A stretch of 64,000 nucleotides of DNA. It comes from a virus. A model generated the notes under the pieces. That model searched no databases, was not told the origin of the DNA, and saw only the letters and a list, made by a program, of their open reading frames with translations. A program made the translations under genes and the position numbers. The stretch covers positions 1 through 64,000 of IMG/VR virus record IMGVR_UViG_3300031521_000030; one strand, written 5' to 3'. Positions 1 to 64,000 of the stretch are shown here, in pieces; positions within the stretch are counted from its first letter, which is position 1; each line of letters opens with the position of its first letter.

Positions 1-2
1 AC

Positions 3-2636
3 CCTCTCGCCGAGGTCGTTGTTGTCTGCGATACGCCCCCCGCCAACGTGTGGGAGGCGGGCCAAGTCATGTCCGGCCAAGCCAGTCAACTCTTCGGGCG
101 TTATGCCGAGGCCAGCGGGTTCACAAAGGAGGACTTCGTATTTATTACACCCTGTCCCCCTATGCCGGACACTTGTTATGGCAGTGCCAAACGGGAAAAC
201 GCATTTATCTCCTCCTTCCAAGGGGAGTTTCGGCAAGCCCTCCAAGGGTTCGCCAATGCCAAGTTCGTCCTCTTCCTTGGGGCAACCGCCGGGCGGCAAA
301 CGCTCAACCGGCCAATCAAGATCACCAAGATACGGGGGCAAATAGCCAAGGACACCGCCTTGCTCCCCTGCCCGGCAATGGGCTTGCTATCCCCCGCGCA
401 CGTTTTGCGGCGGCCCGAGCTAACGGACATCTACGAGGCCGACTTCCGGCAATTGGCAATCCTCCGCGATGCGGATTGGGACATTGGGGTTTTGGACCAA
501 GCAACCAAAGTCGTGGACTATGAATGGTGCGTTGATATTTCTGAGCTTTTGGCCAACCCACCCAAGGTAATTTCTCTGGACATCGAGTATGTAACCCGAG
601 GCCGCAGATGGTATAGCGATAAAGTCAAGCTACTTATCCTGCAAATCTCATACAAGCCGGGGCATGCTTTGGTCATCCCCATGGACCCCAAGTATTGGCC
701 GCAACTAACCTACCGGCACCGGGCTATTTTACTGCAACAATTGCGGAAACTCTTTGGGGCCGAGTTAAACATCCCGGTCACAGGGTTCAACCTAAAGGGG
801 GATTTGCATGTCCTTCGCAAAGAGCGGATCGAGATTGCCAATTGGCTCCACGATTGCATCCAGCTTGTTTTCAGCACGGACGAAAACATGTTGACAAAAT
901 CCCTCTCCGAATCAACCCGGCGGTGGATTGCCGACATGGCGGGCTACTCGGACGCCTTCGATCAGGGGGTTGATAAGAACCACATGGACCGGGTGCCCCA
1001 CGCCGACATGCTTGCCTATTCCGGGGGGGACTCGGACGCCACGTTGCGGTTGACCCAATTGCTCGTCCGGGCGGTGCAAAGGGACACCCGGCAATGGAAC
1101 TGCTATAAGAAGGTCCAGATGCCCGCATTGCGGACGTTCTTTGAGATGGAGCAGATAGGGCTACGCATTGACAAGATGGCCCTCCGCGCATTGCAGGGGG
1201 CGTTGGCCATAGCGGAGAAGGAGCAATACTCCGAATTGATTAGCCAAGTCTCCCCCGCTATACGCCGGAAGCATATTGATGCGGGCAGCAAAGGACCGGG
1301 CACCGGGCTATCATTTTCGCGGGCGGACTTCACCATTGATTGCCTCTTCGGGCCGGACGGGCTCAAACTCAAGCCAAAGGTATTCACGGACTCGACCGCC
1401 AAGTTGCCACCGGAGGAGCGGGTGCCAAGCGTTAGCCTCAAGGACCACCTCCCCTACTTTGACAACCACACGTTCGTCGCCCAGCTAATTGAGTATCAGC
1501 AACTCCAAAGCATGCGGACCAAATACGTGGGGGCCGAGGGCGGGGTTTTGATCCCAACCCGCAAGAAGGACCAAGCCCCCGTCTACGGGGACCCCACCGG
1601 GTTTTGGAAATACTTTGAGGGGGACGATGATCGAATCCACCCATCCTTCCTATTGCATGGCACCGTCACGGGCCGGAGCAGTAGCCGGGAACCGAACGCG
1701 CAGAACTTTCCAAAGCGGGGCAAGCTGGCCAAGGCATTCCGCAAAATCTTCATCCCCACCGAGGGCTACCGATTCATTGAGGCGGATTTGAGTCAGGCGG
1801 AAATTCGCATTGCCGCGTGGATGGCAAACGAAACCTCCATGATCGAAATTTATGCCAATGGCGGGGACATCCATGAAGCCACGGCGGCGGCGGTTATGGG
1901 CATCCCCCTTGCCGAGTTCCAATCTTGGAAGCATAGCAAGAGCCCGGTGCCCCAGCAGTTCGCGGTTGCGGCCTCCATGGATTGTGGGACGTTGGAGAAA
2001 CTCTACAAACTCAAACGCTACCAAGCGAAGGCTGTGAATTTTGGGTTCCTTTACGGCATGGGTTGGCGGAAGTTCATGGCCTATGCCAAAACGGATTACG
2101 GTATCACCTTTACGGAGCAGGAAAGCCGGGCTATCCGGGAGAAGTTCTTTAGCCAATATGCCCGCCTCCCCGCATGGCATAAGGCGATGAGGGAGTTTGT
2201 TCAAAAGCATGGCTACGTCCGGGCCTTGCATGGCGCTCTCCGCAACCTCCCGAACATCCTTTCCCCGGATGAGTCCATCCAGCAGGATTGCGAACGCCAA
2301 GCCATCAACTCCCCGGTGCAGCGGTTTGCCAGTGACATCGGCCTTATGGGGATGAGCCGGTTTGGCCGGGATTGCGATTGGGACATTATGCGCCCGGTTG
2401 CGTTCATCCACGACGCCGTGGTGCTTGAGGCGAAGATTGGCCGGGAGGATGAAGCGGCGGGCTACCTGAAATGGTATATGCAAAGCACCCCGTTCAAGGA
2501 ATGGTTTGGCATTACGCCCCCAATCCCCATTGTGTCCGATGTCTCTATTGGGGACAGCCTCGCGGAAATGGAGGAACGCTCGGACATTGTTGCGACCATG
2601 CCGGAGTTTTTCCGCAAGGAACTCGACGCAGCTTAA
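3..2636 (+). CDS. polA: Family A DNA polymerase with N-terminal uracil-DNA-glycosylase-like domain and 3'-5' exonuclease (5' end outside the window)
   Basis: Exo I SLDIEY; palm motifs TGRSSSREPNAQN, EADLSQAEIR, DIH, KAVNFGFLYG, IHDA. The frame is open from base 3 (PLAEVVVVCDTPP...). Confidence 0.93.
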   Translation, partial: PLAEVVVVCDTPPANVWEAGQVMSGQASQLFGRYAEASGFTKEDFVFITPCPPMPDTCYGSAKRENAFISSFQGEFRQALQGFANAKFVLFLGATAGRQTLNRPIKITKIRGQIAKDTALLPCPAMGLLSPAHVLRRPELTDIYEADFRQLAILRDADWDIGVLDQATKVVDYEWCVDISELLANPPKVISLDIEYVTRGRRWYSDKVKLLILQISYKPGHALVIPMDPKYWPQLTYRHRAILLQQLRKLFGAELNIPVTGFNLKGDLHVLRKERIEIANWLHDCIQLVFSTDENMLTKSLSESTRRWIADMAGYSDAFDQGVDKNHMDRVPHADMLAYSGGDSDATLRLTQLLVRAVQRDTRQWNCYKKVQMPALRTFFEMEQIGLRIDKMALRALQGALAIAEKEQYSELISQVSPAIRRKHIDAGSKGPGTGLSFSRADFTIDCLFGPDGLKLKPKVFTDSTAKLPPEERVPSVSLKDHLPYFDNHTFVAQLIEYQQLQSMRTKYVGAEGGVLIPTRKKDQAPVYGDPTGFWKYFEGDDDRIHPSFLLHGTVTGRSSSREPNAQNFPKRGKLAKAFRKIFIPTEGYRFIEADLSQAEIRIAAWMANETSMIEIYANGGDIHEATAAAVMGIPLAEFQSWKHSKSPVPQQFAVAASMDCGTLEKLYKLKRYQAKAVNFGFLYGMGWRKFMAYAKTDYGITFTEQESRAIREKFFSQYARLPAWHKAMREFVQKHGYVRALHGALRNLPNILSPDESIQQDCERQAINSPVQRFASDIGLMGMSRFGRDCDWDIMRPVAFIHDAVVLEAKIGREDEAAGYLKWYMQSTPFKEWFGITPPIPIVSDVSIGDSLAEMEERSDIVATMPEFFRKELDAA

Positions 2637-2664
2637 CCTTTTCGGGGTAAACCCGAGAAAATTG

Positions 2665-2693
2665 TTGCCAATGGAACGGTTAAACGCTAGGTT
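2665..2693 (+). promoter_or_regulatory. Conserved phage promoter
   Basis: TTGCCA-17-TAGGTT with GGTTAA in the spacer. Confidence 0.8.
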
Positions 2694-2760
2694 CAGCACG
2701 CTCCATTGAGCAACCAACAAAAACCAACGAATAAAACGGCCAAAGGCCACACAAAATATC

Positions 2761-3201
2761 ATGGCAAGTCAGAATGTTACCCGTCAACGCACCCGCTCGG
2801 TCGAAGTTACTGAAACCGCCGGGGCGGTCCCCGTTGAAATCCGCAACCTCGCCAAAGAGGTGTTCGTCCAGAACAATGCGGCCAACGAGGCCAAAGGTCT
2901 GCACGACAAGGCACGCAAGTCCTTGCTCGGCAAAATGAAGGACACGGCCATCAAGGCGTTCACCTTCCAGTTCACCGGCAAAGATGGCAAACGCCTCTCC
3001 GTTGACGTTAAGATTGCAACCCCGGAGGTCAACTACATCGACGTTGAAACCCTCCGCAAGTTGGTCACCCCCGAGCAGTTCATCAAGATTGTTACCGCCT
3101 CAAAGGCTGCCGTGGAGGCCGAGGTTGGCTCCGTCATTGCTACTCAGGCATCCCGCACCAAGGCGGGCACGGAAAACGTGAGCGTCAAAGCTGCTCGTTG
3201 A
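2761..3201 (+). CDS. Hypothetical protein with N-terminal RQRTR tag
   Basis: Clean ORF behind a conserved promoter and an A/C-rich leader. Confidence 0.75.
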   Translation: MASQNVTRQRTRSVEVTETAGAVPVEIRNLAKEVFVQNNAANEAKGLHDKARKSLLGKMKDTAIKAFTFQFTGKDGKRLSVDVKIATPEVNYIDVETLRKLVTPEQFIKIVTASKAAVEAEVGSVIATQASRTKAGTENVSVKAAR

Positions 3202-3226
3202 CAAAAAGTTAAGGTCGCAATATAGT
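3198..3226 (+). promoter_or_regulatory. Consensus sigma70 promoter, leaderless geometry, for the HNH gene
   Basis: TTGACA-17-TATAGT, ATG 6 nt downstream. Confidence 0.7.
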
Positions 3227-3232
3227 TTTGGC

Positions 3233-3826
3233 ATGAACCTAGAACTCCCAAAGAGCGTGGCCATGCCGAAACTCCCCCGCCGGATGCCAACTTTTAAGGA
3301 CCACACCGGCCAAACCTTTGGGATGCTGCTCGTCCTAGAATACTCCGGGGTGCACTCCAAAGGGGCTGCCTACTGGAAATGCCAATGTGTTTGTGGAACC
3401 GTTGGGTATGTGATTGGGTCGGACCTCCGGCGGGGGCATACGGATTCCTGCGGTTGTCAAAAGGCGGCCAAGGTTTCTAGGTCGCGCACAACCCATGGTG
3501 CATACCGCACGCCCGAATATAGCATTTGGTGTGGCATGATTGGCCGGTGTGAAAATAAAAAAGGGGAACGCTATTACGCTTACGGCGGTCGGGGGATTAC
3601 AGTATGCCAACGGTGGCGAACCTCCTTCGACGATTTCCTCCAAGATATGGGGCAAAGGCCACCCGGTAAATCCCTCGACCGACGAGATAACGATGGCAAT
3701 TATGAACCAGAGAATTGCCGGTGGGCCACCCCAAAAGAGCAAGCCAACAACCGAAGAAAGTATGGGACGGGTAAAAAACTGCAACATGTTGCAGTAATGG
3801 CTCGGGTAAGAACACGAAATTTATAA
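3233..3826 (+). CDS. HNH-type homing endonuclease
   Basis: GQTFGMLLV, WKCQCVCG, SCGC, YGGRGITVCQRW, SLDRRDNDGNYEPENCRWAT. Confidence 0.88.
   Translation: MNLELPKSVAMPKLPRRMPTFKDHTGQTFGMLLVLEYSGVHSKGAAYWKCQCVCGTVGYVIGSDLRRGHTDSCGCQKAAKVSRSRTTHGAYRTPEYSIWCGMIGRCENKKGERYYAYGGRGITVCQRWRTSFDDFLQDMGQRPPGKSLDRRDNDGNYEPENCRWATPKEQANNRRKYGTGKKLQHVAVMARVRTRNL
3780..3793. repeat. 14-bp palindrome, site 1
   Basis: TGCAACATGTTGCA, in HNH CDS. Confidence 0.9.
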
Positions 3827-4398
3827 TATGAGTAAGCCACCCGACAAGAAGGACATCCCCAGCCTATCAGGCCCGACCGGCAAGTTGCCAAAGGGTTGGG
3901 GCACCAAGGAAGTCCAAAACGGCACCCACACGCTAACCATTGTCACCTCCCCCGGAAACTTTGAATGGCAGGTCGGCAAGCTGGCCCGCAACCGTGGCCG
4001 GATGCAGTTTTCGCCTTGGAATTTCAAGGGCTCGCCGGTAAGCATTGTTGCCCGGCCATGAGCGCACCCATATTTGAACGGGCGGCCCGCGATGCCATTA
4101 TTGCCCGCTATGCTGGAATCCTCCTTTCGCACGGGGTTGGTGGCTGCACTTTGCTCCACCTTGTCCATAAGCACGCCGACGAATACATCGTCGATGCCCT
4201 GCAATGGGCGGCCTATGAGCACCTCGTTATCAATGGCACGGGGGAAGGCCCCGAACCTTTAGGGTTAGGCTTCCTCGCCCCCAAGCGGAAGGAGATGCCC
4301 TACCTTCCATCAACCCAGAATACGGCGAAGCCATGGGAGTCCCAAGGCCATGTCCCTTTCTACCGCAATTTCTCAAAAACCAGCCGAAAGCACCGCAG

Positions 4399-5412
4399 AT
4401 GAACGAAGCCCCTTTACGCGAATTGCTTGGCGAATTAAATGTCGATGTCGTCCAGACGAACGCCAACGGATGGCTCCTTGCATTCTGTCCCTTTGCCGAA
4501 TGGCTCCATAACAGTGGCCAAGACCGCAACCCCGATTTTTATGTCCGCGTGGAGCCCACGGGAATTTCCGGGTTCCACTGTTTCGCATGCAAAACCCACG
4601 GGCGCATGTCAACCCTCGTCCGCAAGTTGGAGTATTACCGGCAGGAAAAATACCGGGGGCTGGCCGTCAAAGCCGACCTCATGGAAACCCCGGACGAGTT
4701 CCCACCCTATGAGCACGACTCGGCAATCCAAGTGGAGCCGGACCCGCTCAATAAAGCGGCCTACCTTGGGATGTATCCCTTGGCATGGGAGGATGAGTGG
4801 AGCCGCAAATACCTCGCCGGGCGGGGCGTTGGCAAGGCAACCGCTGAACTCCTTGGCCTCGTCTATGACGATGACGAATGCCGCATCCTCTTCCCCGTCC
4901 TCAACCACAAGAGCGACCTATTTGGGTTCACCGGACGCACCATATTAGAGAAGCACCAATTCCCCTTCCCCCGCTACCCCAAGGTCCGAGATTACGCGGG
5001 GTTGCCAAAGGAGAGGCTCATCCTTGGAGAGCAGTTAATTGAAAAGGGCAAGCCCTTGCTCTTGGTGGAGGGGCTCTTTGCCTTGGCCCACATGATTGAG
5101 ATTGGTGCGCGGGAGTTTTGCAACCCGGTGGCCACCATGGGCTCAAACATGAGCAAATACCAACGGGACATCCTCATAAGCTACAACGCCCCCATCCACC
5201 TCCTTTATGACAATGATGAGGCGGGGGAGCTTGGCTTATTTGGCCCAATGAATGCGGAAGGGGAACGCATGGGCGGGGGCGCATGGGATAAGGTCCATGA
5301 GCATGTCCCAACCTTCCTGCCGCTCTACCCCGAGGGTATCAACGACCCGGACAACCTAACAACCGAGATGCTGCAAGAGATGCTCTTTTCGGATGATAGC
5401 CTTGCCAATTAA
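4399..5412 (+). CDS. DNA primase (zinc-binding domain + TOPRIM)
   Basis: CPF..H...CFAC zinc finger, ILFPV, LVEGLF, YDNDEAG, DPD. Confidence 0.88.
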   Translation: MNEAPLRELLGELNVDVVQTNANGWLLAFCPFAEWLHNSGQDRNPDFYVRVEPTGISGFHCFACKTHGRMSTLVRKLEYYRQEKYRGLAVKADLMETPDEFPPYEHDSAIQVEPDPLNKAAYLGMYPLAWEDEWSRKYLAGRGVGKATAELLGLVYDDDECRILFPVLNHKSDLFGFTGRTILEKHQFPFPRYPKVRDYAGLPKERLILGEQLIEKGKPLLLVEGLFALAHMIEIGAREFCNPVATMGSNMSKYQRDILISYNAPIHLLYDNDEAGELGLFGPMNAEGERMGGGAWDKVHEHVPTFLPLYPEGINDPDNLTTEMLQEMLFSDDSLAN

Positions 5413-5430
5413 AGGGTTAAACCATAGCAT
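5402..5430 (+). promoter_or_regulatory. Conserved phage promoter
   Basis: TTGCCA-17-TAGCAT. Confidence 0.8.
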
Positions 5431-5439
5431 CCCAGCCCT

Positions 5440-6012
5440 ATGGATGACGAACTGATTAAGTATGCCCTTGGCGAGTTTGCTGCGGGCCGGGGGGTTGAGA
5501 TGAGCGTCCCAACCGACACGGGCCTACGCCGGTTGGTCCTTATCCCATCGGTCCTCTATAAAGCATCCACCGTCATAGAATTGCTCATAGCCTTTGAAGG
5601 GGCCGGGGTCTTTTTTTATGATGGCTCTTTCCCCCTGAATGCCTTTAAATTGATTTCGCATGGATTCCCTTATGCCGTAGCTGAACAAGTTGCGGAACTC
5701 ATCCGGGCGCTCATGCCTTGCCGCGATAGACGGCGAACACCGCTCCTATTAGGAGCACCAACCAAAAACAAAACGGGCAAAAAGCCCAGCCAACCAAAGA
5801 AAGCAAAGTCGAATGACAACTCAGCAGCAGCCAGTAAGGTCCCGCCGTCCACTCGCCCCCGCACCCGCCGGGGCAACACAGCAGCAAGCCCCCGCAAGCC
5901 AAAACGGATCAGCCGGATGGTTAAAGAGGGGCGGAAGCATCTTGAACGAGGCGGACAAGGTAGGGGAGCAAAAGGCCAAACAGGCCGAAATGCGAAAGGC
6001 GGGCCTCGGTAA
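5440..6012 (+). CDS. Hypothetical protein; 3' part overlaps the SSB gene
   Basis: ATG behind a conserved promoter; first ~100 aa look globular. Confidence 0.5.
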   Translation: MDDELIKYALGEFAAGRGVEMSVPTDTGLRRLVLIPSVLYKASTVIELLIAFEGAGVFFYDGSFPLNAFKLISHGFPYAVAEQVAELIRALMPCRDRRRTPLLLGAPTKNKTGKKPSQPKKAKSNDNSAAASKVPPSTRPRTRRGNTAASPRKPKRISRMVKEGRKHLERGGQGRGAKGQTGRNAKGGPR

Positions 6013-6901
6013 CCTCTTCCGGTTCCGGGTCAAAACCGGGGAGATGCGGGAGATCATTATCCTTGATGCGTCCATCAATAACGGGGTGGGCTTTTACGAG
6101 CATAACCTCCAAATTGACGGGCGTTGGGGCCACTTTGAGCCCTGCGTCAAGGAAATGGACAACTGCCCATTGTGCGAAAAATACGGCGAAAGCACCTACG
6201 TCGTTATGCTTTCGTGCTTGGACATCTCAGGCTACACCAAGAAGGGCGATGGCGGCCAGCCGGGCGAGTTCATCCCACAGAGCCGAATGCTCCTTGCTAT
6301 CAAGCAGGGCGGCCTCGGCAAGTTCAAGGACCTTGAAGCGTCCGCAATTGCGCAAGGGAAGACATTGCGCGGCATGTATCTCCGCATGAAGCGGGGGGCA
6401 GATGGCCAGTCCGCTAATACGGGCGAACCCTCTATGATCCCGGAACTCGGCGGGGTGTTGTTTGACATCGTGCCGGAAGCCGAGATCATTGCAACCTATG
6501 GCCACCCGGCCATTATGGGCCGCGACGGTCACACGGTTATCAAGTCGCCCAATGCCGACATCACCGCAATTGATTACGAGCGGGTGTTCCCAATGCCGGA
6601 TGTCAATGAACTGCGCAAGCGGTTCGGCATCCCACCGCAAGCGGGCAGCAGCCAGCAGGTGGAGCAGTATTTGGAGGGCCAAGCAGGGGCCGAGGGGGCA
6701 CAAGCTCCGGGCGTTCCCCGCCGGGCGCTCCGTGGGGGCACCAACCCGCAACAGCAACATCAAGCCCCGGTTCAACCGGCCCCCGGCGGCACCCGCACGC
6801 GGGTTCGTGGGGTCCCGGCGGCCCAGCCAGTGGCCCAACCGGCAGCGGAGGACCACATCCCTATGGGCGGCGAAAGTGACCCATTTGGTGGGGAGCAATA
6901 A
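5813..6901 (+). CDS. Single-stranded DNA-binding protein (gp32-like)
   Basis: H...C..CPLC metal site, low-complexity linker, acidic/aromatic tail ESDPFGGEQ, position between primase and helicase. Confidence 0.7.
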   Translation: MTTQQQPVRSRRPLAPAPAGATQQQAPASQNGSAGWLKRGGSILNEADKVGEQKAKQAEMRKAGLGNLFRFRVKTGEMREIIILDASINNGVGFYEHNLQIDGRWGHFEPCVKEMDNCPLCEKYGESTYVVMLSCLDISGYTKKGDGGQPGEFIPQSRMLLAIKQGGLGKFKDLEASAIAQGKTLRGMYLRMKRGADGQSANTGEPSMIPELGGVLFDIVPEAEIIATYGHPAIMGRDGHTVIKSPNADITAIDYERVFPMPDVNELRKRFGIPPQAGSSQQVEQYLEGQAGAEGAQAPGVPRRALRGGTNPQQQHQAPVQPAPGGTRTRVRGVPAAQPVAQPAAEDHIPMGGESDPFGGEQ

Positions 6902-6922
6902 GACGACAACCTCCCAAGCATA

Positions 6923-8413
6923 ATGACAACCTCGCCTTACAGATGTTCGCTTGAGTCCATGATTTGGCTGCCTATTGGGTGGTTCAACAGGGGGCTCGCC
7001 GATGACTTGATGGCGAGGTTGACCATTATGCCGAAGGAGTTCAGCACATTCCGACCACCCGCCAAGGAAGACACCGATGGCGAGGAAGAGGAAGACACGG
7101 GGCCTCAACCGATCAAAACCTACGTCCTTGACCGGGCGCGGGGGGCGGTTGGGGTCCCAATTCACTTCGGCCTTGAGTGGCTCAAGCGGTGCAACAAGTT
7201 GCAGTATTTGGACTATGGCACCTGCAATGGCCGCTCTATCACCGTCACCCAATTCCCAAGCCCCTACCACCCCAAGGTCAAGGAGCCCGCCAAGCAAGCG
7301 AAGTTCATGGAGGACATCCTCCGGGAGTTGCCTATGCGCGGGACCATGCTCGCCGAGGCCGACACGGGCACAGGCAAGACCGTAGTTGCCCTCAACACCA
7401 TTGGACGGCTCGGGCGCTCTGCTTTGGTTATCGTCCCCTCCAAGCGGCTTGTGAAGCAATGGAAGGAGGAGGCAACATTGCACCTCGGTTTGCCCCCGGA
7501 CGCCATAGGCACCGTCATGTCCGGGAAGGCCAAATATAAAGGCAAGGCAATCACGATTTGCCTCGTCCACAATTTGAAGCCGGGCAAGTGGCCCGCTGAT
7601 TTTTATGAGAGCTTTGGGACGGTCGTATGGGATGAGGCCCATAGGCTAGGAGCCCGCTCATTCGCGCACAGCATGCGCCAGTTCCCCGCCAAGTATAAGC
7701 TGGCTATGACGGCAACCCCCGACCGCAAGGATGGCTGTGAGAAGTTGTTCTTGGACTACTTTGGCCCCCCGGCGGTTGCGAGTGAGGCCGAGGCGTTGGC
7801 TTGCGATTGCTTTGTCCTCAACTACCGCCGCAAGCGCAAAAAACTGCCGGGCACCCTTGGCCTGTCAACCATGCTCTCCCTCATTGCATTGGACTCGGAT
7901 AGGAACAAGATGATTGTGGGGGATGTCATTTGCCCCCTCTATGAGCAAGGCCGCTACACGCTGGTTATTGGCGACCGGGTTGGCCACCTCCAAGCCCTTA
8001 TGGTCATGTGCATCCAAGCGGGCATCCCGGAGGAGGACCTCGGCCTATTCGTCTCGGCCTATGAAACCGAGTCATTGGAGGAGCAACCAAACGGCAAAAC
8101 GAAGAAGGTCATTCGCAAGGTTGCCTTTAAGGACGAGCATTTGGACCATGTAAAAGCCCATGCAACCATCATATTCGCCACGTATGGCATGATGAAGGAA
8201 GGAATAGACATTCCTCGTCTTGACTCCGGGGTTGATGTGACCCCAAGATCAGAGGGTGAGCAAGTCATTGGACGAATCCGACGCCCATACCCGGACAAGC
8301 CCCGCCCCGTTTGGTTTACCATCCGGGACATTGGGAACGCCAAAATGGTGCGATCCTGCGCTTCCCGGTTGGGGGATTACGGCCAATGCAATGTAACAAT
8401 CATCGACCAGTAA
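6923..8413 (+). CDS. Superfamily 2 DEAH helicase
   Basis: DTGTGKT, WDEAH, TATP, EGIDIP, QVIGRIRR. Confidence 0.92.
   Translation: MTTSPYRCSLESMIWLPIGWFNRGLADDLMARLTIMPKEFSTFRPPAKEDTDGEEEEDTGPQPIKTYVLDRARGAVGVPIHFGLEWLKRCNKLQYLDYGTCNGRSITVTQFPSPYHPKVKEPAKQAKFMEDILRELPMRGTMLAEADTGTGKTVVALNTIGRLGRSALVIVPSKRLVKQWKEEATLHLGLPPDAIGTVMSGKAKYKGKAITICLVHNLKPGKWPADFYESFGTVVWDEAHRLGARSFAHSMRQFPAKYKLAMTATPDRKDGCEKLFLDYFGPPAVASEAEALACDCFVLNYRRKRKKLPGTLGLSTMLSLIALDSDRNKMIVGDVICPLYEQGRYTLVIGDRVGHLQALMVMCIQAGIPEEDLGLFVSAYETESLEEQPNGKTKKVIRKVAFKDEHLDHVKAHATIIFATYGMMKEGIDIPRLDSGVDVTPRSEGEQVIGRIRRPYPDKPRPVWFTIRDIGNAKMVRSCASRLGDYGQCNVTIIDQ
7190..7203. repeat. 14-bp palindrome, site 2
   Basis: TGCAACAAGTTGCA, in helicase CDS. 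Confidence 0.9.
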
Positions 8414-8424
8414 AATTTAAGACC

Positions 8425-8928
8425 ATGAGCACGACGCAAGACCCAAACCAGCAAGCGAAAAAGGACATCCGAAACAAGAAGCGGCGGGAGCAGTATGCTA
8501 AAGACCCCACCTACCAAAAGGAGGTCCGGGCAAGCAACCGCACCCAATACCGTGCGCGGGTTGGAGTAGCCCCTCGCTCATGTGCGGGCAACATTGCAAC
8601 CCTCGCCTCATTTGGCCAAGTCCGGGAGGTGATTCTCGGGCGCAAGAAGGAGCAGCGGCTAACCCTTACGGTGCAAGAGTTTGCAACCGCCATCGAATAC
8701 CACCGCTGGGTCCTCTACCGTTGGCACAGCCGGGGCCAGTTCCCCAAGCCAACCATCCTCCTAGAAGGGCATAAAAAAGGGGCATCCGGTTCCTACGTTT
8801 ACACCCTCCCACAAGCCACCCGGCTCATCACCACTTTGGCCGCCCACCAAGCCGCCAAGATGCACTTTCAGCAAACCGACACGGCAACAATTGAGCAACT
8901 CAATGCCGACATGAAGGGCGAAATTTAA
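8425..8928 (+). CDS. Putative winged-helix (excisionase/MerR-like) DNA-binding protein
   Basis: LTVQEFATAIEYHRWVLYRWHSRGQFPKP. Confidence 0.55.
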   Translation: MSTTQDPNQQAKKDIRNKKRREQYAKDPTYQKEVRASNRTQYRARVGVAPRSCAGNIATLASFGQVREVILGRKKEQRLTLTVQEFATAIEYHRWVLYRWHSRGQFPKPTILLEGHKKGASGSYVYTLPQATRLITTLAAHQAAKMHFQQTDTATIEQLNADMKGEI

Positions 8929-8955
8929 GCCCCACCAACCAACCAAAGAACACCC

Positions 8956-9336
8956 ATGCCAACAACTATCCCGCCAACCACGGCACGAACCAGAACAAGG
9001 GCCACCGGGTCCATATCCACCTCCCGCGAAACAACGATGTCCGGGGTTGTCATGGATCAGGTGGATAACACCGACCGGGTGGACGCCGGGCTCCTTGAGA
9101 ATTGCCCGCACCCGGCCTATGTCACCGTGAAAGGGGGCCTGACCAAAACCACCCCCATCAAGTTTGAATCCGTCCGCGTGGACGTTTCAATCTGCATGCC
9201 TTGCCTCCCAACCGATGCGGCTATTGAGGAAACCTACACCCATATTTCCGGGACGGTTGACGACCTCATTAACCGGGAACTCGGCGTTGCCCTTGGCATC
9301 CAAACCGGGGCCACGGATCAATTGCCCGTCATCTAA
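8956..9336 (+). CDS. Hypothetical protein with N-terminal RTRTR tag
   Basis: ORF in operon context. Confidence 0.7.
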   Translation: MPTTIPPTTARTRTRATGSISTSRETTMSGVVMDQVDNTDRVDAGLLENCPHPAYVTVKGGLTKTTPIKFESVRVDVSICMPCLPTDAAIEETYTHISGTVDDLINRELGVALGIQTGATDQLPVI

Positions 9337-9357
9337 CCCTCACCCCCTTTTCCAACC

Positions 9358-10707
9358 ATGACAACATCTCCCACGCCGACCATCGCCGTGCGTTCCCGTT
9401 CCCGCGCTCCGGCCACGGCCATCCATATCCCTCCCGTTGAAAAGACGGATATTATTGTCAGTGTCCCATCGGCAAACATCACCCCCGGCCAGCAAGCCAT
9501 ATTGGATGCAGCCTTTGCCAAACCCAAAGCCAAGGGCAAGGCCAAGAAGGGTGAGGCTGCCGAGCCGGTTGATGCAAAGCCGAAAACCGAGTTGGAGGCC
9601 ATCATGGGGGAAATCCGTGATAAGAAGGGGCCGAAAACAGTATTTTTAGGGACTCAATTGCCATTGTTTAATCTTGTCTCAACCGGGGCATTCACTCTCG
9701 ATCTCGCTCTATTGGGCGGGGTTAGTGAGGGCCAATGCGCAATGTTTTACGGTTGGGAGAACAGTGGAAAAACGACTATGCTCCTTCGGGTGGTTGCATC
9801 GTTGCAGCGGAAACACCCCGACAAGGTAGTTGTTTGGGTTGATGCCGAAACAACCCTCGACCGCGATTGGGCGGTTAAGCATGGCGTGGACCTGCAACGC
9901 CTTGTAATCCTCCAACCCGAAAGCGGGGAAGACGCCGTGGACATGATTAAGTCCATGCTCGATACGTGGGAGGTTTGCGGGGTTGTGGTCGATTCCATCC
10001 CCGCCCTTGTCCCCCAAAAGCAAAGCGACCGCTCGGCAGCCGACAATGCGGCCCCGGCGGAACTCGCCCGGCTCGTTGGGTTTATGTGCTCGGACATCCT
10101 CAAGTCATGGGTCAAGGAGCGCAAGCGGGGCCATTGGGTTACCGTTTTGCTGGCCAACCAGTTCCGCAGCAAGATAACGATGTTCGGTGACCCCCGCAGC
10201 ATCCCCGGCGGCAACCAGTTGAAGTATTTGGTGACAACCCGCGTGGAACTCAAAAACAAGGAGGTAGGGGCCAATGAGGCTGCCAAGGGCAAAGACGCCG
10301 ATGCAACCCAAAAGGAGGCTGCCAAGAAGGCCGCCATGGATTGCGTCTCGGTTAATGAGCATACCTTCAAAATTACGAAGGCCAAGTTGACCAGCATCCG
10401 GGCCGGGGAGTTCCAAATGGTGGTTGACCCCGAGCACCCGCTTGGCATGGGCACCTTCCTTGATGCCCCGGTCGTTGTGGCCTTTGCGAAGAAAATGGGC
10501 ATTGTCCAAGGCGGTGGGTCCAGTTGGCGGGTTGAGTGCATCGACGAGTTCGACGGCATGAAATTCGGCAACTTAGCGGCGATTTGCGATGCTCTCTACC
10601 AAGAGCCGGTGGCCTTCCTTGAGTTGAAGCGCCATATCATTGGGCTAACCCGCGAGGCGAAGGGCATGCCCTACCTCCCACCGGACAATCATTTGATCCG
10701 TTGGTAA
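9358..10707 (+). CDS. recA: RecA/UvsX-like recombinase
   Basis: STGAFTLDLAL, Walker A GWENSGKTT, VDAE, VVVDS, NQFR, PGG. Confidence 0.92.
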   Translation: MTTSPTPTIAVRSRSRAPATAIHIPPVEKTDIIVSVPSANITPGQQAILDAAFAKPKAKGKAKKGEAAEPVDAKPKTELEAIMGEIRDKKGPKTVFLGTQLPLFNLVSTGAFTLDLALLGGVSEGQCAMFYGWENSGKTTMLLRVVASLQRKHPDKVVVWVDAETTLDRDWAVKHGVDLQRLVILQPESGEDAVDMIKSMLDTWEVCGVVVDSIPALVPQKQSDRSAADNAAPAELARLVGFMCSDILKSWVKERKRGHWVTVLLANQFRSKITMFGDPRSIPGGNQLKYLVTTRVELKNKEVGANEAAKGKDADATQKEAAKKAAMDCVSVNEHTFKITKAKLTSIRAGEFQMVVDPEHPLGMGTFLDAPVVVAFAKKMGIVQGGGSSWRVECIDEFDGMKFGNLAAICDALYQEPVAFLELKRHIIGLTREAKGMPYLPPDNHLIRW

Positions 10708-10712
10708 CCGCC

Positions 10713-11135
10713 ATGCCCGAGGGCTACGACTTTGTGGCCGAGGGGACCAAAAACCCTCGGCTATGCCAAGTCCGCTACTGCCGCAACACAAGGGCCGGGG
10801 CCAATAAGGTCTGCTCGAAGTGCATGATGCGGCGGTGGCGGGAACGCTACCCGGTCAAAGCGGCCTTTTCCCAACTGAGGAACAGCGCCATGGACCGGAA
10901 GAAACCTTTTGAGCTAACCCTTGAGCAGTTTGTGGATGTGGTTGTGGGGACGGGCTATATGGAGCGCAAGGGGCATGAGGCAAACAGCCTCCATGTTGAC
11001 CGAAAGGACTCTACCAAGGGCTACGTTTATGATAACCTCCAAATCATCACAAATACTCAGAACATTACCAAAGAAAACAAGGAACGCGCAACCCGACGAG
11101 CGGGTAGGCAATTAGCCGACAACGAGCCGTTCTAG
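10713..11135 (+). CDS. Putative HNH-like endonuclease
   Basis: N-terminal Cys cluster, HVDRKDSTKGYVYDNLQII...N. Confidence 0.6.
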   Translation: MPEGYDFVAEGTKNPRLCQVRYCRNTRAGANKVCSKCMMRRWRERYPVKAAFSQLRNSAMDRKKPFELTLEQFVDVVVGTGYMERKGHEANSLHVDRKDSTKGYVYDNLQIITNTQNITKENKERATRRAGRQLADNEPF

Positions 11136-11149
11136 TGCAACATATTGCA
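11136..11149. repeat. 14-bp palindrome, site 3 (one mismatch)
   Basis: TGCAACATATTGCA, gene junction. Confidence 0.8.
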
Positions 11150-11152
11150 GCC

Positions 11153-11518
11153 ATGGGATTACGAGAACGAAAAGCCGACAAGCTCCCGAGCAACGCTCAC
11201 CGCCGGGCACCAAAGCAGGAAAAGGAATGTGCCAAGCGCATCGGGGGGACTATAACCCCAAGGAGCGGGGCCGGGGATGTCAAGGGAGATGTCCGCATAA
11301 AGGGCTACGCCCGCATTGAGTGCAAAACCACCCTCCAAAAGAGTTTCTCAATCACCCGCGAATTGGTGCGGAAAATAGAGGAGGCCGCCCTTGCATCCCA
11401 AGGAGAATTGCCCGCCTTTTGCATTGAGTTCCTCAACCCGGATGGTGAACGGGATTGTGAAATAGCCGTGGTCCCTGTCTTCGTTTTGGAGATGCTCGGC
11501 CTACAAAGAACCAGATGA
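11153..11518 (+). CDS. PD-(D/E)XK nuclease (Holliday junction resolvase-like)
   Basis: SGAG..KGDV....RIECK. Confidence 0.7.
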   Translation: MGLRERKADKLPSNAHRRAPKQEKECAKRIGGTITPRSGAGDVKGDVRIKGYARIECKTTLQKSFSITRELVRKIEEAALASQGELPAFCIEFLNPDGERDCEIAVVPVFVLEMLGLQRTR

Positions 11519-12036
11519 AACCACTTCCTATACCCGGCCATGATGGCTACTTCGCTTTTGAGGATGGACGCATAATGGGCCGTAAAGACCACCTCCTTTC
11601 GCCCCACACCAACCGGGCAACCGGCTACCAATCAGTAGGGCTTTACTTCAATGGGCAGAAGGTCTGCCGAAGGGTCAACGTGTTGGTCTGCCTTGCATTC
11701 CATGGCACCAAGCCAACCCCTCTGCACGATGCTGCCCACAACGATGGTAATAAGTTAAACAACCGAGCCGATAACCTTCGGTGGGCCACCAAGCGCGAGA
11801 ACCAAGCTGATCGGGTGGTGCATGGGACAACTTGCCGGGGTTCCCGTAATGGGTTCTCCAAGCTCACCGAACGGGCCGTTGCTACTATACGGGAAGCCTA
11901 TCGGGCAGCTTTGCATGGGCGTGCTCGGGTAGCCCCCGGATTTCGCCAAAGGTTAGCTACCCAACTTGGGGTGAATCCTAGCTGCATCTCAAAGGTAGTG
12001 GCGGGGGAATCATGGGGGGTCCGAAATGCTACTTAG
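11515..12036 (+). CDS. HNH homing endonuclease
   Basis: LVCLAFHG, AAHNDGNKLNNRADNLRWAT, C-terminal HTH. Confidence 0.88.
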   Translation: MKPLPIPGHDGYFAFEDGRIMGRKDHLLSPHTNRATGYQSVGLYFNGQKVCRRVNVLVCLAFHGTKPTPLHDAAHNDGNKLNNRADNLRWATKRENQADRVVHGTTCRGSRNGFSKLTERAVATIREAYRAALHGRARVAPGFRQRLATQLGVNPSCISKVVAGESWGVRNAT

Positions 12037-12907
12037 GGGCCTACTCCAACACGCGCACCGGCAAACCGTTACCGCCGGGGTTGCGGCCATCCCGGAAATG
12101 ACCTCCGGGTTTCTAACCAGCATCCTCCACGCGCAAGATGCGGAGATTGATGCAACCCGCATCGGAAGTGATTACATCCATGTTTCCTCCCTGCTTGAGT
12201 TTTGCCCCCGGCGGCACGTTGTAGCCGTCCGCGATGAGATCAATATCTATGAAAGCACCCGGAGTTGTGACCGGGTTCTGTGGGCCATTGGCAAGGGCAT
12301 TGAGGCCCATGTCCGCAAGCAGTTGCTCGCCCGGTTCCAAAACATCGGGTGCGTTGGGGAATGGAGTTGCCCTTGCAAGCGCGTCAAATATGAGGGGATG
12401 TTCAACCCCAACGCCATCTGCGTCCGTTGCGGCCATGTAGCAACCCACTACGATGAGTTCACACTCATAGACCATGAGGCCAAGGTTGCGGGGCACCCGG
12501 ACTTCATATTTATGGCTTCGGGCCGGTTGCATGTCTTGGAAATCAAGTCCATGAACAAGAAGGACTTTGACTTGCTAACCAAGGCGGTGCCTAACCATAT
12601 TTTCCAAGCAAGCTCTTACCGCAAGATGCTGGCAGCGCGGGGGACCGTGCCGGTTGACCCCCACGTAATCATCCTTTACGTTTGCAAGGACTACTCATTC
12701 AAGGGGTCGCCCTACCATGAATTTTCCATTGATGCAACCTCCCCGGAGGTTACGAACTCGCTTGACCTTGCGTGGCAGAATGCCAGAATTGCGAAACAGG
12801 CGCTTGAGGGAAGCCAACTCCCAACCAAACATCCGTCCTGCCTAACACCGTCCTCCCCTATGGCAAGGGGATGTGCGGCTTGCGTGAATTGTTTTTCCAG
12901 AGCGTAG
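12026..12907 (+). CDS. Cas4-like / PD-(D/E)XK exonuclease
   Basis: FCPR, GHPD, LEIKS, Q..SY, C-terminal Cys cluster. Confidence 0.75.
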   Translation: MLLRGLLQHAHRQTVTAGVAAIPEMTSGFLTSILHAQDAEIDATRIGSDYIHVSSLLEFCPRRHVVAVRDEINIYESTRSCDRVLWAIGKGIEAHVRKQLLARFQNIGCVGEWSCPCKRVKYEGMFNPNAICVRCGHVATHYDEFTLIDHEAKVAGHPDFIFMASGRLHVLEIKSMNKKDFDLLTKAVPNHIFQASSYRKMLAARGTVPVDPHVIILYVCKDYSFKGSPYHEFSIDATSPEVTNSLDLAWQNARIAKQALEGSQLPTKHPSCLTPSSPMARGCAACVNCFSRA

Positions 12908-12911
12908 CATT

Positions 12912-13499
12912 ATGAACATCGGCTTAGACCTCTCCCTTACGGAGACGGGGTGGTATTTTATCGCCCCCGGAATTGAAGAGGGGGGAGTCCTCAAACCCGG
13001 AAAACTCATGGGGGTTGAACGCCTTGCCAATTTGCGGGGCCAACTGTCGGGCCTGATAGCCCGCTGCAACAAGTTGCACCCCATTGAGCGCGTTGTCATA
13101 GAGGGCTACGCTTTCGGGGCCAAGAACAAGCGCGAGGCGATTGGGGAATGGGGTGGGGTTGCCCGCCTATGCCTCGCCGACCATAACCTTTCGGCCTATA
13201 CCGTCCAGCCAACCAGCCTCAAGCAATTCGTCACCGGCAAGGGCAACTCCCAAAAGGATGAGGTAATGCTCCAGATTTACAAGCGGTGGGGCCGGGAGTT
13301 CCGAAACAACAATATCGCCGATGCTTTCGCCTTGGCCGCCGTGGGAGTAGCCATGGGGACAAAGGGCGAATATCATGCTATCTTCCAGCAAGACCCAACG
13401 GCAATCCAAGCGACAGCCGTTGGAAAAGTTGAGCAAATCCTTAAAACAACCCCGAGAACATCGGGGATTGTCCGAGTTAGAACCCGTAATAATCCATGA
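12912..13499 (+). CDS. ruvC: RuvC-like Holliday junction resolvase
   Basis: IGLDLSLTETG, VIEGYAF, KQFVTGKGN, ADAFALA. Confidence 0.85.
   Translation: MNIGLDLSLTETGWYFIAPGIEEGGVLKPGKLMGVERLANLRGQLSGLIARCNKLHPIERVVIEGYAFGAKNKREAIGEWGGVARLCLADHNLSAYTVQPTSLKQFVTGKGNSQKDEVMLQIYKRWGREFRNNNIADAFALAAVGVAMGTKGEYHAIFQQDPTAIQATAVGKVEQILKTTPRTSGIVRVRTRNNP
13065..13078. repeat. 14-bp palindrome, site 4
   Basis: In RuvC CDS. Confidence 0.9.
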
Positions 13500-13525
13500 G
13501 ACAAAACGATTCTAGTGAATTGCTC

Positions 13526-13555
13526 TTGCCAATTATGCGGTTAAACGCCTAAAAC
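13526..13555 (+). promoter_or_regulatory. Conserved phage promoter (weak -10)
   Basis: TTGCCAATTATGCGGTTAA. Confidence 0.7.
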
Positions 13556-13561
13556 ATGTCA

Positions 13562-14851
13562 ATGCAAGCCAACGCGGCAAGCAACGCAAACCAAACAAAA
13601 CCAAATACGACAATGAGCACAAACGCATACCAGATCGGTGACCTAGCAACCTTCAAAGCATACGATGCTGAATCCCTCGGCGACAACGAACCCATCTTCC
13701 AACCCGGCCAGCGCCTCAAGTTGATTGCCGCCGGTAAAGAGGACGGCAGTTTCATTGCATGCCTAGAAACCGACGAGAAGGTGCAGGATACTTGCTTCCT
13801 CGACGAACTCGACCTCAAGCCGGTTGCCGAAGTCCCGGTTGCAACGCCAGCCGCAGCCCCGGTAGCCAAGGTTAAGAAGACCGCAGCCAAGAAGGCAGCG
13901 CCAGCCGCAGCAGCCCCCGCAGCGGTAGTTGCCGCCCCGGTCGTAGCCGCACCTGTTGTTGCAGCCCCGGTTGAAACCGCCCCCGTTGCGGTCCCGGCCA
14001 AACCCGTTCGGGCACCCAAAGCGGCCAAGACGGCGCCAGCCGCAGCAGCCCCCGCAGCGGCCCCGGCTGCAACGACTGAAACCCCTGCGGTTATTTCCGG
14101 TGACACGGAAGCGGTTCGCGCAGCATTGGCAACCAGCCATGACGCCCTCGAAGCGGCCCGCGTGTTGGTCACCCGCGCAGACGAAACCTACTTTACCCTC
14201 GGCGGGGTGTTGAACCGTATTGCCGAGCATAAGGACTACCTCACCATCACGGATGCGGGCAACGTGCCTCGCTACCAAGGGGCCACCGCCTTTGAGGATT
14301 ATGTTGAGAAGGACCTCGGGGTTAAGGCCCGCAAGGCCCGCTACCTCATTGCAATTTACAAGCATTTCTCCGTCCTCGGCTTGGACGAGAAACGCCTCAC
14401 AACCATTGGCTGGGCAAAGGCCAAGGAAATCGCCCGCGCAGGTGGCACCATCAAGGACTCCGAGTTGCTGCTCGACTTTGCAACCGGCCACAACATCGAC
14501 GACCTCAAGGCCAAGATTGAGGAAACCAGTGTTTCAGCGGGCGGGGATGGCACCGGCACAAGCGGGGCAAAAGCCAAAAAGGTGGCTTTCAAGTTCGTGT
14601 TTTTCCAAGACAAGGCCGACACCCTCCAAGCCGCCCTCGACACCGCAAAACAGGCCATTGATAGCGAAGACCCCAATGCGGCCCTCGACTATATTATGAC
14701 GGAATGGATGTCCGCACAGGCCGGGGTTGATATGCCCCTTGAGCAGATGCTCGCCTACGTCAACACCAAATACGGCGTGACGGTTGGCGAAGTGGAGGCC
14801 GACGATGTTCAGGCCGTTGAGGTTGCTGAAACCGCTACCGCCACGGCGTAA
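13562..14851 (+). CDS. Putative multi-domain DNA-binding protein with Ala/Pro/Lys-rich linker (start may be 13613)
   Basis: Own promoter; histone-H1-like linker; helical core FEDYVEKDLGVKARKARYLI; strand-helix-helix C-terminus. Confidence 0.65.
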   Translation: MQANAASNANQTKPNTTMSTNAYQIGDLATFKAYDAESLGDNEPIFQPGQRLKLIAAGKEDGSFIACLETDEKVQDTCFLDELDLKPVAEVPVATPAAAPVAKVKKTAAKKAAPAAAAPAAVVAAPVVAAPVVAAPVETAPVAVPAKPVRAPKAAKTAPAAAAPAAAPAATTETPAVISGDTEAVRAALATSHDALEAARVLVTRADETYFTLGGVLNRIAEHKDYLTITDAGNVPRYQGATAFEDYVEKDLGVKARKARYLIAIYKHFSVLGLDEKRLTTIGWAKAKEIARAGGTIKDSELLLDFATGHNIDDLKAKIEETSVSAGGDGTGTSGAKAKKVAFKFVFFQDKADTLQAALDTAKQAIDSEDPNAALDYIMTEWMSAQAGVDMPLEQMLAYVNTKYGVTVGEVEADDVQAVEVAETATATA

Positions 14852-14939
14852 TAATTTCGGGGGGTGGTTGGGTGAAACAGCCGGTATAAATTCCGGGCAC
14901 GCCAACCACCTTCCGACCAACAAAAGCCAACAAACACAA

Positions 14940-15392
14940 ATGAGCGAAACGAACACAGCGGACAAACTCGTAGGAAAGTTTTGCATCTTCTTTGAGCAGG
15001 GATGCCCACGAAACTCCCTCTATTATGAGGAAGCGGCCTATGAAGTGACGGAAGTTGTAGGCACCAAGAAGTTATCCATTCGCCCGGTTGCCTTGCCCCT
15101 CGGCCATGAGGTGAAGGTGCGGACGAGTGCAATCAATGGGGACCACATTGCGGCATGGTTCTCAACCAAGGCAAACGCGGTTCAGGCCCTCCATTTGGTC
15201 CGGGCGTTAAAGCGGCAGGTCAACAACCTCGTAGCCAATGCGGCCTCCGAGATTTCTGCCCTCTTTTACGTGCAGCCGGGCAGCCCATTGCCACCCGTTG
15301 ACCTCGCCGGGGAAGTCCCCGTTGCGGCCCTTAACGGTATTGAAGTCGCGGCCCCAACGGTCGCCAGAACTCGCACAAGAGCGGTTCATTAA
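14940..15392 (+). CDS. Hypothetical protein with C-terminal RTRTR tag
   Basis: ORF after an A/C-rich leader. Confidence 0.7.
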   Translation: MSETNTADKLVGKFCIFFEQGCPRNSLYYEEAAYEVTEVVGTKKLSIRPVALPLGHEVKVRTSAINGDHIAAWFSTKANAVQALHLVRALKRQVNNLVANAASEISALFYVQPGSPLPPVDLAGEVPVAALNGIEVAAPTVARTRTRAVH

Positions 15393-15839
15393 AGTTTGGT
15401 TTGCTTGCGTTGCAAGCGGGGGCGGGCCAGTCCCTTGCATGATTTGGCCCGCCTTGACCGACACCCACCCCATGCAAGAACTAGGAGACTCCTATATGCC
15501 AAACGACCAGTATTGCATGCCCACAAGAAGGGTTTGGAGGGAAACAACCCCCGGCGTAACCTTTATGATCTACCTCTTTTTGGGGATGGTCCTTTGCCTT
15601 ACCGGCATCTTTGCAGTTTTTGGGATTATGGCATTCATCCTCGCCATCCCGGCGGCCTTGGTGGAATGGCTTGTTAAACGATTTGACCGAAGCGGCCTAT
15701 GCCCTTATTGTTCCTTCCCGATGGCTGTCCCGGAGGACGAACCCGGTAATGATTGCCCCCGATGCAAGCATAGGGTCCTTCTAATTGGCACACTCCTCAC
15801 TCGCAGTTAGCACAAATAAATTTCTCAGGAAAAGGGGAT

Positions 15840-15877
15840 AAGCGGTTGGGTTGCTGTCATGGCCCAGCCGCTTTTTT
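15840..15877 (+). terminator. Rho-independent terminator
   Basis: AGCGGTTGGGTT / GGCCCAGCCGCT stem followed by a T run. Confidence 0.75.
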
Positions 15878-15889
15878 GTCTCGTTTTTA

Positions 15890-15918
15890 TTGCCAATGAC
15901 AAGGTTAAAGGCTAACCT
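15890..15918 (+). promoter_or_regulatory. Conserved phage promoter
   Basis: TTGCCA-17-TAACCT. Confidence 0.8.
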
Positions 15919-15928
15919 CCGAAGTCGC

Positions 15929-15942
15929 TGCAACAAGTTGCA
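15929..15942. repeat. 14-bp palindrome, site 5
   Basis: Just downstream of a promoter. Confidence 0.9.
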
Positions 15943-15948
15943 GAACCT

Positions 15949-16236
15949 ATGCAAAGACAATTCGCCGAACCAGCCATAGTCAAAGGGGTGCCGATGCCAC
16001 CCCCCAAGTTGCCCCGCAAACCAACCCGGCGGCCAAACCCCCCAAGCCCATGGGTTGCCTTCCTCGGCAAGTTGGGGCCGGGTGATTGCTTCGTGGTTGG
16101 CTACCCCGGTGCGAATGCGGTTAGGGCGGTGGCCCGCAAACTTGGCATCAAGCTGGTTTGGCAAAGGGAGCCAAGGAAGGTGCAGCCCAATGGGTTCCGT
16201 GGCCGCCCATACGAAAGAATGTGGAGGGCAGAATGA
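15949..16236 (+). CDS. Small basic protein, possible DNA-binding regulator
   Basis: LGPGDCFVV...RMWRAE pattern; palindrome between its promoter and ATG. Confidence 0.55.
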   Translation: MQRQFAEPAIVKGVPMPPPKLPRKPTRRPNPPSPWVAFLGKLGPGDCFVVGYPGANAVRAVARKLGIKLVWQREPRKVQPNGFRGRPYERMWRAE

Positions 16237-17015
16237 AGGGCAACATTGACAACCTTTATGCCTTGTTTGGCCGGGCAACGGATGCCGAGCGGAAGGAGTT
16301 TGGCCAAGCGTTCTATCGGTATCACGGTATCATGCGCGACCTCGCACAAGAGAATGGGGTGACCTTGCCCATTGCCGCAGCCGTCTTTTCCTCCCTATCC
16401 CCGAACAATGATTACATAGGAAACATCCGGGACGCCCGCAAGATGCTCGAAGCGTCAAGCATGGGCCTCGGCATAGATGACTTCACGGTTTCGACCTATG
16501 GGCACAACAAGCGCAAAGCATGGGCCATCGTCAAAGGGGCCGACCCGCTGGATGAAATCATTGCCCTCAAGACCCGCAACTTTTACCTCAACATCTCCTT
16601 CCCAGACAACCCCGAGCCGGTGACCGTTGACGGCCACATGTATTGGGCGTGGCATGGGCAGCGCGGGCGCGTAACCGGCCACAAAGGCAAGGGGGACGCC
16701 GTAACCGATAGGACGAGGGCGGCCAGCATGAACCCCCGCCTTTACCATGAGATTGAATTGGCCGTGCGCTCTATTGCCATCAACCATGGGCTCAAAGGCC
16801 ACCAAGCCCAATCCATCATCTGGCATGCCTACCGGCAACGCTACAATGTCCTTGGGACCCGCCAACTTGACCTCCTCCCCCGCGATTTAATGGCTGCCAA
16901 TGGGTCCACTGTGCAGAAGAAACCGGCGGCCCCCACTAAGGTAATTGTGCCCATGGGCTGCGCAGATAGCGGGAAAAGGACCCAAAGTGTGCAAAGGGAG
17001 TTGACCTTGATATAG
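16233..17015 (+). CDS. Phage protein with HhH DNA-glycosylase-like fold (DUF7178-like)
   Basis: SSLSPNN, KTRNFYLNI, VTVDGH, QAQSIIW; family recalled, not searched. Confidence 0.5.
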   Translation: MKGNIDNLYALFGRATDAERKEFGQAFYRYHGIMRDLAQENGVTLPIAAAVFSSLSPNNDYIGNIRDARKMLEASSMGLGIDDFTVSTYGHNKRKAWAIVKGADPLDEIIALKTRNFYLNISFPDNPEPVTVDGHMYWAWHGQRGRVTGHKGKGDAVTDRTRAASMNPRLYHEIELAVRSIAINHGLKGHQAQSIIWHAYRQRYNVLGTRQLDLLPRDLMAANGSTVQKKPAAPTKVIVPMGCADSGKRTQSVQRELTLI

Positions 17016-17035
17016 CCCCATGATAAACAGGCAGG

Positions 17036-18007
17036 GTGAATACGCCCGTCCGAACACGAACTCGCATCGCGCCAACCACGCCACCCCCCGCACCGGCACC
17101 TCATGCCCTCGCGGTCATTGATGGCAAAGTGAGCGTCTATTGCGCCCACACCTCCCTCCAACCTATTGAGGGGGTCATACCCAACCCGCGCAACCCAAAC
17201 GGGCACCCGGACAAGCAGATTGAATTGCTGGCCAAGATCATTCTCGCGCAGGGTTGGCGTAACCCGGTTGTCGTATCCAACCGCAGCGGATTTGTCATCA
17301 AGGGTCATGGCCGGTTAGCGGCGGCCCGGAAGTTGGGCCTAACCCAAGTCCCCGTCGATTTCCAAGACTATATCAACGAGGCGAGCGAATGGGCGGACAT
17401 GGTTGCGGACAACCGCATCGCTGAACTTAGTTCCATGGATGAGGGGGACCTCTCCGGGTTGTTCAGTGAAATCCACGATAATTTTCCAGCCTTCGACATG
17501 GAGTTGACCGGCTTTACGGAGGAGGAGTTGCCTACCTTCAACCCGGTTGACCCGGCACCCTCCGGGGGGAGCACCCCAACCGATGCAGAAACCACCGTCG
17601 CCCTCACAACCCTTGCCTCCCGCTTTGGTGTGCCACCTTTCTCGGTGCTGGACGCCCGGCAGGGCTATTGGCAAGACCGGAAGCGCACATGGTTGTCCAT
17701 TGGCATCAGGTCGGAACTCGGACGGGGGGAGGCCCTCCTTTCCGGTGGTTCTGATGGGTTCCATTTGGGTGGTAACTATGCGGGCGGTGCGGCCCCGGCG
17801 GGTGCATCGAAAACGGGGGCCTTGCTATTCGGCGGCGGGGCACAAGCGGGCCTCAACAAGTTGATGAAGGACAAGAGCCGTGGGCGCAAGGCCAACGCAA
17901 CGGTATGCGGGAGCCCGCTACCAGCAACGAATTACAAGAAGTCCCGCGCACGCGGAACGGGCACCGGCAAGGCAATCCCCGGCACGGCGGCCAAGTCAGC
18001 CGCCTAA
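17036..18007 (+). CDS. ParB/Srx-like N-terminal domain protein
   Basis: PNPRNPNGH, GWRNPVVV, GHGRLAAA, ADNRIAEL. Confidence 0.85.
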   Translation: MNTPVRTRTRIAPTTPPPAPAPHALAVIDGKVSVYCAHTSLQPIEGVIPNPRNPNGHPDKQIELLAKIILAQGWRNPVVVSNRSGFVIKGHGRLAAARKLGLTQVPVDFQDYINEASEWADMVADNRIAELSSMDEGDLSGLFSEIHDNFPAFDMELTGFTEEELPTFNPVDPAPSGGSTPTDAETTVALTTLASRFGVPPFSVLDARQGYWQDRKRTWLSIGIRSELGRGEALLSGGSDGFHLGGNYAGGAAPAGASKTGALLFGGGAQAGLNKLMKDKSRGRKANATVCGSPLPATNYKKSRARGTGTGKAIPGTAAKSAA

Positions 18008-18255
18008 CCTTTGAAGTATGATGCGTAACGCTCCTTCAAAGCCGCAACCCCAGCCGCAACCAAAGCGTCCGGGTCCTTGTGCATTTGGAGGTAGAGGGCC
18101 GGGTTGCTCTTGGCAGCCCACCCTTGGCGGATTGCTTTCTCATGCTCTCCGAGTTTGGGCCAACTGGCGGCCAACCGGAGCGCGGAGTGCCAATCGCCCG
18201 TATTCATCATTTCGGCAAGTATTTCAACCTTTTTTTGTGGCTCGGTGCGTGGCAT
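18004..18255 (-). CDS. Small hypothetical protein, the only credible minus-strand gene
   Basis: MPRTEPQKK...; starts 6 nt after the -10 box of an inverted copy of the conserved promoter. Confidence 0.75.
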   Translation of the reverse strand: MPRTEPQKKVEILAEMMNTGDWHSALRLAASWPKLGEHEKAIRQGWAAKSNPALYLQMHKDPDALVAAGVAALKERYASYFKG

Positions 18256-18261
18256 ATCGGA

Positions 18262-18290
18262 GTCATAGCGTTTAACCAAATCATTGGCAA
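18262..18290 (-). promoter_or_regulatory. Conserved phage promoter, inverted copy
   Basis: TTGCCA-17-TATGAC-6-ATG on the minus strand. Confidence 0.75.
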
Positions 18291-18301
18291 CAGGAATTTT
18301 T

Positions 18302-19801
18302 ATGAGCGAACAACCAGAAGTGCAACAAGTTGCACCCGCAGAAAGCAACAAGGGCCGTCTGACATGGGTGGCCGGGGATAAACCCGTCGAATCACTGGAC
18401 CCGGTTAGCCAAAAGATTCTGGCGGCCAGCGCCGATGGGATGAATGGCACAAGCATCTTTGACCCGGTGCTTTGTGAACTCTCTTACCGTTGGTATTGCC
18501 CGCCGGGCGGCAAGGTCCTTGATTGCTTTGCGGGGGGCAGCGTTCGCGGCATTGTTGCTGGCGTGCTTGGCTACCAATACACCGGGGTCGATCTCCGGGA
18601 GGACCAAGTTGCGGCAAACACCCAACAGGCCGAAGAGATTTTCAACCGACTGGCCAGCCTCCCAAGTGTGGACGCCATCCAAAACACAAGTGGTTTGCGG
18701 GAAGTAAGGATCAGTTCGGCTATGGCCCGGCTTCCTTTCAATGGGTGTGATCCCGAGTATATCCGCACAACCTGCCACGCCTCATGCTGCCAAAGCAGCA
18801 CAAGCCCAACGGGCACAATCATTACCGTCCACCCAACGGAGGAACCCGCCATTGCTGCTCGGGGCGGTGTGGTTTTGGCCGGTTTGCTGCAACCCCGCGC
18901 TGGGGAGAAGAGGTGCCCCTTTAAGAACGAGGTGAACCTTTGTGGAATCCACTTCACACCCGATAAACCCTTTGGCTGCATCGCCTCCCCGTTCACACTC
19001 AACTCCAATGGAACCCTTATCGTAAGGAACCGTTACAAGTCCCTGAAATGCTACAACCAAGGCCCACAACTTCCGGCCTATGTTGCCTTCCGGGCATCCC
19101 TTGACCTCATCTTTGGGGCCACCGAATCAGCCCGGATTTGCGAGCATTTGGAAGCTGGCGGGGGGGACCTCACCGCCTATGTCAGCGATGCCAACTATGC
19201 AAAACTGGTGGATAATGATGCCATCAAGCACGGCGTTGTTCCGGGCTCCCAACCCGCCCCACAAAAGGGCACGCAACCCCCCGCTGTCATCCCTCATTGG
19301 GTTGCTGGGGATAGTTTGAATATCGAAACGGTTGCACCGGGGGAATACGACTTCCTCTTTAGCTGCCCGCCCTATGCGGACCTCGAAGTTTATAGCGAAG
19401 ATGCAAGGGACCTGAGTGCCATTGCAGCGGAGAACTATGATGCCTTCCGGGTTGCCTATAAGGGCATCATCGCGGCCAGTTGCCGGATGCTCAAGCCGGA
19501 CTCCTTTGCATGCTTTGTCATTGGGGAAGTCCGACGCAAGGACGGCTCCTACTACAACTTTGTGGGTGATACGGTCAATGCCTTTGTGGAGGCCGGGCTA
19601 TCCTATTACAACGAGTCCATCCTTGTTACTTCACTCGGCTCCTTGCCGGTGCGGGCGGGGCGGCAGTTTGCCGGGGGCCGGAAGATCGGCAAGACCCACC
19701 AAAACGTCCTCGTCTTCTTGAAAGGCGATTGGCACCGGGCGGTTGCAAAACTTGGCAGCGATTGCCAATTTGGCGAGATGCCCGCCGGAGCAGAGATTTA
19801 A
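18302..19801 (+). CDS. DNA amino-methyltransferase (N6A/N4C) with inserted Cys-rich domain
   Basis: SIFDPVLCE, motif I DCFAGGS, motif IV SCPPY. Confidence 0.85.
   Translation: MSEQPEVQQVAPAESNKGRLTWVAGDKPVESLDPVSQKILAASADGMNGTSIFDPVLCELSYRWYCPPGGKVLDCFAGGSVRGIVAGVLGYQYTGVDLREDQVAANTQQAEEIFNRLASLPSVDAIQNTSGLREVRISSAMARLPFNGCDPEYIRTTCHASCCQSSTSPTGTIITVHPTEEPAIAARGGVVLAGLLQPRAGEKRCPFKNEVNLCGIHFTPDKPFGCIASPFTLNSNGTLIVRNRYKSLKCYNQGPQLPAYVAFRASLDLIFGATESARICEHLEAGGGDLTAYVSDANYAKLVDNDAIKHGVVPGSQPAPQKGTQPPAVIPHWVAGDSLNIETVAPGEYDFLFSCPPYADLEVYSEDARDLSAIAAENYDAFRVAYKGIIAASCRMLKPDSFACFVIGEVRRKDGSYYNFVGDTVNAFVEAGLSYYNESILVTSLGSLPVRAGRQFAGGRKIGKTHQNVLVFLKGDWHRAVAKLGSDCQFGEMPAGAEI
18321..18334. repeat. 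14-bp palindrome, site 6
   Basis: In methyltransferase CDS. Confidence 0.9.
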
Positions 19802-19813
19802 GGAATAGACGCC

Positions 19814-20350
19814 ATGACCACTCCCGTTACAGCCCGCACACGCTCCCGCATAAGGGACATCGACCTTGGGGATAAACCCGAGGCCCATACCACCGCAATA
19901 TCTGATCCTCGCAAGTTGGCCGTGATCCACCAACTTGAGGAGCAACTCGGCGTGGTGAGCTATGCGTGCAAGGCGGCGAGTGTGTCCCGGCGGACCTTCT
20001 ATTATTGGGTTGCCAATGACCCGGATTTTGCCAAGGAGGTGGATGATGTCATTAACTTCCAAGTCGATTACGTTGAGCGCAAACTCTTGACCAACATCAA
20101 GGAGGGCAAGGAGAAGTCGATCATCTTTTACCTCTCCACCAAGGGGAGGCACCGGGGCTATTGCCAACGGGTTGAGGTTGGTGGCACGCCGGGCGCATTG
20201 CCCATCCCAATCGAGGCGGTCCATAAATTCCCGGATATGGCCAACGAGGTAGCCCCCACCGCCTTGGCGCGGATTATTTCCATGGTGTTCGCCCCAAAGG
20301 AGGAGGTGGAAGATGAAGCCAACGTATCCGACGAACAGCCAAGGTCTTGA
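19814..20350 (+). CDS. terS: Terminase small subunit-like HTH protein
   Basis: ACKAASVSRRTFYYW...DPDF, IIFYL..KGRHRGY; directly upstream of TerL. Confidence 0.7.
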   Translation: MTTPVTARTRSRIRDIDLGDKPEAHTTAISDPRKLAVIHQLEEQLGVVSYACKAASVSRRTFYYWVANDPDFAKEVDDVINFQVDYVERKLLTNIKEGKEKSIIFYLSTKGRHRGYCQRVEVGGTPGALPIPIEAVHKFPDMANEVAPTALARIISMVFAPKEEVEDEANVSDEQPRS

Positions 20351-21947
20351 CAACGAGTTTGGGCTAACCCCAAGCGACTATGAGGCGGGGCTCAATGCAG
20401 CCGTTACGAAGGCCCAAACGGACTTCTTGACGTTTTTCCTGCTATTCAACCCGCCGGGTGGGAAGATTGTGTTGGGGGCGCTTCATCGCTACCTCATCCA
20501 ACTCATCCAAGATGTTGTCGATGGGGTTAAAGGCAAGCGGCAATCCGTTTCCGTGCCCCCACAGCATGGCAAGAGCTATATCCTGTCAACTTATGCCATC
20601 GCATGGCTTCTCGGGCATACCCCCGGAATCCAGATTGCCATAACGGGGTTCTCCAACACCCTGCTTTACAAGTTTTCCCGCGAAATCCGCGATGTCATTA
20701 GCAGCCCCCTCTACTTGATGATCTTCCCCGGACGGAAAATCCGGGACGATTGTAACCGGATGGATGAATGGGAGCTTGAGGACGGCGGGGGCATTGTGGC
20801 CAAGTCCACGGGCACCAAGCTAACCGGGCGGCGGGTTGATTGGCTGGTTATTGATGACCCACACAGCGGGCGCGAGGAAGCGGAGAGCAAGACCTACCGG
20901 GACAAGGTAGAGAGTTGGTATTATGCCGATTGCGTTACCCGCCTTGCCCCCGATGCAACCATCTTCATCGTGGCAACCCGGTGGCACCCGGATGACCTTA
21001 TTGGCAAACTCACAAGCGAGGACAAGGTTGCCCAACTCACGGCGGACAGCGCGGAGGATGAAGTCTTTGAGGTCACCAACCTCCCGGCCATCTGTGAGGA
21101 TGCTGAGAATGACCCCCTGCACCGCAAGGTTGGGGACGCTCTATTCCCGGAGGTCCGAACCGCCAAGTTCCTCAAGGGCAAGCGGGCAACCCAACCGGAT
21201 TACGAATGGGCCTCCCAATACCAAGGGCGGCCAAAGGCGGCGGGTTCCGGGCAGGTTGACTTGACCAAAATCAAGTATATCAACCGGGAGTTCGTCCCCA
21301 TTGAGTTGGACCATGTGCGGGCTTGGGATTTGGCACTAACCGAGAAGCAGACCAGCGATTACACCGCCGGGGCTCGGATGTGTTATGACCCGGACCAAGA
21401 CAAACTTTACATCGTTGACATGTTCCGCAACCGGGGGACATGGGTTAAGAACCGCAAGATTATTTTAGACAAAGCCGAGTCGGAGATTGATGAGGGCGTG
21501 CTCCGTCTATCCATCGAAGCGGTAGCCGGGTTCCTTGCCCCAGCGCAAGACCTCCACGCCACGTTGCTAGGCAGGGTGGTTGTTCGCGCCAAGAACCCCC
21601 CAAGGGGCGGCAAGTTGGCCCGAGCCCTGCCATGGCTTAACAAGGTCGAGGCGGGCAGCGTTTACCTTGTCCGGGCTCCATGGAATAAGGACTTCCTCGC
21701 CGAGCTTGAGATGTTCCCCGAAGGCGAACACGATGACCAAATTGATGCTGTCTCCATCGGCTGGGAAACCCTTGTGGGTTCCAACCGCAACGGGACCAAG
21801 CAACCCAAACCGGGCTCCACGCGGCCCAGCGGGCGCAGCCGACAACCGGGGGGCACAGCAAGGCCAACCAGCGCCAACAACCGGCCATCCCGCCAAACCA
21901 CGCGGGAAGAGTTGGCCAATAGCCACCCGGATGAGAGCCTATTCTAG
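20313..21947 (+). CDS. terL: Terminase large subunit
   Basis: PPQHGKS, VIDDP, TRWH, YQG, AWDLA, HDDQIDA. Confidence 0.93.
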   Translation: MKPTYPTNSQGLDNEFGLTPSDYEAGLNAAVTKAQTDFLTFFLLFNPPGGKIVLGALHRYLIQLIQDVVDGVKGKRQSVSVPPQHGKSYILSTYAIAWLLGHTPGIQIAITGFSNTLLYKFSREIRDVISSPLYLMIFPGRKIRDDCNRMDEWELEDGGGIVAKSTGTKLTGRRVDWLVIDDPHSGREEAESKTYRDKVESWYYADCVTRLAPDATIFIVATRWHPDDLIGKLTSEDKVAQLTADSAEDEVFEVTNLPAICEDAENDPLHRKVGDALFPEVRTAKFLKGKRATQPDYEWASQYQGRPKAAGSGQVDLTKIKYINREFVPIELDHVRAWDLALTEKQTSDYTAGARMCYDPDQDKLYIVDMFRNRGTWVKNRKIILDKAESEIDEGVLRLSIEAVAGFLAPAQDLHATLLGRVVVRAKNPPRGGKLARALPWLNKVEAGSVYLVRAPWNKDFLAELEMFPEGEHDDQIDAVSIGWETLVGSNRNGTKQPKPGSTRPSGRSRQPGGTARPTSANNRPSRQTTREELANSHPDESLF

Positions 21948-21961
21948 TGCAACAAGTTGCA
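21948..21961. repeat. 14-bp palindrome, site 7
   Basis: Directly after the terL stop. Confidence 0.9.
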
Positions 21962-21977
21962 GCGGGGAAGAAATCGG

Positions 21978-22006
21978 TTGCCAATTAAAGGGTTAAGCGT
22001 TAGGTT
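21978..22006 (+). promoter_or_regulatory. Conserved phage promoter
   Basis: TTGCCA-17-TAGGTT. Confidence 0.8.
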
Positions 22007-22979
22007 CGGGGCAGCCATGAACTACGACCTATTTGCTACCAAAATCCCCCACCCTTCCAAGGCCGAAAAAGAGAAGCACCGGGAACAACTGATCCACGAA
22101 ATCAACAACACCCCCCTGACCAAAGACCAGAGGGATGCGGCCTTCCGGGCGGCAGCCGACAAGACGGCGGAATGGGCTAAGGACCAAATCCAACTCATCG
22201 TGGAGGATGAGGCCCGGCTCCGGTTGGAGTTCGAGGCCGCATGCGAGGAGGATAATTCCCTTGCTAACATTCCCCCAGCGGCCAAGCGGGCGGTGCATGA
22301 CTTCGCATGGCAACAAGGCGGTGGGGCTCGCCGCGATGTCCATACTTGCTACCTTGAGGTCACCGACCTTGTTCGGCAGGTTGTGGGGGCATTGGATGCC
22401 GAGGGTGGGTTGGCCTTTGCCACAACGGTTGCCCTCAACGATGCCCAAATGGAAGCCCGCATTGCCGGGGAGATTCTTGATGCTGTCAACATCCCAACCA
22501 ACGGGCCGGAGGGCGTTGGGGAGCGGGAGGAGCTAACACTCTCCCAGCGCGTCCGCATCCTAGCCGCCGGGAGGGGGCCAATGGTATGAGCCGCTCAACT
22601 GGCTATTGTCGGTTCCCGGATGGGACCATCAAATACTTCCTCTATGATGGCACCGTTAGCTACGTGCGGGCCAACCTTTATGACTCCCCGGAGGAAGCAT
22701 GGGAGCAAAAGCTCAACCTCGTCCGGGCGGCCAAAGCGGATTACAACGTGCAAGAGGTCCAACTCGCTATCGACTACGGGGATGGGATGAGTTGGGAAGC
22801 AACCGCCGACCTTGGCAAAATGCGCATCCTTGACCGCTTGCAACCCTTTGAGGAGATCGAACCCGAGCCGGGGGATTGTGGGTTTGGCTATGGGAGCGGA
22901 AGTTGCTCCATGCACACCCCGGATGATGGGTTGCCGGTTTGGGTGCAGGAAGAAATAGCAAGGCTCCGTGCGATTCCTG

Positions 22980-23008
22980 TTGCCAATGATTCGGTTAAGC
23001 CATAATGT
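22980..23008 (+). promoter_or_regulatory. Conserved phage promoter, leaderless geometry
   Basis: TTGCCA-17-TAATGT-6-ATG. Confidence 0.8.
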
Positions 23009-23457
23009 CACCCCATGAGCAAATTCGCCCTTCCTAGCCACACCAAGGTAACCCTCCCCGCCGATGTCCGGGACGCAATTCGCAATGGTTCCAACCTTGC
23101 ATACCTTTTCAATGAAACCGAGGCCGAGGAGTTCCAACTCAAAGCCTCAACGGAGTTCCAAGTCCAAGGGGCAATGCTGCGGGACAGCTTCATTAGCTGC
23201 CTTGTCATGCCTCGCGTGTTCCCCGCCGGGACAACCGCCTACGCCTTCCGGCACCCCCGCATTGGGTATTCCAAATACGTTTGGGTGGGTGATGAGCAAT
23301 ACCCCGCCAAGGGCGCGGACATCATCCATTACGGCACGGACTTCACGGTGGTCCTTGTGGTTGATCTTGGGGGCCATAAGTGCCTCGCCAATGCCTTCAA
23401 AAGCATAACCCTCCCGGTCCCCCAAGTGGTTGGGATTGCTGATTAAGCAGATTCCTG

Positions 23458-23486
23458 TTGCCAATGATTCGGTTAAGCGTTAGGTT
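23458..23486 (+). promoter_or_regulatory. Conserved phage promoter, leaderless geometry
   Basis: TTGCCA-17-TAGGTT-6-ATG. Confidence 0.8.
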
Positions 23487-23492
23487 CACACC

Positions 23493-24086
23493 ATGCAAGC
23501 AAAACAAGCCAAAACCGAAAGCCCGATCTACACCATTACGGCCACCGCCCTTGTTGGGGTTGAGGCCAGCATCAAGGAGCGCGTCGTTAGCCAACTCAAT
23601 GCCCGCCTCGCTACTATGACCAAGGCCCTTGGGGCCGTTGGGATGGATGCCAAGGCAGTTTACGACTACCCAAGTTCAACCAAAACCCCAAGCCGCACCG
23701 CCTACATCCGGGCGGTTGCCGACTATAACTTCTGCCGGTCACACTTCACCGCCCTGCCTAACCAACGCAACTGGCGCAACGAACCGATGATTGTTGCCCT
23801 CCGCGAGGACAGCGCAGCAACCATTGACAAGGAAGCGGCAGAATATGCCAAGGCGGCCACCGTTGCATTTATCCACAAGCTGACCGGCAAGATGGAAAAG
23901 CATTTGGAAGCCCACCCGGAGTTTGGGAAAGCCTTCCGCTGCGAACACCTTGGCAACATGTGGGACGGCAGCACCGTTATTTACCACACTCAAGCGGGGA
24001 TGGTCCGTTGGGCAACCCAAACGATAATCAATGTTTCGGTCCTCGGCAAACTGTTCAACCAGTTCCCCACCCGCCTCATTAAATAA
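23493..24086 (+). CDS. Hypothetical protein, leaderless geometry
   Basis: ATG 6 nt after the -10 box. Confidence 0.75.
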   Translation: MQAKQAKTESPIYTITATALVGVEASIKERVVSQLNARLATMTKALGAVGMDAKAVYDYPSSTKTPSRTAYIRAVADYNFCRSHFTALPNQRNWRNEPMIVALREDSAATIDKEAAEYAKAATVAFIHKLTGKMEKHLEAHPEFGKAFRCEHLGNMWDGSTVIYHTQAGMVRWATQTIINVSVLGKLFNQFPTRLIK

Positions 24087-24119
24087 CCAAAGCCGGGCGG
24101 GGTTCAACCCCCCGCTCGC

Positions 24120-24133
24120 TGCAACAAGTTGCA
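24120..24133. repeat. 14-bp palindrome, site 8
   Basis: Intergenic. Confidence 0.9.
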
Positions 24134-24574
24134 CTAAAATATGACTGATGACAGAGAAGCCGCCTTTGCGGCCACCGCCGATTGCTACCAAAAAGCCCTT
24201 GCCGTCATTGAGGGGCTCAAGGCCCAACTGCGGGGGGAGCATTGCACCTGCTCCGACCCGGTAAACGATGGGGATTGCCCCTCTTGCAAGGTTGCCAAAT
24301 ACCCGGAGCTTGTCAAAGAGTTGGTGGGGGCATGGAAGCAGGTGTTTGCCAACATCCCAAACGAACCGGCCTCCCCTATTGTCTACCATGTAGGCTACAC
24401 TTGGAGCGGGCTAGGCAATGGGAGCGGCAATGGCCGGTGTTCCATAACGCGCAATGACCCCATCCGGGGGACGGAGGACCTTGAGGGCATAGAGGCATCT
24501 ATCCTCGCGGGCACCAAACCCCTCCCCAAGAATGCGGTGGTCTTGGTCAACAACTGGCAGAGGTTTGAGGAAGC

Positions 24575-25105
24575 ATGAGCACCATCTATTACGCGGGCAT
24601 AGGGAGCCGGGCAACGCCCCCGGTCGTTTGGCAGGTTATGCGGGAGGCCGCATTTGAGTTCGCCCAGCTTGGTTGGGTCCTTCGCTCCGGCGGGGCGGAC
24701 GGGGCGGACAGCGCATTTGAGGCCGGTTGCGTGTTGGCACGGGGGCAAAAGGAAATCTTCCTGCCCTCCTATCGGTTCAATGGCAACCCCTCCCCCTATT
24801 ATTCCATCACACCCGAGGCCCTCACATTGGCCGAAGCGCACCACCCCAAATGGGAACGATGCACGCCGGGGGGTAAGAAGCTCCACGCCCGCAATGGCTA
24901 CCAGATTTTGGGTTTTGACCTGCATACCCCCTCAACCTTTGTCATCTGCTGGACCAAGGATGGCGGGGGTGGGGGTGGAACCGCGCAAGCCCTCCGCATT
25001 GCCTTTTCCGAAGGCATACCAATCCTTGACCTTGGGGGCATAGCGCAGGACGTTGATAGCCTCCGGGCAGCCGTCGATAGCTTCCTAACTGCCAACAACC
25101 TATGA
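24575..25105 (+). CDS. SLOG / DprA-like Rossmann-fold protein
   Basis: YAGIGSR, LRSGGADGADSAFE, GGTAQALRIA. Confidence 0.8.
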   Translation: MSTIYYAGIGSRATPPVVWQVMREAAFEFAQLGWVLRSGGADGADSAFEAGCVLARGQKEIFLPSYRFNGNPSPYYSITPEALTLAEAHHPKWERCTPGGKKLHARNGYQILGFDLHTPSTFVICWTKDGGGGGGTAQALRIAFSEGIPILDLGGIAQDVDSLRAAVDSFLTANNL

Positions 25106-25571
25106 ACCGAATGTCGCCCAACCAACGAAAAGAGTTCCTTGGGGTCCAAAACCTCAAAGCCCGCGAGATGTGCGATTGCAGCATGCGCAACCGATATGTC
25201 TGCCAATGCTCCCTCTCCCTCAACTATGCGCGGGCCATGGCCAAGCGGGTGGCCGCTGCAACGTGCAGCAATGGCAACGTCCATGCTTACCTCCGGCACC
25301 GGCTCCTTGTGGCCGCCGGGTTAGAGCAACCCATCCTCAAGCCAACCCCAAAGGGCAAGGAACCCCGCAAGGCCATCTATTGGCAGGACCTTGATGGACA
25401 AGCCGAAGTGCGAGAGGGTGAAGGCGGTTGGCTTTCCGGGGAATGCTTCGTCTACTGGACCGGCGGGGATAAGCAACTGGCCCATGACCGGCTCAAAGGC
25501 ATGGCGGCCCGCACCAAACTCCATGGCCAAATGCTGGCCCCAAAGGCCCCCCGGTGATAGCCTTTGGGTTG

Positions 25572-25916
25572 ATGAATAAAACAAAGCAAGGCGAAGTAAT
25601 TGAACTCATTCCCGCCATCTTCGAGCGAGAGGTTTTGCACTCCAAAATCCCGGTCGTTGTGGACTTTTGGGCAAGTTGGTGCGGCCCCTGCACTATGCTG
25701 GCCCCCGTCCTTGAGCAAATAGCCAAGGAGAGGGCCGGACAAATCAAAGTTTGCAAGGTGAATGTGGAGGATTGCACGGAACTCGCGGCCCAATTTGGGG
25801 TCCGCAACCTGCCAACCGTCCTCTTCTTTAACCATGGGGATGTCCAATCACAAATCGTTGGCAAGGTTTCGTGGGGGGAAATCCTCGCGGGCCTTGAATT
25901 GGAGCAGATGAAATAA
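25572..25916 (+). CDS. trxA: Thioredoxin
   Basis: VVVDFWASWCGPC, KVNVE, LPT. Confidence 0.93.
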   Translation: MNKTKQGEVIELIPAIFEREVLHSKIPVVVDFWASWCGPCTMLAPVLEQIAKERAGQIKVCKVNVEDCTELAAQFGVRNLPTVLFFNHGDVQSQIVGKVSWGEILAGLELEQMK

Positions 25917-25920
25917 ACTG

Positions 25921-25949
25921 TTGCCAATTAAAGGGTTAAACCCTAACCT
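25921..25949 (+). promoter_or_regulatory. Conserved phage promoter
   Basis: TTGCCA-17-TAACCT. Confidence 0.8.
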
Positions 25950-27262
25950 TCAACCAGTTGCGGCCATGCCGACCGTCGCATGCGATAGGCCACCGGCATG
26001 GCTTGCAGCGAACCCTTTTATGAAACCAAACTACCCGACCCTAACCATCGAACGCAGGGGCAAATTCTCCGGCCAAACCCCTAAGTGGCCCATAACCCAC
26101 GCCCAACTCCGAACGGTTGTGGTGCGTGAGATTGCCTCTGATAAGCAGCAAATCCTCTCCACCATGACCGCCGTGGAGGCGCAAAGCCTCGCCTTCCGGC
26201 TCATCTCGGAGCTTGAGGCACAGCATAAATTCATCGACAAAATCACAAAAGTCACCATGAAGGCAAACACCCTCTTGGATACGATCCTCCCCTAACCATG
26301 AACATCGGCGACATTGTTATCCCAATCCCCGGCCTTGGCGTTTTGCGCTGTGGCAGCGGGGAATACACCCACGCTATTTGCGTCTCGGTTGAGCCCTTTG
26401 TGCTTGTCTCCGAGGAGGCCGATATGCTTTGGAGCGCAACCGCAAAACTCGACCAGTTCACCCCGCTATGCCGGGCGAACGAAAAGATTGTCCAACGCTG
26501 CATCATGCGGGCGTGGTCGGATGCCAAAGTTGGCTCATGGATGCCAGCCCTTGGTTGGGGGCTCAATGTTGTGGAGGTTCCCCCGGTTGCCTGTGCGGTG
26601 CTTGACTTGGAGCGGGCGGTTAGTGCCCTTCAAAACCGGGTAAAGCTGGCCGCCGTGGCGGGCTCCGAAGCAATCCAACGTCGCAACCAAGGTATCGCCG
26701 ACATCATGGCCGAAGCAGGGGCCAACGACGAGGATGCTGCCTTTCGGATCACCAAGGCGTTGGAGCGGGCCAAGGCCGAGCGGGATGAAATCCACCGGGA
26801 GATGAACTACCTATGAGCGAGCCCCTTGAACCCGGTGGGACTTGGACTTGTGAATGTTCCAAAGCCCACACCCTTCCCGCCTATGTTTCCGCGCATTGGG
26901 AGGTCAACCTAACGCATACCTGCCCCTGCGGGCGTCGGCATAATATCAAAGCCGGGGTCATAACCTTGGTCCAAACCAAAACCAAGGGGCAACGCCCGGC
27001 AACGCCCAAACCCATCCAACCATTCCCCGGCAAATGTCAACTCGCCGATGACCTCCCCGGAAGCTATTAACCATGAAAATTCTCCGCACCATTGCAACTA
27101 TCATCCTCCTCATCTATTTGCCGGTGATGGCCTTTTACGCCTTCCACCTATGCTACCTCCATGGGCGGCATTACCTTGATGATTTCTGCTTGGGGTATGC
27201 CTTCCTCGCCATCGGTTGGTGGTTGCAGTTTGCTTGCCAAGTCAAGTTCTCCAAAGTCCCGC

Positions 27263-27276
27263 TGCAACAAGTTGCA
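27263..27276. repeat. 14-bp palindrome, site 9
   Basis: In CDS. Confidence 0.9.
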
Positions 27277-29397
27277 GAGGAATCCGTGGAGGAGGAACCC
27301 ACCAAGAAGTCGGGGGGCATCCACCCCATTGGGCGCATTGTGGCCACCTTCAATGGAGCAGACGGCCCCCTATTTACCCGAGACTTTGATGGTTGGTGGT
27401 TTGAGTGGGATGGTTGCACCCCTATGCTCACCCCCCCGGATGAGGTTATGAACAAGTGGTTAGGCCACCAACGCAAGCGGGGCTTTTTTGACATTGAGGG
27501 CACCCTTTACCCCATGGCAAACATCGTATCCATCTCAATGGAACGCACCCAAATCGAAACGGAACCCGTGGACATATAACCATGAGCACAACCGCAAAAC
27601 TCGTCCTCCATGTTGAGGTCAATTATGCAACCAACGGTGTATCAATTGATACCCTCGAACGTCGCCTCCGGTCCATGGTCCTTGAGGGGATAGGGGATGG
27701 TGCTCTAACCGGCGGCACCGAGGCCGAGATGGATAACATGTGCATGACCATCACGCGGGGCGCGGGGGATGCCCCAAAGGCCAAGCAACCCGATGCTGTC
27801 CAAAACGTAGAGCGGCTTGTCAGGGATGCCGTCCAACCCTTGGCGGGGCAACGCATAACCCCGGAGCTTCGGGCCAATGTAGTGGCCGCCACGGTTGCGG
27901 CAATAGCCCAACCCAAACTGCCCTGCCCCAACCATGCGTTCATCTCCCTTGCCGATGACCGGGTTACATGGTTTTGCCCGGATTGTGGGGAACAAGAACC
28001 CAAAGCATGATCCTCTCCGCGCACAACCGGGCACCGTGGGTTACCTCCGCAACGATCTCCGAACAAGGGGGGCGGGTTACACTCATTGTTGTGACTCAAG
28101 CCGGGGGCATCGTTGCCATGCAAACCCACCCGAGCATTCAAAAAGCCAAGAAGTATTACTCCCGCAACTATGGGGCCAAAGGCCAGAAGGTCCGATGGGT
28201 CCCGCAACTAACCGCCGAACCATGACGCATACATACGCAACCCTTGAGGTCGCCCCCGAAACCATCGCTGACCTTCGCTCCCGCCTCCTCCTCGCGGTGG
28301 GGCCGAACGAGCTTAAAAACCATTACACCCTGAACCCCGGTGACAAGGATGAGGTCACCCTCTTGCCCGGTGTTGGCCTCTATGCCAAACCGCCGGGTGG
28401 GGATGACAAGCCCTTCAACTTGGAGGCCCACTATGCCTATGAGGCTAAGGTGATCTCCCGTTGGGCCTTTAGCAATGGCTGGGCGGTTGGGGACTCCCGC
28501 ACCCTCTCGATATTCATTACGCAGAACTGCATGCCTATACCCGTCAACCCAATAGCCGAACACCTCAACGTCACCCAAACATTTACCCAATTATGATCTT
28601 CGCCATCCGAGCCCTCTATCTCCGCATCGCGGAGGCCCTTGCCTACGTCTTCCTATGCCGGGCACCGCTCCAAAAGTCCTACGACGATGCCATTGCCGAG
28701 CATGAGCGCAACGCCCGTGAGGCCCTTGAGCGTGTCATGGTCCCATGGGCCGAGAAGGAGGACCGCCTATTAAACCTCCCCCTTGATGGCCTTGCTTGTG
28801 ATGCTTATGAAAGTTATTGCGGGGCACGCCATTGGAAATCATTCAACAACCAGCCCCTCCCCCAATGGCCAGATGTCTCCGGGGACATCCGGGAGGGCTG
28901 GCGGGCGGCGGCCAATGGGATGTTCATGCGGCTAACCGGCCACACGCACCCCGATGGCATCCACCCAAGGAGCCCGGCAACCAAGGAGCCCGCTGCCTAT
29001 ACCGGCGACACGCTATGCCCCAAATGTGAGACAACCCATTGGATGCACGGCCCTTGCCCGGTGGTTGCCACCCCAACGATGCGGGGCAATAAGGAGTCGC
29101 GGGTTATCTGGGAGGGTGCCATGGCTACGGCCCCGGTATGGCCCTTGTATGTGGCGATTGGGGAGAATGGCACCATCCTGCGGCATATTGGGGAGAATGT
29201 TTACAAAAAGGATGCGGGCGAATGGTCCGTTGAGGCCGCCTTCAATGAGAAGGGGCACTTGCTGGTCCTAGAGGGGTGTGATTCCCGCCTCGCCCATTTG
29301 GTAGGGGGACGCCTCTTCCCCGCCTCGGAATGGGAATGGAGGGAGGACAATGCGGGGTATATCCCCGATGCTAAAAAGCATGAGAAGGAATAAACTG

Positions 29398-29426
29398 TTG
29401 CCAATTAAACGGTTAAACGCTAACCT
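29398..29426 (+). promoter_or_regulatory. Conserved phage promoter
   Basis: TTGCCA-17-TAACCT. Confidence 0.8.
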
Positions 29427-29701
29427 CCGAACCTAGCCCAAAAAGGCACCAAATACATGAGAGCATACATTCCAAGATTCACCGACAACAAGCACCGCGA
29501 TTTCAATGGCACAACCTATGAGAAAACAACCGGGGGCGTCGTTGTCCGCACCATGCCAAAGCCCGTGGAGTTGAAGCGGGAAATCCGCAAGATGAAAAAG
29601 GAGGGCCGGTTGGAATCCTTCGTGGCCGAGGTTGCCAAGCAACGCGAAGCCAACCAAGCCCAAAAAGCCCTTGCTCTCCCCGCCTCCCATGAATAAACCA
29701 C

Positions 29702-29715
29702 TGCAACAAGTTGCA
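29702..29715. repeat. 14-bp palindrome, site 10
   Basis: In CDS, near the start. Confidence 0.9.
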
Positions 29716-31340
29716 CTAAAAGCAACGGCACGTGAGAACCTCCGGGAGCTTGTAAAAACCTACGGAATCTTCCACATGAAGTTGAGCGACCTGTTTCGCA
29801 TGGCCACAAATCCCGAGGCGTTGCTATACGTGCCAAACATCTCCCACGATGATTGCTATGCCATCTTCTCGGAGGTCAAGCATGCCGAGCGCATGAAGGA
29901 GCAAGCATCCCTTTGGGGGTTCCAGTATCTTCGCTTCTATTGTGCAATCATCCACCACTCCGAAAACTATTAACCAAACCAGCAAACTTATGCCAAAGCC
30001 AACACGCCAACCAACGCCAACCCTCCCGGACAATTACACCATCAAGATTGAGCGCAAGCCGGGGGAATCCCACCTCGTCCAGCGGTTCAAACTCTACCGC
30101 AACGGCAAATACATCTGCAAATGCGGGTGGAAGGTGATCAGCCGGGGCGCATTGCTCAAACTTGGAACCCTGCGGGCTATCCAAGATAATGACAAGCTAA
30201 CACCTCGCGCCATTGTTCCCGGCACCGTCGGGGCGCTCAAGGCCGCAATCAAGGACTCGGGCATCTTGCCAAAGCCAACCATCCTCAAGCCCATGCAGGT
30301 CCCACCTCAACCCATCGGCAAGGCGTTCAAGTATGCCTCCCTCAAGGATGTTAAACCCGGCCAAGTTGTCCTGTTTAACCAAGGCACCCACCTTTACCGG
30401 GCGCGGGTGGTTAAGACGGACGCCCATGGGCTCCTTGCCGACTATGTTGTGCGCGGGCGGTTCCCCCATCCCCACAGTCTCTTCATCGCATTGGATCAGG
30501 TTTGCCTTGAGGACCTCACCGATGGGCCAAACAATGCACAGCAGGTGGAGGCCAGCACATCGGGGGGCACGCCCCACTACAAGGACAAGGATAGTGACGC
30601 CCTCTCCTTGTCTGCCGCATACCTCAACAACTTGGCGGGGCGCATGGTTGGCCCAATGGGTCCGGTGGCTTATAAGCTCAAAGCGGTGGCCAAGCGGTTG
30701 CAGTTTATGGCGGGGAAGAGAACCATGGAGGTAACCCCCTATGAGGAGGACACCATCAAAAACCTCTTGCTTGCTTTCAATATGGATGACTCCATCCCGG
30801 TGCGTGAGTTGAGCAGTTGCAAGGGCAAATCCCGCAAAGCCGCTGCCCTGCGCATCCTCCATAAGATGGACCAGAAGGGTTAGGGCCATGACGCGACACT
30901 TCCAAATCAGTTACCAAACCGCAACGCCCGGACGCACAACGCTAACGGGCACCATCGTTGCCTACAACACGCAAGGGGCGCTCGAAGCCACAACGCAATT
31001 CGTGCGCGACAACTTCCTTGCCATCTATGAGGTCTGCAACCCCGGCCTCCCGCCGGAAGTCTACCGGGGGAGTTTCACCCCGGCCCACTATTATTAAGCC
31101 ATGATTATCAACCCACACCAACCGCAAGCCGAACCAAGGGCGGGGGATAGACCCCAAAAGGAACTCCGCATAGGGGAAGCGATGTGCGGGCGCAGCATTA
31201 ACAGCATAACCATGAGCGCAGCCGAGCTTATGGCCATGATCCACCCCAACGCCAAGACAAAGGCATGGATTCGCCAAAGCATCCTCCCAAGGTTTGGTGC
31301 CTATGATGCGAGCAACGTCAACCCCGACCCATACTGAGCC

Positions 31341-31517
31341 ATGAAACTCATCGACCAAGTAACCATCCTCCGGGAGACAGCCGAGTGCAATACCGCCGAG
31401 GAAGCCACCGCAACCATCCAGAGCCACCAATGGGCGGGGTGGCGCATATCAAACTCATGGTATGAAAATTCCAAATGGTATTACACGTTTGAGAAGGTTG
31501 TCGAAGAGGGGAAATAA
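31341..31517 (+). CDS. 58-aa hypothetical protein (below the ORF-track cutoff)
   Basis: MKLIDQVTIL...EEGK fills the gap between neighbouring genes. Confidence 0.6.
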   Translation: MKLIDQVTILRETAECNTAEEATATIQSHQWAGWRISNSWYENSKWYYTFEKVVEEGK

Positions 31518-32896
31518 CCATGGGCATCCCCAAACTAAAGTTCGGCCAATCCAACCTCGTCGGCGGGGGTGAACTCTTAGGGCGGGGGGCAAGGCCAATC
31601 AACTTCCTACTAATGCAAGAGCATGACTATGTAGAGGTGTTGCCCGATCAATATGTCCCCCTGCATATAGTAGCCAAACATCTCGTCGGGGTTGCCTCCT
31701 CCTATTGGTGGTCAAGGCATAGGGGCCAAGTCCTCCGCATCCCGCACCAACGCCATCGCCTTATCGAACTATGACAACCAGCTTCAACCCGTTCTCGCCT
31801 CCTATGGTGCCCGCACCCCAACCCCCCAAAACCAAATCGGCGGGGGTGGTTCCGGTAATGCCCATTAAGCATATCTGCAAGCATCCTCCGGGTAGTCTCA
31901 TGGTAGCTATTAAGCCAACCTTCCCATTCTTCATGGTATGGCGTTCAAGGAGCATTTGTAACTGCGACCTCATCGCCCTATTGAGGCAAGCCATTGAGGT
32001 GGCCCATGCCCAACCCGGAACCCCGGTAGGAGTCCCCCTAAGTAAAAGGGAACAATTAAACAATGATTCGGTTAAACGCCCCGGACTAATTGTTTCCATA
32101 ATTGCCCGCAATCTTCTGCGCATTGCACACCTAAAGGGGAAACCCGGCAAATGAGCAGCAACAAGCCAAACATGAACACCGCCCAACGCATTGTCCGGGT
32201 AGCAACCCTTGCCCTCCTAACCTTCCTCATTTTGCGGGGGTGCGATGCAAGCATCAACCCCAAGGAGGAAGTAACCGTCCACATCATCAACTCCTTCAAC
32301 GATCCAGCCCCAACCGCAACAACGCCCGCCCTCTAACCAACCCTTTCTATGCAACAACTCGACATCCATATCCAAGGCGACAACCGGGATGAACTGCAAA
32401 AGCATCTTGCATCCATAACCGCCCTTCTATTGGAGGGGCAAAACTCCGTGATCGTTGGGGGCAACTATAACTTCCAAGTCTCCGGCATCCCAACCCCAAC
32501 GGCCCCGGCCCCCGGTTATGGCAACGTCCAAACCTACCAAGCCCCGCCAACCCCAAGCCCTCAACTCCCCCCGAGGGAAGAGGTCAAACCGAAGACCCTA
32601 ACCCCGGCCCAACTCAAAGCCCTTTGCCCGGTTGGCAGCGTTGTCCGCATGGTTGCCAATTTGCGGGGGGCCTTGCCATGGGATACCTCCGCAGCAACCG
32701 CTGACCGCATTGTCTATGCCCACCCCGTTGCCAACACCTTCGCTTGCCGGTGCGACCTCCAACTCCCCTTCACCATTAGCCTCAAGACCGTGGCCATAAC
32801 CCAAACCGGGGACCTCATCCGTTTTGAGTCCAACCGGAGCCGGGCGCATTTCGCAACCTTCCGGGTCATGCCAACCCCGGCCCCAACCCCCGCAGC

Positions 32897-33355
32897 ATGA
32901 AGCTGATACCCCGGCCCGATTTGAATGAGGCGGCCACGTATGCCTTGGAGATGTCGGCTCCCTATTGGTCGGATGAGGCCAAAGCGTTGGGCGTTATTGC
33001 CCGCGCATGTGGCAACCCGGCCAGCAACCCCGACAATATAGCCGTGGAGGTCACAACGGATGAGGCCACCCAAACAACATCCATCCGGTTATTTATCCCC
33101 AAAGCACCCTCCCATCAACTGGACCTCGGGCGCATCCGGGTCTGCGGGACATGCAAGCATTTGAGGCGGGCGTATCCGGGGGCGGCCAATGGGTTGTGCC
33201 ACCATGCCAACGGGGGCTTCGCAATACCGGCCCTGACCGAGCACAAGGCATGCTGGGAAAGCCATGATGCTTCCGATGTTGGCCCGTCCCCAAAACCACT
33301 GCAACAAGTTGCACTAAAACTCAAACCGAAGGGCCGTGTCATTGACATGGGTTAG
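32897..33355 (+). CDS. Hypothetical Cys-motif protein with C-terminal GRVIDMG
   Basis: CGTC..C..C. Confidence 0.7.
   Translation: MKLIPRPDLNEAATYALEMSAPYWSDEAKALGVIARACGNPASNPDNIAVEVTTDEATQTTSIRLFIPKAPSHQLDLGRIRVCGTCKHLRRAYPGAANGLCHHANGGFAIPALTEHKACWESHDASDVGPSPKPLQQVALKLKPKGRVIDMG
33300..33313. repeat. 14-bp palindrome, site 11
   Basis: In CDS, near the end. Confidence 0.9.
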
Positions 33356-33358
33356 CAA

Positions 33359-33937
33359 ATGGAAGTATTCATCCGAGAGGTTGATGGGAGGCAGCATTAT
33401 TGCACCGTCGTTGACAATAAATACCCGGCGGCGGTTGAGGCATTAGAGGATGTCCACAATGATCTGTCCCGGCGGGGGCTTCAACACAAGTGGATCAAGG
33501 AGAGTGACCCAATAAATGGAGTGACCCTCCTCATGGTGCCCCTGCAAACCAAACGCCCTCTATCCCTTGCCAATCTAACCGGCCCGGCCCCAACCCAAAC
33601 GCCAACCCGCCCAAATGGGGAGCGGTTTAAATGCGCCACCTGCACTTGGTGGAGTTTCTCCTCCCGCGATAATGAGGGGTATGCAACCTGCCGGAGCCCT
33701 CATGCCAAGCAAACCGTTGTCCCCAACTTGAGGGGGGACCCGGAGCGCGGGTTGGATGTTGGCATGCAATACCACGCCCTCGGCGATTGCCTTGCAACCT
33801 TGCCAATCGCGGGGTGCTCCCATTGGGTGCTGGATGCGGGGGCAATGTTTGGCCCGGCCACCAATAACAACGCGGTCCAGCCCTTGGCAAAGACAACCAA
33901 GCCCAAACCAAAGGGGCGCATCATCGACATGAGCTAA
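33359..33937 (+). CDS. Hypothetical Cys-motif protein with C-terminal GRIIDMS
   Basis: CATC..C..C. Confidence 0.7.
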   Translation: MEVFIREVDGRQHYCTVVDNKYPAAVEALEDVHNDLSRRGLQHKWIKESDPINGVTLLMVPLQTKRPLSLANLTGPAPTQTPTRPNGERFKCATCTWWSFSSRDNEGYATCRSPHAKQTVVPNLRGDPERGLDVGMQYHALGDCLATLPIAGCSHWVLDAGAMFGPATNNNAVQPLAKTTKPKPKGRIIDMS

Positions 33938-34197
33938 TGCAAGCACGCCTTACATCCGGCAACACGGGCGACGTTTGGTTGGTCCTTGTGCCCGACAACC
34001 GGGAGGAGTCGGACGTTGACCTTGGCAACATGGCCGTGCGCTTTATCCGCGATGGGGTTGACCACCAAATCATAGACGATGGGTTGTATGGGCAAATCGC
34101 GGTGCGGCTGGCCTTTAAACCAACAACAACCCCGACCACCCAACCGGCTGGCCCCCTATTAGACGCGCCAAGGGTTCGTCTGCTGGACATGGGCTAG
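33937..34197 (+). CDS. Hypothetical protein with C-terminal RLLDMG
   Basis: Coupled to the upstream gene (TAATG). Confidence 0.7.
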   Translation: MQARLTSGNTGDVWLVLVPDNREESDVDLGNMAVRFIRDGVDHQIIDDGLYGQIAVRLAFKPTTTPTTQPAGPLLDAPRVRLLDMG

Positions 34198-34323
34198 GGA
34201 ATAGCATATCACTCCCCCCATTATGAACGCGCCAGCCAACAACCCCGCCAAAACCGAACTTGCAACCCTCTGCCGCATCGCCGAGGTAGCCCTTGCCACC
34301 CTTGCATATTTGTTAGAAACAAG

Positions 34324-34352
34324 TTGCCAATGATTCGGTTAAGGGTTAGGTG
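34324..34352 (+). promoter_or_regulatory. Conserved phage promoter, leaderless geometry
   Basis: TTGCCA-17-TAGGTG-6-ATG. Confidence 0.8.
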
Positions 34353-35341
34353 TCAGGCATGCAAGCAACCGCAACCCACCAACCGAAGGCCAAAACCAAC
34401 AAGCAACTCGTCGCCGAATATAAGGCGTTGAAGAAGGCATACTTTGCCATTGGCAACAGCCGGGAAAACATAGCCAATGTCCGCCGGGCGGTTGGGGAAG
34501 CCGGGGCCAAGGATGATTACAAATGGGCCAAACGCATGGAGGAACTCTGGGTTCAAGAAGCCAATGGTTATACTCGCCGTCTTGCAATTGTTTCCCTCCT
34601 AACCGCAAAGGGCATCAACATTTACGAACTCGTCTAATATGCCAACCCCAAGCAAAGCCCTGCCCTTTATAGGGGACGCCCGCTCGCTAATGGCAACCGC
34701 CGACCTTTGCACAACTAGCAAGCAGCAAGCCAGCAACCTTTATGCGCAAGCGGCCCGCATCCTTCGCGCCATCCCGAGCGCCGACCTAACCCCCCATGAA
34801 TGGGTGCAGGTTGTTAGCCTTTGGGAAGAATGTGATGCCGCTATTTGATCTTATGGCCGCCAACAAAGTCAAAGCCAAGGTGCCCAACAACAGGCACACC
34901 ACTCTCAAGGATGTTAATGCCATCCTCGGCCAAAAGATGCCGGGCGTGCTCCTCTATAAAGGCAAGGGCTACTTCTACTTCGCGGGGGAGGGCGCTGATT
35001 TCTGGCCCGAGACGATAGTTATAACAACCCGCCTCGGCATCATGTCCCCATGGTCTTGGTATAAGGAGGCCCTGCGGCTTTCAACGTCCCACCAACCATG
35101 ACCCTCACCAACCACCAACGGCAAGTCGTGGACCAACTCAAAGGGTGGGACCAAACCCGTCGCCCTATTATGACGGGCATCGCATTGCACCGCATCCTTG
35201 GGTGGCCGGTGCAAACCCTCCAACGCACCATCCGTGAACTTGAGGGCAAGGGGCTCGCCTATTACCGGGGCGGTTGCATCCATTGGCAACCATGGCAACT
35301 CCACCCCCTTTGAGGTTTCTGCAACTCATTGCAGATTCATA

Positions 35342-35370
35342 TTGCCAATGATTCGGTTAAGCATTAGCTT
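35342..35370 (+). promoter_or_regulatory. Conserved phage promoter, leaderless geometry
   Basis: TTGCCA-17-TAGCTT-6-ATG. Confidence 0.8.
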
Positions 35371-35376
35371 CACGGC

Positions 35377-35523
35377 ATGCAAGCAAACAACAAGCCAGCC
35401 GCCAAGAAGAACACCGCCAAGGTTACGCCCTTTGAAAAAGCAATCGGGACCATGTGCTACCCAACCCGCCGGGCCGCCAAGCCCGTTGCTCGCTCCTTTG
35501 GCCGCCAGTCCTACGTTGACTAA
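35377..35523 (+). CDS. 48-aa basic peptide, leaderless geometry (below the ORF-track cutoff)
   Basis: MQANNKPAAKK...SYVD, 6 nt after the -10 box. Confidence 0.65.
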   Translation: MQANNKPAAKKNTAKVTPFEKAIGTMCYPTRRAAKPVARSFGRQSYVD

Positions 35524-36051
35524 ACCCAACCGGGGGCCAAAAGCCCCCAACCCTTTTCCCATTATGGCAACCAAAGCCCCCCGCCTCTCCAAAGCCCACC
35601 GCCGGGCGCACCGCTACCTTGCCAACAATGGCTACGGGGCCGATGCGGTGGCCGAGTTGGACAAGCTCATTGCGCGGGATGTCCTTGAATGGGATGCGTT
35701 GTCCCGCGTGGCCGACCTCATCCCCGAGGATGCGCAATGGGAAGTCTGCGATTAGCATGGCCATGACAAAGCAACGCATCAATCGCGCCATCAAGCACCT
35801 CAACTTGGAAATCCAAGGCAACCGGCGGGATGGTTATTTCTACTTCACCGACCTAACAACCGGGGCGCAAGTTGGGGAGAGCATTATGGTTTGCTACCTC
35901 AACCAGCAACCATTGGAGCGGTGGGTCCAAGATGCAACCTCGGCCAATGCAACCCGCGAGCCCTCCAAGGATGATGGCAAGTGTTGGGAGGATGTCATGG
36001 GCTTCCCCTTGCCTACCTACCCGGACGATCAATCCTTCCCCCTTTAGGTGG

Positions 36052-36065
36052 TGCAACTTGTTGCA
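36052..36065. repeat. 14-bp palindrome, site 12
   Basis: TGCAACTTGTTGCA, upstream of a promoter. Confidence 0.9.
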
Positions 36066-36073
36066 GAAACCTG

Positions 36074-36102
36074 TTGCCAATGATTCGGTTAAGGGTTAGG
36101 TG
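36074..36102 (+). promoter_or_regulatory. Conserved phage promoter, leaderless geometry
   Basis: TTGCCA-17-TAGGTG-6-ATG. Confidence 0.8.
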
Positions 36103-37176
36103 TTGTGCATGCAAGAAACCACACTCAGCAAAACCCAAAAGCAAGCCCTTCTGATCTTCGGGGGGAAGGCCCCGGCGGACTCCCTGCAAAGCAATCACTT
36201 CCTGAACGGTTTTTCCGCCCTGATTCGCAAAGGGTTTGCCCGGCAAGAATACGTGGGTATGAGTGTGAAATCCGAACTGACCGAAGCCGGGAAAGCGTTG
36301 CTCGCCTCCCTCTAATAAACCCAACCGGGGGCTGGCCAACGGCCCCCCAACCCAAACGCTAAAGCTATGCCAAACGAACCACGCCTCCTCATGCCACCCC
36401 CACACGCGGACAACCCCTACAAGCGGGTTGCTGCTATGCTGCGGGGCCTTGCCGCCAGCGCCAAAGCGCACGGGCTAACCATTGCCCTCAATATCCCAAC
36501 CACCCCGCCGGTTGACTTCCCCCCACTTAACATTGGCGGGGGCAAAGCATTCACCTCCCCAATGATGGTGGTGCTAAAGAACCGCAGGGACCCCTTGGCA
36601 CGGTTGGGTGGCCTCATTGAGCATCCAATCACCTATTCCTTCCAAATAACCAAAGCCAGCAAACTCAAACCATAAGCCATGAAGATCATAATTAGCCCCT
36701 CGCGCAAAAAGCCTCTCCGGTTAGCCCCGGCCAAGCCAACCCCGGACCCCGTTGCATGGCAAGCGAGGCGGGCGATGCGGTTCCTTGCAACCCATCCCCA
36801 TACATTCATCATGCCGGTGAACTTGCAGTTGAATATGGGTTGGGATGAATCCATGCGGGTGGGGGCCATTGACTACCTCATTAAGAACGAGGGCATGCGG
36901 CTCGCTAGGACGGGCTGGTTGCATTGGACACAGGATGACCTCATCTCCCTCCTTTGCTCATTTGACCACTCCGCTATTGAACGGGGCTTCCTCGCCGAAA
37001 CCATAACCGTTGACCGCCGGACCTTGATGGAGATTATGTCCGACTCATCGGCGGGCATCATGGAACGCCTCATTAACCTCATCGAACCCGCCTAACCATG
37101 CACACCGAAACCGTTTGCACCACGTTGCCCAACCTTGACCCCGTTAAGGCCATCAGGGCCATCCACCAAGCATACC

Positions 37177-37190
37177 TGCAACTTGTTGCA
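37177..37190. repeat. 14-bp palindrome, site 13
   Basis: In CDS. Confidence 0.9.
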
Positions 37191-37878
37191 CTAAACGAGG
37201 CCAGCATGGGGCAACCCGCAACCGGGCACTTTGACAACCAGCCCTCTATCAAGGCCCTTGCCGAATGTTTGCATGATGCCGGGCACCCCGCCTTTGCCGA
37301 AGCCCGCATCCCAAACCGGGACTATATCCTCCAACGCATCCTCACCCATTGCGCCAAGCATAGCAGCCCAATTTCCGGGCGGGGGACAACCAGCTTGCCC
37401 ATATTGGCGGTGGCCCTCAATAGTTCGGTCGCCGCATTGCAAGCCCCCGTGGACCTGTTGGTTGCGGCCCATGTCTTTGACTATATCACCGACCTCATCA
37501 TTTGCTGGGATAAGGAATCCCTTGCCTATGACATCCCCCGCGTGTTTGCCCCATCCAAGAAGCCAGCGCAAGCCCAACCCCCCGCAACCGGGGGAACTCA
37601 TGCTTGTTCGGCTGGGCAAGGATGGCTGGGTTGATATGGTCATCCCCACCCATAGCTCTTTGTGGCGCGGGGGGAAGGCAATCTCCCTGCCTATTGTGGA
37701 ACTGAATGGCCGCCGGGGCCTTTGGTGGCTTGTTATGCCCGTGCGCTTTATGCGGGCACTAAAAGATGGGCTGCATTTGCCCAATGATGCTGTATCCATT
37801 CCGGCTTGCCAAATGTCCGTCCGTCGCCCGGCGGGTTGGCCAAGGGAAGGCCATGACATCCAATTCCACCTCCTTTAG

Positions 37879-37892
37879 TGCAACATGTTGCA
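37879..37892. repeat. 14-bp palindrome, site 14
   Basis: TGCAACATGTTGCA, gene junction. Confidence 0.9.
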
Positions 37893-38161
37893 GCAACATA
37901 ACATCCACCAACACCGGCACATCACGGACCCCGAGGAAGCGTTGGAGCACCTGCGGCTTGCCGGGCGGCTGACCAACCGGGGCGGGCACTATTTCAACCA
38001 TGGCCAGATGCCCTACGCTTGGAGCATAACCCACGCAACGATGGAGGTGTTGGTGGTGCGTGGGGTTGCCAAGGCGGTAATGAGTTGCCGGGGCGGGGCC
38101 ATATACGTGGTGGCCTACATCCCAACCGGGAAGCTAATGCGGAAGATTGAAATGAATCCTG

Positions 38162-38190
38162 TTGCCAATGACATAGTTAAACCATAGGTT
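38162..38190 (+). promoter_or_regulatory. Conserved phage promoter, leaderless geometry
   Basis: TTGCCA-17-TAGGTT-6-ATG. Confidence 0.8.
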
Positions 38191-40028
38191 CACCCCATGG
38201 CCACGATTACAGCGACAAACCCATTAGACGAAACCGGCGAAACCGAACTCGAAGTTGAGTTTGAATACTACCCCGGCAGGGTTAGCCACGACATAGAGCA
38301 ACCCGATGACCCCGAGGAGTTGGAAGTCTTGGGGGTCCGGGACGCAACCGGGGCTGACATTTCCGGCCAACTCAACGACCGGGAACTCAAGGAACTCAAA
38401 GCCGCATGCTGGGCCGAGGTTCGCAAATCCAAAAACTAAGACCATGCCAAAGACCAAGTCAACCGGAGACACCCTCGAAACCCTGTTTAACATTTCAAGG
38501 CTCGTCCTCCTATGCAACCAGCGGGGCATCCCGCCTTTCCTAAAGCATAGGGCAACGGAGGCAATCCGGGACATCGCGGGGGAGGCCAAGCTAAAGGAGA
38601 TCGAGGAAATTGCAGCAGCCATGCAAATGGACAATGTGGAGGCCAGCGCAGCCCCAACCGGCCACCTCGGCAAGCGGTTGAAAGCGTTGGAGGATCGGGT
38701 GCAGGAACTCGAAAACAAAGCCGATGACCACGATGAACGCCTTGACAGTGTGGGCCGGGACATCCAAGCCATTGAGCGCAACGTGGAATCAATAGGAAGG
38801 GAGAACGCATAATGCCAAAATTCACTTGCCCGTTCGGTAAAGGATGGGCCTACGTCACCGTCACAATGCGTTGTATGGGCGGGGTGCAAGTGCAGCACCG
38901 TCTATGGCGCAACACCAAAACCAAGGAACTCCGCTGGGAGACTCTCTAAGCCATGAAAGCAACAATCAAAAACCTCTGGGCCTTCCTAGCCCGCCCGCTC
39001 GTATTCCGCCCGGCCATCAACCAAGCAACCATCGCGGGGCTCTTTGTTGGGACCCCCGACAAGCCCTTGGACCTCCATTGCGCGGAGGTTAAGAACCTTC
39101 CCCCCGAGTTGTTCAAGGGTTGGCGGCCTTTGTGCATCCCCTTGGAGCAGCTACGGCGCGATGCCCGCTACCTCGCCAAGATCAAGAACAGCGCGATTGT
39201 TTATGGCACCTCCTTCCCGACCTTGCCCAAATCGGTTCGCAACCGCCGGGCGCAACAACGCGAGGCGCAAGCCGGTCGGAGGTTGTTCGCATGAAGCTCC
39301 AAAGCATTGTTTTCAGGCCGGTGGCCGAGGTTTACTTCACCATGCCAGAGATTGCCTTGATGACCCTTTGCAGCCGACGCCATTATGACGCCCATTGCAA
39401 GGAGGCAAGCAAGCACGGTGGATTCTTGTATGGGATGCGCAATGCCAGCGGGGCGGTTCGCAATTATGTCCATACGTTGACATGGGGCCAACTGGACACC
39501 CTTGCGAAGATCATGGAGGTAGGCAGCCACTTCCCTTGCCCCCACCAAGCCAGCCGGGCCTTTGCCCTTGGCCTATTTATCCACTCGGCCATGCGCCAAC
39601 TCATTGAGGCAACACCCCCGGCGGTCCAGATAGCCCGCACGCTTCTAAACCCAAGGGATAAGGAGGGCCGGTAATGCTTTCCTCCTTCCTCTGCCGTCCA
39701 ACCTCGCACAAGGACATCTTTTATATCCGGGGGCTGCCCATTGCCCGGTCGTTTTATTGCCCCAACCCAAACCCCCGGCGGGAGAACAACCCGTTGCATG
39801 CCCCCTTCTATCGCCACCTCGCCCGCTATAAGATCAACCACCGCCGACCATGACCGAACAACAAAAGCAAACCCTCGCTGAACTCCGCGCTGCGGGGTAT
39901 GCGGTTATCACATTCTCCCCCGGCGAACTATGTGGGGCAACCCCCACCGACATTGAGGCCCAGCTTGTCAAGGATGGCAATGAGTTGCTCGACCGGATTT
40001 ATGGTGGAGGCGAACGGGACTAAATCGC

Positions 40029-40042
40029 TGCAACTTGTTGCA
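40029..40042. repeat. 14-bp palindrome, site 15
   Basis: Upstream of a promoter. Confidence 0.9.
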
Positions 40043-40057
40043 GAACGAAAATAGCTG

Positions 40058-40086
40058 TTGCCAATGACATAGTTAAGCGTTAGGTT
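40058..40086 (+). promoter_or_regulatory. Conserved phage promoter, leaderless geometry
   Basis: TTGCCA-17-TAGGTT-6-ATG. Confidence 0.8.
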
Positions 40087-40333
40087 CACGGCATGCAACA
40101 AGCCGAATTTGAAGCGATCAAAACCGAAGCCTACAGCCGCTTCGCCGACGCAACCGTTCGGATGGGCGAGGATGAGATCATCCACGTTTACCTCTTCCCG
40201 ACCGGGGTGTTTGAATCCCGCTCCAACCCACTCTCAACCATGACCACCTCGGAGACATTCTTCGGCGACAACGACCAAGACGGGGTGGCCGAACTATACC
40301 GCGACCTAATCGCCCGCCGGGCGGCCAAATAAT

Positions 40334-41482
40334 ATGAGCGAAGATCAATGCCCAACCGGGGGGCCAAACCCGGACAAGCCAAAGATTGCCATGATGGGTG
40401 TTACGACCGGGCGCATTAGTTGCTCGGCGGGGCTAAACTTCTCCAACATCCCCCGCGAACTGTTTGGCCCCCCGGCCCGCCAAATCTTCATCCCAGACCC
40501 GCAGCCGGTCATCATTGAATGTGACCTTGCCAACATTGGCCCGGACCCGGTGCGGTTGACCGCAACCCTTGCAAGCAACACCGAGGACGCCTTGGAGTTA
40601 ATGCGGGCGGCGGTGCTCCGGGGGGAGGAGGAAGATATGAGCGCCGACATGTTGAAGTGGGAGAGGGGGGAGAGGTTGGCCTATATTGCCTTGGTCGCCC
40701 AACAAGACCGGGACGAGGCCGCCGACAGGGAGTTGGCGCTTAGAACCGGCAACGATGTCCTCCGGGAAGGCTACGCCTATGCGTGGGTCCTTTATGGGTT
40801 TGGCACTAGCCTTTGGGGCAGCCTTGCTATTAGCCCCTCGTTTGTCAACTTTGCCAAGTGGCCCCGCTCCGAGGAGGGGGAGGAGGTTGACCATTGGCTC
40901 CCCTTTGAATGTGACAACCAAGGGGGCAACGGGCTGGACACAACATGGGTTGAGGGTTTCTACCGTGAGGAGGTGGCGCGACAGATCATGGGCCATGCCA
41001 ACATCGCCCCCAACCAACGCATCCTCTACCGGGTTGACCCCCCGGTTTATACCACCGACTATTGGGGCGAGGGTGATGCGGAGTATGATTGGCGCGAGGT
41101 TGGCCGGGTTAAAGTATCCGCCCGCGCAACCAAGTGGCGGTGGGTTGAGTTTGACCGGGACAATAAGCGCATCAAGCGCATCCGGGCGCATAACAGGCGC
41201 ATCCTCCAACGCAAGGTCCTCACCGAGCTTGATAAGCTCCACATCATTTATTCCCACCGTTGCGACACGGGTTGCATGGGGCCGGTGACAAGCCGCACGG
41301 CCCGCCTATGCAGCAACGCCCGGCACTTGGGGCAGCATAGTTACACGGACCTTTGCAGCGTGACCATCCATGCCAACTGCAACTTCGACCTCCTCAAGAA
41401 GAACCTCGCCCGCAAGGCCCACGCCCAATACCCGCACATCTCAAGGGTGTTGGTTGAGGGTCTGCATGGCCGCTATTACTAA
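40334..41482 (+). CDS. Hypothetical protein beginning with a PolA-like fragment
   Basis: TTGRISCS..NFSNIP..RQIFIP..IIECDL. Confidence 0.65.
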   Translation: MSEDQCPTGGPNPDKPKIAMMGVTTGRISCSAGLNFSNIPRELFGPPARQIFIPDPQPVIIECDLANIGPDPVRLTATLASNTEDALELMRAAVLRGEEEDMSADMLKWERGERLAYIALVAQQDRDEAADRELALRTGNDVLREGYAYAWVLYGFGTSLWGSLAISPSFVNFAKWPRSEEGEEVDHWLPFECDNQGGNGLDTTWVEGFYREEVARQIMGHANIAPNQRILYRVDPPVYTTDYWGEGDAEYDWREVGRVKVSARATKWRWVEFDRDNKRIKRIRAHNRRILQRKVLTELDKLHIIYSHRCDTGCMGPVTSRTARLCSNARHLGQHSYTDLCSVTIHANCNFDLLKKNLARKAHAQYPHISRVLVEGLHGRYY

Positions 41483-41485
41483 ACC

Positions 41486-41668
41486 ATGGCCCGGCCCACC
41501 AAATGGTGCGGAACGTGCAAGGGCAACAAGCCCCTCGCCGACTTCACCAAAGACAAAACGAGCAAGGATGGGCTCGCCCGACATTGCAAAGGTTGCCTCA
41601 ATAAACGCCAAAACAAACTCCGCCAACGCCACCGAACACACTCCGGCTTTGGCACCTATGCCCCATGA
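41486..41668 (+). CDS. Small zinc-ribbon protein (endonuclease-associated type)
   Basis: KWCGTC..KPLADF..DGL..HCKGC. Confidence 0.6.
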   Translation: MARPTKWCGTCKGNKPLADFTKDKTSKDGLARHCKGCLNKRQNKLRQRHRTHSGFGTYAP

Positions 41669-42055
41669 CATTATCAGCATACAACCAGATGGAGGATGGC
41701 ATACTAGCCAACCTCCAAGAACGAGCCTACAACGGTGACAATGGGGCGGCGGCCACCGCCCTCGCCCACATCGTTAATGCCAAACGCCAAATCGGCGACT
41801 GGCAAATAGCCAAGGACAAGGAGAAGCGGAAAGCCGCAAGGGATGGAGGTGTTGAATGATCCTTCGCAACCGGGACGGCCATTGGATAGGCAAGGTCAGC
41901 GGGTTGGGGACGGACATTTGCTCCATCAACATGGAGTCCGACATCCTCAAGGCCGAGGACTTCACCGAGGAGCAAGCCAAGTTCCTTGAGCGGATTGAAC
42001 GGGAAAAATATGACTGGTTCATTGCAAGGCCCGTTCTTTTTAGGAAGGGGGCCAG

Positions 42056-42523
42056 ATGATCTTTACCCCCGAGCAATCAGCGGCAGCCCTCAACGCCTCC
42101 GTCGCCCGGCAAGAGGCGGGGAATTTTGAGGTTTACACGCACCTCTTCGATATGGGGAGCCATGAAGTAACATGGGACATCCATGGCATCAAGCACACCA
42201 TGGCCCGCCGGGCGGCCCTGCACCCCGAGCGCATGGTTGACCTTCCCCCGGCTGCGGTTGCCATGTTTTACGGCATGCGGACGGAATGGGATGACGGCGA
42301 CCACCTCTACGCCATGGGCGTGGACCTTGCCAATCCAATCATCATCATCGACCACCCCAGCAATGGCCGCCGGTTTGCCGAGCCCGGCTTCCCCCCGTTC
42401 CTCATCATTGATGGTTGGCACCGCATTATCCGGGCCTTTGGGGAGGGGAAAGGGTTGCGGGGTTTCATTTTAACAGAGGAGGAAGAAAGGTTGCATAGGC
42501 GGCAGGATGTCATCATGGTATAG
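42056..42523 (+). CDS. ParB N-terminal-like domain protein
   Basis: PIIII...IIDGWHR. Confidence 0.65.
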   Translation: MIFTPEQSAAALNASVARQEAGNFEVYTHLFDMGSHEVTWDIHGIKHTMARRAALHPERMVDLPPAAVAMFYGMRTEWDDGDHLYAMGVDLANPIIIIDHPSNGRRFAEPGFPPFLIIDGWHRIIRAFGEGKGLRGFILTEEEERLHRRQDVIMV

Positions 42524-42545
42524 GCCAAACGAATTTTGCATAGGG

Positions 42546-42578
42546 AGGGCACTTGGGGAAACCTGAGTGTCCTTTTTT
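42546..42578 (+). terminator. Rho-independent terminator
   Basis: AGGGCACTTGG / CCTGAGTGTCCT stem followed by a T run. Confidence 0.75.
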
Positions 42579-42579
42579 G

Positions 42580-42608
42580 TTGCCAATTATACGGTTAAGC
42601 ATTAACGT
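42580..42608 (+). promoter_or_regulatory. Conserved phage promoter
   Basis: TTGCCA-17-TAACGT, directly after a terminator. Confidence 0.8.
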
Positions 42609-43067
42609 GGCCTTCTATGCGAACCATCTATAAACTGCGGGGGGCCTTTTAACATGGACGGATACGATGAGGAGGAGCAATCCATCACCATGGCCAGTGT
42701 CCTGCTCGATATGGCACGGAGGGGGTTGCCTTGCCAATCCATGGTCCTCACGCCAAACGTGGAAACCGGGCGGGAGATGTTTACCACCATCTTCCTGCTT
42801 GGCCCTGATGCGTTGAAGCGGGCGGGGGCCTTCCTCCCCTTGTTCATGCACTACCAACAACCCCCCGGCAAATTCATGCTGCAACTCGCGGCAAGCGACC
42901 CCATCATATTCATCTGCGAGTGGATGAGGGAAACCCGCCACCCGTGGTCCAAGGTTGTAACCATCTTTGGGGGCACGCCGTTCATCCACCTGTCCTTCTA
43001 TGGGGAGTCCATTGCCAAGGAAGCCCTTGGTATCTTCGCAAACATTGTGGAGCTTTGATGAAATCCC

Positions 43068-43096
43068 TTGCCAATTAGTCGGTTAAACCCTATCCA
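43068..43096 (+). promoter_or_regulatory. Conserved phage promoter
   Basis: TTGCCAATTAGTCGGTTAA. Confidence 0.7.
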
Positions 43097-43106
43097 TTCG
43101 TAATGC

Positions 43107-43120
43107 TGCAACAAGTTGCA
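43107..43120. repeat. 14-bp palindrome, site 16
   Basis: Just downstream of a promoter. Confidence 0.9.
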
Positions 43121-43399
43121 GTAAACTAAAAACCAAAGGCCAACAACCATGACCGCCACAATCCAAGACATCACAGACCACCTTGAAAACAAAGTGGAGA
43201 CACTAACCCCAAACGACACCGTTGTGCTTACCGCGTTGCGGAAGTTTGAGCCGGACCATTTGGCGTGCATCCGGGAGTTGCCGGGCGGCAAGCTGGAAAT
43301 CCTCACCATGCCGCCAACCAAACAAAATATCAGGCAAGCGGACTTGTGGGCTATGGCTTTCGGGTCTGTGCTGGGTATGCCCTATACGCCCCAACCCCT

Positions 43400-43738
43400 A
43401 TGAGTGAACTTCCCGCCGTAACCGTTGTGGCGCGGACAAGGAGCCGGGTTGAGCCAACCCCCGTCCCCGTCGTTGCCGTCCCAACCGTTGCCGTCCGCGT
43501 CCGAACCCGACCGGCACCCCCGGTGGTTGCCCGCATTACCAACAAGCCCCGCAAACTTGGGGACCCCCGCAAGCCATTGTGGGAGATTTGGGGAAGGCCC
43601 CCCGGCAAGACCGGCCCGGTTATGTATTGCGCGGAATACCATGCCGACACCGAAGCCGGGGTTAGGGCGCTGTGGGTCAACAACTTTGTCGATCAAGATT
43701 ATGAAATTCTATCCCTCTGCCTTGCCAAATCCAAATGA
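43400..43738 (+). CDS. Hypothetical protein with two RxRxR tags
   Basis: VVARTRSRV and VAVRVRTRP. Confidence 0.7.
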   Translation: MSELPAVTVVARTRSRVEPTPVPVVAVPTVAVRVRTRPAPPVVARITNKPRKLGDPRKPLWEIWGRPPGKTGPVMYCAEYHADTEAGVRALWVNNFVDQDYEILSLCLAKSK

Positions 43739-44275
43739 GCCAACCTATGCCCTTTGATGCCCAAAAAGCCGTCCTTGATATGGCGGAAGCAATCTTCGAG
43801 GCATCCTACCCCGAAATCCCAAAGCACAAGGGATGCGTCTTTTGGGCGTCCGCCATGGCCCAATCACTCACAACCTTTGGCGTGCAAGCCCGACTTTGCG
43901 CGGGGTCCGCCCAATGGTTGTTCCGGCCCCTGCCACCGGGCGATGGCCCCAATGCCTTCTCCTACGTGTTTGATACGAAGGAGGCATTCGCCCAACTTGA
44001 GCGGGGGATGCTCCCCGAGATGCACGCATGGGTTATCCTTGGGACCGAGCATAGGGACTCGTCGAAGGTCACCATCGTTGATGCAAGCAGCAAATACCAA
44101 CCGCAACAAGCCAAGGAGATGTGCGGTTACGATTGGCACCCGGACTACATGCCACCGGCTTGGCTTTGGATGACTTTGCCGGAGATGGCCAAACAAGAGC
44201 AGGTCCTCTATATGCCGGACATGACTGCCACAACTATGGTCCGAGGCTTCCTTCAATCCTACCACCTCAGAAAAT

Positions 44276-45289
44276 ATGGCAAGTCTCCCAGCATTTATTG
44301 AATTGACCCGGACGGTCCTCTATAACCGCCAACCCGGCCACGATAAGGTTTATGTCGTTGCCCTGATGGCAAGCACGGTTATCCACCAAGGGGAGCCCCG
44401 AGCCTTCACGGTGCAATGCTCCAACGGTCGCCGGAGCGTCTATGATGCGGGCAACGAGTTGACGGGGGCCAAAATCCAAGCGTTCCCCGTTGGGTGGGCC
44501 GGGGGCCAAGGGGCCTTCCGGGAGGCGGTGGGATTCTTCGATAGGACGATCAATGACAAGGTTCTGACAAAGCAATACACAGCCCGCCCCGATGGCCTAA
44601 CCCCAATGATGCCCCTCGCATGCGATGCGGGCTTGTGGCGGTTTGTAGCTTTGGACGACCCCCTCTATGGTGCCACCCTATTCAATGCGGTCTGCCTCAA
44701 GATCATTGCAACCGTCCGGCAGATGAACACGGAGCGCATTGCCGCCCAAACCGCCCTTGATGATCCCATGAACGAGGCGGGGCTTGTGACCGGCAACGAA
44801 AACCATGACGTAAATTGCTCATGCGCCCAATGCCGACTCATCCATCAGTTCTCCCATTGGGACAAGGATGATAGGAAGGTGCTGCCAACCTCACCCCATA
44901 ACGTCCCCAACCGGGAGCAACTGGCCGAAATCCAACGGGCCACCCGCCTTGCTGAAATCCTCAAAGAAGCGGCAGAGCCCTTGCTAAACAAGCCGGGCAT
45001 GTCACGTGCCCGCCTGTTGCAGTTGACCCAAGAGGTCCGGGACATGGTTGAGCGCCCCACCCGCCTACGCAACTTCCTCCTCCCCTTGCAATTGTTTGTG
45101 GAGGACCGGGGCTTGGAAGCAAGCATCCCCTTGCTGCGGGTTTTCGATGAGGCCCTGACCAAATATATGTCGGGGAACTCCGATTGGGCGGTCATGCCCG
45201 AGGCGGTCATGCGGGCCGAGGCTATGGAGATCATCCGGGTCCATAGGAACCCGGCCATGTTCCCCCGCAAAAGGATGATTGAGATGTGA
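44276..45289 (+). CDS. Protein with WGR-like N-terminal domain
   Basis: HDKVYVVAL...TVQCSNGRR...KVLTKQY. Confidence 0.5.
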   Translation: MASLPAFIELTRTVLYNRQPGHDKVYVVALMASTVIHQGEPRAFTVQCSNGRRSVYDAGNELTGAKIQAFPVGWAGGQGAFREAVGFFDRTINDKVLTKQYTARPDGLTPMMPLACDAGLWRFVALDDPLYGATLFNAVCLKIIATVRQMNTERIAAQTALDDPMNEAGLVTGNENHDVNCSCAQCRLIHQFSHWDKDDRKVLPTSPHNVPNREQLAEIQRATRLAEILKEAAEPLLNKPGMSRARLLQLTQEVRDMVERPTRLRNFLLPLQLFVEDRGLEASIPLLRVFDEALTKYMSGNSDWAVMPEAVMRAEAMEIIRVHRNPAMFPRKRMIEM

Positions 45290-45361
45290 GGGTTTCCCCA
45301 ATGAGTCGGTTAAAGAAAAGCCGGTTGTAGGGGAAAAACGGGTGATGGGGTAAGAAACTCC

Positions 45362-45390
45362 TTGCCAATTAGTCGGTTAAACCATAAAGC
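45362..45390 (+). promoter_or_regulatory. Conserved phage promoter
   Basis: TTGCCAATTAGTCGGTTAA; partial copy near 45298. Confidence 0.7.
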
Positions 45391-46842
45391 ATCAGGTAGT
45401 TACAAACTTATGCCATACCGAATCCTCCACCTCTCAACCGGCACAAAGCTCCCCGTAGAGCCCACCGAGTTGGGGGCGCAATCCGCCGCTACGGCGTTCC
45501 TGCAAAAGCAACTCGAAAGTTCCCTCCGGGGCCGGGCTCTACTTTCCAACCTCAAAAACAAGCGCGTCTCATGGGCCTACGCCAAACGCTTCATCCTTGT
45601 TGAGAGGATCAAAGCGGGGTGGGTCCAAACCCGCAACGGGCGCATCGTCCCGGACATGCGGGACCTCTCCGACGCCGACGACTGCCTCCTATTTGTGGTA
45701 GGGGACAACAACCGCCACCTCGGCACCTATGACACAACCGAGGAAGCATTCATCGACGCCAAGAATTTCAAGTCCTACGACGCCAGCCGCGTTTCCAAGT
45801 TTCTTATCATCCCATGAACCAACCAGCATATATCATCAAAGTTGCCCCCAAGGGGGAAGCCACGCACACCATTGACACCCTCAACCCTCGGGTCCGGGGT
45901 GAACGCAAATGGGAGCCCCAACGCTACCTCAATGTCAACGGGGAGGTGGGCCAAGCCGGGCTGCAATCCTTTGCAATTGTCAACGGGTTGGCAAGCGGGC
46001 GGGACTTTGAACGCAGCCGGGTCCGCATCGCCCCCATCGTTTCCCGCCCGAGGGCCTACTAAATGAGGGCACCAAAACCAACCGCGTGGGAATGGGCCAA
46101 GGAGATCACCGGGGCAATTTGCTTTTTCATCTTCCTTGCCGCCTTCCTGTTTGCGATGTGCGCCCTATGAATCCCGCAACAACCAGCTTCCCCCCGGTGG
46201 GGCTTGATTGTGCCGATTGTGGTCAACCCCAATACCAAACCCCGAGTGGCCCATGCTGCATCAATGGGCACGGCGGGGCCGATGGGATTCCCCATGGACC
46301 CCAAACCCCGAAGGATAATGCCGCCCAACTCAGCGACCTTGAAATGGATGCCATGATTGAGGCCGTCTATTGGCGCTGGCGCTTATGGGGGGCCGCCGAG
46401 GTGCTAGAGGGCAATGCGGAAAGTATCCCCATGCAGTTCACAACCTTGGAGCCTATCATCGAGAAGACCCTTGATGCTTTGCGGCTTGACCTTGGCCCGG
46501 TAGAACGCGCCCGGTTCGTGCATAAGCTCCAAGTCCGAGCCCTCTTTAACTCCCCCGTCTAATGCTCACCCAACGCGACAAGTGGCTTGTCTTTGGCCTT
46601 GGCATCAAAACCCTCAAGGGCGGGATGCGATCCTATGAGGTGACCCAAGACATAGTGCCCGCCCCCACCAAGGAGGAGGCATTGGAGAGAACCTTTGATG
46701 CCCGCAGCAAGGAATACCCGGAGTTCATTCTCCAAGACGCCGAGTTGCTCATTGATACCATGTGGACCCAGCGCAAACTTTATGATGAAAAAGTCGAAGT
46801 AACCGAGCACCGCTTTGCAACCCGAACACAATGCTAACCCGC

Positions 46843-46856
46843 TGCAACTTGTTGCA
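46843..46856. repeat. 14-bp palindrome, site 17
   Basis: Intergenic. Confidence 0.9.
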
Positions 46857-47400
46857 GTAAAAACCAACGCCAACTCATGCAGATATTCATTCCCGACATC
46901 GGAACCCAACTCCAACTCATCCAGTCATGGGCCTTTGTAATCCATCTGGAAAGGCGCAACGCCCCTCTCCTCCTAGCCAGCGGCCTAAGCAAGTTCATCA
47001 CCCTTGGGTCCGTCCCCGGCTACGATGAGGACTCCCGCAAGCAACGCGAGGGACAAATCCAAACCACCGGGGACGGTTGGTATAGCCACCATCCGGTTTC
47101 CTTCCGGGGCCGGTGCATGTCAAAGCAATCCCACGCCCATTATTTCAGTCTCGAAACCACGGCGCTGGAACTCATTGCACTCCCCAAAGGTGCCGTTCTA
47201 ACGGTTGACCGCATTTATATCCGGCGGGGGATGTCGGCATACTCCTCGATTTCCTTCCGCATTGCAAAAGGCACCATGAGCACCATTGCCCATGCAACGG
47301 GAACCGAGCCCTTTGCCTCCAAGAAGGTGGTTCGGTTTTGGGCAAAGCTCGCCGATGTCAATACCATGCAAGCCATTGCGCTTTCAGAATGGGAGGCCAA

Positions 47401-48735
47401 ATGAGCCTCGGCATTAACCCCCTCCAAATAACCCTCGAAGAGATGGGTGTCACAGCCAGCCAATTCACCCACCACACCCCCGCGCATGGGGCCGGGCATG
47501 TCAATCGGGTCATCTATTTGTCCCTCCTCCTCTGCAAGACGATGGGTTGGCCGGAGCTTATGCCCGCTGCATGGGCCGCTGCCTATATCCATGACCTCTC
47601 CCGCCGGGGCGATGGCCCCGACCCGGACCATGGGATGCGGGCGGTTGAGGAGCAAATTATCCGGCACCTCACCCTCTTTCGCAAAGTGGGGGTCCGGCGG
47701 GAGGACTACTTTGACATTAGCGAGGCGGTTTCACTCCATTGCACCAAGGCGGAAGGGGATAACCGGATTCTGCGAATCCTCAAGGATGCCGATGCCCTTG
47801 ACCGCGTGCGCTTCGACGCCCCCGATGCCTTGGACCCTAAGATGCTTCGGCTAGAGCACTCGCCCTACTTTGTGCAGCAAGCCCGCCGGTTGTTCGTGGA
47901 AACCCACACCGAAAATGGGGACCAACAGTTTCCAGCGGTTTGGGATAAGGCGGTGCTTGAGTTCAACCCCCACATCGGGTTGGCCGCCACCATGCCGGAC
48001 GAATGGGATGAAGAGGAAACCCCGGCCAACCGGGCGATGCGGAGGGCGTTGCAAGGCCAATATGGTAGCCGCATCATCCCCCATTTGATGAGCGCACCTC
48101 TTTGGCTTTTGGTTGAGCAATGGTTTGACGCCGTGCCCGGCCTATGCAACCACTTCCCCAAGGTCCCCGAACTTCTCGCGTCCATGCCGGACCCATTGGC
48201 CAACCATGCCTACACCTTCATGCGTGAGGAGAGCTATGTAAAGTTCCTCCAAGATGGGCAATTCCAGTCCCTTTGGGAACTCCGGGCCAACGCATGGCAT
48301 TCCTGCTACAATGACTTCCCCAAGGATGGCCGGGCGTTTACCGAGCGGAGGTTATACGGGGAAAAGGCATTGCATCTCACCTGCGGGGTTTTGCTGGACC
48401 CCAACAATTTGGAAGCAATGTCTGAAAAGTCCACCGCCCTTGCCCGCATGTATGGCACCCGGCGGATTGAGTGGGATGATTCCGTCCTCAAGGGGGCAAC
48501 CTTTACCCTCGGGGATAGCCAGAGCAATGCGTCCGTCATGCCTTACTCCCATAGCAACCTGCAAAAGGTAATGACCCTGCGGTTGGTCATGCAGATGGCC
48601 GTAACCAAGGGCTTGGACTATAAGCGGCTGGAAGGTTGGCACCCCTACCTCATGCCCCTCAACTTTATTGAAACCCAAATCCACGCCCGCCTAACCCCCG
48701 GCGACGTAGCCGATTCCACCCTCCTCCATGGTTAG
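47401..48735 (+). CDS. HD-domain phosphohydrolase fused to a DUF3626-like domain
   Basis: HG..H..RV, IHDL, DH, KDADALDR; C-terminal TFTLGDS and FIETQIH. Confidence 0.7.
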   Translation: MSLGINPLQITLEEMGVTASQFTHHTPAHGAGHVNRVIYLSLLLCKTMGWPELMPAAWAAAYIHDLSRRGDGPDPDHGMRAVEEQIIRHLTLFRKVGVRREDYFDISEAVSLHCTKAEGDNRILRILKDADALDRVRFDAPDALDPKMLRLEHSPYFVQQARRLFVETHTENGDQQFPAVWDKAVLEFNPHIGLAATMPDEWDEEETPANRAMRRALQGQYGSRIIPHLMSAPLWLLVEQWFDAVPGLCNHFPKVPELLASMPDPLANHAYTFMREESYVKFLQDGQFQSLWELRANAWHSCYNDFPKDGRAFTERRLYGEKALHLTCGVLLDPNNLEAMSEKSTALARMYGTRRIEWDDSVLKGATFTLGDSQSNASVMPYSHSNLQKVMTLRLVMQMAVTKGLDYKRLEGWHPYLMPLNFIETQIHARLTPGDVADSTLLHG

Positions 48736-48738
48736 TCC

Positions 48739-48767
48739 TTGCCAATGACAGGGTTAAGGCCCATTCT
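48739..48767 (+). promoter_or_regulatory. Conserved phage promoter
   Basis: TTGCCA-17-CATTCT. Confidence 0.75.
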
Positions 48768-49937
48768 CCAAAAACAACAAAAACCAACCGCCAACATGAA
48801 CGAAACAACCGCAAAACCAAACGCAATCTTCCGGGGCATCAAGCACGCATTTCCCCTCCGGGATGTGACTATCATCAACCAGTTCCCCGAGCACTTCAAT
48901 GTCTATGCCAACATCGTAGGGCAAGAGGGCCGGGGGGCCATTATCCTTGGGTTGGAGGAAGGTGCCCGCCTCCACGCCGAATGGGAAGCCTTCCGGGGTG
49001 CCAATGACCTGCCCCCAATGGTTGACCTTGAAATGGAAACCATGCTCGGGATAGTCATGGCCGAGCGGGACGAGTTCGCCGCCGAGCTTGCCCACGGGCA
49101 CAACTGCCCCGTCTACCAAGAGGGCTCCCCAAGCAATGGGATGTGCTCTTGCACCCCCGCCGGGAAGGAAGAAGCCACCCAAATCCGCCGGGAAGCATAC
49201 GACGCCCTAACCCGCCTCCACCTTTCGGCCCCGGTTGATGTCGCCGCAACCACCAACAACTCAGTCCGGGCCTACCTTGATTTCCTGCAAAGCCAAGTCG
49301 TCGCACAAGTCCGACTCCGCGTTGCCGCCGAGGAAGCCCTCGCAGCTATTAAATCCACCACACCATGAACCCACCCATCGTCCTCAACGCCACAGTTTTT
49401 AACCCAAACACCCCGGAGAAAGTCCGGGACATCATTGCGGGCAACATTGACTCATCTGCCCGCTTCCGGGTTGACTTTGGCGACCCCGCCACCGGATTTG
49501 GCGCGGGGGCAACCCATGGCAATGAGGGTTACTTCGCTCGCATTGGGGACGGTATGCCCGCGCTCCGGGCAACCAAGACGGCGGCCCCTCGGGGCATCAT
49601 GGCCTCCCAAATCTTGGCCATCTGGTCATCCGGGGGCAAGTTGCTGTTCCAAGTTGCGGGCTACCAACCCCGCTATGACTATGAGCGTTCAGTGATCCGC
49701 ACCCGCAACCACAACCATGTTGTCCAAGCGTGGGACATCGTTGAGGGGAAGATGGTCGGCGTAGGAACCTACGCGGATAAAGGGCAAGCAATTCGCTGGC
49801 TTACCCGGATGAAGAAATTCAAATCGGAATAAGGCAGAAACGGGAGCGATGGGGCCAACAATCCATCGCCCCCGCCCTGTGAGCGAGCACGAACGACGCC
49901 AACGTATCGCTCCCCCCCGGCAACCACAAGTTCAAAC

Positions 49938-49951
49938 TGCAACAAGTTGCA
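49938..49951. repeat. 14-bp palindrome, site 18
   Basis: Upstream of thyA. Confidence 0.9.
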
Positions 49952-49972
49952 GCGCAACAACCAAAAGCAAGC

Positions 49973-50776
49973 ATGAAACAATACCACGACCTACTCAAGT
50001 TGGTCCTCGACCAAGGCAAATTCAAGCCCGATAGAACGGGCACCGGAACCTACTCAGTCTTCGGGGCGCAAGCCCGGTTCGACCTAAGCCATGGGTTCCC
50101 CCTCCTAACCACCAAAAAGCTGCACCTCAAATCAATCATCCACGAACTGCTTTGGTTCTTGGCCGGGGAAACCAACGTGCGCTCCCTCCAAAAAGAGGGG
50201 GTCCATATTTGGGACGCATGGGCCGACCCGGATGGTGAGCTTGGTCCCGTCTATGGGAAGCAATGGCGTAGCTGGACCTACGAGGGTGGCAACATTGACC
50301 AAATCGCGGGTGTGATTTCGGAGATCAAGCGCAACCCGGACTCCCGCCGGTTGCTAGTCTCCGCGTGGAACCCGGCAGAGGTGGACGAGATGAAGCTCCC
50401 CCCATGCCACCTCCTCTTCCAATTTTATGTCTGCAACGGGCGTCTATCCTGCCAGCTTTACCAGCGCAGCGCGGACCTCTTCCTTGGCGTGCCTTTCAAC
50501 ATTGCATCGTATGCCTTGTTGACCATGATGATTGCTAAGGTTACCGGCTTGATCCCCGGCGATTTCGTCCACACGTTTGGGGACCTACATCTCTATGCCA
50601 ACCACATGGAACAAGCCAAGGAACAACTCGCCCGCGAGGTGCGACCCTTGCCCCTCATGGCAATCAATTACCCGCTGAGTTGGGCCACCAAATCCATAGA
50701 CGACTTCGTTTATGAGGACTTCACCCTCCTTGGCTATAACCCGCACCCCTCAATCAAAGCCCCCATCGCAATCTGA
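49973..50776 (+). CDS. thyA: Thymidylate synthase
   Basis: [36 protein letters not shown]. Confidence 0.98.
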
Positions 50777-51304
50777 TTTTATGGCACTCAAATTCAAAGT
50801 AGGCGAAGTGGTAACCAAGCAAGGCGGGGACTATTCCTTTGCCGGGCCGGTGGTTGCCGCCTTCCATAAAGCATCCGGGGCCGACCGTTATGTTGTCGAA
50901 GATGACCGGGGCATCCTCCACATCTTTGGGCCGAGCAACCTTGTGCTTGCCCCCCTCCAACCCACAGGGGAACCGGCCACGGCCCAGCCCCCTATCCTTG
51001 ACATTTACCGGCGGGTTTGGGACCGGCTCTCCGATGCCCAAAGGCAAGGAACCCTGCATGCAATGCGCACATGGTCCCCAAGGGAGTTTGAAGCCCTTGA
51101 CGCCGAGCTTAAAAGCCGGGAAGGTGTCCGCACGGAAAACCCGTTCATGGTAACCAGCATGGTATGGGCGGGCGGCATGCCGCCAACAGTAACCGGCCCC
51201 ATCCACAAGATTGTTTGCCAAGCCGGATGCACGTATAGCAGGGGCATTAACCAACCCGTCCCCCGCCTATGCACCCATTGTGGCAAACCGGAGGGGACAA
51301 AGGC

Positions 51305-51607
51305 ATGAAGCCAACCAAAAAGCCAGTCAAGAAGGCCAACGACAAGCACTACCGTTTTTACTACCGGGGCTTGAGGATTGACCCATACCGCATCATGCGG
51401 ATTTACCGCAACATCCGGGACCCTGAGCATCAGCATGCCGTCAAAAAGTTGCTGCGGGCCGGGGAGTCGGATGCCAAAGGTTTGGAGCAGGACATTGATG
51501 AGGTGATTATGTCCCTCAACTGCTGGAAGAAAAACTTGGCCGAGGATGCCAAGGATGCGGCGCGGGCCGCCCGGTTGGCCAAACCAAAGACCCAAGCAGC
51601 GGCATGA
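51305..51607 (+). CDS. Conserved phage protein (DUF3310-like)
   Basis: IDPYRI...HAVKKLLRAG...QDI. Confidence 0.5.
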   Translation: MKPTKKPVKKANDKHYRFYYRGLRIDPYRIMRIYRNIRDPEHQHAVKKLLRAGESDAKGLEQDIDEVIMSLNCWKKNLAEDAKDAARAARLAKPKTQAAA

Positions 51608-52797
51608 GCGAAGCACCCGACGACTCCGACGACATTGTTGCCCACACCGATGGGTCCGGCAACACCACCTCATCCCATGCGGGCTGGGCCTTTAACATTG
51701 TCCACGCGGGCCGCATCATTTGCCGCTTCGGCTTCCGGGCCGGGGCAAGCAATAACGAGGCGGAACTCACGGCGGTTGTCCGGGTGCTTCAATTCGTCCG
51801 GCCCTCCAAACACCCGCTTGTCATCTACACCGACAGCGAATACGTGCGGGGGGCCGCCAACGAGTGGTGCGACAATTGGGAGCGCCAAGGTTGGATGACA
51901 GGGACGGGCAAGCCGGTGAGCAACGTGGAACTCATGCAGGAAATGATGAAGCTCCTTCGCTGGCAACGATCCTTCCGGCGGGTTACCATCCATTGGGTGC
52001 GCGGCCATGATGGCAACAAGCACAACGAGATGGCCGATGCCGTCGCTAAGTCAGCCCGTCTATCGCAGACGACCAATTGGCTTGTGCCAACGCACCTCCC
52101 CGCATGGGCTAACCCGGTTCTCATGCAACAGGCCAACCCAACCATCAAAGCCATTACAGCAAGGGTGAGGCGTCGTATCGGGCCGCCCCCGGAGCCCAAT
52201 GCAAGGGAGACAATCATCTCTCCCTGCGGCAAATACCGCTACATCCTTTGGCGGGAATGGGACCCGAGCAAACCCCATGCGGTCTTCGTGGGCCTCAACC
52301 CTTCGACGGCAGACGGGGAAAAGGACGATGCCACCATTAGACGGTGCGTGGCCTTCGCCAAGCGGTGGGGCTACGGTGCGCTTTGCATGGTCAACCTCTT
52401 TGCCTTCCGGGCAACCCTCCCCGGCCACATGCTCGCGGCAGAGGAGCCCATTGGGTTGGACAACGACAAGTGGTTGCTCCAAGCGGTTGAGGGCGCGGGC
52501 GTTGTGGTTGCCGCTTGGGGGCCGCCGGGCGTCCACATGAAGCGGGACCGGGCAGTTATGCAGTTGCTAGAGGGCAAGCTATCCTCCCTCCAACTTAGCA
52601 AGCACGGATTCCCCGGCCACCCCCTCTACCTAAAGGCTGACCTCACCCCGGTCCCCTTTAACCCGCTGCAACAAGTTGCAGAGAATTGCCCCAATTGCGG
52701 TGCCCAATCCATAGGGGGCATCTGCCAAAACTACGGGTGCGAGGGTGATTTCCATGGAAGGAACACCATTGGCGGGGCAAGCGTCCTTTCTGTTTGA
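51604..52797 (+). CDS. Ribonuclease HI fused to a DUF1643 domain
   Basis: TDGS, SNNEAEL, TDSEY, WVRGH, NEMAD; then CGKYRY.L.R.W, LNPSTAD, D.TIRR, HPLY. Confidence 0.85.
   Translation: MSEAPDDSDDIVAHTDGSGNTTSSHAGWAFNIVHAGRIICRFGFRAGASNNEAELTAVVRVLQFVRPSKHPLVIYTDSEYVRGAANEWCDNWERQGWMTGTGKPVSNVELMQEMMKLLRWQRSFRRVTIHWVRGHDGNKHNEMADAVAKSARLSQTTNWLVPTHLPAWANPVLMQQANPTIKAITARVRRRIGPPPEPNARETIISPCGKYRYILWREWDPSKPHAVFVGLNPSTADGEKDDATIRRCVAFAKRWGYGALCMVNLFAFRATLPGHMLAAEEPIGLDNDKWLLQAVEGAGVVVAAWGPPGVHMKRDRAVMQLLEGKLSSLQLSKHGFPGHPLYLKADLTPVPFNPLQQVAENCPNCGAQSIGGICQNYGCEGDFHGRNTIGGASVLSV
52667..52680. repeat. 14-bp palindrome, site 19
   Basis: In CDS. Confidence 0.9.
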
Positions 52798-52832
52798 CGG
52801 GGACTCTGCCGGTGGATTAGGGTTGGCGTCCT

Positions 52833-54476
52833 ATGAGTGAAGCGCCAGCCCCGACCCAAACCCTCACCCACAAATCTACCGCTCGGGTAATCTCCCGAGG
52901 GACCTATGATGGGGAATATGGCACCGTCCTCAAAGCGATGTCCGAATATGCCACCCGGCAAATGGAGGACCCGTTCAAGGATACCTACATTAGCGGGACC
53001 GGCCCCGGCAGCGGCTTTGGCATCATTGCCCCGCCCTACAACCTTTATGAGCTAACCCGGCTCGTTACCCTCTCCAACTGCCTCGGCCAATGTATCGCGG
53101 CCATGGCAACCAACATCGAAGGCTTCGGCTACACGTTGGAGTATATTGGGGCGGAAGGCGCTCAAGAAAGCCCGGTGGCACTAGCTGAGAAGCAGCGCAT
53201 TGATGATCTCTTTGCCCAACCGAATGGCGATTATGACTTCACCACTCTGCGCAAGAGGGTGCGGACGGATTTTGAAACCGTAGGCGATGGCTACTTTGAA
53301 TGCGGGCGGGATGAAAAAGGCAACATTTCCTTCATCTACCATGTCCCCTCCCAAACCATCCGGCTCACCAAAAAGGAACCGGAGTTCACCACCATTTCCA
53401 AGTGGCTCAACCGGGGTGGCAAACTCACCGAGGTCAAGATTAAGAAGCGGCTTCGGCGGTTTGTCCAGTTGGTTGGTGCCAAGCGCGTCTATTTCAAAGA
53501 GTTTGGCGACCCCCGCGTAATTAGCTCGGAGACGGGTGAGGTATGCAATGGCCTCCCGCCGGACCAACAAGCCACGGAAATCCTTTGGCTATCCCGCTAC
53601 GTGACCGGGGAGACATACGGCTTGCCCCGCCATATCAACAACCTGCCCGCTATCCTTGGCTCCCGCGAAAGCGAGATGACCAATTTGCGGTTCTTTGAGG
53701 ACAATGCAATCCCCGCGATGGCGGTGTTGGTTAGCGGCGGCTACTTGACGGAGGAATCCGTAACGGCCATCGAAGGTGCCTTCAATATGAAGGGCCGGGA
53801 ATCCATGAACCGCGTGCTTGTCTTGGAGGCCCAAAATAACCAAGACGCCAGCGTTGTGGAGGGTCAAAGCCCCGTCCCGAAGATGGAATTGAAACCCCTA
53901 ACCGCCGACCGTCAAGGGGATGCACTCTTCCAAGAATATGACTCCAACAACCAAGCAAAAGTCCGGGGCAGTTTTCGCCTCCCACAAATCTTGGTTGGGC
54001 GCTCCGATGACTATAACCGCGCAACCGCCGAGGCCGCATTAGACACCGCCGAGCAACAGGTGTTCGGGCCGGAGCGCAACGAGGTGGATAATGCCATCAA
54101 CCAGAAGCTCCTTTTGTTTGAGGGGAAGCCAACGGTGTTCTGGCGGTTCCGCTCAAACCCCGCCCGCTTGGTTGCCAACGATGTCAAATTGGCCAGCATT
54201 GAGAAACTCGACAAAGCCGGGGCCATGACCCCCAACCTTGCCATCGAAATGTCCAACGAGATGTTCGATAGGCACACTGAGAAGATCAAGGAACCGTGGG
54301 GCGATATGCCCTTCGCATTCATCACGGCGCTCATTGCAGCGGGCAAGCTCAAACCAAAGGGCCTTCCTAGCCCGGAGGAACTCGCGGGGAGTCTCTCCTC
54401 GTCAACAATGGAGGTGCCACCCGCCCCCGTTGAGCCCGCAGCCAAACCAGCAAAAAAGCCAAAGCCAGCCAAATAA
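52833..54476 (+). CDS. Portal protein (PBSX/XkdE-like)
   Basis: GDGYFE..RD, HVPSQTIR, YGLP, FFEDNAIP, YNRATAE. Confidence 0.88.
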   Translation: MSEAPAPTQTLTHKSTARVISRGTYDGEYGTVLKAMSEYATRQMEDPFKDTYISGTGPGSGFGIIAPPYNLYELTRLVTLSNCLGQCIAAMATNIEGFGYTLEYIGAEGAQESPVALAEKQRIDDLFAQPNGDYDFTTLRKRVRTDFETVGDGYFECGRDEKGNISFIYHVPSQTIRLTKKEPEFTTISKWLNRGGKLTEVKIKKRLRRFVQLVGAKRVYFKEFGDPRVISSETGEVCNGLPPDQQATEILWLSRYVTGETYGLPRHINNLPAILGSRESEMTNLRFFEDNAIPAMAVLVSGGYLTEESVTAIEGAFNMKGRESMNRVLVLEAQNNQDASVVEGQSPVPKMELKPLTADRQGDALFQEYDSNNQAKVRGSFRLPQILVGRSDDYNRATAEAALDTAEQQVFGPERNEVDNAINQKLLLFEGKPTVFWRFRSNPARLVANDVKLASIEKLDKAGAMTPNLAIEMSNEMFDRHTEKIKEPWGDMPFAFITALIAAGKLKPKGLPSPEELAGSLSSSTMEVPPAPVEPAAKPAKKPKPAK

Positions 54477-54477
54477 C

Positions 54478-55425
54478 ATGACCGCCAAACAACTCGCTCC
54501 CTACCTCGACCGGGTTAGCAAGGTGGAACTCCCGCCTACAACGTGCGGTTGTGCCCATTGCATGAAGGCGGCCAAGCAACCCGGTGGGGAAACCGTCCCC
54601 AAGGATGACCATTTCATCAAGGAGGAGCTTGCCCTTGCCGCCTTATTGCTGGCCTTGTGGGAAGCCGCTGTGGCTTCGACGGGCATTGAAGCGACCATCA
54701 AGGCTGCCGGGGCTACGCGCAACGTCAACGTGATTGACACCACATTGGAAAACGCCGACGAGGACATGGCCAAGGCAACCTTCACCGATGAGGGTAAAAA
54801 GGAATCGGAGGATACCCTCCACAAGTCCTTTATGGTTGGCTTCCTATTGGCCGGGGCCGCTGCCGCTGCTGCCGCTCGCATGGCCGCCTCCATTAAGCGC
54901 ACCCTCTTTGGCTACAACTCTCAGGTCGGCTATTGGACCAACCATTACTTCGCCCGCATCGCGCACCCGGCTCTTATGGAGGCCGTGCTTGCCGATGGGG
55001 TTAGCATCACCGGCACAAATGATTTGGAGGCCGTGCTAGAGGCGGTCATGGCGAGGGTTATCAAAGGCACCGAGGTTTATTGGCGCATCGTGGCCAACCA
55101 AACAATGAGCCGGGCGCACCATTATGGCATCCTTCGCGGGGCGCAAGAGCAAGGGAAGCTGGGCTACCGCCTTGTGGCCGTTATTGATCTTCGCACCACC
55201 GACCTTTGCCGAGGGTTAGACGGGAAGGAGTTTTGGGTTGCCGATGCCATTGAGCATCTGGAACGGGTTGCAGAAACCGACCCCGCCGACATCGGCAAGG
55301 TTGCCCCATGGGTCAAGTGGGATGATGTAAAGGGCAAGTCGAACGCTGAGTTGTCATCCTTGGGGGTGCTTTGCCCTCCCTTCCATAGTTTTTGTCGGAC
55401 GACGCTTGTAGCGTTCTCGACTTGA
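54478..55425 (+). CDS. Head morphogenesis protein (MuF / SPP1 gp7-like)
   Basis: AVID.RTT..C..LDG, PPFH..CRT. Confidence 0.85.
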   Translation: MTAKQLAPYLDRVSKVELPPTTCGCAHCMKAAKQPGGETVPKDDHFIKEELALAALLLALWEAAVASTGIEATIKAAGATRNVNVIDTTLENADEDMAKATFTDEGKKESEDTLHKSFMVGFLLAGAAAAAAARMAASIKRTLFGYNSQVGYWTNHYFARIAHPALMEAVLADGVSITGTNDLEAVLEAVMARVIKGTEVYWRIVANQTMSRAHHYGILRGAQEQGKLGYRLVAVIDLRTTDLCRGLDGKEFWVADAIEHLERVAETDPADIGKVAPWVKWDDVKGKSNAELSSLGVLCPPFHSFCRTTLVAFST

Positions 55426-55457
55426 CAACATGGATGGGGTAGGGCATTATTTGCCGC

Positions 55458-56141
55458 ATGTTCAAACTACCCCTTCGCCGTAGGAAAAAGCTCTGTGGAA
55501 GACACTCCCTTGTTGATTTGGCTGATTTGGGTATAATCCTCAATACGGCTACAAATTGGGCTCTGTCTGACCATGGTTACGCCGTGGCCACAATAGGGAC
55601 CCGCATGCTTTACCTGCACCGTCTATTGATGGGGGACATCGTTGAGGGAAAACAGGTTGACCACATCAATGGGGACAAGCTGGACAACCGCCGGGAGAAT
55701 CTTCGGGTATGCACGGCAAGGGAAAACCAAGCCAACACGGCCAAGCAAGCCCGCCCAACCTACTCAAAGTTCAAGGGGGTTTGCCAATCGGCGGGCCATT
55801 GGCGGGCATATATTGCAACATCGGATAAGCAGACCCACCTTGGCAGCTTTGCAACCGAAGGGGAGGCGGCCTATGCCTACAACCTTGCTGCCATAGAACG
55901 CTTCGGAGCATTTGCAAAATTAAACGATGTTCCCGAGGTTCCTCTCAACCGCCTCGACAATAGGCAACCGGGGGCAACCGGCTTCAAAGGGGTAAAGGCA
56001 CGCACAAATGGGACGTTCATTGCGCGTGCTAAAGTTAAGGGCAAGGAGGTTCATATTGGGACATTCCCAACCGCAGAGGGGGCAAGCAGAGCCCGCGCCC
56101 GCTACATTGGCCGGACAACATTGGTCCCCTTCACAACCTAA
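55458..56141 (+). CDS. HNH-AP2 homing endonuclease
   Basis: VDHINGDKLDNRRENLR, SKFKGV, HLGSF..AA.AYN; second AP2 repeat. Confidence 0.9.
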   Translation: MFKLPLRRRKKLCGRHSLVDLADLGIILNTATNWALSDHGYAVATIGTRMLYLHRLLMGDIVEGKQVDHINGDKLDNRRENLRVCTARENQANTAKQARPTYSKFKGVCQSAGHWRAYIATSDKQTHLGSFATEGEAAYAYNLAAIERFGAFAKLNDVPEVPLNRLDNRQPGATGFKGVKARTNGTFIARAKVKGKEVHIGTFPTAEGASRARARYIGRTTLVPFTT

Positions 56142-56145
56142 TCTC

Positions 56146-56159
56146 TGCAACAAGTTGCA
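56146..56159. repeat. 14-bp palindrome, site 20
   Basis: Between two HNH genes. Confidence 0.9.
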
Positions 56160-56202
56160 GTTTTGACTTGCCGTGGATTGTGACCATGAGATGAGTCCGT
56201 CC

Positions 56203-56736
56203 ATGTTCCGTGTTTGCAAAACCGACGACGACCAGCAGATTGCCCCCATCGTGGGGCACCCCAATTATTTTGTGGGCTCTGATGGTCGCGTCTATTCCTG
56301 TGCCCCACTGAATGGCCGGGGAGCACCTCTCCCCTTCTCAAGCAAACGAGAGCTACTCATCCAGCACACCCCCAAGGGTTATTGCACCATAATGGTTGAC
56401 CGGAAGACTGTGGCGGTCCATTCCCTTGTTCTTAACCACTTCGTTGGGTCCCCTAAAGAGGGCCAACAATGCCGCCACTTGAATGGCAACAAGGACGATA
56501 ATGCCATGGGGAATCTTGCATGGGGCTCCGGGCTGGATCAGCACAATGACCGCGTGCGGCATGGGACAGCACTCATGGGAGTTAGGCACCCCCAAGCAGT
56601 TCTGGACCAGATCAAAGTTTGCCTTGTTCGTCGCCTTCGTGCTCGGAAGTGGTCCCTTCGGGAAATTGCAAAGGCCCTTGGGGTAAGCACTACTCCTATT
56701 CGCCATGTTTTCAACGGGGGGTATGCCCATGTTTAA
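56203..56736 (+). CDS. HNH homing endonuclease
   Basis: VHSLVLNHFVG, CRHLNGNKDDN..NLAW; C-terminal HTH. Confidence 0.88.
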   Translation: MFRVCKTDDDQQIAPIVGHPNYFVGSDGRVYSCAPLNGRGAPLPFSSKRELLIQHTPKGYCTIMVDRKTVAVHSLVLNHFVGSPKEGQQCRHLNGNKDDNAMGNLAWGSGLDQHNDRVRHGTALMGVRHPQAVLDQIKVCLVRRLRARKWSLREIAKALGVSTTPIRHVFNGGYAHV

Positions 56737-57286
56737 GGTCTGCAAAATGGATGACGATCAGCAAATCGTCGAAGGCGAAGTCTATGCCCCCAATACTCTC
56801 GACACCCATGGCGAGATGATGACGGCGGATGCGGTGGAGACTATTTGCCACCGCTTCATGCAAATCCACTCCCTCAAGGAGACGATTGATACGCAGCACA
56901 ACAATCTTCCCGCCGAATGCTACCCCATTGAATCCTTCATTGCCCGCAAAGGCGACCCGGACTATACCGAGGGCGCATGGGTGCTGGCCGTTAAGGTAGA
57001 GGACCCAACTTTGTGGGCCTCCGTTAAAAAGGGGGAACTCAATGGCTTCTCCTTCGAGGCATACGTGAGCAAGCAGCAAGCGATTGTCGAGTTGCAGGTT
57101 TTCCCCCAGAGCATAGGGGAAACGGAGGAGGCCGAGGGCCATGCTCACTTCTTCATTGCCGAGTTGAATGCCGATGGGAAAGTTGTTTCCGGGCGCACAA
57201 GCGAGGCCGCCGGACACTCCCACATGATAACCAAGGGCACCGCCACGTTGGAAAGTGCTGGACATGCCCATCGTTTTGTCGTCTAA
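56729..57286 (+). CDS. XkdF-like prohead serine protease
   Basis: QIV.GEVYAP..DTHG, ID.QH, ESFIA, GAWV, KKGELNGFS. Confidence 0.85.
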   Translation: MFKVCKMDDDQQIVEGEVYAPNTLDTHGEMMTADAVETICHRFMQIHSLKETIDTQHNNLPAECYPIESFIARKGDPDYTEGAWVLAVKVEDPTLWASVKKGELNGFSFEAYVSKQQAIVELQVFPQSIGETEEAEGHAHFFIAELNADGKVVSGRTSEAAGHSHMITKGTATLESAGHAHRFVV

Positions 57287-57293
57287 CAAGATT

Positions 57294-58754
57294 ATGACTC
57301 GCAACCCCATCACCGTCCAAAAGGTCGTCACCCTTCTATCCGACGCGCATCCAACTTTCGTCTCTCTTGTTGGGCATGGGGCTAATCAGACCCCTTTCAA
57401 GTCCGTCAAGGTAGCCGAGCTTCCACAAACTCAACCCATTGCAGACACCACTATGAGCAAACCCGCCGAACCCGTTACCAAGGGCGCAGTCGGGGCACCG
57501 CCAGCCGGAACCGAGATCAATAAGATCGTGTTCGCGGGTGAGCAGTTCCCGACCGATGCCGCCGTCACTACCTACCTTACCGCCAAGGGTTATTCCAACT
57601 TCGCCGTCGAGGCCGTGGATAGCAGCTTCGTGGTAAAGGCCATGGACGAAAACGCATTTGAATCCATCACGCCAATTGCGGCTACGGATGCGGGTGTTAC
57701 CTTTTTTGTCGGTAAACTGGCCGCCGGGGCCGATCCCATTGCCACAGCCGTTATTGCCGCCCCCGTGGTTGCAACCAAGGCCGAGGTTCCCGTTGTCGTT
57801 GTCGCCCGCGAGCGCACGAAGGTTAGCAAGGCCGAGGTTCGCCGCAACCAGTTCAAGGTTACCAAAGCCGACGAAACCCCGGACCAACTCGTCCAGAAGT
57901 ATTGCGACTATTATTGCTGCTGCGGGCCGGAGGTTGGGGAGCTAACGCTTGCCGACGCCATCGCCGATGTCAATTGCGGTCTGCCAGTTGGGTATTGGGA
58001 TGTCAATGATGCCTTCCGCCAAGCCCTCCGCAACCGCATCCTCACCGGGGACGTTGCTGGCATTGCTGCCCTTGCAACTCAATTTGGTGAAATACTTGTC
58101 AAACTCTGCAACATCTGTTCCACTACCACCATGAAATCCGAAGACAACCAAGCCGCTATCGACGCACTCCTCCCGAGCCGCAAGGACTTCGGAACGCAGG
58201 TGCCCAAAGTTGTAGCCATCCCCGCCGGGACAACTGACCCAATCATTGCGCAGCCCGGCACCATCCCGGCAACCCCCGGCACGATTGCCCTGCCAACCGG
58301 CGGCAACACCCTGCCCGTTATTAGCCAACCCGGAACCATTCCGGCGGTTGTAGCTGGCGCGGTTGTAGTCCCCGGCGGTGCGGGCTCCCCGGCGGAACCC
58401 TTGGCCCAACCCGGAACTCTTCCCGCCGTGCCCGGTGCGGTAACTTTGCCAACCGGCACCGTGCCCGTTGTGCCCTCCGACCTTGGCTCCCTAGCCACGG
58501 CGATGACCACTTTGCAGAATACGCTGAACACCCTCATCCAAGGGCAAACATCCCTCGCAACCAAAAGCGACATTTCGGAAGTTTCCGAGAAGGTCACCAA
58601 GGCAGAGGGCCGCTTGACCGTGATTGAAGAGGTCCGGCAGATTCGCAAGAGCGCGGACTCCGACGACGCTACCGTCAACGGGGGCGCTGGCAGCCCTGCG
58701 GGGGAAGCCCCGAAGTTGACCAAGACTCAGAAAAACATTCTTGGCATCCAGTAA
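57294..58754 (+). CDS. Putative head scaffold protein
   Basis: VSLV..GAN N-terminus, low-complexity repeats, C-terminal coiled coil; lies between protease and major capsid gene. Confidence 0.6.
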   Translation: MTRNPITVQKVVTLLSDAHPTFVSLVGHGANQTPFKSVKVAELPQTQPIADTTMSKPAEPVTKGAVGAPPAGTEINKIVFAGEQFPTDAAVTTYLTAKGYSNFAVEAVDSSFVVKAMDENAFESITPIAATDAGVTFFVGKLAAGADPIATAVIAAPVVATKAEVPVVVVARERTKVSKAEVRRNQFKVTKADETPDQLVQKYCDYYCCCGPEVGELTLADAIADVNCGLPVGYWDVNDAFRQALRNRILTGDVAGIAALATQFGEILVKLCNICSTTTMKSEDNQAAIDALLPSRKDFGTQVPKVVAIPAGTTDPIIAQPGTIPATPGTIALPTGGNTLPVISQPGTIPAVVAGAVVVPGGAGSPAEPLAQPGTLPAVPGAVTLPTGTVPVVPSDLGSLATAMTTLQNTLNTLIQGQTSLATKSDISEVSEKVTKAEGRLTVIEEVRQIRKSADSDDATVNGGAGSPAGEAPKLTKTQKNILGIQ

Positions 58755-58823
58755 GGCGAACCCAAAGGAAAACCAAAACCCTCGCAAGAGGTAACGCAAA
58801 CCAAAACTAACCCAGCAAATAAT

Positions 58824-59741
58824 ATGTCTCAGGAACTCATTCAACGTGCGGATTTGGTCTTGGCGAACCTGCAAACCAACGGCGGTATCCTTAACCCGGA
58901 ACAAGCCGACCGTTTCATTCAGGTCCTCGTCGATGAACCCACCATCCTCAATGTCGCTCGCACCGTCACCATGGCGGGGCCAACGATGGAACTCAACAAG
59001 ATCGGCTTCGGTTCGCGCATCATGCGTGCTGCCGTTGAAAACACCCGCCTTGCGGCTGCTGATCGCGTTAAGCCAACCACAAGCAAGGTTTCCCTCGCCA
59101 CGAAGGAAGTCATCGCTGAAATCCTTCTGCCTTACGCGGTGTTGGAAGACAACATCGAAAAGGGCAATCTGGAAAACACCATCCTCACCCTGATCGCTAA
59201 GCGTGCGGCCACCGACTTCGAAGAGTTGGTTATCCTCGGCGACCAGTCGCTTGCAGGGACCGACCCTTACCTTGGGTTGCTGGACGGCGTTGTGAAGCGC
59301 ATCACGGCCCATGAGGTCGATGCACTCACCACCGGCATTTCGGCCAACACCTTCAACAACGCCCTCAAGGCGCTGCCGAAGAAATACCGCCGGAACAAAA
59401 ACCTGCTCAAGTTCCTCTTGGGTTCGGACGCCGAACAGGATTGGCGCAACAAGATCGCTGCCCGGCAGACCATTCTTGGTGATAGCACCTTGGTTGGCTC
59501 CGCTCCAAGCACGGTCCACGGCGTTGGCATTCTGCCCGCAGCCCTGATGCCTGATGGCGTTGGTATCCTTACCAACCCGCAGAACATCATCATCGGTATC
59601 CAGCGGAATTTCCGCTTGGAGTCCTTCCGCATGATCGGCGAGCGCCAGTATCAAATCGTTCTGACCGCCCGCGTGGATGTCCAGATCGAGGAGACGGATG
59701 CCGCCGTCAAGATCGTCAACTTCGAGGACATCGAAGCGTAA
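58824..59741 (+). CDS. Major capsid protein (HK97 fold, XkdG-like)
   Basis: GGILNPEQADRFI, VLEDNIE, D.EEL.ILGD, LTNPQN. Confidence 0.92.
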   Translation: MSQELIQRADLVLANLQTNGGILNPEQADRFIQVLVDEPTILNVARTVTMAGPTMELNKIGFGSRIMRAAVENTRLAAADRVKPTTSKVSLATKEVIAEILLPYAVLEDNIEKGNLENTILTLIAKRAATDFEELVILGDQSLAGTDPYLGLLDGVVKRITAHEVDALTTGISANTFNNALKALPKKYRRNKNLLKFLLGSDAEQDWRNKIAARQTILGDSTLVGSAPSTVHGVGILPAALMPDGVGILTNPQNIIIGIQRNFRLESFRMIGERQYQIVLTARVDVQIEETDAAVKIVNFEDIEA

Positions 59742-59763
59742 GCCATAGGGCAAGACCACTCAT

Positions 59764-59791
59764 GCCCCTTCCCTTTAACCGGGGGAGGGGC
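59764..59791 (+). terminator. GC-rich hairpin after the capsid gene
   Basis: GCCCCTTCCC / GGGGGAGGGGC stem; weak U tract. Confidence 0.45.
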
Positions 59792-59826
59792 CTTCAACCA
59801 AAGCAGCACGCAACTCATTTATTTTT

Positions 59827-60111
59827 ATGGCCGAAGACATTGCATCCACCGACGAAACCCCCGCCCCCAAAGTGGCTGGGCTCACCGCAACCCTCGTCTA
59901 CGGGGAAACCTACTACCTTGGTAACAAACGCTTCGAGGTCAAAAAGCCCGTATCCGTTACCGAAGCAGAGGCCGCAGCCCTCAAGCCGAAGGTTGTCTCG
60001 CGCACCATCATTGATGGGGACAAGCGGGACTCCATTGACACCCCTCGCTTCAAAATCGAAGGGTCTGCCCCGGCGGCCCCTCGCGCACGCGCCCCTCGCG
60101 CAACCGCCTAA
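59827..60111 (+). CDS. Small virion-associated hypothetical protein
   Basis: ORF between capsid and connector genes. Confidence 0.65.
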   Translation: MAEDIASTDETPAPKVAGLTATLVYGETYYLGNKRFEVKKPVSVTEAEAAALKPKVVSRTIIDGDKRDSIDTPRFKIEGSAPAAPRARAPRATA

Positions 60112-60115
60112 TCGC

Positions 60116-60129
60116 TGCAACTTGTTGCA
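60116..60129. repeat. 14-bp palindrome, site 21
   Basis: Intergenic, head region. Confidence 0.9.
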
Positions 60130-60142
60130 CCACTCATAACCT

Positions 60143-60832
60143 ATGCGTTCCCGTATTATTACCCCACCGGCCTCCGAGCCCATAACGCTCGATGAGGCGA
60201 AGGAGTATTTGCGGGTTACGCATGGGCATGAGGACGCGACCATTACCCGGCAAATCCGGGCGGCCCGCGTGGCTTGCGAGCACCAAGCGCGTATGTCCTT
60301 TGTCACCCAAACGTGGGAGACTTCCTATACCATTCCCAAAGCGGTTATCCGCCCTCTATTGATGCCCTCAAGCATCTCCGACCCCGATGGTGTTTTGGGT
60401 GGTTTGCGGGTTATGCACAAGCCCGCTGCATCCGTTGTGAGCGTCTCGGCACTATGCCGGGGCAAGGCCCCAACGGTTGTCCCGGACACCGAGTATGTCC
60501 TTGACCTTGGGACGCAGAGGATCGAATGGGCTAACCGGCAAAACCTCTGCCAAGGTTATTTGAATGGCAACGACATTGTGCTTGCCCAATATGTTACGGG
60601 CTATTCGGTGGAGGACTTGAACCTCATCCACCCAAGCATCGTCGAGGCCATCTATATCGTTCTCAGCAACTTGTATGAGAACAAGGGCCTAAGCAGCCAA
60701 GTCTTGCCTCCAACGGCAATCGAACTTCTGGCCCCTTATTGGACCTCACCAACTTTCGACAAAACCCCAACCCCGGAGCAACCCTCTTATGAAATTTGGT
60801 CGCAAGGTCGTTGGTTTGACCAGTCGCAATAG
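60143..60832 (+). CDS. Head-tail connector (gp6-like)
   Basis: EPITLDEAKEYLRV, TQTW, NLYENK, LLAPY. Confidence 0.85.
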   Translation: MRSRIITPPASEPITLDEAKEYLRVTHGHEDATITRQIRAARVACEHQARMSFVTQTWETSYTIPKAVIRPLLMPSSISDPDGVLGGLRVMHKPAASVVSVSALCRGKAPTVVPDTEYVLDLGTQRIEWANRQNLCQGYLNGNDIVLAQYVTGYSVEDLNLIHPSIVEAIYIVLSNLYENKGLSSQVLPPTAIELLAPYWTSPTFDKTPTPEQPSYEIWSQGRWFDQSQ

Positions 60833-61283
60833 TTACGAGAATGTTTCCGCTGGGGAACTTCGTAACCCAATCGTGCTACTCAAGTCCGAGCGCACGCCCG
60901 ACGATAGCACGGCATTCATCCAAACCCTCACGCCCTACCACCCCGCATGGGCCAAGATCGTGGAGGCCGAGGAGTCCCGAGATAAAGGGGAGAATGAGGA
61001 CAACAAAACCGCATTCAACTTCATCATTCGCAACCCCCGGTTCGGGGTAGACTCCGGCTCCTTTGTGAGTTGGGGCGACCGGCTTTTCCGGGTTAGCAAG
61101 ACCAAGCAGTTGGGCCGGGAGTTGGAGTTCCTCCGCATCAAGGCATTCGAGCATGGTAACACATCCGGCCCGGCCTTCGGGCTTGGGGCAATCCAACACC
61201 CGGACGGTTCCCTTATTGCCCAAACCGAGCCTACCAATGATGGCTCAACCACTTCACCTTTCTGGCCGCCGGAGGAGGACTAA
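60789..61283 (+). CDS. Head closure protein
   Basis: AGELRNPI, WAKI, F.IR. Confidence 0.75.
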   Translation: MKFGRKVVGLTSRNSYENVSAGELRNPIVLLKSERTPDDSTAFIQTLTPYHPAWAKIVEAEESRDKGENEDNKTAFNFIIRNPRFGVDSGSFVSWGDRLFRVSKTKQLGRELEFLRIKAFEHGNTSGPAFGLGAIQHPDGSLIAQTEPTNDGSTTSPFWPPEED

Positions 61284-61286
61284 GCC

Positions 61287-61739
61287 ATGGCCGCCGGGGA
61301 CATTGCAACGCTTGATGAATCCCGCTACGTGCGGGCTGGATTCTTGCGGGCCTACCTCCTTTCCGAAATGCGGCGGGTAACCCGGTCTAATGCTGAGCAT
61401 ATCCGCAACCACATGAAGGCGAACATGCAAGCCCCCAAGCATGGCCACACTTACATCCGGGCGGGCGGGCGCAAGCATGTCGCTTCGGCACCGGGGGAAG
61501 CCCCCGCAATAGACACCGGGAACCTTTTCAACTCATTGAAGATTGAATATGGAAGCGGGGCCGGATACCCTACGGGGGCCTTTGCGCATATTGGGACTTC
61601 CACAACCGGCTACGCGGGGTTCCTCGAAGGGGGCACAAGCAAGATGGCAAAGAGGCCGTTCGCTGACCCTGCGCGGGCTGCATTCCAAGCTCGGTTCATC
61701 AATGACATCCGGCGGGCCATTAGCCACACACTTTCCTAA
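61287..61739 (+). CDS. HK97 gp10-like neck protein
   Basis: ASAPGEAPAIDTGNL, LEGGTSKMAKRPF. Confidence 0.82.
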   Translation: MAAGDIATLDESRYVRAGFLRAYLLSEMRRVTRSNAEHIRNHMKANMQAPKHGHTYIRAGGRKHVASAPGEAPAIDTGNLFNSLKIEYGSGAGYPTGAFAHIGTSTTGYAGFLEGGTSKMAKRPFADPARAAFQARFINDIRRAISHTLS

Positions 61740-61741
61740 CC

Positions 61742-62563
61742 ATGATCTCCCTTTCCGAAATCGTTAAGCGCGTCCGGGTAACCTGCCCATCCTTTGCCCG
61801 CCGGGTTGGGGGGACGGCTGAGTTCTCCGAAGCATCAAAGGACGAGACTTCCGACCTTCCTTTGCCGCATGCTTTTGTGATTCCCATGTTTGGTGAGGAC
61901 ATGGGCCAACTTTCCCCCAACCCGGAGGTGGCATCCGAAAAGGTCAAAGAGTTCTACGCAGTTGTCGTTTGCATTGATAACCGGGTGAACCGGGCGGGGG
62001 CGGTCGGCCTATCCAAACTTGATCCCTTGGAGCAACTGGTTGCCATCCAAAAGGAACTCCGCAAAGCGTTCATCGGTTGGCGCATGGTCCCCCAATATGA
62101 CCCCGTTCGGTATTCGCGGGATGCCCACCTTGGCATGGACAACAAGAGGATGTGGCACCAATGGGAGTGGTCCATGCAAGCTATTGAGCAACCTGATGCC
62201 ACCGATGCAAGTTATGCCGAAGTCTCCGATTTCGTTAATGAGTTGTCCAGTGATAGCATGCCTTTGAGTGGACCAAGCAATGGGCTCAGAACCATCCATG
62301 TCAATGGCAGCGAAACCGGGGCAACCGGCGGGTCCAGCTACGATGATCTTTGGCCACAAACGGACCCACCAACTGAACCATCCGAGGAGGCGTTGGTTGC
62401 CGCCCGGTTGCGTGCCGACTTCTCTCTCCCCGTTTCCCTATTGGACCCAGCGCCCCCTAGCCCCGAAGAAATTGGGGGGGCCATCACCAAGGCACCGGAC
62501 TATGTTTCACCCGATGAGGCGGGCCGCCTGATTGTTGATTCCAAGGAGGGGGCCACGGTATGA
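61742..62563 (+). CDS. Tail terminator / completion protein
   Basis: CPSFARRVGG.AEF, LPHAFVIP; synteny. Confidence 0.7.
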   Translation: MISLSEIVKRVRVTCPSFARRVGGTAEFSEASKDETSDLPLPHAFVIPMFGEDMGQLSPNPEVASEKVKEFYAVVVCIDNRVNRAGAVGLSKLDPLEQLVAIQKELRKAFIGWRMVPQYDPVRYSRDAHLGMDNKRMWHQWEWSMQAIEQPDATDASYAEVSDFVNELSSDSMPLSGPSNGLRTIHVNGSETGATGGSSYDDLWPQTDPPTEPSEEALVAARLRADFSLPVSLLDPAPPSPEEIGGAITKAPDYVSPDEAGRLIVDSKEGATV

Positions 62564-63519
62564 GTTCCGGGCGTGGCCAAGCAAACGTGGGGGGAACCCA
62601 GCACACCAAATGGGACACCGCCGAACTGGCCTCCCGGATAGAGAACCTTATCCGCGTGGGCCGCATCCATGAGGTTGACTACACGGCCAAAAAGGCTCGG
62701 GTAATCTTTGGCAAGGAAGGGGAGTCAACCGCCTTTGTCACGGACTGGCTTTCGTGGGCATCCTTGCGGGCGGGCAACAACCGGAAGTGGTCCCCACCGG
62801 AAAAGGGCGAGCAATATGCTGTCTTTGCCCCAAGTGGCCATCTGGAGAATGGGTTTGTCGGGCTGGCTATTGGCAGCGGCAACTACCCGCTCCTTGCCGA
62901 CTCCCCGGACTATGAGATGGAGGACTTCCGAAAGGATATGGACTCCGAACAAGATGGTTATTACGAATACAACCGGGCAACCGGGGTGCGTCGTTGGGTC
63001 CTCAAAGCCGGGGGTTGCTACCGTTGGGAGGTTGGAGCAGATGCAAATATCATCATGGATGGCACCCATATCCAACTCCGGGTGGGGGAAACCCAATTGG
63101 TGGTTACCAAAGATGGTATCAACCTCCATGTCCAAGGCACGGCAACCGAGTTGAAACTCTCCAAAGATTCCATTGTGGCCCACGTTGCCAATGCCGGGGT
63201 GCTTCAAATCCTCAAGGACAAGGTGGTTGCTGCCGTCAATGGGGCTAGTTTGCTCCGCATAACCGCACAGCGGGTTGTAGCGGCGGTGGCGGGGGCAATC
63301 ATGGACCTTGGCCAAAGCAAGGCAACGCTCTCCGGGGGGGCAAGCTCCTTGGAACTAGCAACCACCGCAACCCTTACCACCCCATCCTTCTCCGGCATGC
63401 AAGGCGGGGCAACCGTGGCCTCCGAGCAAGAACAAGCACCGGCAGCCGAAACCCCGCACGAAACCTTGGTCGCACCGGAGCCCCCAAAAGGCGGGGCACC
63501 CTATCGGCCATCCAAGTAG
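62560..63519 (+). CDS. Baseplate spike protein (P2 gpV-like)
   Basis: IENLIRVG, TDWLSW..RAG...WSPP.KGEQ. Confidence 0.88.
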   Translation: MSSGRGQANVGGTQHTKWDTAELASRIENLIRVGRIHEVDYTAKKARVIFGKEGESTAFVTDWLSWASLRAGNNRKWSPPEKGEQYAVFAPSGHLENGFVGLAIGSGNYPLLADSPDYEMEDFRKDMDSEQDGYYEYNRATGVRRWVLKAGGCYRWEVGADANIIMDGTHIQLRVGETQLVVTKDGINLHVQGTATELKLSKDSIVAHVANAGVLQILKDKVVAAVNGASLLRITAQRVVAAVAGAIMDLGQSKATLSGGASSLELATTATLTTPSFSGMQGGATVASEQEQAPAAETPHETLVAPEPPKGGAPYRPSK

Positions 63520-63533
63520 TGCAACAAGTTGCA
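63520..63533. repeat. 14-bp palindrome, site 22
   Basis: Between gpV and PAAR genes. Confidence 0.9.
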
Positions 63534-63538
63534 GCATT

Positions 63539-63802
63539 ATGGGAGCCATTGTTGTAAATGCTGATGTGGCCGGGGGACCCATTATTGCCATAGGGCAGAT
63601 GTGGATGACCCTTGGCGGGCGGAATGTTGCCGTCCTTGGCGACCCCGTTACCGGGCATGGTATGTATCAGCATGCAGCGCCAACCATGGTGCAGGGTTCA
63701 CCATGGTTCGCCATCAATGGCAAGCCGGTTGTGCGGCAAGGGGATAGTGCAAGTTGTGGGGACACCGCAACCGCATCCCAAACAACGTGGACGATTCCTT
63801 GA
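63539..63802 (+). CDS. PAAR-like spike tip protein
   Basis: GDPVTGH, INGKPVVRQGD..SCG. Confidence 0.85.
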   Translation: MGAIVVNADVAGGPIIAIGQMWMTLGGRNVAVLGDPVTGHGMYQHAAPTMVQGSPWFAINGKPVVRQGDSASCGDTATASQTTWTIP

Positions 63803-63836
63803 CCCCCTCCATCCCCTACGATATAAACGAACTCGT

Positions 63837-64000
63837 ATGCCACTGATTGCCCCATTAGAAGGTAGCTCAATCCAACCCACATCCCTGATGAATAGGGTGA
63901 CAGGGCAACGGATGACGGACTTTGAGCATTTGCAGCAGAGCATCATTGATTTGCTCACCACCCCATTGGGCTCCCGTTGCGAGCAGCGCGACTATGGTTG
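63837..64000 (+). CDS. Baseplate wedge protein gpW/gp25 (runs off the window)
   Basis: MNRVTG...HLQQSIIDLLTTPLGSR...RDYG. Confidence 0.88.
   Translation, partial: MPLIAPLEGSSIQPTSLMNRVTGQRMTDFEHLQQSIIDLLTTPLGSRCEQRDYG

What the first reader, a model, noticed from the sequence alone, without database searches (positions are those of the whole stretch)
2761..43738. Shared R-x-R-[TS]-R peptide on terminal tails of about 10 unrelated proteins: candidate targeting or docking signal
Seen at N-termini: 2761 (VTRQRTRS), 8956 (TARTRTRA), RecA 9358 (AVRSRSRA), ParB-like 17036 (PVRTRTRI), TerS 19814 (TARTRSRI), 43400 (VARTRSRV and AVRVRTRP), SSB 5813 (PVRSRR). Seen at C-termini: HNH 3233 (MARVRTRNL*), RuvC (IVRVRTRNNP*), 14940 (VARTRTRAVH*), SSB tail (GTRTRVRG). 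Weaker matches: 11153 (LQRTR*), RNase H linker (TARVRRR), scaffold (VARERTK). The motif lies outside the folded domains, in Thr/Pro/Val-rich extensions that canonical RecA and RuvC lack. Codons differ between copies (CGN and AGR mixed, e.g. cgt-tcc-cgt-tcc-cgc vs cga-acc-aga-aca-agg), so it is conserved as peptide rather than as a DNA repeat. Carriers are mostly replication, recombination and packaging proteins. Inference: a short linear motif that recruits proteins to a common hub, replication compartment or condensate, or marks them for modification. It could work with the palindrome lattice, but nothing in the sequence links the two directly.
Basis: partly seen in the sequence, partly recalled or inferred. 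Interest (0 to 1): 0.82.

Follow-up and report, generated by a model that had tools for sequence, protein, structure and literature searches.

The report
Shared arginine tag on phage DNA proteins
A dozen unrelated DNA-handling proteins of this uncultured 97-kb phage carry the same five-residue arginine peptide (R-x-R-[T/S]-R) on a floppy end; related phages and the phage's own T4-gp32-like DNA-binding protein keep it too, so it looks like an undescribed address label whose reader has not been shown.

Summary
R[TVSQ]R[TSV]R occurs 11 times in the called proteins, against 0.3 expected from shuffles within proteins or within 10-20-residue blocks (0 of 2000 and 0 of 300 shuffles reach it). The strict form occurs 11 times in + frames and never in - frames. 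All six Arg codons are used. The carriers share nothing but the tag.

Fourteen curated tags lie on 12 proteins, outside the folded domains. None lies in the structural genes.

The tag is not private to this genome:
- Orthologues in syntenic relatives (Rhizobium phage L338C, Pseudomonas phage SM1, Aeromonas phage HJ05, metagenomic contigs) carry it.
- Each genome has its own flavour.
- The tag sits at either protein end: RuvC carries it C-terminally here and N-terminally in two relatives.

New here: the "SSB" has the T4 gp32 fold and zinc ligands. In 145 diverged relatives an alternating RxRxR sits at about residue 7 (31 seen, 4.3 expected). [quoted passage not shown]

Best reading (0.4): a portable LAST-like tether to the SSB-ssDNA filament. 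Main rival (0.3): a generic DNA tether or sled.

The scan has noted similar arginine tags in other phages. No searched paper describes them.

The parts
2782..2796 (+). Tag RQRTR, residues 8-12 of the 146-aa protein w2761 (2761-3201), the unknown gene after the DNA polymerase
   Evidence: Orthologues are tagged at the same end: L002 MPATSKTPVRTRTRK, L004 MSAQPVRKRRV, SM1 gp038 QVRRLRRP, HJ05 MTTPTRTRRRV.
3803..3817 (+). Tag RVRTR, 2 residues before the stop of the HNH endonuclease (3233-3826)
   Evidence: The PHROG HNH match covers residues 12-177 of 197, so the tag at 191-195 lies outside it.
5813..6901 (+). gp32-like ssDNA-binding protein. It is both a tag carrier and the candidate reader. 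True start is 5813.
   Evidence: AF2 core 40-290 is confident and the tails are disordered. Top fold matches are T4/RB69 gp32 (Foldseek E 1.2e-4; VIA Z 7.9-6.7, next unrelated 4.7). H97/C111/C118/C121 are invariant. Homologues align from the N-tail.
5837..5848 (+). Tag RSRR (PVRSRRP), residues 9-12 of the SSB N-tail
   Evidence: 10 of 11 full-length homologues have an N-terminal basic tag. In 145 family representatives the median tag position is residue 7.
6794..6808 (+). Tag RTRVR in the disordered SSB C-tail, 30 residues before the end and upstream of the SSB-type tip ESDPFGGEQ*
   Evidence: Homologue tails carry 1-3 tags.
8986..9000 (+). Tag RTRTR, residues 11-15 of w8956 (8956-9336), a small acidic protein always found just upstream of RecA
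   Evidence: Orthologues and homologues are tagged at the N-terminus.
9391..9405 (+). Tag RSRSR, residues 12-16 of the RecA-like recombinase (9358-10707), at the tip of a ~76-residue N-terminal extension
   Evidence: The Pfam RecA match starts at residue 82. R12 and R14 are at least 90% conserved in 23 homologues. About 50 of 64 homologues keep an R-x-R core at residues 2-26.
11507..11515 (+). Weak partial tag RTR at the extreme C-terminus (..GLQRTR*) of the Holliday-junction resolvase 11135-11518
13473..13487 (+). Tag RVRTR, 3 residues before the stop of RuvC (12912-13499)
   Evidence: The Pfam RuvC match is 54-142 of 195. RuvC of L004 and of SM1 carries the tag at the N-terminus instead; HJ05 carries it at the C-terminus.
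15366..15380 (+). Tag RTRTR, 3 residues before the stop of w14940 (about 14940-15392), function unknown
   Evidence: L338C gp085 ends ..LEVRQRTRKTD* upstream of its ParB-like genes, but homology to w14940 was not tested.
17051..17065 (+). Tag RTRTR, residues 6-10 of the ParB-like nuclease (17036-18007)
   Evidence: PHROG ParB-like matches start at residue 42. SM1 ParB-like starts MALQRSRRS.
19835..19855 (+). Tag RTRSRIR, residues 8-14 of the small terminase subunit (19814-20350)
43433..43510 (+). Two tags, RTRSR (residues 12-16) and RVRTR (33-37), in the Val/Pro-rich N-tail of w43400 (43400-43738)
46012..46026 (+). Tag RSRVR, 11 residues before the stop of the 82-aa protein 45814-46062
52162..52176 (+). 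Variant tag RVRRR in the linker between the RNase H (10-151) and DUF1643 (212-341) domains of 51604-52797

Best explanation
The peptide [V/A/T/P]-[V/A/T]-R-x-R-[T/S]-R is a portable short linear tag under selection. It sits on disordered N- or C-terminal tails, and once in an inter-domain linker, of the phage's DNA-metabolism proteins. I propose that it is a LAST-like basic arm. The phage's own SSB has the T4 gp32 fold, and its family carries this peptide about 7 residues from the N-terminus. [quoted passage not shown] RecA, RuvC, HNH, the ParB-like nuclease, TerS and the other carriers would use the same peptide to plug into the SSB-ssDNA filament. This would concentrate them where ssDNA is exposed. 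For RecA it would also compete with SSB-SSB contacts and so help the hand-off of ssDNA. Shown: the tag is real and selected, it is portable and conserved, the SSB is gp32-like, and the tag is a family-wide feature of that SSB's N-tail. Inferred: that the SSB core, rather than the DNA itself, reads the tag, and that other carriers use the same acceptor site.
For: Enrichment and terminal placement. Peptide-level conservation with all six Arg codons. Carriers unrelated outside the tag. Orthologues tagged in L002-L006, L338C, SM1 and HJ05, with RuvC switching ends. RecA family: R12 and R14 at least 90% conserved, core kept in about 50 of 64 homologues. Genome-specific flavour: alternating RxRxR in 17 of 19 tags here and in L338C, against 3 of 44 in SM1, HJ05, L004 and L002 (Fisher p = 1.7e-10, hand-curated). 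Sled activity is reported to be robust to sequence variation (PMC4797294), so DNA sliding alone would not demand such uniformity within a genome. All-or-none pattern: phage DLP5 keeps SSB, RecA, RuvC and the AAA+ ATPase but none of them is tagged. SSB is gp32-like; the depositors of RcTiptonus label its orthologue 'T4 gp32-like'. SSB-family N-tails: RxRxR in 31 of 145 against 4.3 expected, median position residue 7; C-tails 37 against 5.0. gp32 LAST at residues 3-7 is essential for docking on the adjacent gp32: PMC12893549 and PMC11551737. Six of the 14 tags are exactly (Arg)3(Ser/Thr)2.
Against: In T4 the N-domain is largely helical, cooperativity is salt-independent, and R4 can be replaced (PMC12893549); its contact may be helix to helix (PMC11551737). 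A bare extended Arg peptide may therefore not be the docking element. In this family a long helix (residues 40-62) follows the tag and could be the true cooperativity element. AF2 did not dock the N-tail on the core (pLDDT about 45). The LAST sequence also lines gp32's ssDNA trough, so the same peptide could simply bind nucleic acid. All tag-positive genomes examined belong to one phage supergroup, so the co-occurrence of tags with this SSB is not phylogenetically independent. TerS, the ParB-like protein and the AAA+ ATPase are not classical SSB clients. DLP5 keeps the SSB core yet has no tags. The flavour counts were curated by hand.
Confidence: 0.4

Rival explanations
1. A generic nucleic-acid tether or 'molecular sled'. 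The tag binds DNA electrostatically and without sequence preference. It keeps its carriers on phage DNA and lets them search by one-dimensional diffusion. No protein reader is involved.
For: Three spaced Arg on a flexible tail. Identified carriers are mostly DNA-handling; five have no known function. Relatives show K/R-mixed versions such as RKRGKK and PIRKK. Short basic peptides with a KRRR core bind and slide on DNA and can carry cargo (PMC4740752, PMC4797294). gp32's internal LAST lines its ssDNA trough.
Against: Sled activity is robust to sequence variation. Yet tags are uniform within a genome and differ between genomes, and the R-x-R register with a non-basic x is kept across 40%-identical RecA homologues. 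Polymerase, primase and helicase of this phage lack the tag although they also act on DNA. DLP5 has lost all tags at once. An SSB would hardly need an extra generic DNA anchor.
Confidence: 0.3
2. A recognition or tethering tag for an AAA+ machine. Candidates are the phage's own Ycf46/Cdc48-like ATPase (genome 88516-90294, outside the window) and a host unfoldase such as ClpX. The machine would remodel or degrade the tagged proteins on schedule.
For: Most tags lie within 3-16 residues of a free end. From my own knowledge, not checked here: ClpX reads basic terminal signals on phage replication and transposition proteins (MuA C-terminal RRKKAI, lambda O N-terminus) and tethering tails (SspB ..LRVVK). 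The AAA+ gene module is conserved with L338C, and the ATPase itself carries a tag-like C-tail (L338C VAVRARSRTAP; here RPRERSRAG).
Against: Tags also occur in an internal linker (RNase H-DUF1643), 30 residues from an end (SSB tail), and in 2-4 copies per tail. That suits avidity better than a degron. DLP5 keeps the AAA+ ATPase but has no tags. No co-variation was tested.
Confidence: 0.12
3. A client signal for a replication compartment or condensate. Multivalent Arg tags together with acidic SSB tips drive a coacervate-like factory, and tagged proteins partition into it.
For: SSB tails combine 1-4 basic tags with an acidic SSB-type tip (..DPF.., DDNIPF) on long disordered linkers. Many clients carry one tag.
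Against: HJ05 has many tags, but its SSB tail is basic and lacks an acidic tip. Only 60 of 145 family members end in a tip-like sequence. No sequence test can show a condensate. This reading overlaps the best explanation.
Confidence: 0.08
4. A site of post-translational modification, for example phosphorylation of Thr/Ser or ADP-ribosylation of Arg by a phage or host enzyme.
For: Thr or Ser is flanked by Arg, as in basophilic kinase sites. The location is disordered and exposed.
Against: No kinase, ADP-ribosyltransferase or similar Pfam domain was found among the 50 window proteins scanned, although many small ORFs remain unassigned. Position 4 is Val or Arg in several tags. Relatives use RRRR or R-[IL]-R-R without Ser or Thr.
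Confidence: 0.05
5. Not a functional feature: a by-product of GC-driven Arg/Thr composition, low-complexity tails, or a DNA/RNA-level repeat near gene boundaries.
For: The tails are Thr/Pro/Val/Ala-rich. The tags lie near gene starts and stops.
Against: Global and local shuffles never reach the observed count. The - strand frames have none. Codons differ freely. The tags are conserved in orthologues at 30-50% identity. There is no association with the palindrome.
Confidence: 0.01

Closest known systems
[quoted passage not shown] 1992, as cited in PMC11551737; PMC12893549)
   Same: A five-residue peptide of three basic and two hydroxyl residues near the N-terminus of a gp32-fold SSB. Six of the 14 tags here are exactly (Arg)3(Ser/Thr)2. 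In this SSB family the tag sits at a median of residue 7.
   Different: Here the basic and hydroxyl residues alternate, and Arg is used with almost no Lys. The peptide lies on a long disordered tail upstream of a helix. It also occurs in SSB C-tails and on about a dozen non-SSB proteins, which has not been reported for T4. Docking on the SSB core is not shown.
Molecular sleds: adenovirus pVIc GVQSLKRRRCF and NLS-like basic peptides (PMC4740752, PMC4797294)
   Same: A short, portable basic peptide that could tether cargo proteins to DNA. It occurs on several proteins of one virus.
   Different: Sleds tolerate wide sequence variation and are known from an animal virus and from mammalian proteins. 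This tag keeps a strict R-x-R register and a genome-specific flavour. Neither DNA binding nor sliding has been tested. A search for 'molecular sled' together with 'bacteriophage' found only 2 papers, and neither title or abstract start concerns phage sleds; they were not read.
Bacterial SSB C-terminal tip (DDDIPF) interaction hub (own knowledge)
   Same: One short disordered peptide organises many DNA-metabolism enzymes around SSB. The SSB family here still ends in such a tip in many members. RNase H, a recombinase and nucleases are typical clients.
   Different: The polarity is reversed: the shared peptide is on the clients and is basic, not on the SSB and acidic. HJ05 has tags but no acidic tip.
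ClpX recognition and tethering peptides: MuA RRKKAI, lambda O N-terminus, SspB XB tail (own knowledge, not checked here)
   Same: Basic terminal peptides on phage replication or transposition proteins, at either the N- or the C-terminus.
   Different: Tags here also occur internally and in multiple copies. No link to an unfoldase was shown.
AT-hook (PF02178) and SPKK-type minor-groove motifs
   Same: An Arg-rich short motif in disordered regions of DNA-binding proteins.
   Different: None of the 14 tags has a G-R-P core. No Pfam AT-hook match was found.

Membership tests
gp32 LAST-type cooperativity peptide | [quoted passage not shown] | tested here: met
   RTRTR x3, RSRSR and RTRSR x2 make 6 of 14 tags exact. 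The others replace one Ser/Thr with Val, Gln or Arg.
gp32 LAST-type cooperativity peptide | Sits near the N-terminus (residues 3-7 in T4) of an SSB with the gp32 fold | tested here: met
   The SSB model matches T4/RB69 gp32 and has invariant His-Cys3. The tag is at residues 9-12 here and at a median of residue 7 in 145 family members, with RxRxR seen 31 times against 4.3 expected.
gp32 LAST-type cooperativity peptide | Docks on the core of the neighbouring DNA-bound SSB and gives cooperative binding | not testable with these tools
The AF2 monomer leaves the tail undocked.
Molecular sled | Short peptide with a cluster of three or more basic residues | tested here: met
   Every full tag has three Arg within five residues; the weak RTR* has two.
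Molecular sled | Binds DNA without sequence preference and slides along it | not testable with these tools
   This needs fluorescence-polarisation and single-molecule assays.
AT-hook (PF02178) | R-G-R-P core | tested here: not met
   No tag contains G-R-P, and there is no Pfam hit.
Twin-arginine (Tat) signal peptide | S/T-R-R-x-F-L-K followed by a hydrophobic h-region at the N-terminus | tested here: not met
   The Arg residues alternate rather than pair. Polar Pro/Ala/Thr linkers follow, not a hydrophobic stretch. Four of the 14 tags are C-terminal.
AAA+ (ClpX-type) terminal recognition tag | Must lie at or next to a free terminus, normally as a single copy | tested here: inconclusive
   Ten of 14 tags lie within 16 residues of an end. 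One is in an inter-domain linker, one is 30 residues from an end, and tails of relatives hold up to 4 copies.
SSB-tip (DDDIPF) client | A folded pocket on the client binds the acidic tip of SSB | not tested
   The tag is a disordered peptide, not a pocket. HJ05 has tags without an acidic tip.

The most novel reading that the evidence does not exclude
A phage-wide addressing system. The cooperativity arm of a gp32-like SSB has been copied as a five-residue module onto a dozen DNA enzymes, so that they plug into the same acceptor site on SSB-coated ssDNA and compete with SSB-SSB contacts. The code (RxRxR, R-phi-R-R, RRRR, PVRK) co-evolves with its reader in each phage lineage. This would reverse the polarity of the bacterial SSB-tip hub.
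Probability: 0.3. Interest if true: 0.8.

Novelty: new variant of a known kind. Interest (0 to 1): 0.64.

Why it matters
If a five-residue peptide is enough to address proteins to a phage's replication and recombination machinery, three things follow.
- It would show a simple and so far undescribed way in which phages organise DNA metabolism without folded adaptor domains.
- It would give a sequence signature for spotting DNA-associated proteins among the many unknown phage ORFs. Five carriers here have no known function.
- It would offer a minimal portable tag for engineering.

The gp32-like SSB family that carries the tag is large: 1,763 clusters at 50% identity have E <= 1e-3. Cultured relatives exist on Rhizobium, Pseudomonas and Aeromonas hosts, so the idea can be tested directly.

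Tried and rejected
- Composition or low-complexity artefact: rejected by global and block shuffles.
- DNA repeat: rejected by codon diversity and the absence of - strand hits.
- Link to the 14-bp palindrome lattice: none.
- Single-protein TerL scan of viral contigs found nothing. A 23-sequence RecA alignment was too diverse for the locus finder; a 6-sequence alignment worked.
The contigs of RecA homologues P0002 and P0046 could therefore not be fetched.
The planned test of SSB core against the RecA N-tail was not run.
- A sequence profile of the SSB family against PDB gave nothing. Only the fold search found gp32.
- Looking for a reader by presence or absence in tag-less DLP5 failed: DLP5 keeps nearly the whole replication module.
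- 'The tag binds the acidic SSB tip' is weakened by HJ05, which has tags but no acidic tip.
- The fold of w8956, the tagged protein upstream of RecA (pLDDT 72), found no PDB match with E <= 0.001. I had wondered whether it is a UvsY-like mediator; this is unresolved.
- A greedy-ORF survey of 37 RecA loci gave mostly spurious frames in high-GC contigs. It was replaced by homology-anchored ORFs.
- Literature searches for RxRxR, molecular sled in phages, arginine-rich SLiMs in phages, and L338C found no description of such tags.

Full report
**Context.** The window is the first 64 kb of a 97,128-bp IMG/VR virus record. GC content is 57%, and essentially all genes lie on the + strand. The region holds these genes:
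- a family-A DNA polymerase with an N-terminal UDG-like domain, a DnaG-type primase and an SF2 helicase;
- RecA, RuvC, a ParB-like nuclease and TerS;
- an HNH endonuclease, a Holliday-junction resolvase, a Cas4-like exonuclease and a DprA-like protein;
- an RNase H-DUF1643 fusion.

Gene order matches Rhizobium phage vB_RleS_L338C, Pseudomonas phage SM1, Aeromonas phage HJ05, Rhodobacter phage RcTiptonus and Stenotrophomonas phage DLP5.

I found one more, ERSRVRIA, 11 residues from the end of the 82-aa protein 45814-46062.
- R[TVSQ]R[TSV]R occurs 11 times in a greedy + strand gene set of 139 proteins (30,266 residues). Shuffling residues within each protein gives 0.29 (0 of 2000 shuffles reach 11).
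- Shuffling within 10- or 20-residue blocks keeps the local low-complexity composition. It gives 0.38 and 0.34 (0 of 300 each).
- Arg makes up only 6.2% of residues.
- The strict seven-residue form occurs 11 times in the three + frames and never in the - frames.
- The tags use all six Arg codons (CGC 13, CGT 8, CGA 7, CGG 5, AGA 5, AGG 5) and both Ser codon families. The peptide is conserved, not a DNA repeat.
- All-against-all blastp of the carriers finds only the 8-13-residue tags themselves.
- With curated starts, 10 of 14 tags lie within 16 residues of an end. Three C-terminal tags are 2-3 residues from the stop. Of the other four, one lies 30 residues from the end of the SSB tail, one is the second copy in w43400 (residues 33-37), one is in the RNase H-DUF1643 linker (residues 187-191, between domains ending at 151 and starting at 212), and one is 11 residues before the stop of w45814.
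- No tag lies in a real gene beyond 53 kb, where the virion genes are.
- There is no positional association with the 14-bp palindrome lattice.

**The tag is conserved in relatives and is portable.** The RecA-like protein has 63 phage homologues at 35-53% identity.
- In an alignment of 23 of them, R12 and R14 are at least 90% conserved although they lie in a disordered extension.
- About 50 of 64 keep an R-x-R core at residues 2-26. Examples are MTTPPRTRTRPT, MMELSARTRTRTAP and MATRTRTRKS.

Homology-anchored ORFs in five syntenic IMG/VR contigs and in cultured phages show the tag on orthologues of w2761, w8956, RecA, SSB, RuvC, the ParB-like protein and the AAA+ ATPase. The set of tagged proteins differs between genomes. 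In SM1 the polymerase, helicase and exonuclease are tagged. RuvC carries the tag at the C-terminus here and in HJ05, but at the N-terminus in L004 (MNSQPVRSRRSP) and SM1 (MRIRRTKS). That is how a modular linear motif behaves.

**Flavour is genome-specific.**
- Here and in L338C the tags alternate: RxRxR in 17 of 19.
- SM1 uses R-[I/L]-R-R, HJ05 uses RRRR or RxRRR, and L004 uses PVRSRR on four different proteins. Only 3 of 44 tags in SM1, HJ05, L004 and L002 alternate (Fisher p = 1.7e-10). The lists were curated by hand, and orthologous tags are not independent.
- RcTiptonus uses Lys-rich versions (PVRK, PIRKK).
- DLP5 has no tags on any orthologue, although it keeps SSB, RecA, RuvC and the AAA+ ATPase.

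Uniformity within a genome, divergence between genomes, and loss of all tags together point to one shared constraint, that is, a common reader. Independent DNA-binding arms would not behave this way.

**The SSB link.** ORF 5813-6901 has no Pfam match and hits only a PHROG of unknown function.
- Its homologues align from the N-tail onward. The true start is therefore 5813, not the 303-aa form in the database.
- H97, C111, C118 and C121 are invariant.
- An AF2 model (mean pLDDT 75, core above 90) has disordered residues 1-35 and 290-354.
- Its six best Foldseek matches are all T4 or RB69 gp32 (best E = 1.2e-4). VIA-align gives Z = 7.9, 7.6, 7.0 and 6.7 over 160-168 residues, and the next unrelated chain scores 4.7. 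These Z values are moderate, but gp32 stands clear of the rest, and the zinc ligands agree.
- The depositors of RcTiptonus call its orthologue 'T4 gp32-like'.
- The family is large: 1,763 clusters at 50% identity.

Among 145 representatives, results were as follows:

| Region | Motif | Observed | Expected from tail shuffles |
|---|---|---|---|
| N-tail | any Arg tag | 62 | 26.6 |
| N-tail | alternating RxRxR | 31 | 4.3 |
| C-tail | alternating RxRxR | 37 | 5.0 |

The median position of the N-tail tag is residue 7 (interquartile range 5-9 for any Arg tag; 6-9.5 for alternating RxRxR).

[quoted passage not shown] They are the essential residues of the N-domain, which binds the core of the adjacent DNA-bound gp32 and gives cooperativity. 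A near-identical KRKTS lines the ssDNA trough (PMC12893549; PMC11551737). Six tags here are exactly (Arg)3(Ser/Thr)2.

**Interpretation.** The shortest account is that the tag is the SSB's own N-terminal arm, reused as a module on other proteins so that they dock on SSB-coated ssDNA. That fits the client list: a recombinase, resolvases, nucleases and RNase H. It also gives RecA a way to break SSB cooperativity.

The account is inferred, not shown, and has these weaknesses:
- gp32's N-domain is helical, and its contact is not simply electrostatic.
- A helix at residues 40-62 follows the tag here and may be the real cooperativity element.
- The LAST sequence also binds ssDNA.
- All tag-positive genomes examined belong to one supergroup.

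The main rival is a sequence-independent DNA tether or molecular sled (PMC4740752, PMC4797294). It needs no reader, but it does not predict the genome-specific flavour or the conserved R-x-R register. The remaining readings are weaker:
- An AAA+ recognition tag is possible. The phage ATPase carries a tag-like tail. Internal and multi-copy tags, and DLP5, argue against it.
- 'The tag binds the acidic SSB tip' is weakened by HJ05, which has tags but no acidic tip.
- A modification site is unlikely. No kinase or ADP-ribosyltransferase domain was found among the 50 window proteins scanned, and relatives use flavours without Ser or Thr.

**Novelty.** Full-text searches found no description of shared arginine tags on phage replication proteins. 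Earlier unchecked notes of this scan report comparable tags in other phage genomes (RRR-aliphatic, RVRRVR, IxRxPRPK, PP[KA]Rx[RKS]). Two of those notes also name the gp32 LAST motif as closest known. The phenomenon therefore recurs within the scan. This report adds three things: the SSB here has the gp32 fold, the tag is a family-wide feature of its N-tail at the LAST position, and a cultured relative (DLP5) lacks the whole system.

**Limits.** No binding was modelled, and the contigs of the nearest RecA homologues could not be fetched.

Noticed in passing
window 5440-6012 and 5813-6012: ORF 5440-6012 is a real conserved small gene; residues 4-125 have homologues in L002 and L006. It overlaps the SSB N-tail by 200 nt in another frame, and its overlapping tail also reads ..STRPRTRRG... 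The database gene call for the SSB (303 aa) starts 59 codons too late.
   Followed up: partly
L039 (Rhizobium phage L338C) about 23069-24114: The L338C SSB gene is split by a frame change near 23293-23317. Residues 1-85 of homologue P0138, including MTDTPEVRTRSRT, align in one frame and residues 78-351 in another. The deposited gp064 lacks the tagged N-terminus. This may be a sequencing error or a real frameshift.
   Followed up: partly
L043 (Stenotrophomonas phage DLP5) 10369, 11914, 14712, 15083: In tag-less DLP5 the orthologues of w2761, SSB, w8956 and RecA all begin MGV(K/S): MGVKMGD, MGVSWLK, MGVKMGK, MGVKLPG. The upstream DNA differs between them. This could be a replacement N-terminal signal or a translation-start preference. 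It is unexplained.
   Followed up: partly
window 22976-23005, 34330-34360, 36070-36099, 38158-38187: A DNA-level repeat (..CCAATGATTCGGTTAAGGGT..) recurs at gene ends. It reads as the C-terminal peptide PVAND[SI]VK[PG]* on three otherwise different small proteins, and as PMIRLRVR in another frame. It is probably a regulatory element, perhaps the multi-copy promoter noted elsewhere in the scan.
   Followed up: no
window 33326-34197, 45260-45289; genome 90270-90948: A second shared C-terminal peptide, basic-x-R-[IVLM]-[IVL]-[DE]-[ML]: KPKGRVIDMG*, KPKGRIIDMS*, PRVRLLDMG*, PRKRMIEM*, PRKGRSIEM*, and GGRKVELN* on the AAA+ ATPase. It loosely resembles terminal clamp-binding motifs. Other findings of this scan already flag it.
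   Followed up: no
window 51604-52797: RNase H (residues 10-151) is fused to DUF1643 (212-341), with a variant tag in the linker.
   Followed up: partly
window 3-2636: The family-A DNA polymerase has an N-terminal UDG-like domain and a 3'-5' exonuclease. The same architecture is annotated in SM1 gp037. The gene is cut by the contig start.
   Followed up: no
window 8956-9336: The small acidic tagged protein always found immediately upstream of RecA folds as four long beta-strands plus one long helix (pLDDT 72). It has no PDB match with E <= 0.001. It is a candidate recombination accessory factor of unknown kind.
   Followed up: partly

Follow-up and report, generated by a model that had tools for sequence, protein, structure and literature searches.

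Why should a phage chromosome carry the same 14-bp palindrome every few kilobases, in coding and non-coding DNA alike? The window analysed here, the first 64,000 nucleotides of IMG/VR record IMGVR_UViG_3300031521_000030, holds 21 exact TGCAACWWGTTGCA sites and two degenerate copies, where shuffled versions of the window hold none (mean 0.00, maximum 0). The initial annotation had proposed a lattice that coats or organises the genome, an interpretation that our analysis partly supports: the palindromes likely form a docking lattice that works at the level of the DNA and has a ParB-like flavour. We found no paper describing a palindrome lattice in this phage group.

Sequence, spacing and placement of the sites

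All 22 full copies listed initially lie at the right coordinates, but only 21 are exact, the copy at 11136..11149 being TGCAACATATTGCA with one mismatch; the copy described as degenerate, at 35320..35333, indeed has two mismatches to the palindrome. The whole genome measures 97,128 bp and ends in a 126-bp terminal overlap, which makes the assembly circular. Around this 97-kb circle there are 29-30 sites where 0 are expected, the set comprising 29 exact sites with a WW centre and one centred on TG (AA 17, TT 10, AT 2, TG 1). The arms are invariant within each genome, and the full consensus reads YRS-TGCAAC-WW-GTTGCA-SYR, a palindrome that is perfect over 14 bp and reaches 16-20 bp with its flanks. 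Across 58 half-sites the base adjoining the arm is C (40) or G (18) and nothing else; moving outward, this C/G is followed by R and then Y. The initial description of the flanks is partly right, with CGC before nine sites and [CG]TAAA after six.

With the 11136 copy included, the window contains 21 gaps of 702-3970 bp, 19 of which fall within 1.9-4.0 kb, in agreement with the figures given initially. As also stated initially, no gap in the window exceeds 4 kb; outside it, gaps reach 5.1 kb, and 7.1 kb over the contig join (DnaB-PolA). Even spacing itself is borne out genome-wide: the coefficient of variation (CV) of the gaps is 0.35 on the linear and 0.41 on the circular genome, against about 0.96 in the null, and equal evenness arose in 0 of 20,000 uniform placements and 0 of 50,000 placements restricted to gene junctions (P<2e-5 against both nulls alike). 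Nine of 11 related genomes are also significantly even, among them L338C (CV 0.60), JP1 (0.55), Summit (0.47) and five unrelated IMG/VR genomes of ~95 kb (0.49-0.69), with P values from <5e-5 to 0.004 across these named and IMG/VR genomes. RHph_I4 is weakly even (P about 0.03-0.04), and the evenness of sites in HJ05 is not significant.

Roughly 8-10 window sites lie inside open reading frames, much as the initial count of about nine had it. One lies in the helicase gene (site 7190..7203, gene 6923-8413) and one in the RuvC gene (13065..13078, gene 12912-13499), and others fall within ORF 27073-27579 (27263..27276), within the RNase H-like ORF 51604-52797 (52667..52680) and in codons 7-11 after the ATG at 18302 (18321..18334), in the methyltransferase half of a split ParB-methyltransferase gene. 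A further group sits close to gene ends: 3780..3793 (centre AT) 33 nt short of the stop codon of ORF 3233-3826, 33300..33313 42 nt before that of ORF 32897-33355, and 60116..60129 10 nt before that of ORF 59762-60139. Intragenic sites are read in all frames (LQQVA, CNKL). Around the genome, some 18-20 of 31 sites occupy gene junctions or non-coding DNA, and a stop triplet stands no more than 12 nt upstream of 19 of 29 sites (8 expected). Junction and non-coding sites in the window include the mismatched copy, where ORFs 10701-11135 and 11135-11518 meet; an intergenic site (24120..24133) preceded by a G+C hairpin and 8 nt before the ATG at 24141; 29702..29715, at a junction 6 nt past the stop at 29696; 37177..37190, at a junction 82 nt past the stop at 37095 and before the ATG at 37206; 37879..37892 (centre AT), 1 nt past a stop and with the ATG at 37885 in its own centre; 46843..46856, 6 nt past a stop and 21 nt before the ATG at 46877; the non-coding site 49938..49951, 22 nt before the ATG at 49973; the intergenic site 56146..56159, 5 nt past the stop at 56141; and 63520..63533, 1 nt past the stop at 63519. 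Sites not described as degenerate or mismatched are exact.

Conservation and candidate readers

Judged by genome comparison, the lattice is common to a large group of related phages of 80-120 kb. The identical word occurs in Rhizobium phages L338C and RHph_I4 and in Aeromonas phage HJ05, while Agrobacterium phage JP1 has TGCAAA..TTTGCA and Stenotrophomonas phage Summit TGCAAT..ATTGCA, so that position 6 of the half-site varies symmetrically by lineage (C, A or T); IMG/VR relatives add the half-sites TGAAAT, TGACAT and TGCAGA and a 1-nt spacer. Between L338C and RHph_I4 all 24 alignable sites are retained, with arms 100% and flanks 77% conserved, a pattern indicating that the sites are under purifying selection. 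Together with the invariant arms and the use of all reading frames, this conservation indicates that the DNA itself is under constraint, as had been proposed initially. Because closely related hosts have phages with different half-sites (C in Rhizobium, A in Agrobacterium) and phages of unrelated hosts (Rhizobium, Aeromonas) have the same one, the presumed reader must be encoded by the phage.

The best candidate for that reader is a putative 431-residue protein encoded at 13556..14851 on the positive strand. Its predicted layout begins with an SH3/Tudor/KOW-like beta domain (residues 30-81), continues through a disordered, histone-H1-like linker of roughly 90 residues rich in A, P and K (90-177), and leads to a helical DNA-binding domain of ParB/KorB type (185-325) followed by C-terminal helices. 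All full-domain structure matches are to DNA-binding domains of the ParB superfamily or to the Raf1 alpha-domain: ParB-parS (Z 8.4, rmsd 5.5, 123 aligned), Spo0J (Z 8.1, rmsd 3.1, 101 aligned), KorB bound to its operator (Z 6.4, 107 aligned), and SopB and VirB (Z 5.0-5.2), scores of 6-9 being moderate for a helical domain. Foldseek places ParB and Noc on top (E 0.3-2), and among its ESM Atlas neighbours are ParB-HTH, DUF3102 and plasmid-partition clusters; searches of Pfam, ParB HTH included, and of PDB sequences gave no match. The protein is predicted to dimerise (ipSAE 0.75 against 0.00 for the best control, contacts agreeing in at least 91%, pLDDT 76), a mark that 20 of 30 solved pairs attained, as did 1 of 23 single chains. 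The initial ParB-family reading has some support in the predicted fold of the DNA-binding domain but none as regards the CTPase: the N-terminus folds as an SH3-like beta barrel, with no ParB/Srx-type CTP-binding domain (GERRxR box), and for that reason the CTP-driven sliding of clamps from each site that had been envisaged is not indicated.

Homologues of the 13556..14851 gene are kept in 6/6 compared genomes and in 79 IMG/VR loci, most of which carry the palindrome family at 0.3-0.5 per kb, ~10 times chance. In 6/6 genomes the gene comes last in the replication/recombination operon, after genes for RecA-like, resolvase-like, Cas4-like exonuclease and RuvC proteins. A site lies upstream of it in 5/6 genomes, a frequency that no other core gene equals; among IMG/VR loci, 19 of 74 have such a site. 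In this phage no site lies just upstream of 13556. Although half-sites vary at positions 3, 5 and 6, the family's putative recognition helix, RKA[RM]YL[IM]xIY, is near-invariant, which is not what a simple specificity switch would predict. The second candidate (8425..8928, positive strand), a conserved HTH_17/MerR-like protein directly after the helicase gene, belongs to an equally universal family whose helix is much more variable, with a loose Y versus R/K split that follows position 6. Two 34-kb contigs of 42% GC, only ~55% complete, have the same palindrome and neither candidate gene. Within the window a ParB_N domain occurs only at 17036..18007 (positive strand), in one half of the split ParB-methyltransferase gene; its product, named initially among the proteins to test, is probably not the reader.

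The sites, their evenness, the purifying selection on them, their co-variation across the lineage and the candidate's predicted fold and dimer are results of this analysis; we infer that the 13556 protein binds the palindromes, and that such binding would serve organisation or tethering more probably than silencing. With modest confidence, we regard the palindromes as docking sites for a dimeric DNA-binding protein of the phage's own, 13556 being the likeliest, with an organising role. In this reading an HTH protein encoded by the phage would dock, as a symmetric dimer and with high affinity, on the double-stranded palindrome, the reader most likely being the 13556..14851 product through a ParB/KorB-type DNA-binding domain that lacks the ParB CTPase domain. 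Selection would keep a site every 2-3 kb or so along the entire chromosome, placed in intergenic gaps if possible and otherwise written into codons, so that bound dimers would mark or scaffold the whole phage genome and not control particular genes. Where a subset lies at a fixed distance from early promoters, the same protein may also modulate early transcription, in a working mode like that of KorB on plasmid RK2, with proximal and remote sites, minus the sliding clamp.

Promoters and other explanations

The association with promoters is stronger than first claimed. Some sites flank early promoter boxes such as the leaderless one at 36074..36102 (positive strand; TTGCCAAT..GGTTAA..TAGGTT). 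The initial count of about six sites near promoters is roughly correct for this phage, where 7 of 18 early boxes have a site nearby; in L338C (12/26 boxes) and RHph_I4 (13/24 boxes) a site stands exactly 8-12 nt upstream of the -35. As about half of the early promoters of those two phages carry a site, a transcriptional role deserves to be ranked as a serious rival, more than a minor option. The sites would then be mainly operators or roadblocks through which a phage repressor shuts early promoters and stops read-through everywhere. This repressor could confer immunity in a plasmid-prophage state or could mediate an early-to-late switch, and even spacing would confine stray transcripts to a few kilobases; parallels exist in L5 with its stoperators, in P1 with its dispersed C1 operators and in KorB. 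It fits this account that 21948..21961 (1 nt past the terminase stop), 35320..35333, 36052..36065 and 40029..40042 lie 16, 8, 8 and 15 nt upstream of -35 boxes at 21978, 35342, 36074 and 40058, that 15929..15942 falls between a -10 element (early promoter at 15890) and the ATG at 15949, that the non-coding 43107..43120 closely follows the -10 belonging to the promoter at 43068 and precedes the start codon, and that sites strongly prefer junctions, right after stop codons and terminators. Temperate growth, too, is reported, specifically for the Delepquintavirus relatives DLP3 and DLP5, the latter recovered as a phagemid (PMC7326821). Yet ~70% of sites have no recognisable promoter nearby, 11 of this phage's 18 early promoters lack one, sites occur in the late region although it has no early-type promoter, and coding sequences contain 10 of the 14 sites in the annotated DNA of Summit. 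The sites are symmetric and so give no direction, unlike asymmetric, oriented stoperators; gene-specific control alone does not predict that both short and long gaps should be missing; and a scan of ~80 proteins of this phage found no integrase, ParA or classical repressor. We consider this account the main rival, though the less likely of the two.

More doubtful still is a role as hot spots of recombination or replication, at which a protein of the recombination operon recruits or regulates phage machinery at regular intervals in a Chi-like, though phage-specific and orientation-independent, manner. The candidate gene's place at the end of that operon agrees with this, as do deletions between dyad repeats in Cluster O mycobacteriophages (PMC4351075) and the 16 of 64 L338C/RHph_I4 homology-block ends that lie within 60 nt of a site (a uniform null predicts 3.2, and one restricted to junctions 6.4 +/- 2.3, with P=4e-4). 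However, this coincidence could stem from perfectly conserved microhomologies of 14-20 bp or from cassettes bringing their own site and promoter, an identical 14-mer can itself bias BLAST alignment ends, and no nuclease is linked to the sites. An RNA role, in which a small hairpin would act in termination, processing or translation, is very improbable. Many sites do follow a stop and precede the next start and, with all genes on one strand, are transcribed, but the hairpin has little stability (-3 to -8 kcal/mol, z -2.3 to 0.0, 5-7 bp), separate canonical terminators often precede it, compensatory arm variation never occurs within a genome, intragenic sites and those upstream of -35 boxes are unsuited to such a role, and Rfam gave no match. 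The sites do not fit an intrinsic terminator either, there being no stable G+C-rich hairpin with a T-run. We give as slim a chance to a host factor, or a restriction-modification or methylation enzyme, as the reader. The TGCA ends do resemble common methylase or restriction words and the phage encodes a ParB-methyltransferase, but the half-site varies among phages of closely related hosts and recurs in those of unrelated ones, across genomes of 42-62% GC, a restriction target would be avoided instead of conserved, and methylases read shorter words, for which even spacing would not be expected.

The proposed docking sites and known systems

A docking lattice would resemble ParB-parS, Noc-NBS, SlmA and MatP in organising a chromosome through one DNA-binding protein and dispersed or clustered palindromes of 12-16 bp; the 14-bp site fits the 13-16 bp of ParB, KorB and Noc, and the candidate's DNA-binding domain is predicted to fold like that of ParB and Noc. 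Their spreading, however, needs the CTPase domain, and parS sites cluster near the origin; we know of none of these systems from a lytic-type phage genome or as an even 2-3 kb lattice. KorB of the IncP plasmid RK2 likewise binds, as a dimer with a ParB-type HTH domain, a palindromic OB site of 13-14 bp, found directly upstream of the -35 box in some operators and remote in others, but has an N-terminal CTPase clamp domain that slides up to 1.5 kb, which the candidate lacks (PMC11790492). One global regulator serves the whole replicon, and in predicted fold the candidate matches the DNA-binding domain of KorB; KorB, however, pairs with KorA and IncC, partners not found in this phage. RK2 has about a dozen KorB sites, for which no even spacing is known. 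L5 stoperators and P1 C1 operators number 20-30 over phage genomes of 50-95 kb, lie mostly in short intergenic gaps and silence the whole prophage; they are asymmetric and read by classical immunity repressors, stoperators being oriented with transcription. The site here is a perfect palindrome instead, and the junctions favoured in this phage and L338C give way to coding DNA in Summit.

Among published systems, the dyad repeat of Cluster O mycobacteriophages comes closest: TGTTCGG-N3-CCGAACA (17 bp), present in >30 copies per genome with invariant arms and a variable centre, ~40% of them intergenic and others near gene starts or intragenic, mostly away from promoters (PMC4351075). Its authors inferred a dimeric binding protein, saw recombination between repeats, and took the readers as far as three unnamed DNA-binding proteins (PMC4351075). 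Sequence, phage lineage and host phylum are unrelated, and even spacing has been tested for the present lattice only; the likeness, one of kind only, extends to copy number, invariant arms, variable centre, the mixture of intergenic and intragenic sites and their mostly off-promoter placement.

Even spacing of the palindromes along the genome

Dispersed across the genome of the studied virus (IMG/VR record IMGVR_UViG_3300031521_000030, hereafter G0) is a 14-bp palindrome of the type TGCAAC-WW-GTTGCA. The 22 copies that the initial annotation listed in the window all lie where it had placed them, and 21 of these match TGCAACWWGTTGCA, with the one at 11136 carrying a single mismatch; a further copy at 35320 carries two. 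Dinucleotide-preserving shuffles of the window yielded no match to TGCAACWWGTTGCA. The contig of which the window forms the first 64 kb is 97,128 bp long; its ends share an exact overlap of 126 bp (genome 2-127 = 97003-97128), and the G0 assembly is thus circular, closing to ~97.0 kb. Across this whole genome, 29 exact sites have a WW centre and one further site has a TG centre. The gaps between sites have a CV of 0.35 when the genome is treated as linear and 0.41 when circular, against ~0.96 for random placement. Such evenness was reached in none of 20,000 uniform placements, and equally in none of 50,000 that used only the 141 gene junctions or a mixture of junctions and free positions; the even spacing first proposed from the sequence alone is thus upheld. 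Short and long gaps are both absent, with a minimum of 702 bp and a maximum of 5.1 kb (7.1 kb across the join).

All G0 genes lie on the + strand, and gene junctions hold about 18-20 of 31 sites, typically 1-6 nt past a stop codon; a stop triplet falls within the 12 nt upstream of 19 of the 29 exact sites, where eight would be expected. The remainder are found within ORFs in differing frames, the helicase and RuvC genes among these ORFs, as the initial annotation had described. The conserved element extends beyond 14 bp, with the adjoining base always C or G, followed by R and then Y.

A host-type early promoter recurs in ~18 copies in G0, at window 2665-48767 (2.6 to 49 kb) and at genome 88550 (88.5 kb), with the form TTGCCAAT-[GT]A-..GGTTAA..-TAGGTT, in which GGTTAA is a conserved spacer box between the -35 and the -10. 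An ATG lies only ~7-8 nt past the -10, which implies that mRNAs from these promoters are leaderless. A palindrome lies near seven of the 18 promoters, five times 8-26 nt upstream of the -35 and twice between the -10 and the start codon, and most sites are not positioned by a promoter, in line with the earlier remark that few lie close to one. In the related Rhizobium phages vB_RleS_L338C (L338C) and RHph_I4 an analogous early box, TTGACAAAGGATCGGTT, is preceded by a palindrome 8, 9, 11 or 12 nt upstream of the -35 in 12 of 26 and 13 of 24 cases, respectively. Canonical terminators directly precede many sites.

The array in related phages

Nucleotide similarity of G0 to deposited phages was not found, and its relatives were recognised by capsid protein, which is 46-52% identical to that of six cultured phages: Aeromonas phage HJ05, Rhizobium phages L338C and RHph_I4, Agrobacterium phage JP1 and Stenotrophomonas phages Summit and DLP5. 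TGCAAC-NN-GTTGCA occurs 47 times in L338C, 45 times in RHph_I4 and 16 times in HJ05; JP1 has no copy of it and 33 of TGCAAA-NN-TTTGCA, and Summit has 27-31 of TGCAAT-NN-ATTGCA, with 10 of the 14 sites in its annotated part falling within CDSs. The half-site, one arm of the palindrome, therefore differs between Rhizobium and Agrobacterium phages and is the same in Rhizobium and Aeromonas phages, from which it follows that the reader, the protein that binds the sites, must be phage-encoded. This distribution across hosts also disfavours a host factor or a restriction-modification system as the explanation.

Spacing is significantly even in most of the genomes compared: L338C (CV 0.60, P <5e-5), JP1 (CV 0.55, P about 1e-4), Summit (CV 0.47, P <5e-5) and five further IMG/VR genomes of ~95 kb that span 47-62% GC and lack nucleotide similarity to one another (CV 0.49-0.69, P <5e-5 to 0.004). 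RHph_I4 is less clear (CV 0.76, P 0.03-0.04), and HJ05 (CV 0.76) is not significant. Between L338C and RHph_I4, identity is about 79% across 76% of the genome, and each of the 24 sites alignable with their flanks is kept, with arms 100% identical, flanks 77% identical and the two central bases varying freely. At deeper divergence the positions of sites turn over at unchanged density, the pattern that the initial annotation had envisaged among relatives. The array is under measurable selection for even coverage, and is kept with co-varying specificity in at least 11 complete genomes and ~60 further contigs.

The central dinucleotide shows a strand bias in some genomes (CA 29 vs TG 3 in G006, CA 9 vs TG 0 in JP1, TG 8 vs CA 1 in HJ05), which may reflect asymmetric mutation at a CG centre or may point to strand-specific use. 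Two 34-kb contigs of 42% GC (3300022602_000258 and 3300025403_000028), near-identical to each other and otherwise unrelated to G0, contain TGCAACWWGTTGCA eight times each; what they share with G0 is limited to a terminase, a distant helicase and an HNH protein, and neither candidate reader gene described below is present on these fragments.

Candidate readers of the sites

Two HTH proteins are kept in all six genomes compared, both encoded within the replication and recombination operon: the products of window 13556-14851 (+) and 8425-8928 (+), hereafter the 13556 and 8425 proteins. AlphaFold predicts that the 13556 protein (431 aa) comprises an N-terminal SH3/Tudor/KOW-like barrel with pLDDT above 90, a disordered A/P/K-rich linker of ~90 residues and a confident helical domain. 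Foldseek with the whole protein detected only the SH3-like domain, and the helical domain was therefore folded and searched alone. Its only full-domain matches were ParB-superfamily DNA-binding domains and the Raf1 alpha-domain, with ParB-parS (Z 8.4, rmsd 5.5, 123 aligned) and Spo0J (Z 8.1, rmsd 3.1, 101 aligned) ahead of KorB-operator (Z 6.4) and SopB, VirB and P1 ParB (Z 4.6-5.2). Foldseek ranked ParB and Noc at the top with weak E-values of 0.3-2, and ESM Atlas neighbours of the protein include ParB-HTH, DUF3102 and plasmid-partition clusters. The 13556 protein has no ParB_N domain and falls outside the ParB family on its defining CTPase test; against Pfam, PDB sequence profiles and PHROGs its sole match was a family of unknown function, and a single-protein scan of bacterial genomes gave no relative. 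A symmetric homodimer was predicted with an ipSAE of 0.75 (best control 0.00), contacts agreeing to at least 91% and pLDDT 76, a mark reached by 20 of 30 solved pairs and one of 23 single chains, and this model supports self-association.

A palindrome lies just upstream of the 13556-family gene in five of six genomes, more often than for any other core gene, and at 19 of 74 IMG/VR loci. Homologues are encoded at 79 IMG/VR loci, and in most of these the density of palindromes of this family is 0.3-0.5 per kb, roughly tenfold over chance, with half-sites that include TGCAAC, TGCAAT, TGAAAT, TGACAT and TGCAGA as well as forms with a 1-nt spacer. Despite these variants the putative recognition helix of the family is almost invariant, which counts against the 13556 protein as reader. 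The 8425 protein is HTH_17/MerR-like, is encoded directly after the helicase gene and corresponds to a Summit protein that carries the annotation MerR HTH regulator. The helix varies within this family and loosely follows position 6, the last base of the half-site (Y with C or A, R/K with T, HJ05 being the exception); an alternative target for the 8425 protein could be the conserved spacer box of the early promoter. Neither recognition helix follows the half-site cleanly, and presence/absence profiling cannot separate the two families because both are universal.

The ORF at 17036-18007, which has a ParB_N domain, is part of a split gene and an unlikely reader. Together with the methyltransferase ORF at 18284-19801 it matches the N- and C-terminal parts of one PHROG family (phrog_498), such that a ParB-methyltransferase gene appears to have been split by ~280 nt holding an 85-codon ORF. 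The palindrome at 18321 falls right where the second half starts.

Possible roles and genomic setting

Genome-wide arrays of binding sites are otherwise familiar from plasmids and chromosomes (KorB, ParB, Noc), and to our knowledge dispersed palindromes have been noted in phages once, in Cluster O mycobacteriophages, where they went unexplained. Full-text searches of the literature returned no relevant paper with TGCAACAAGTTGCA or eight variants of it, and a palindrome repeat goes unmentioned in papers on SIO-2, L338C and DLP5, and likewise in that on DLP3. The closest published analogue is the Cluster O repeat, a 17-bp dyad of 34 copies and no known function, with invariant arms, a variable centre and a mostly off-promoter placement (PMC4351075). 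We rate the lattice of palindromes as a dispersed binding-site array for a candidate ParB-type HTH reader, of which selection for even spacing, a clamp-less reader and lineage-specific specificity would be undescribed.

On balance, we consider it somewhat probable that a dimer encoded by the phage, probably that of the 13556 protein, docks at the sites, that even coverage of the phage chromosome is the selected property, and that a subset acts locally on early promoters. The mode could resemble that of KorB, which acts both from sites directly upstream of the -35 and from remote sites (PMC11790492). A bolder and distinctly tentative proposal is a phage 'chromatin' lattice in a large group of proteobacterial phages that form one clade, have genomes of 80-120 kb and include both myoviruses and siphoviruses. 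Here the reader would be a ParB-type HTH protein that no longer has its CTPase clamp and has acquired a histone-H1-like tail and an SH3-like adaptor; by nucleating at evenly spaced palindromes, one per 2-3 kb, it would organise, tether or insulate the entire replicating genome, while site and reader specificity would diversify between lineages like incompatibility groups. At stake is whether phage chromosomes are organised or silenced via a clamp-less ParB relative, and the lattice brings a concrete candidate reader that is open to testing, with cultured members in L338C, RHph_I4, HJ05, JP1, DLP3, DLP5 and Summit.

The main rival, a global operator or roadblock function, seems to us unlikely; it is supported by the fixed geometry of sites relative to early promoters and by the temperate, phagemid lifestyle reported for DLP3 and DLP5 (PMC7326821). 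About a quarter of sites are positioned relative to RNA polymerase and the majority are not. That the sites are recombination hotspots we hold to be improbable; the basis for this reading is the position of the 13556 gene beside RuvC and an excess of ends of L338C/RHph_I4 homology blocks at sites, with 16 of 64 lying within 60 nt of one (junction-restricted null 6.4 +/- 2.3, P=4e-4). This excess indicates that sites mark mosaic joints between these two phages, a coincidence that bears on module exchange in the group. An RNA hairpin role is very unlikely, the hairpins being weak and without T-runs, and no Rfam family matches the site; sigma-54 promoters, IHF sites and T5-like nick sites were rejected for a misfit in spacing or symmetry.

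G0 encodes PolA, a DnaG-like primase, DnaB and SF2 helicases, a RecA-like protein, a Cas4-like exonuclease, RuvC, the split ParB-methyltransferase and several HNH endonucleases, alongside structural genes that include a T4-type terminase, portal, HK97-like capsid, tail sheath and tape measure. Among ~80 G0 proteins scanned there was no RNA polymerase, integrase, ParA or lysogeny gene. The tail module, with its sheath gene at genome 78707-80266 (L152:14707-16266), is common only to HJ05, and the head and replication modules are common to phages recorded as siphoviruses (by the name codes vB_RleS and vB_SmaS and in the DLP3/DLP5 papers); the lattice travels with head and replication modules and not with tail type. 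The large terminase (window 20313-21947) is without counterpart in five cultured relatives, which have a different terminase, and is 28% identical to the terminase on the 42% GC contigs, a likeness that suggests module exchange. Free-standing HNH endonuclease genes lie at window 11515-12036 and 55458-56141 and at L153:12363-12935, and that at 55458-56141 is similar to the HNH protein of the same contigs.
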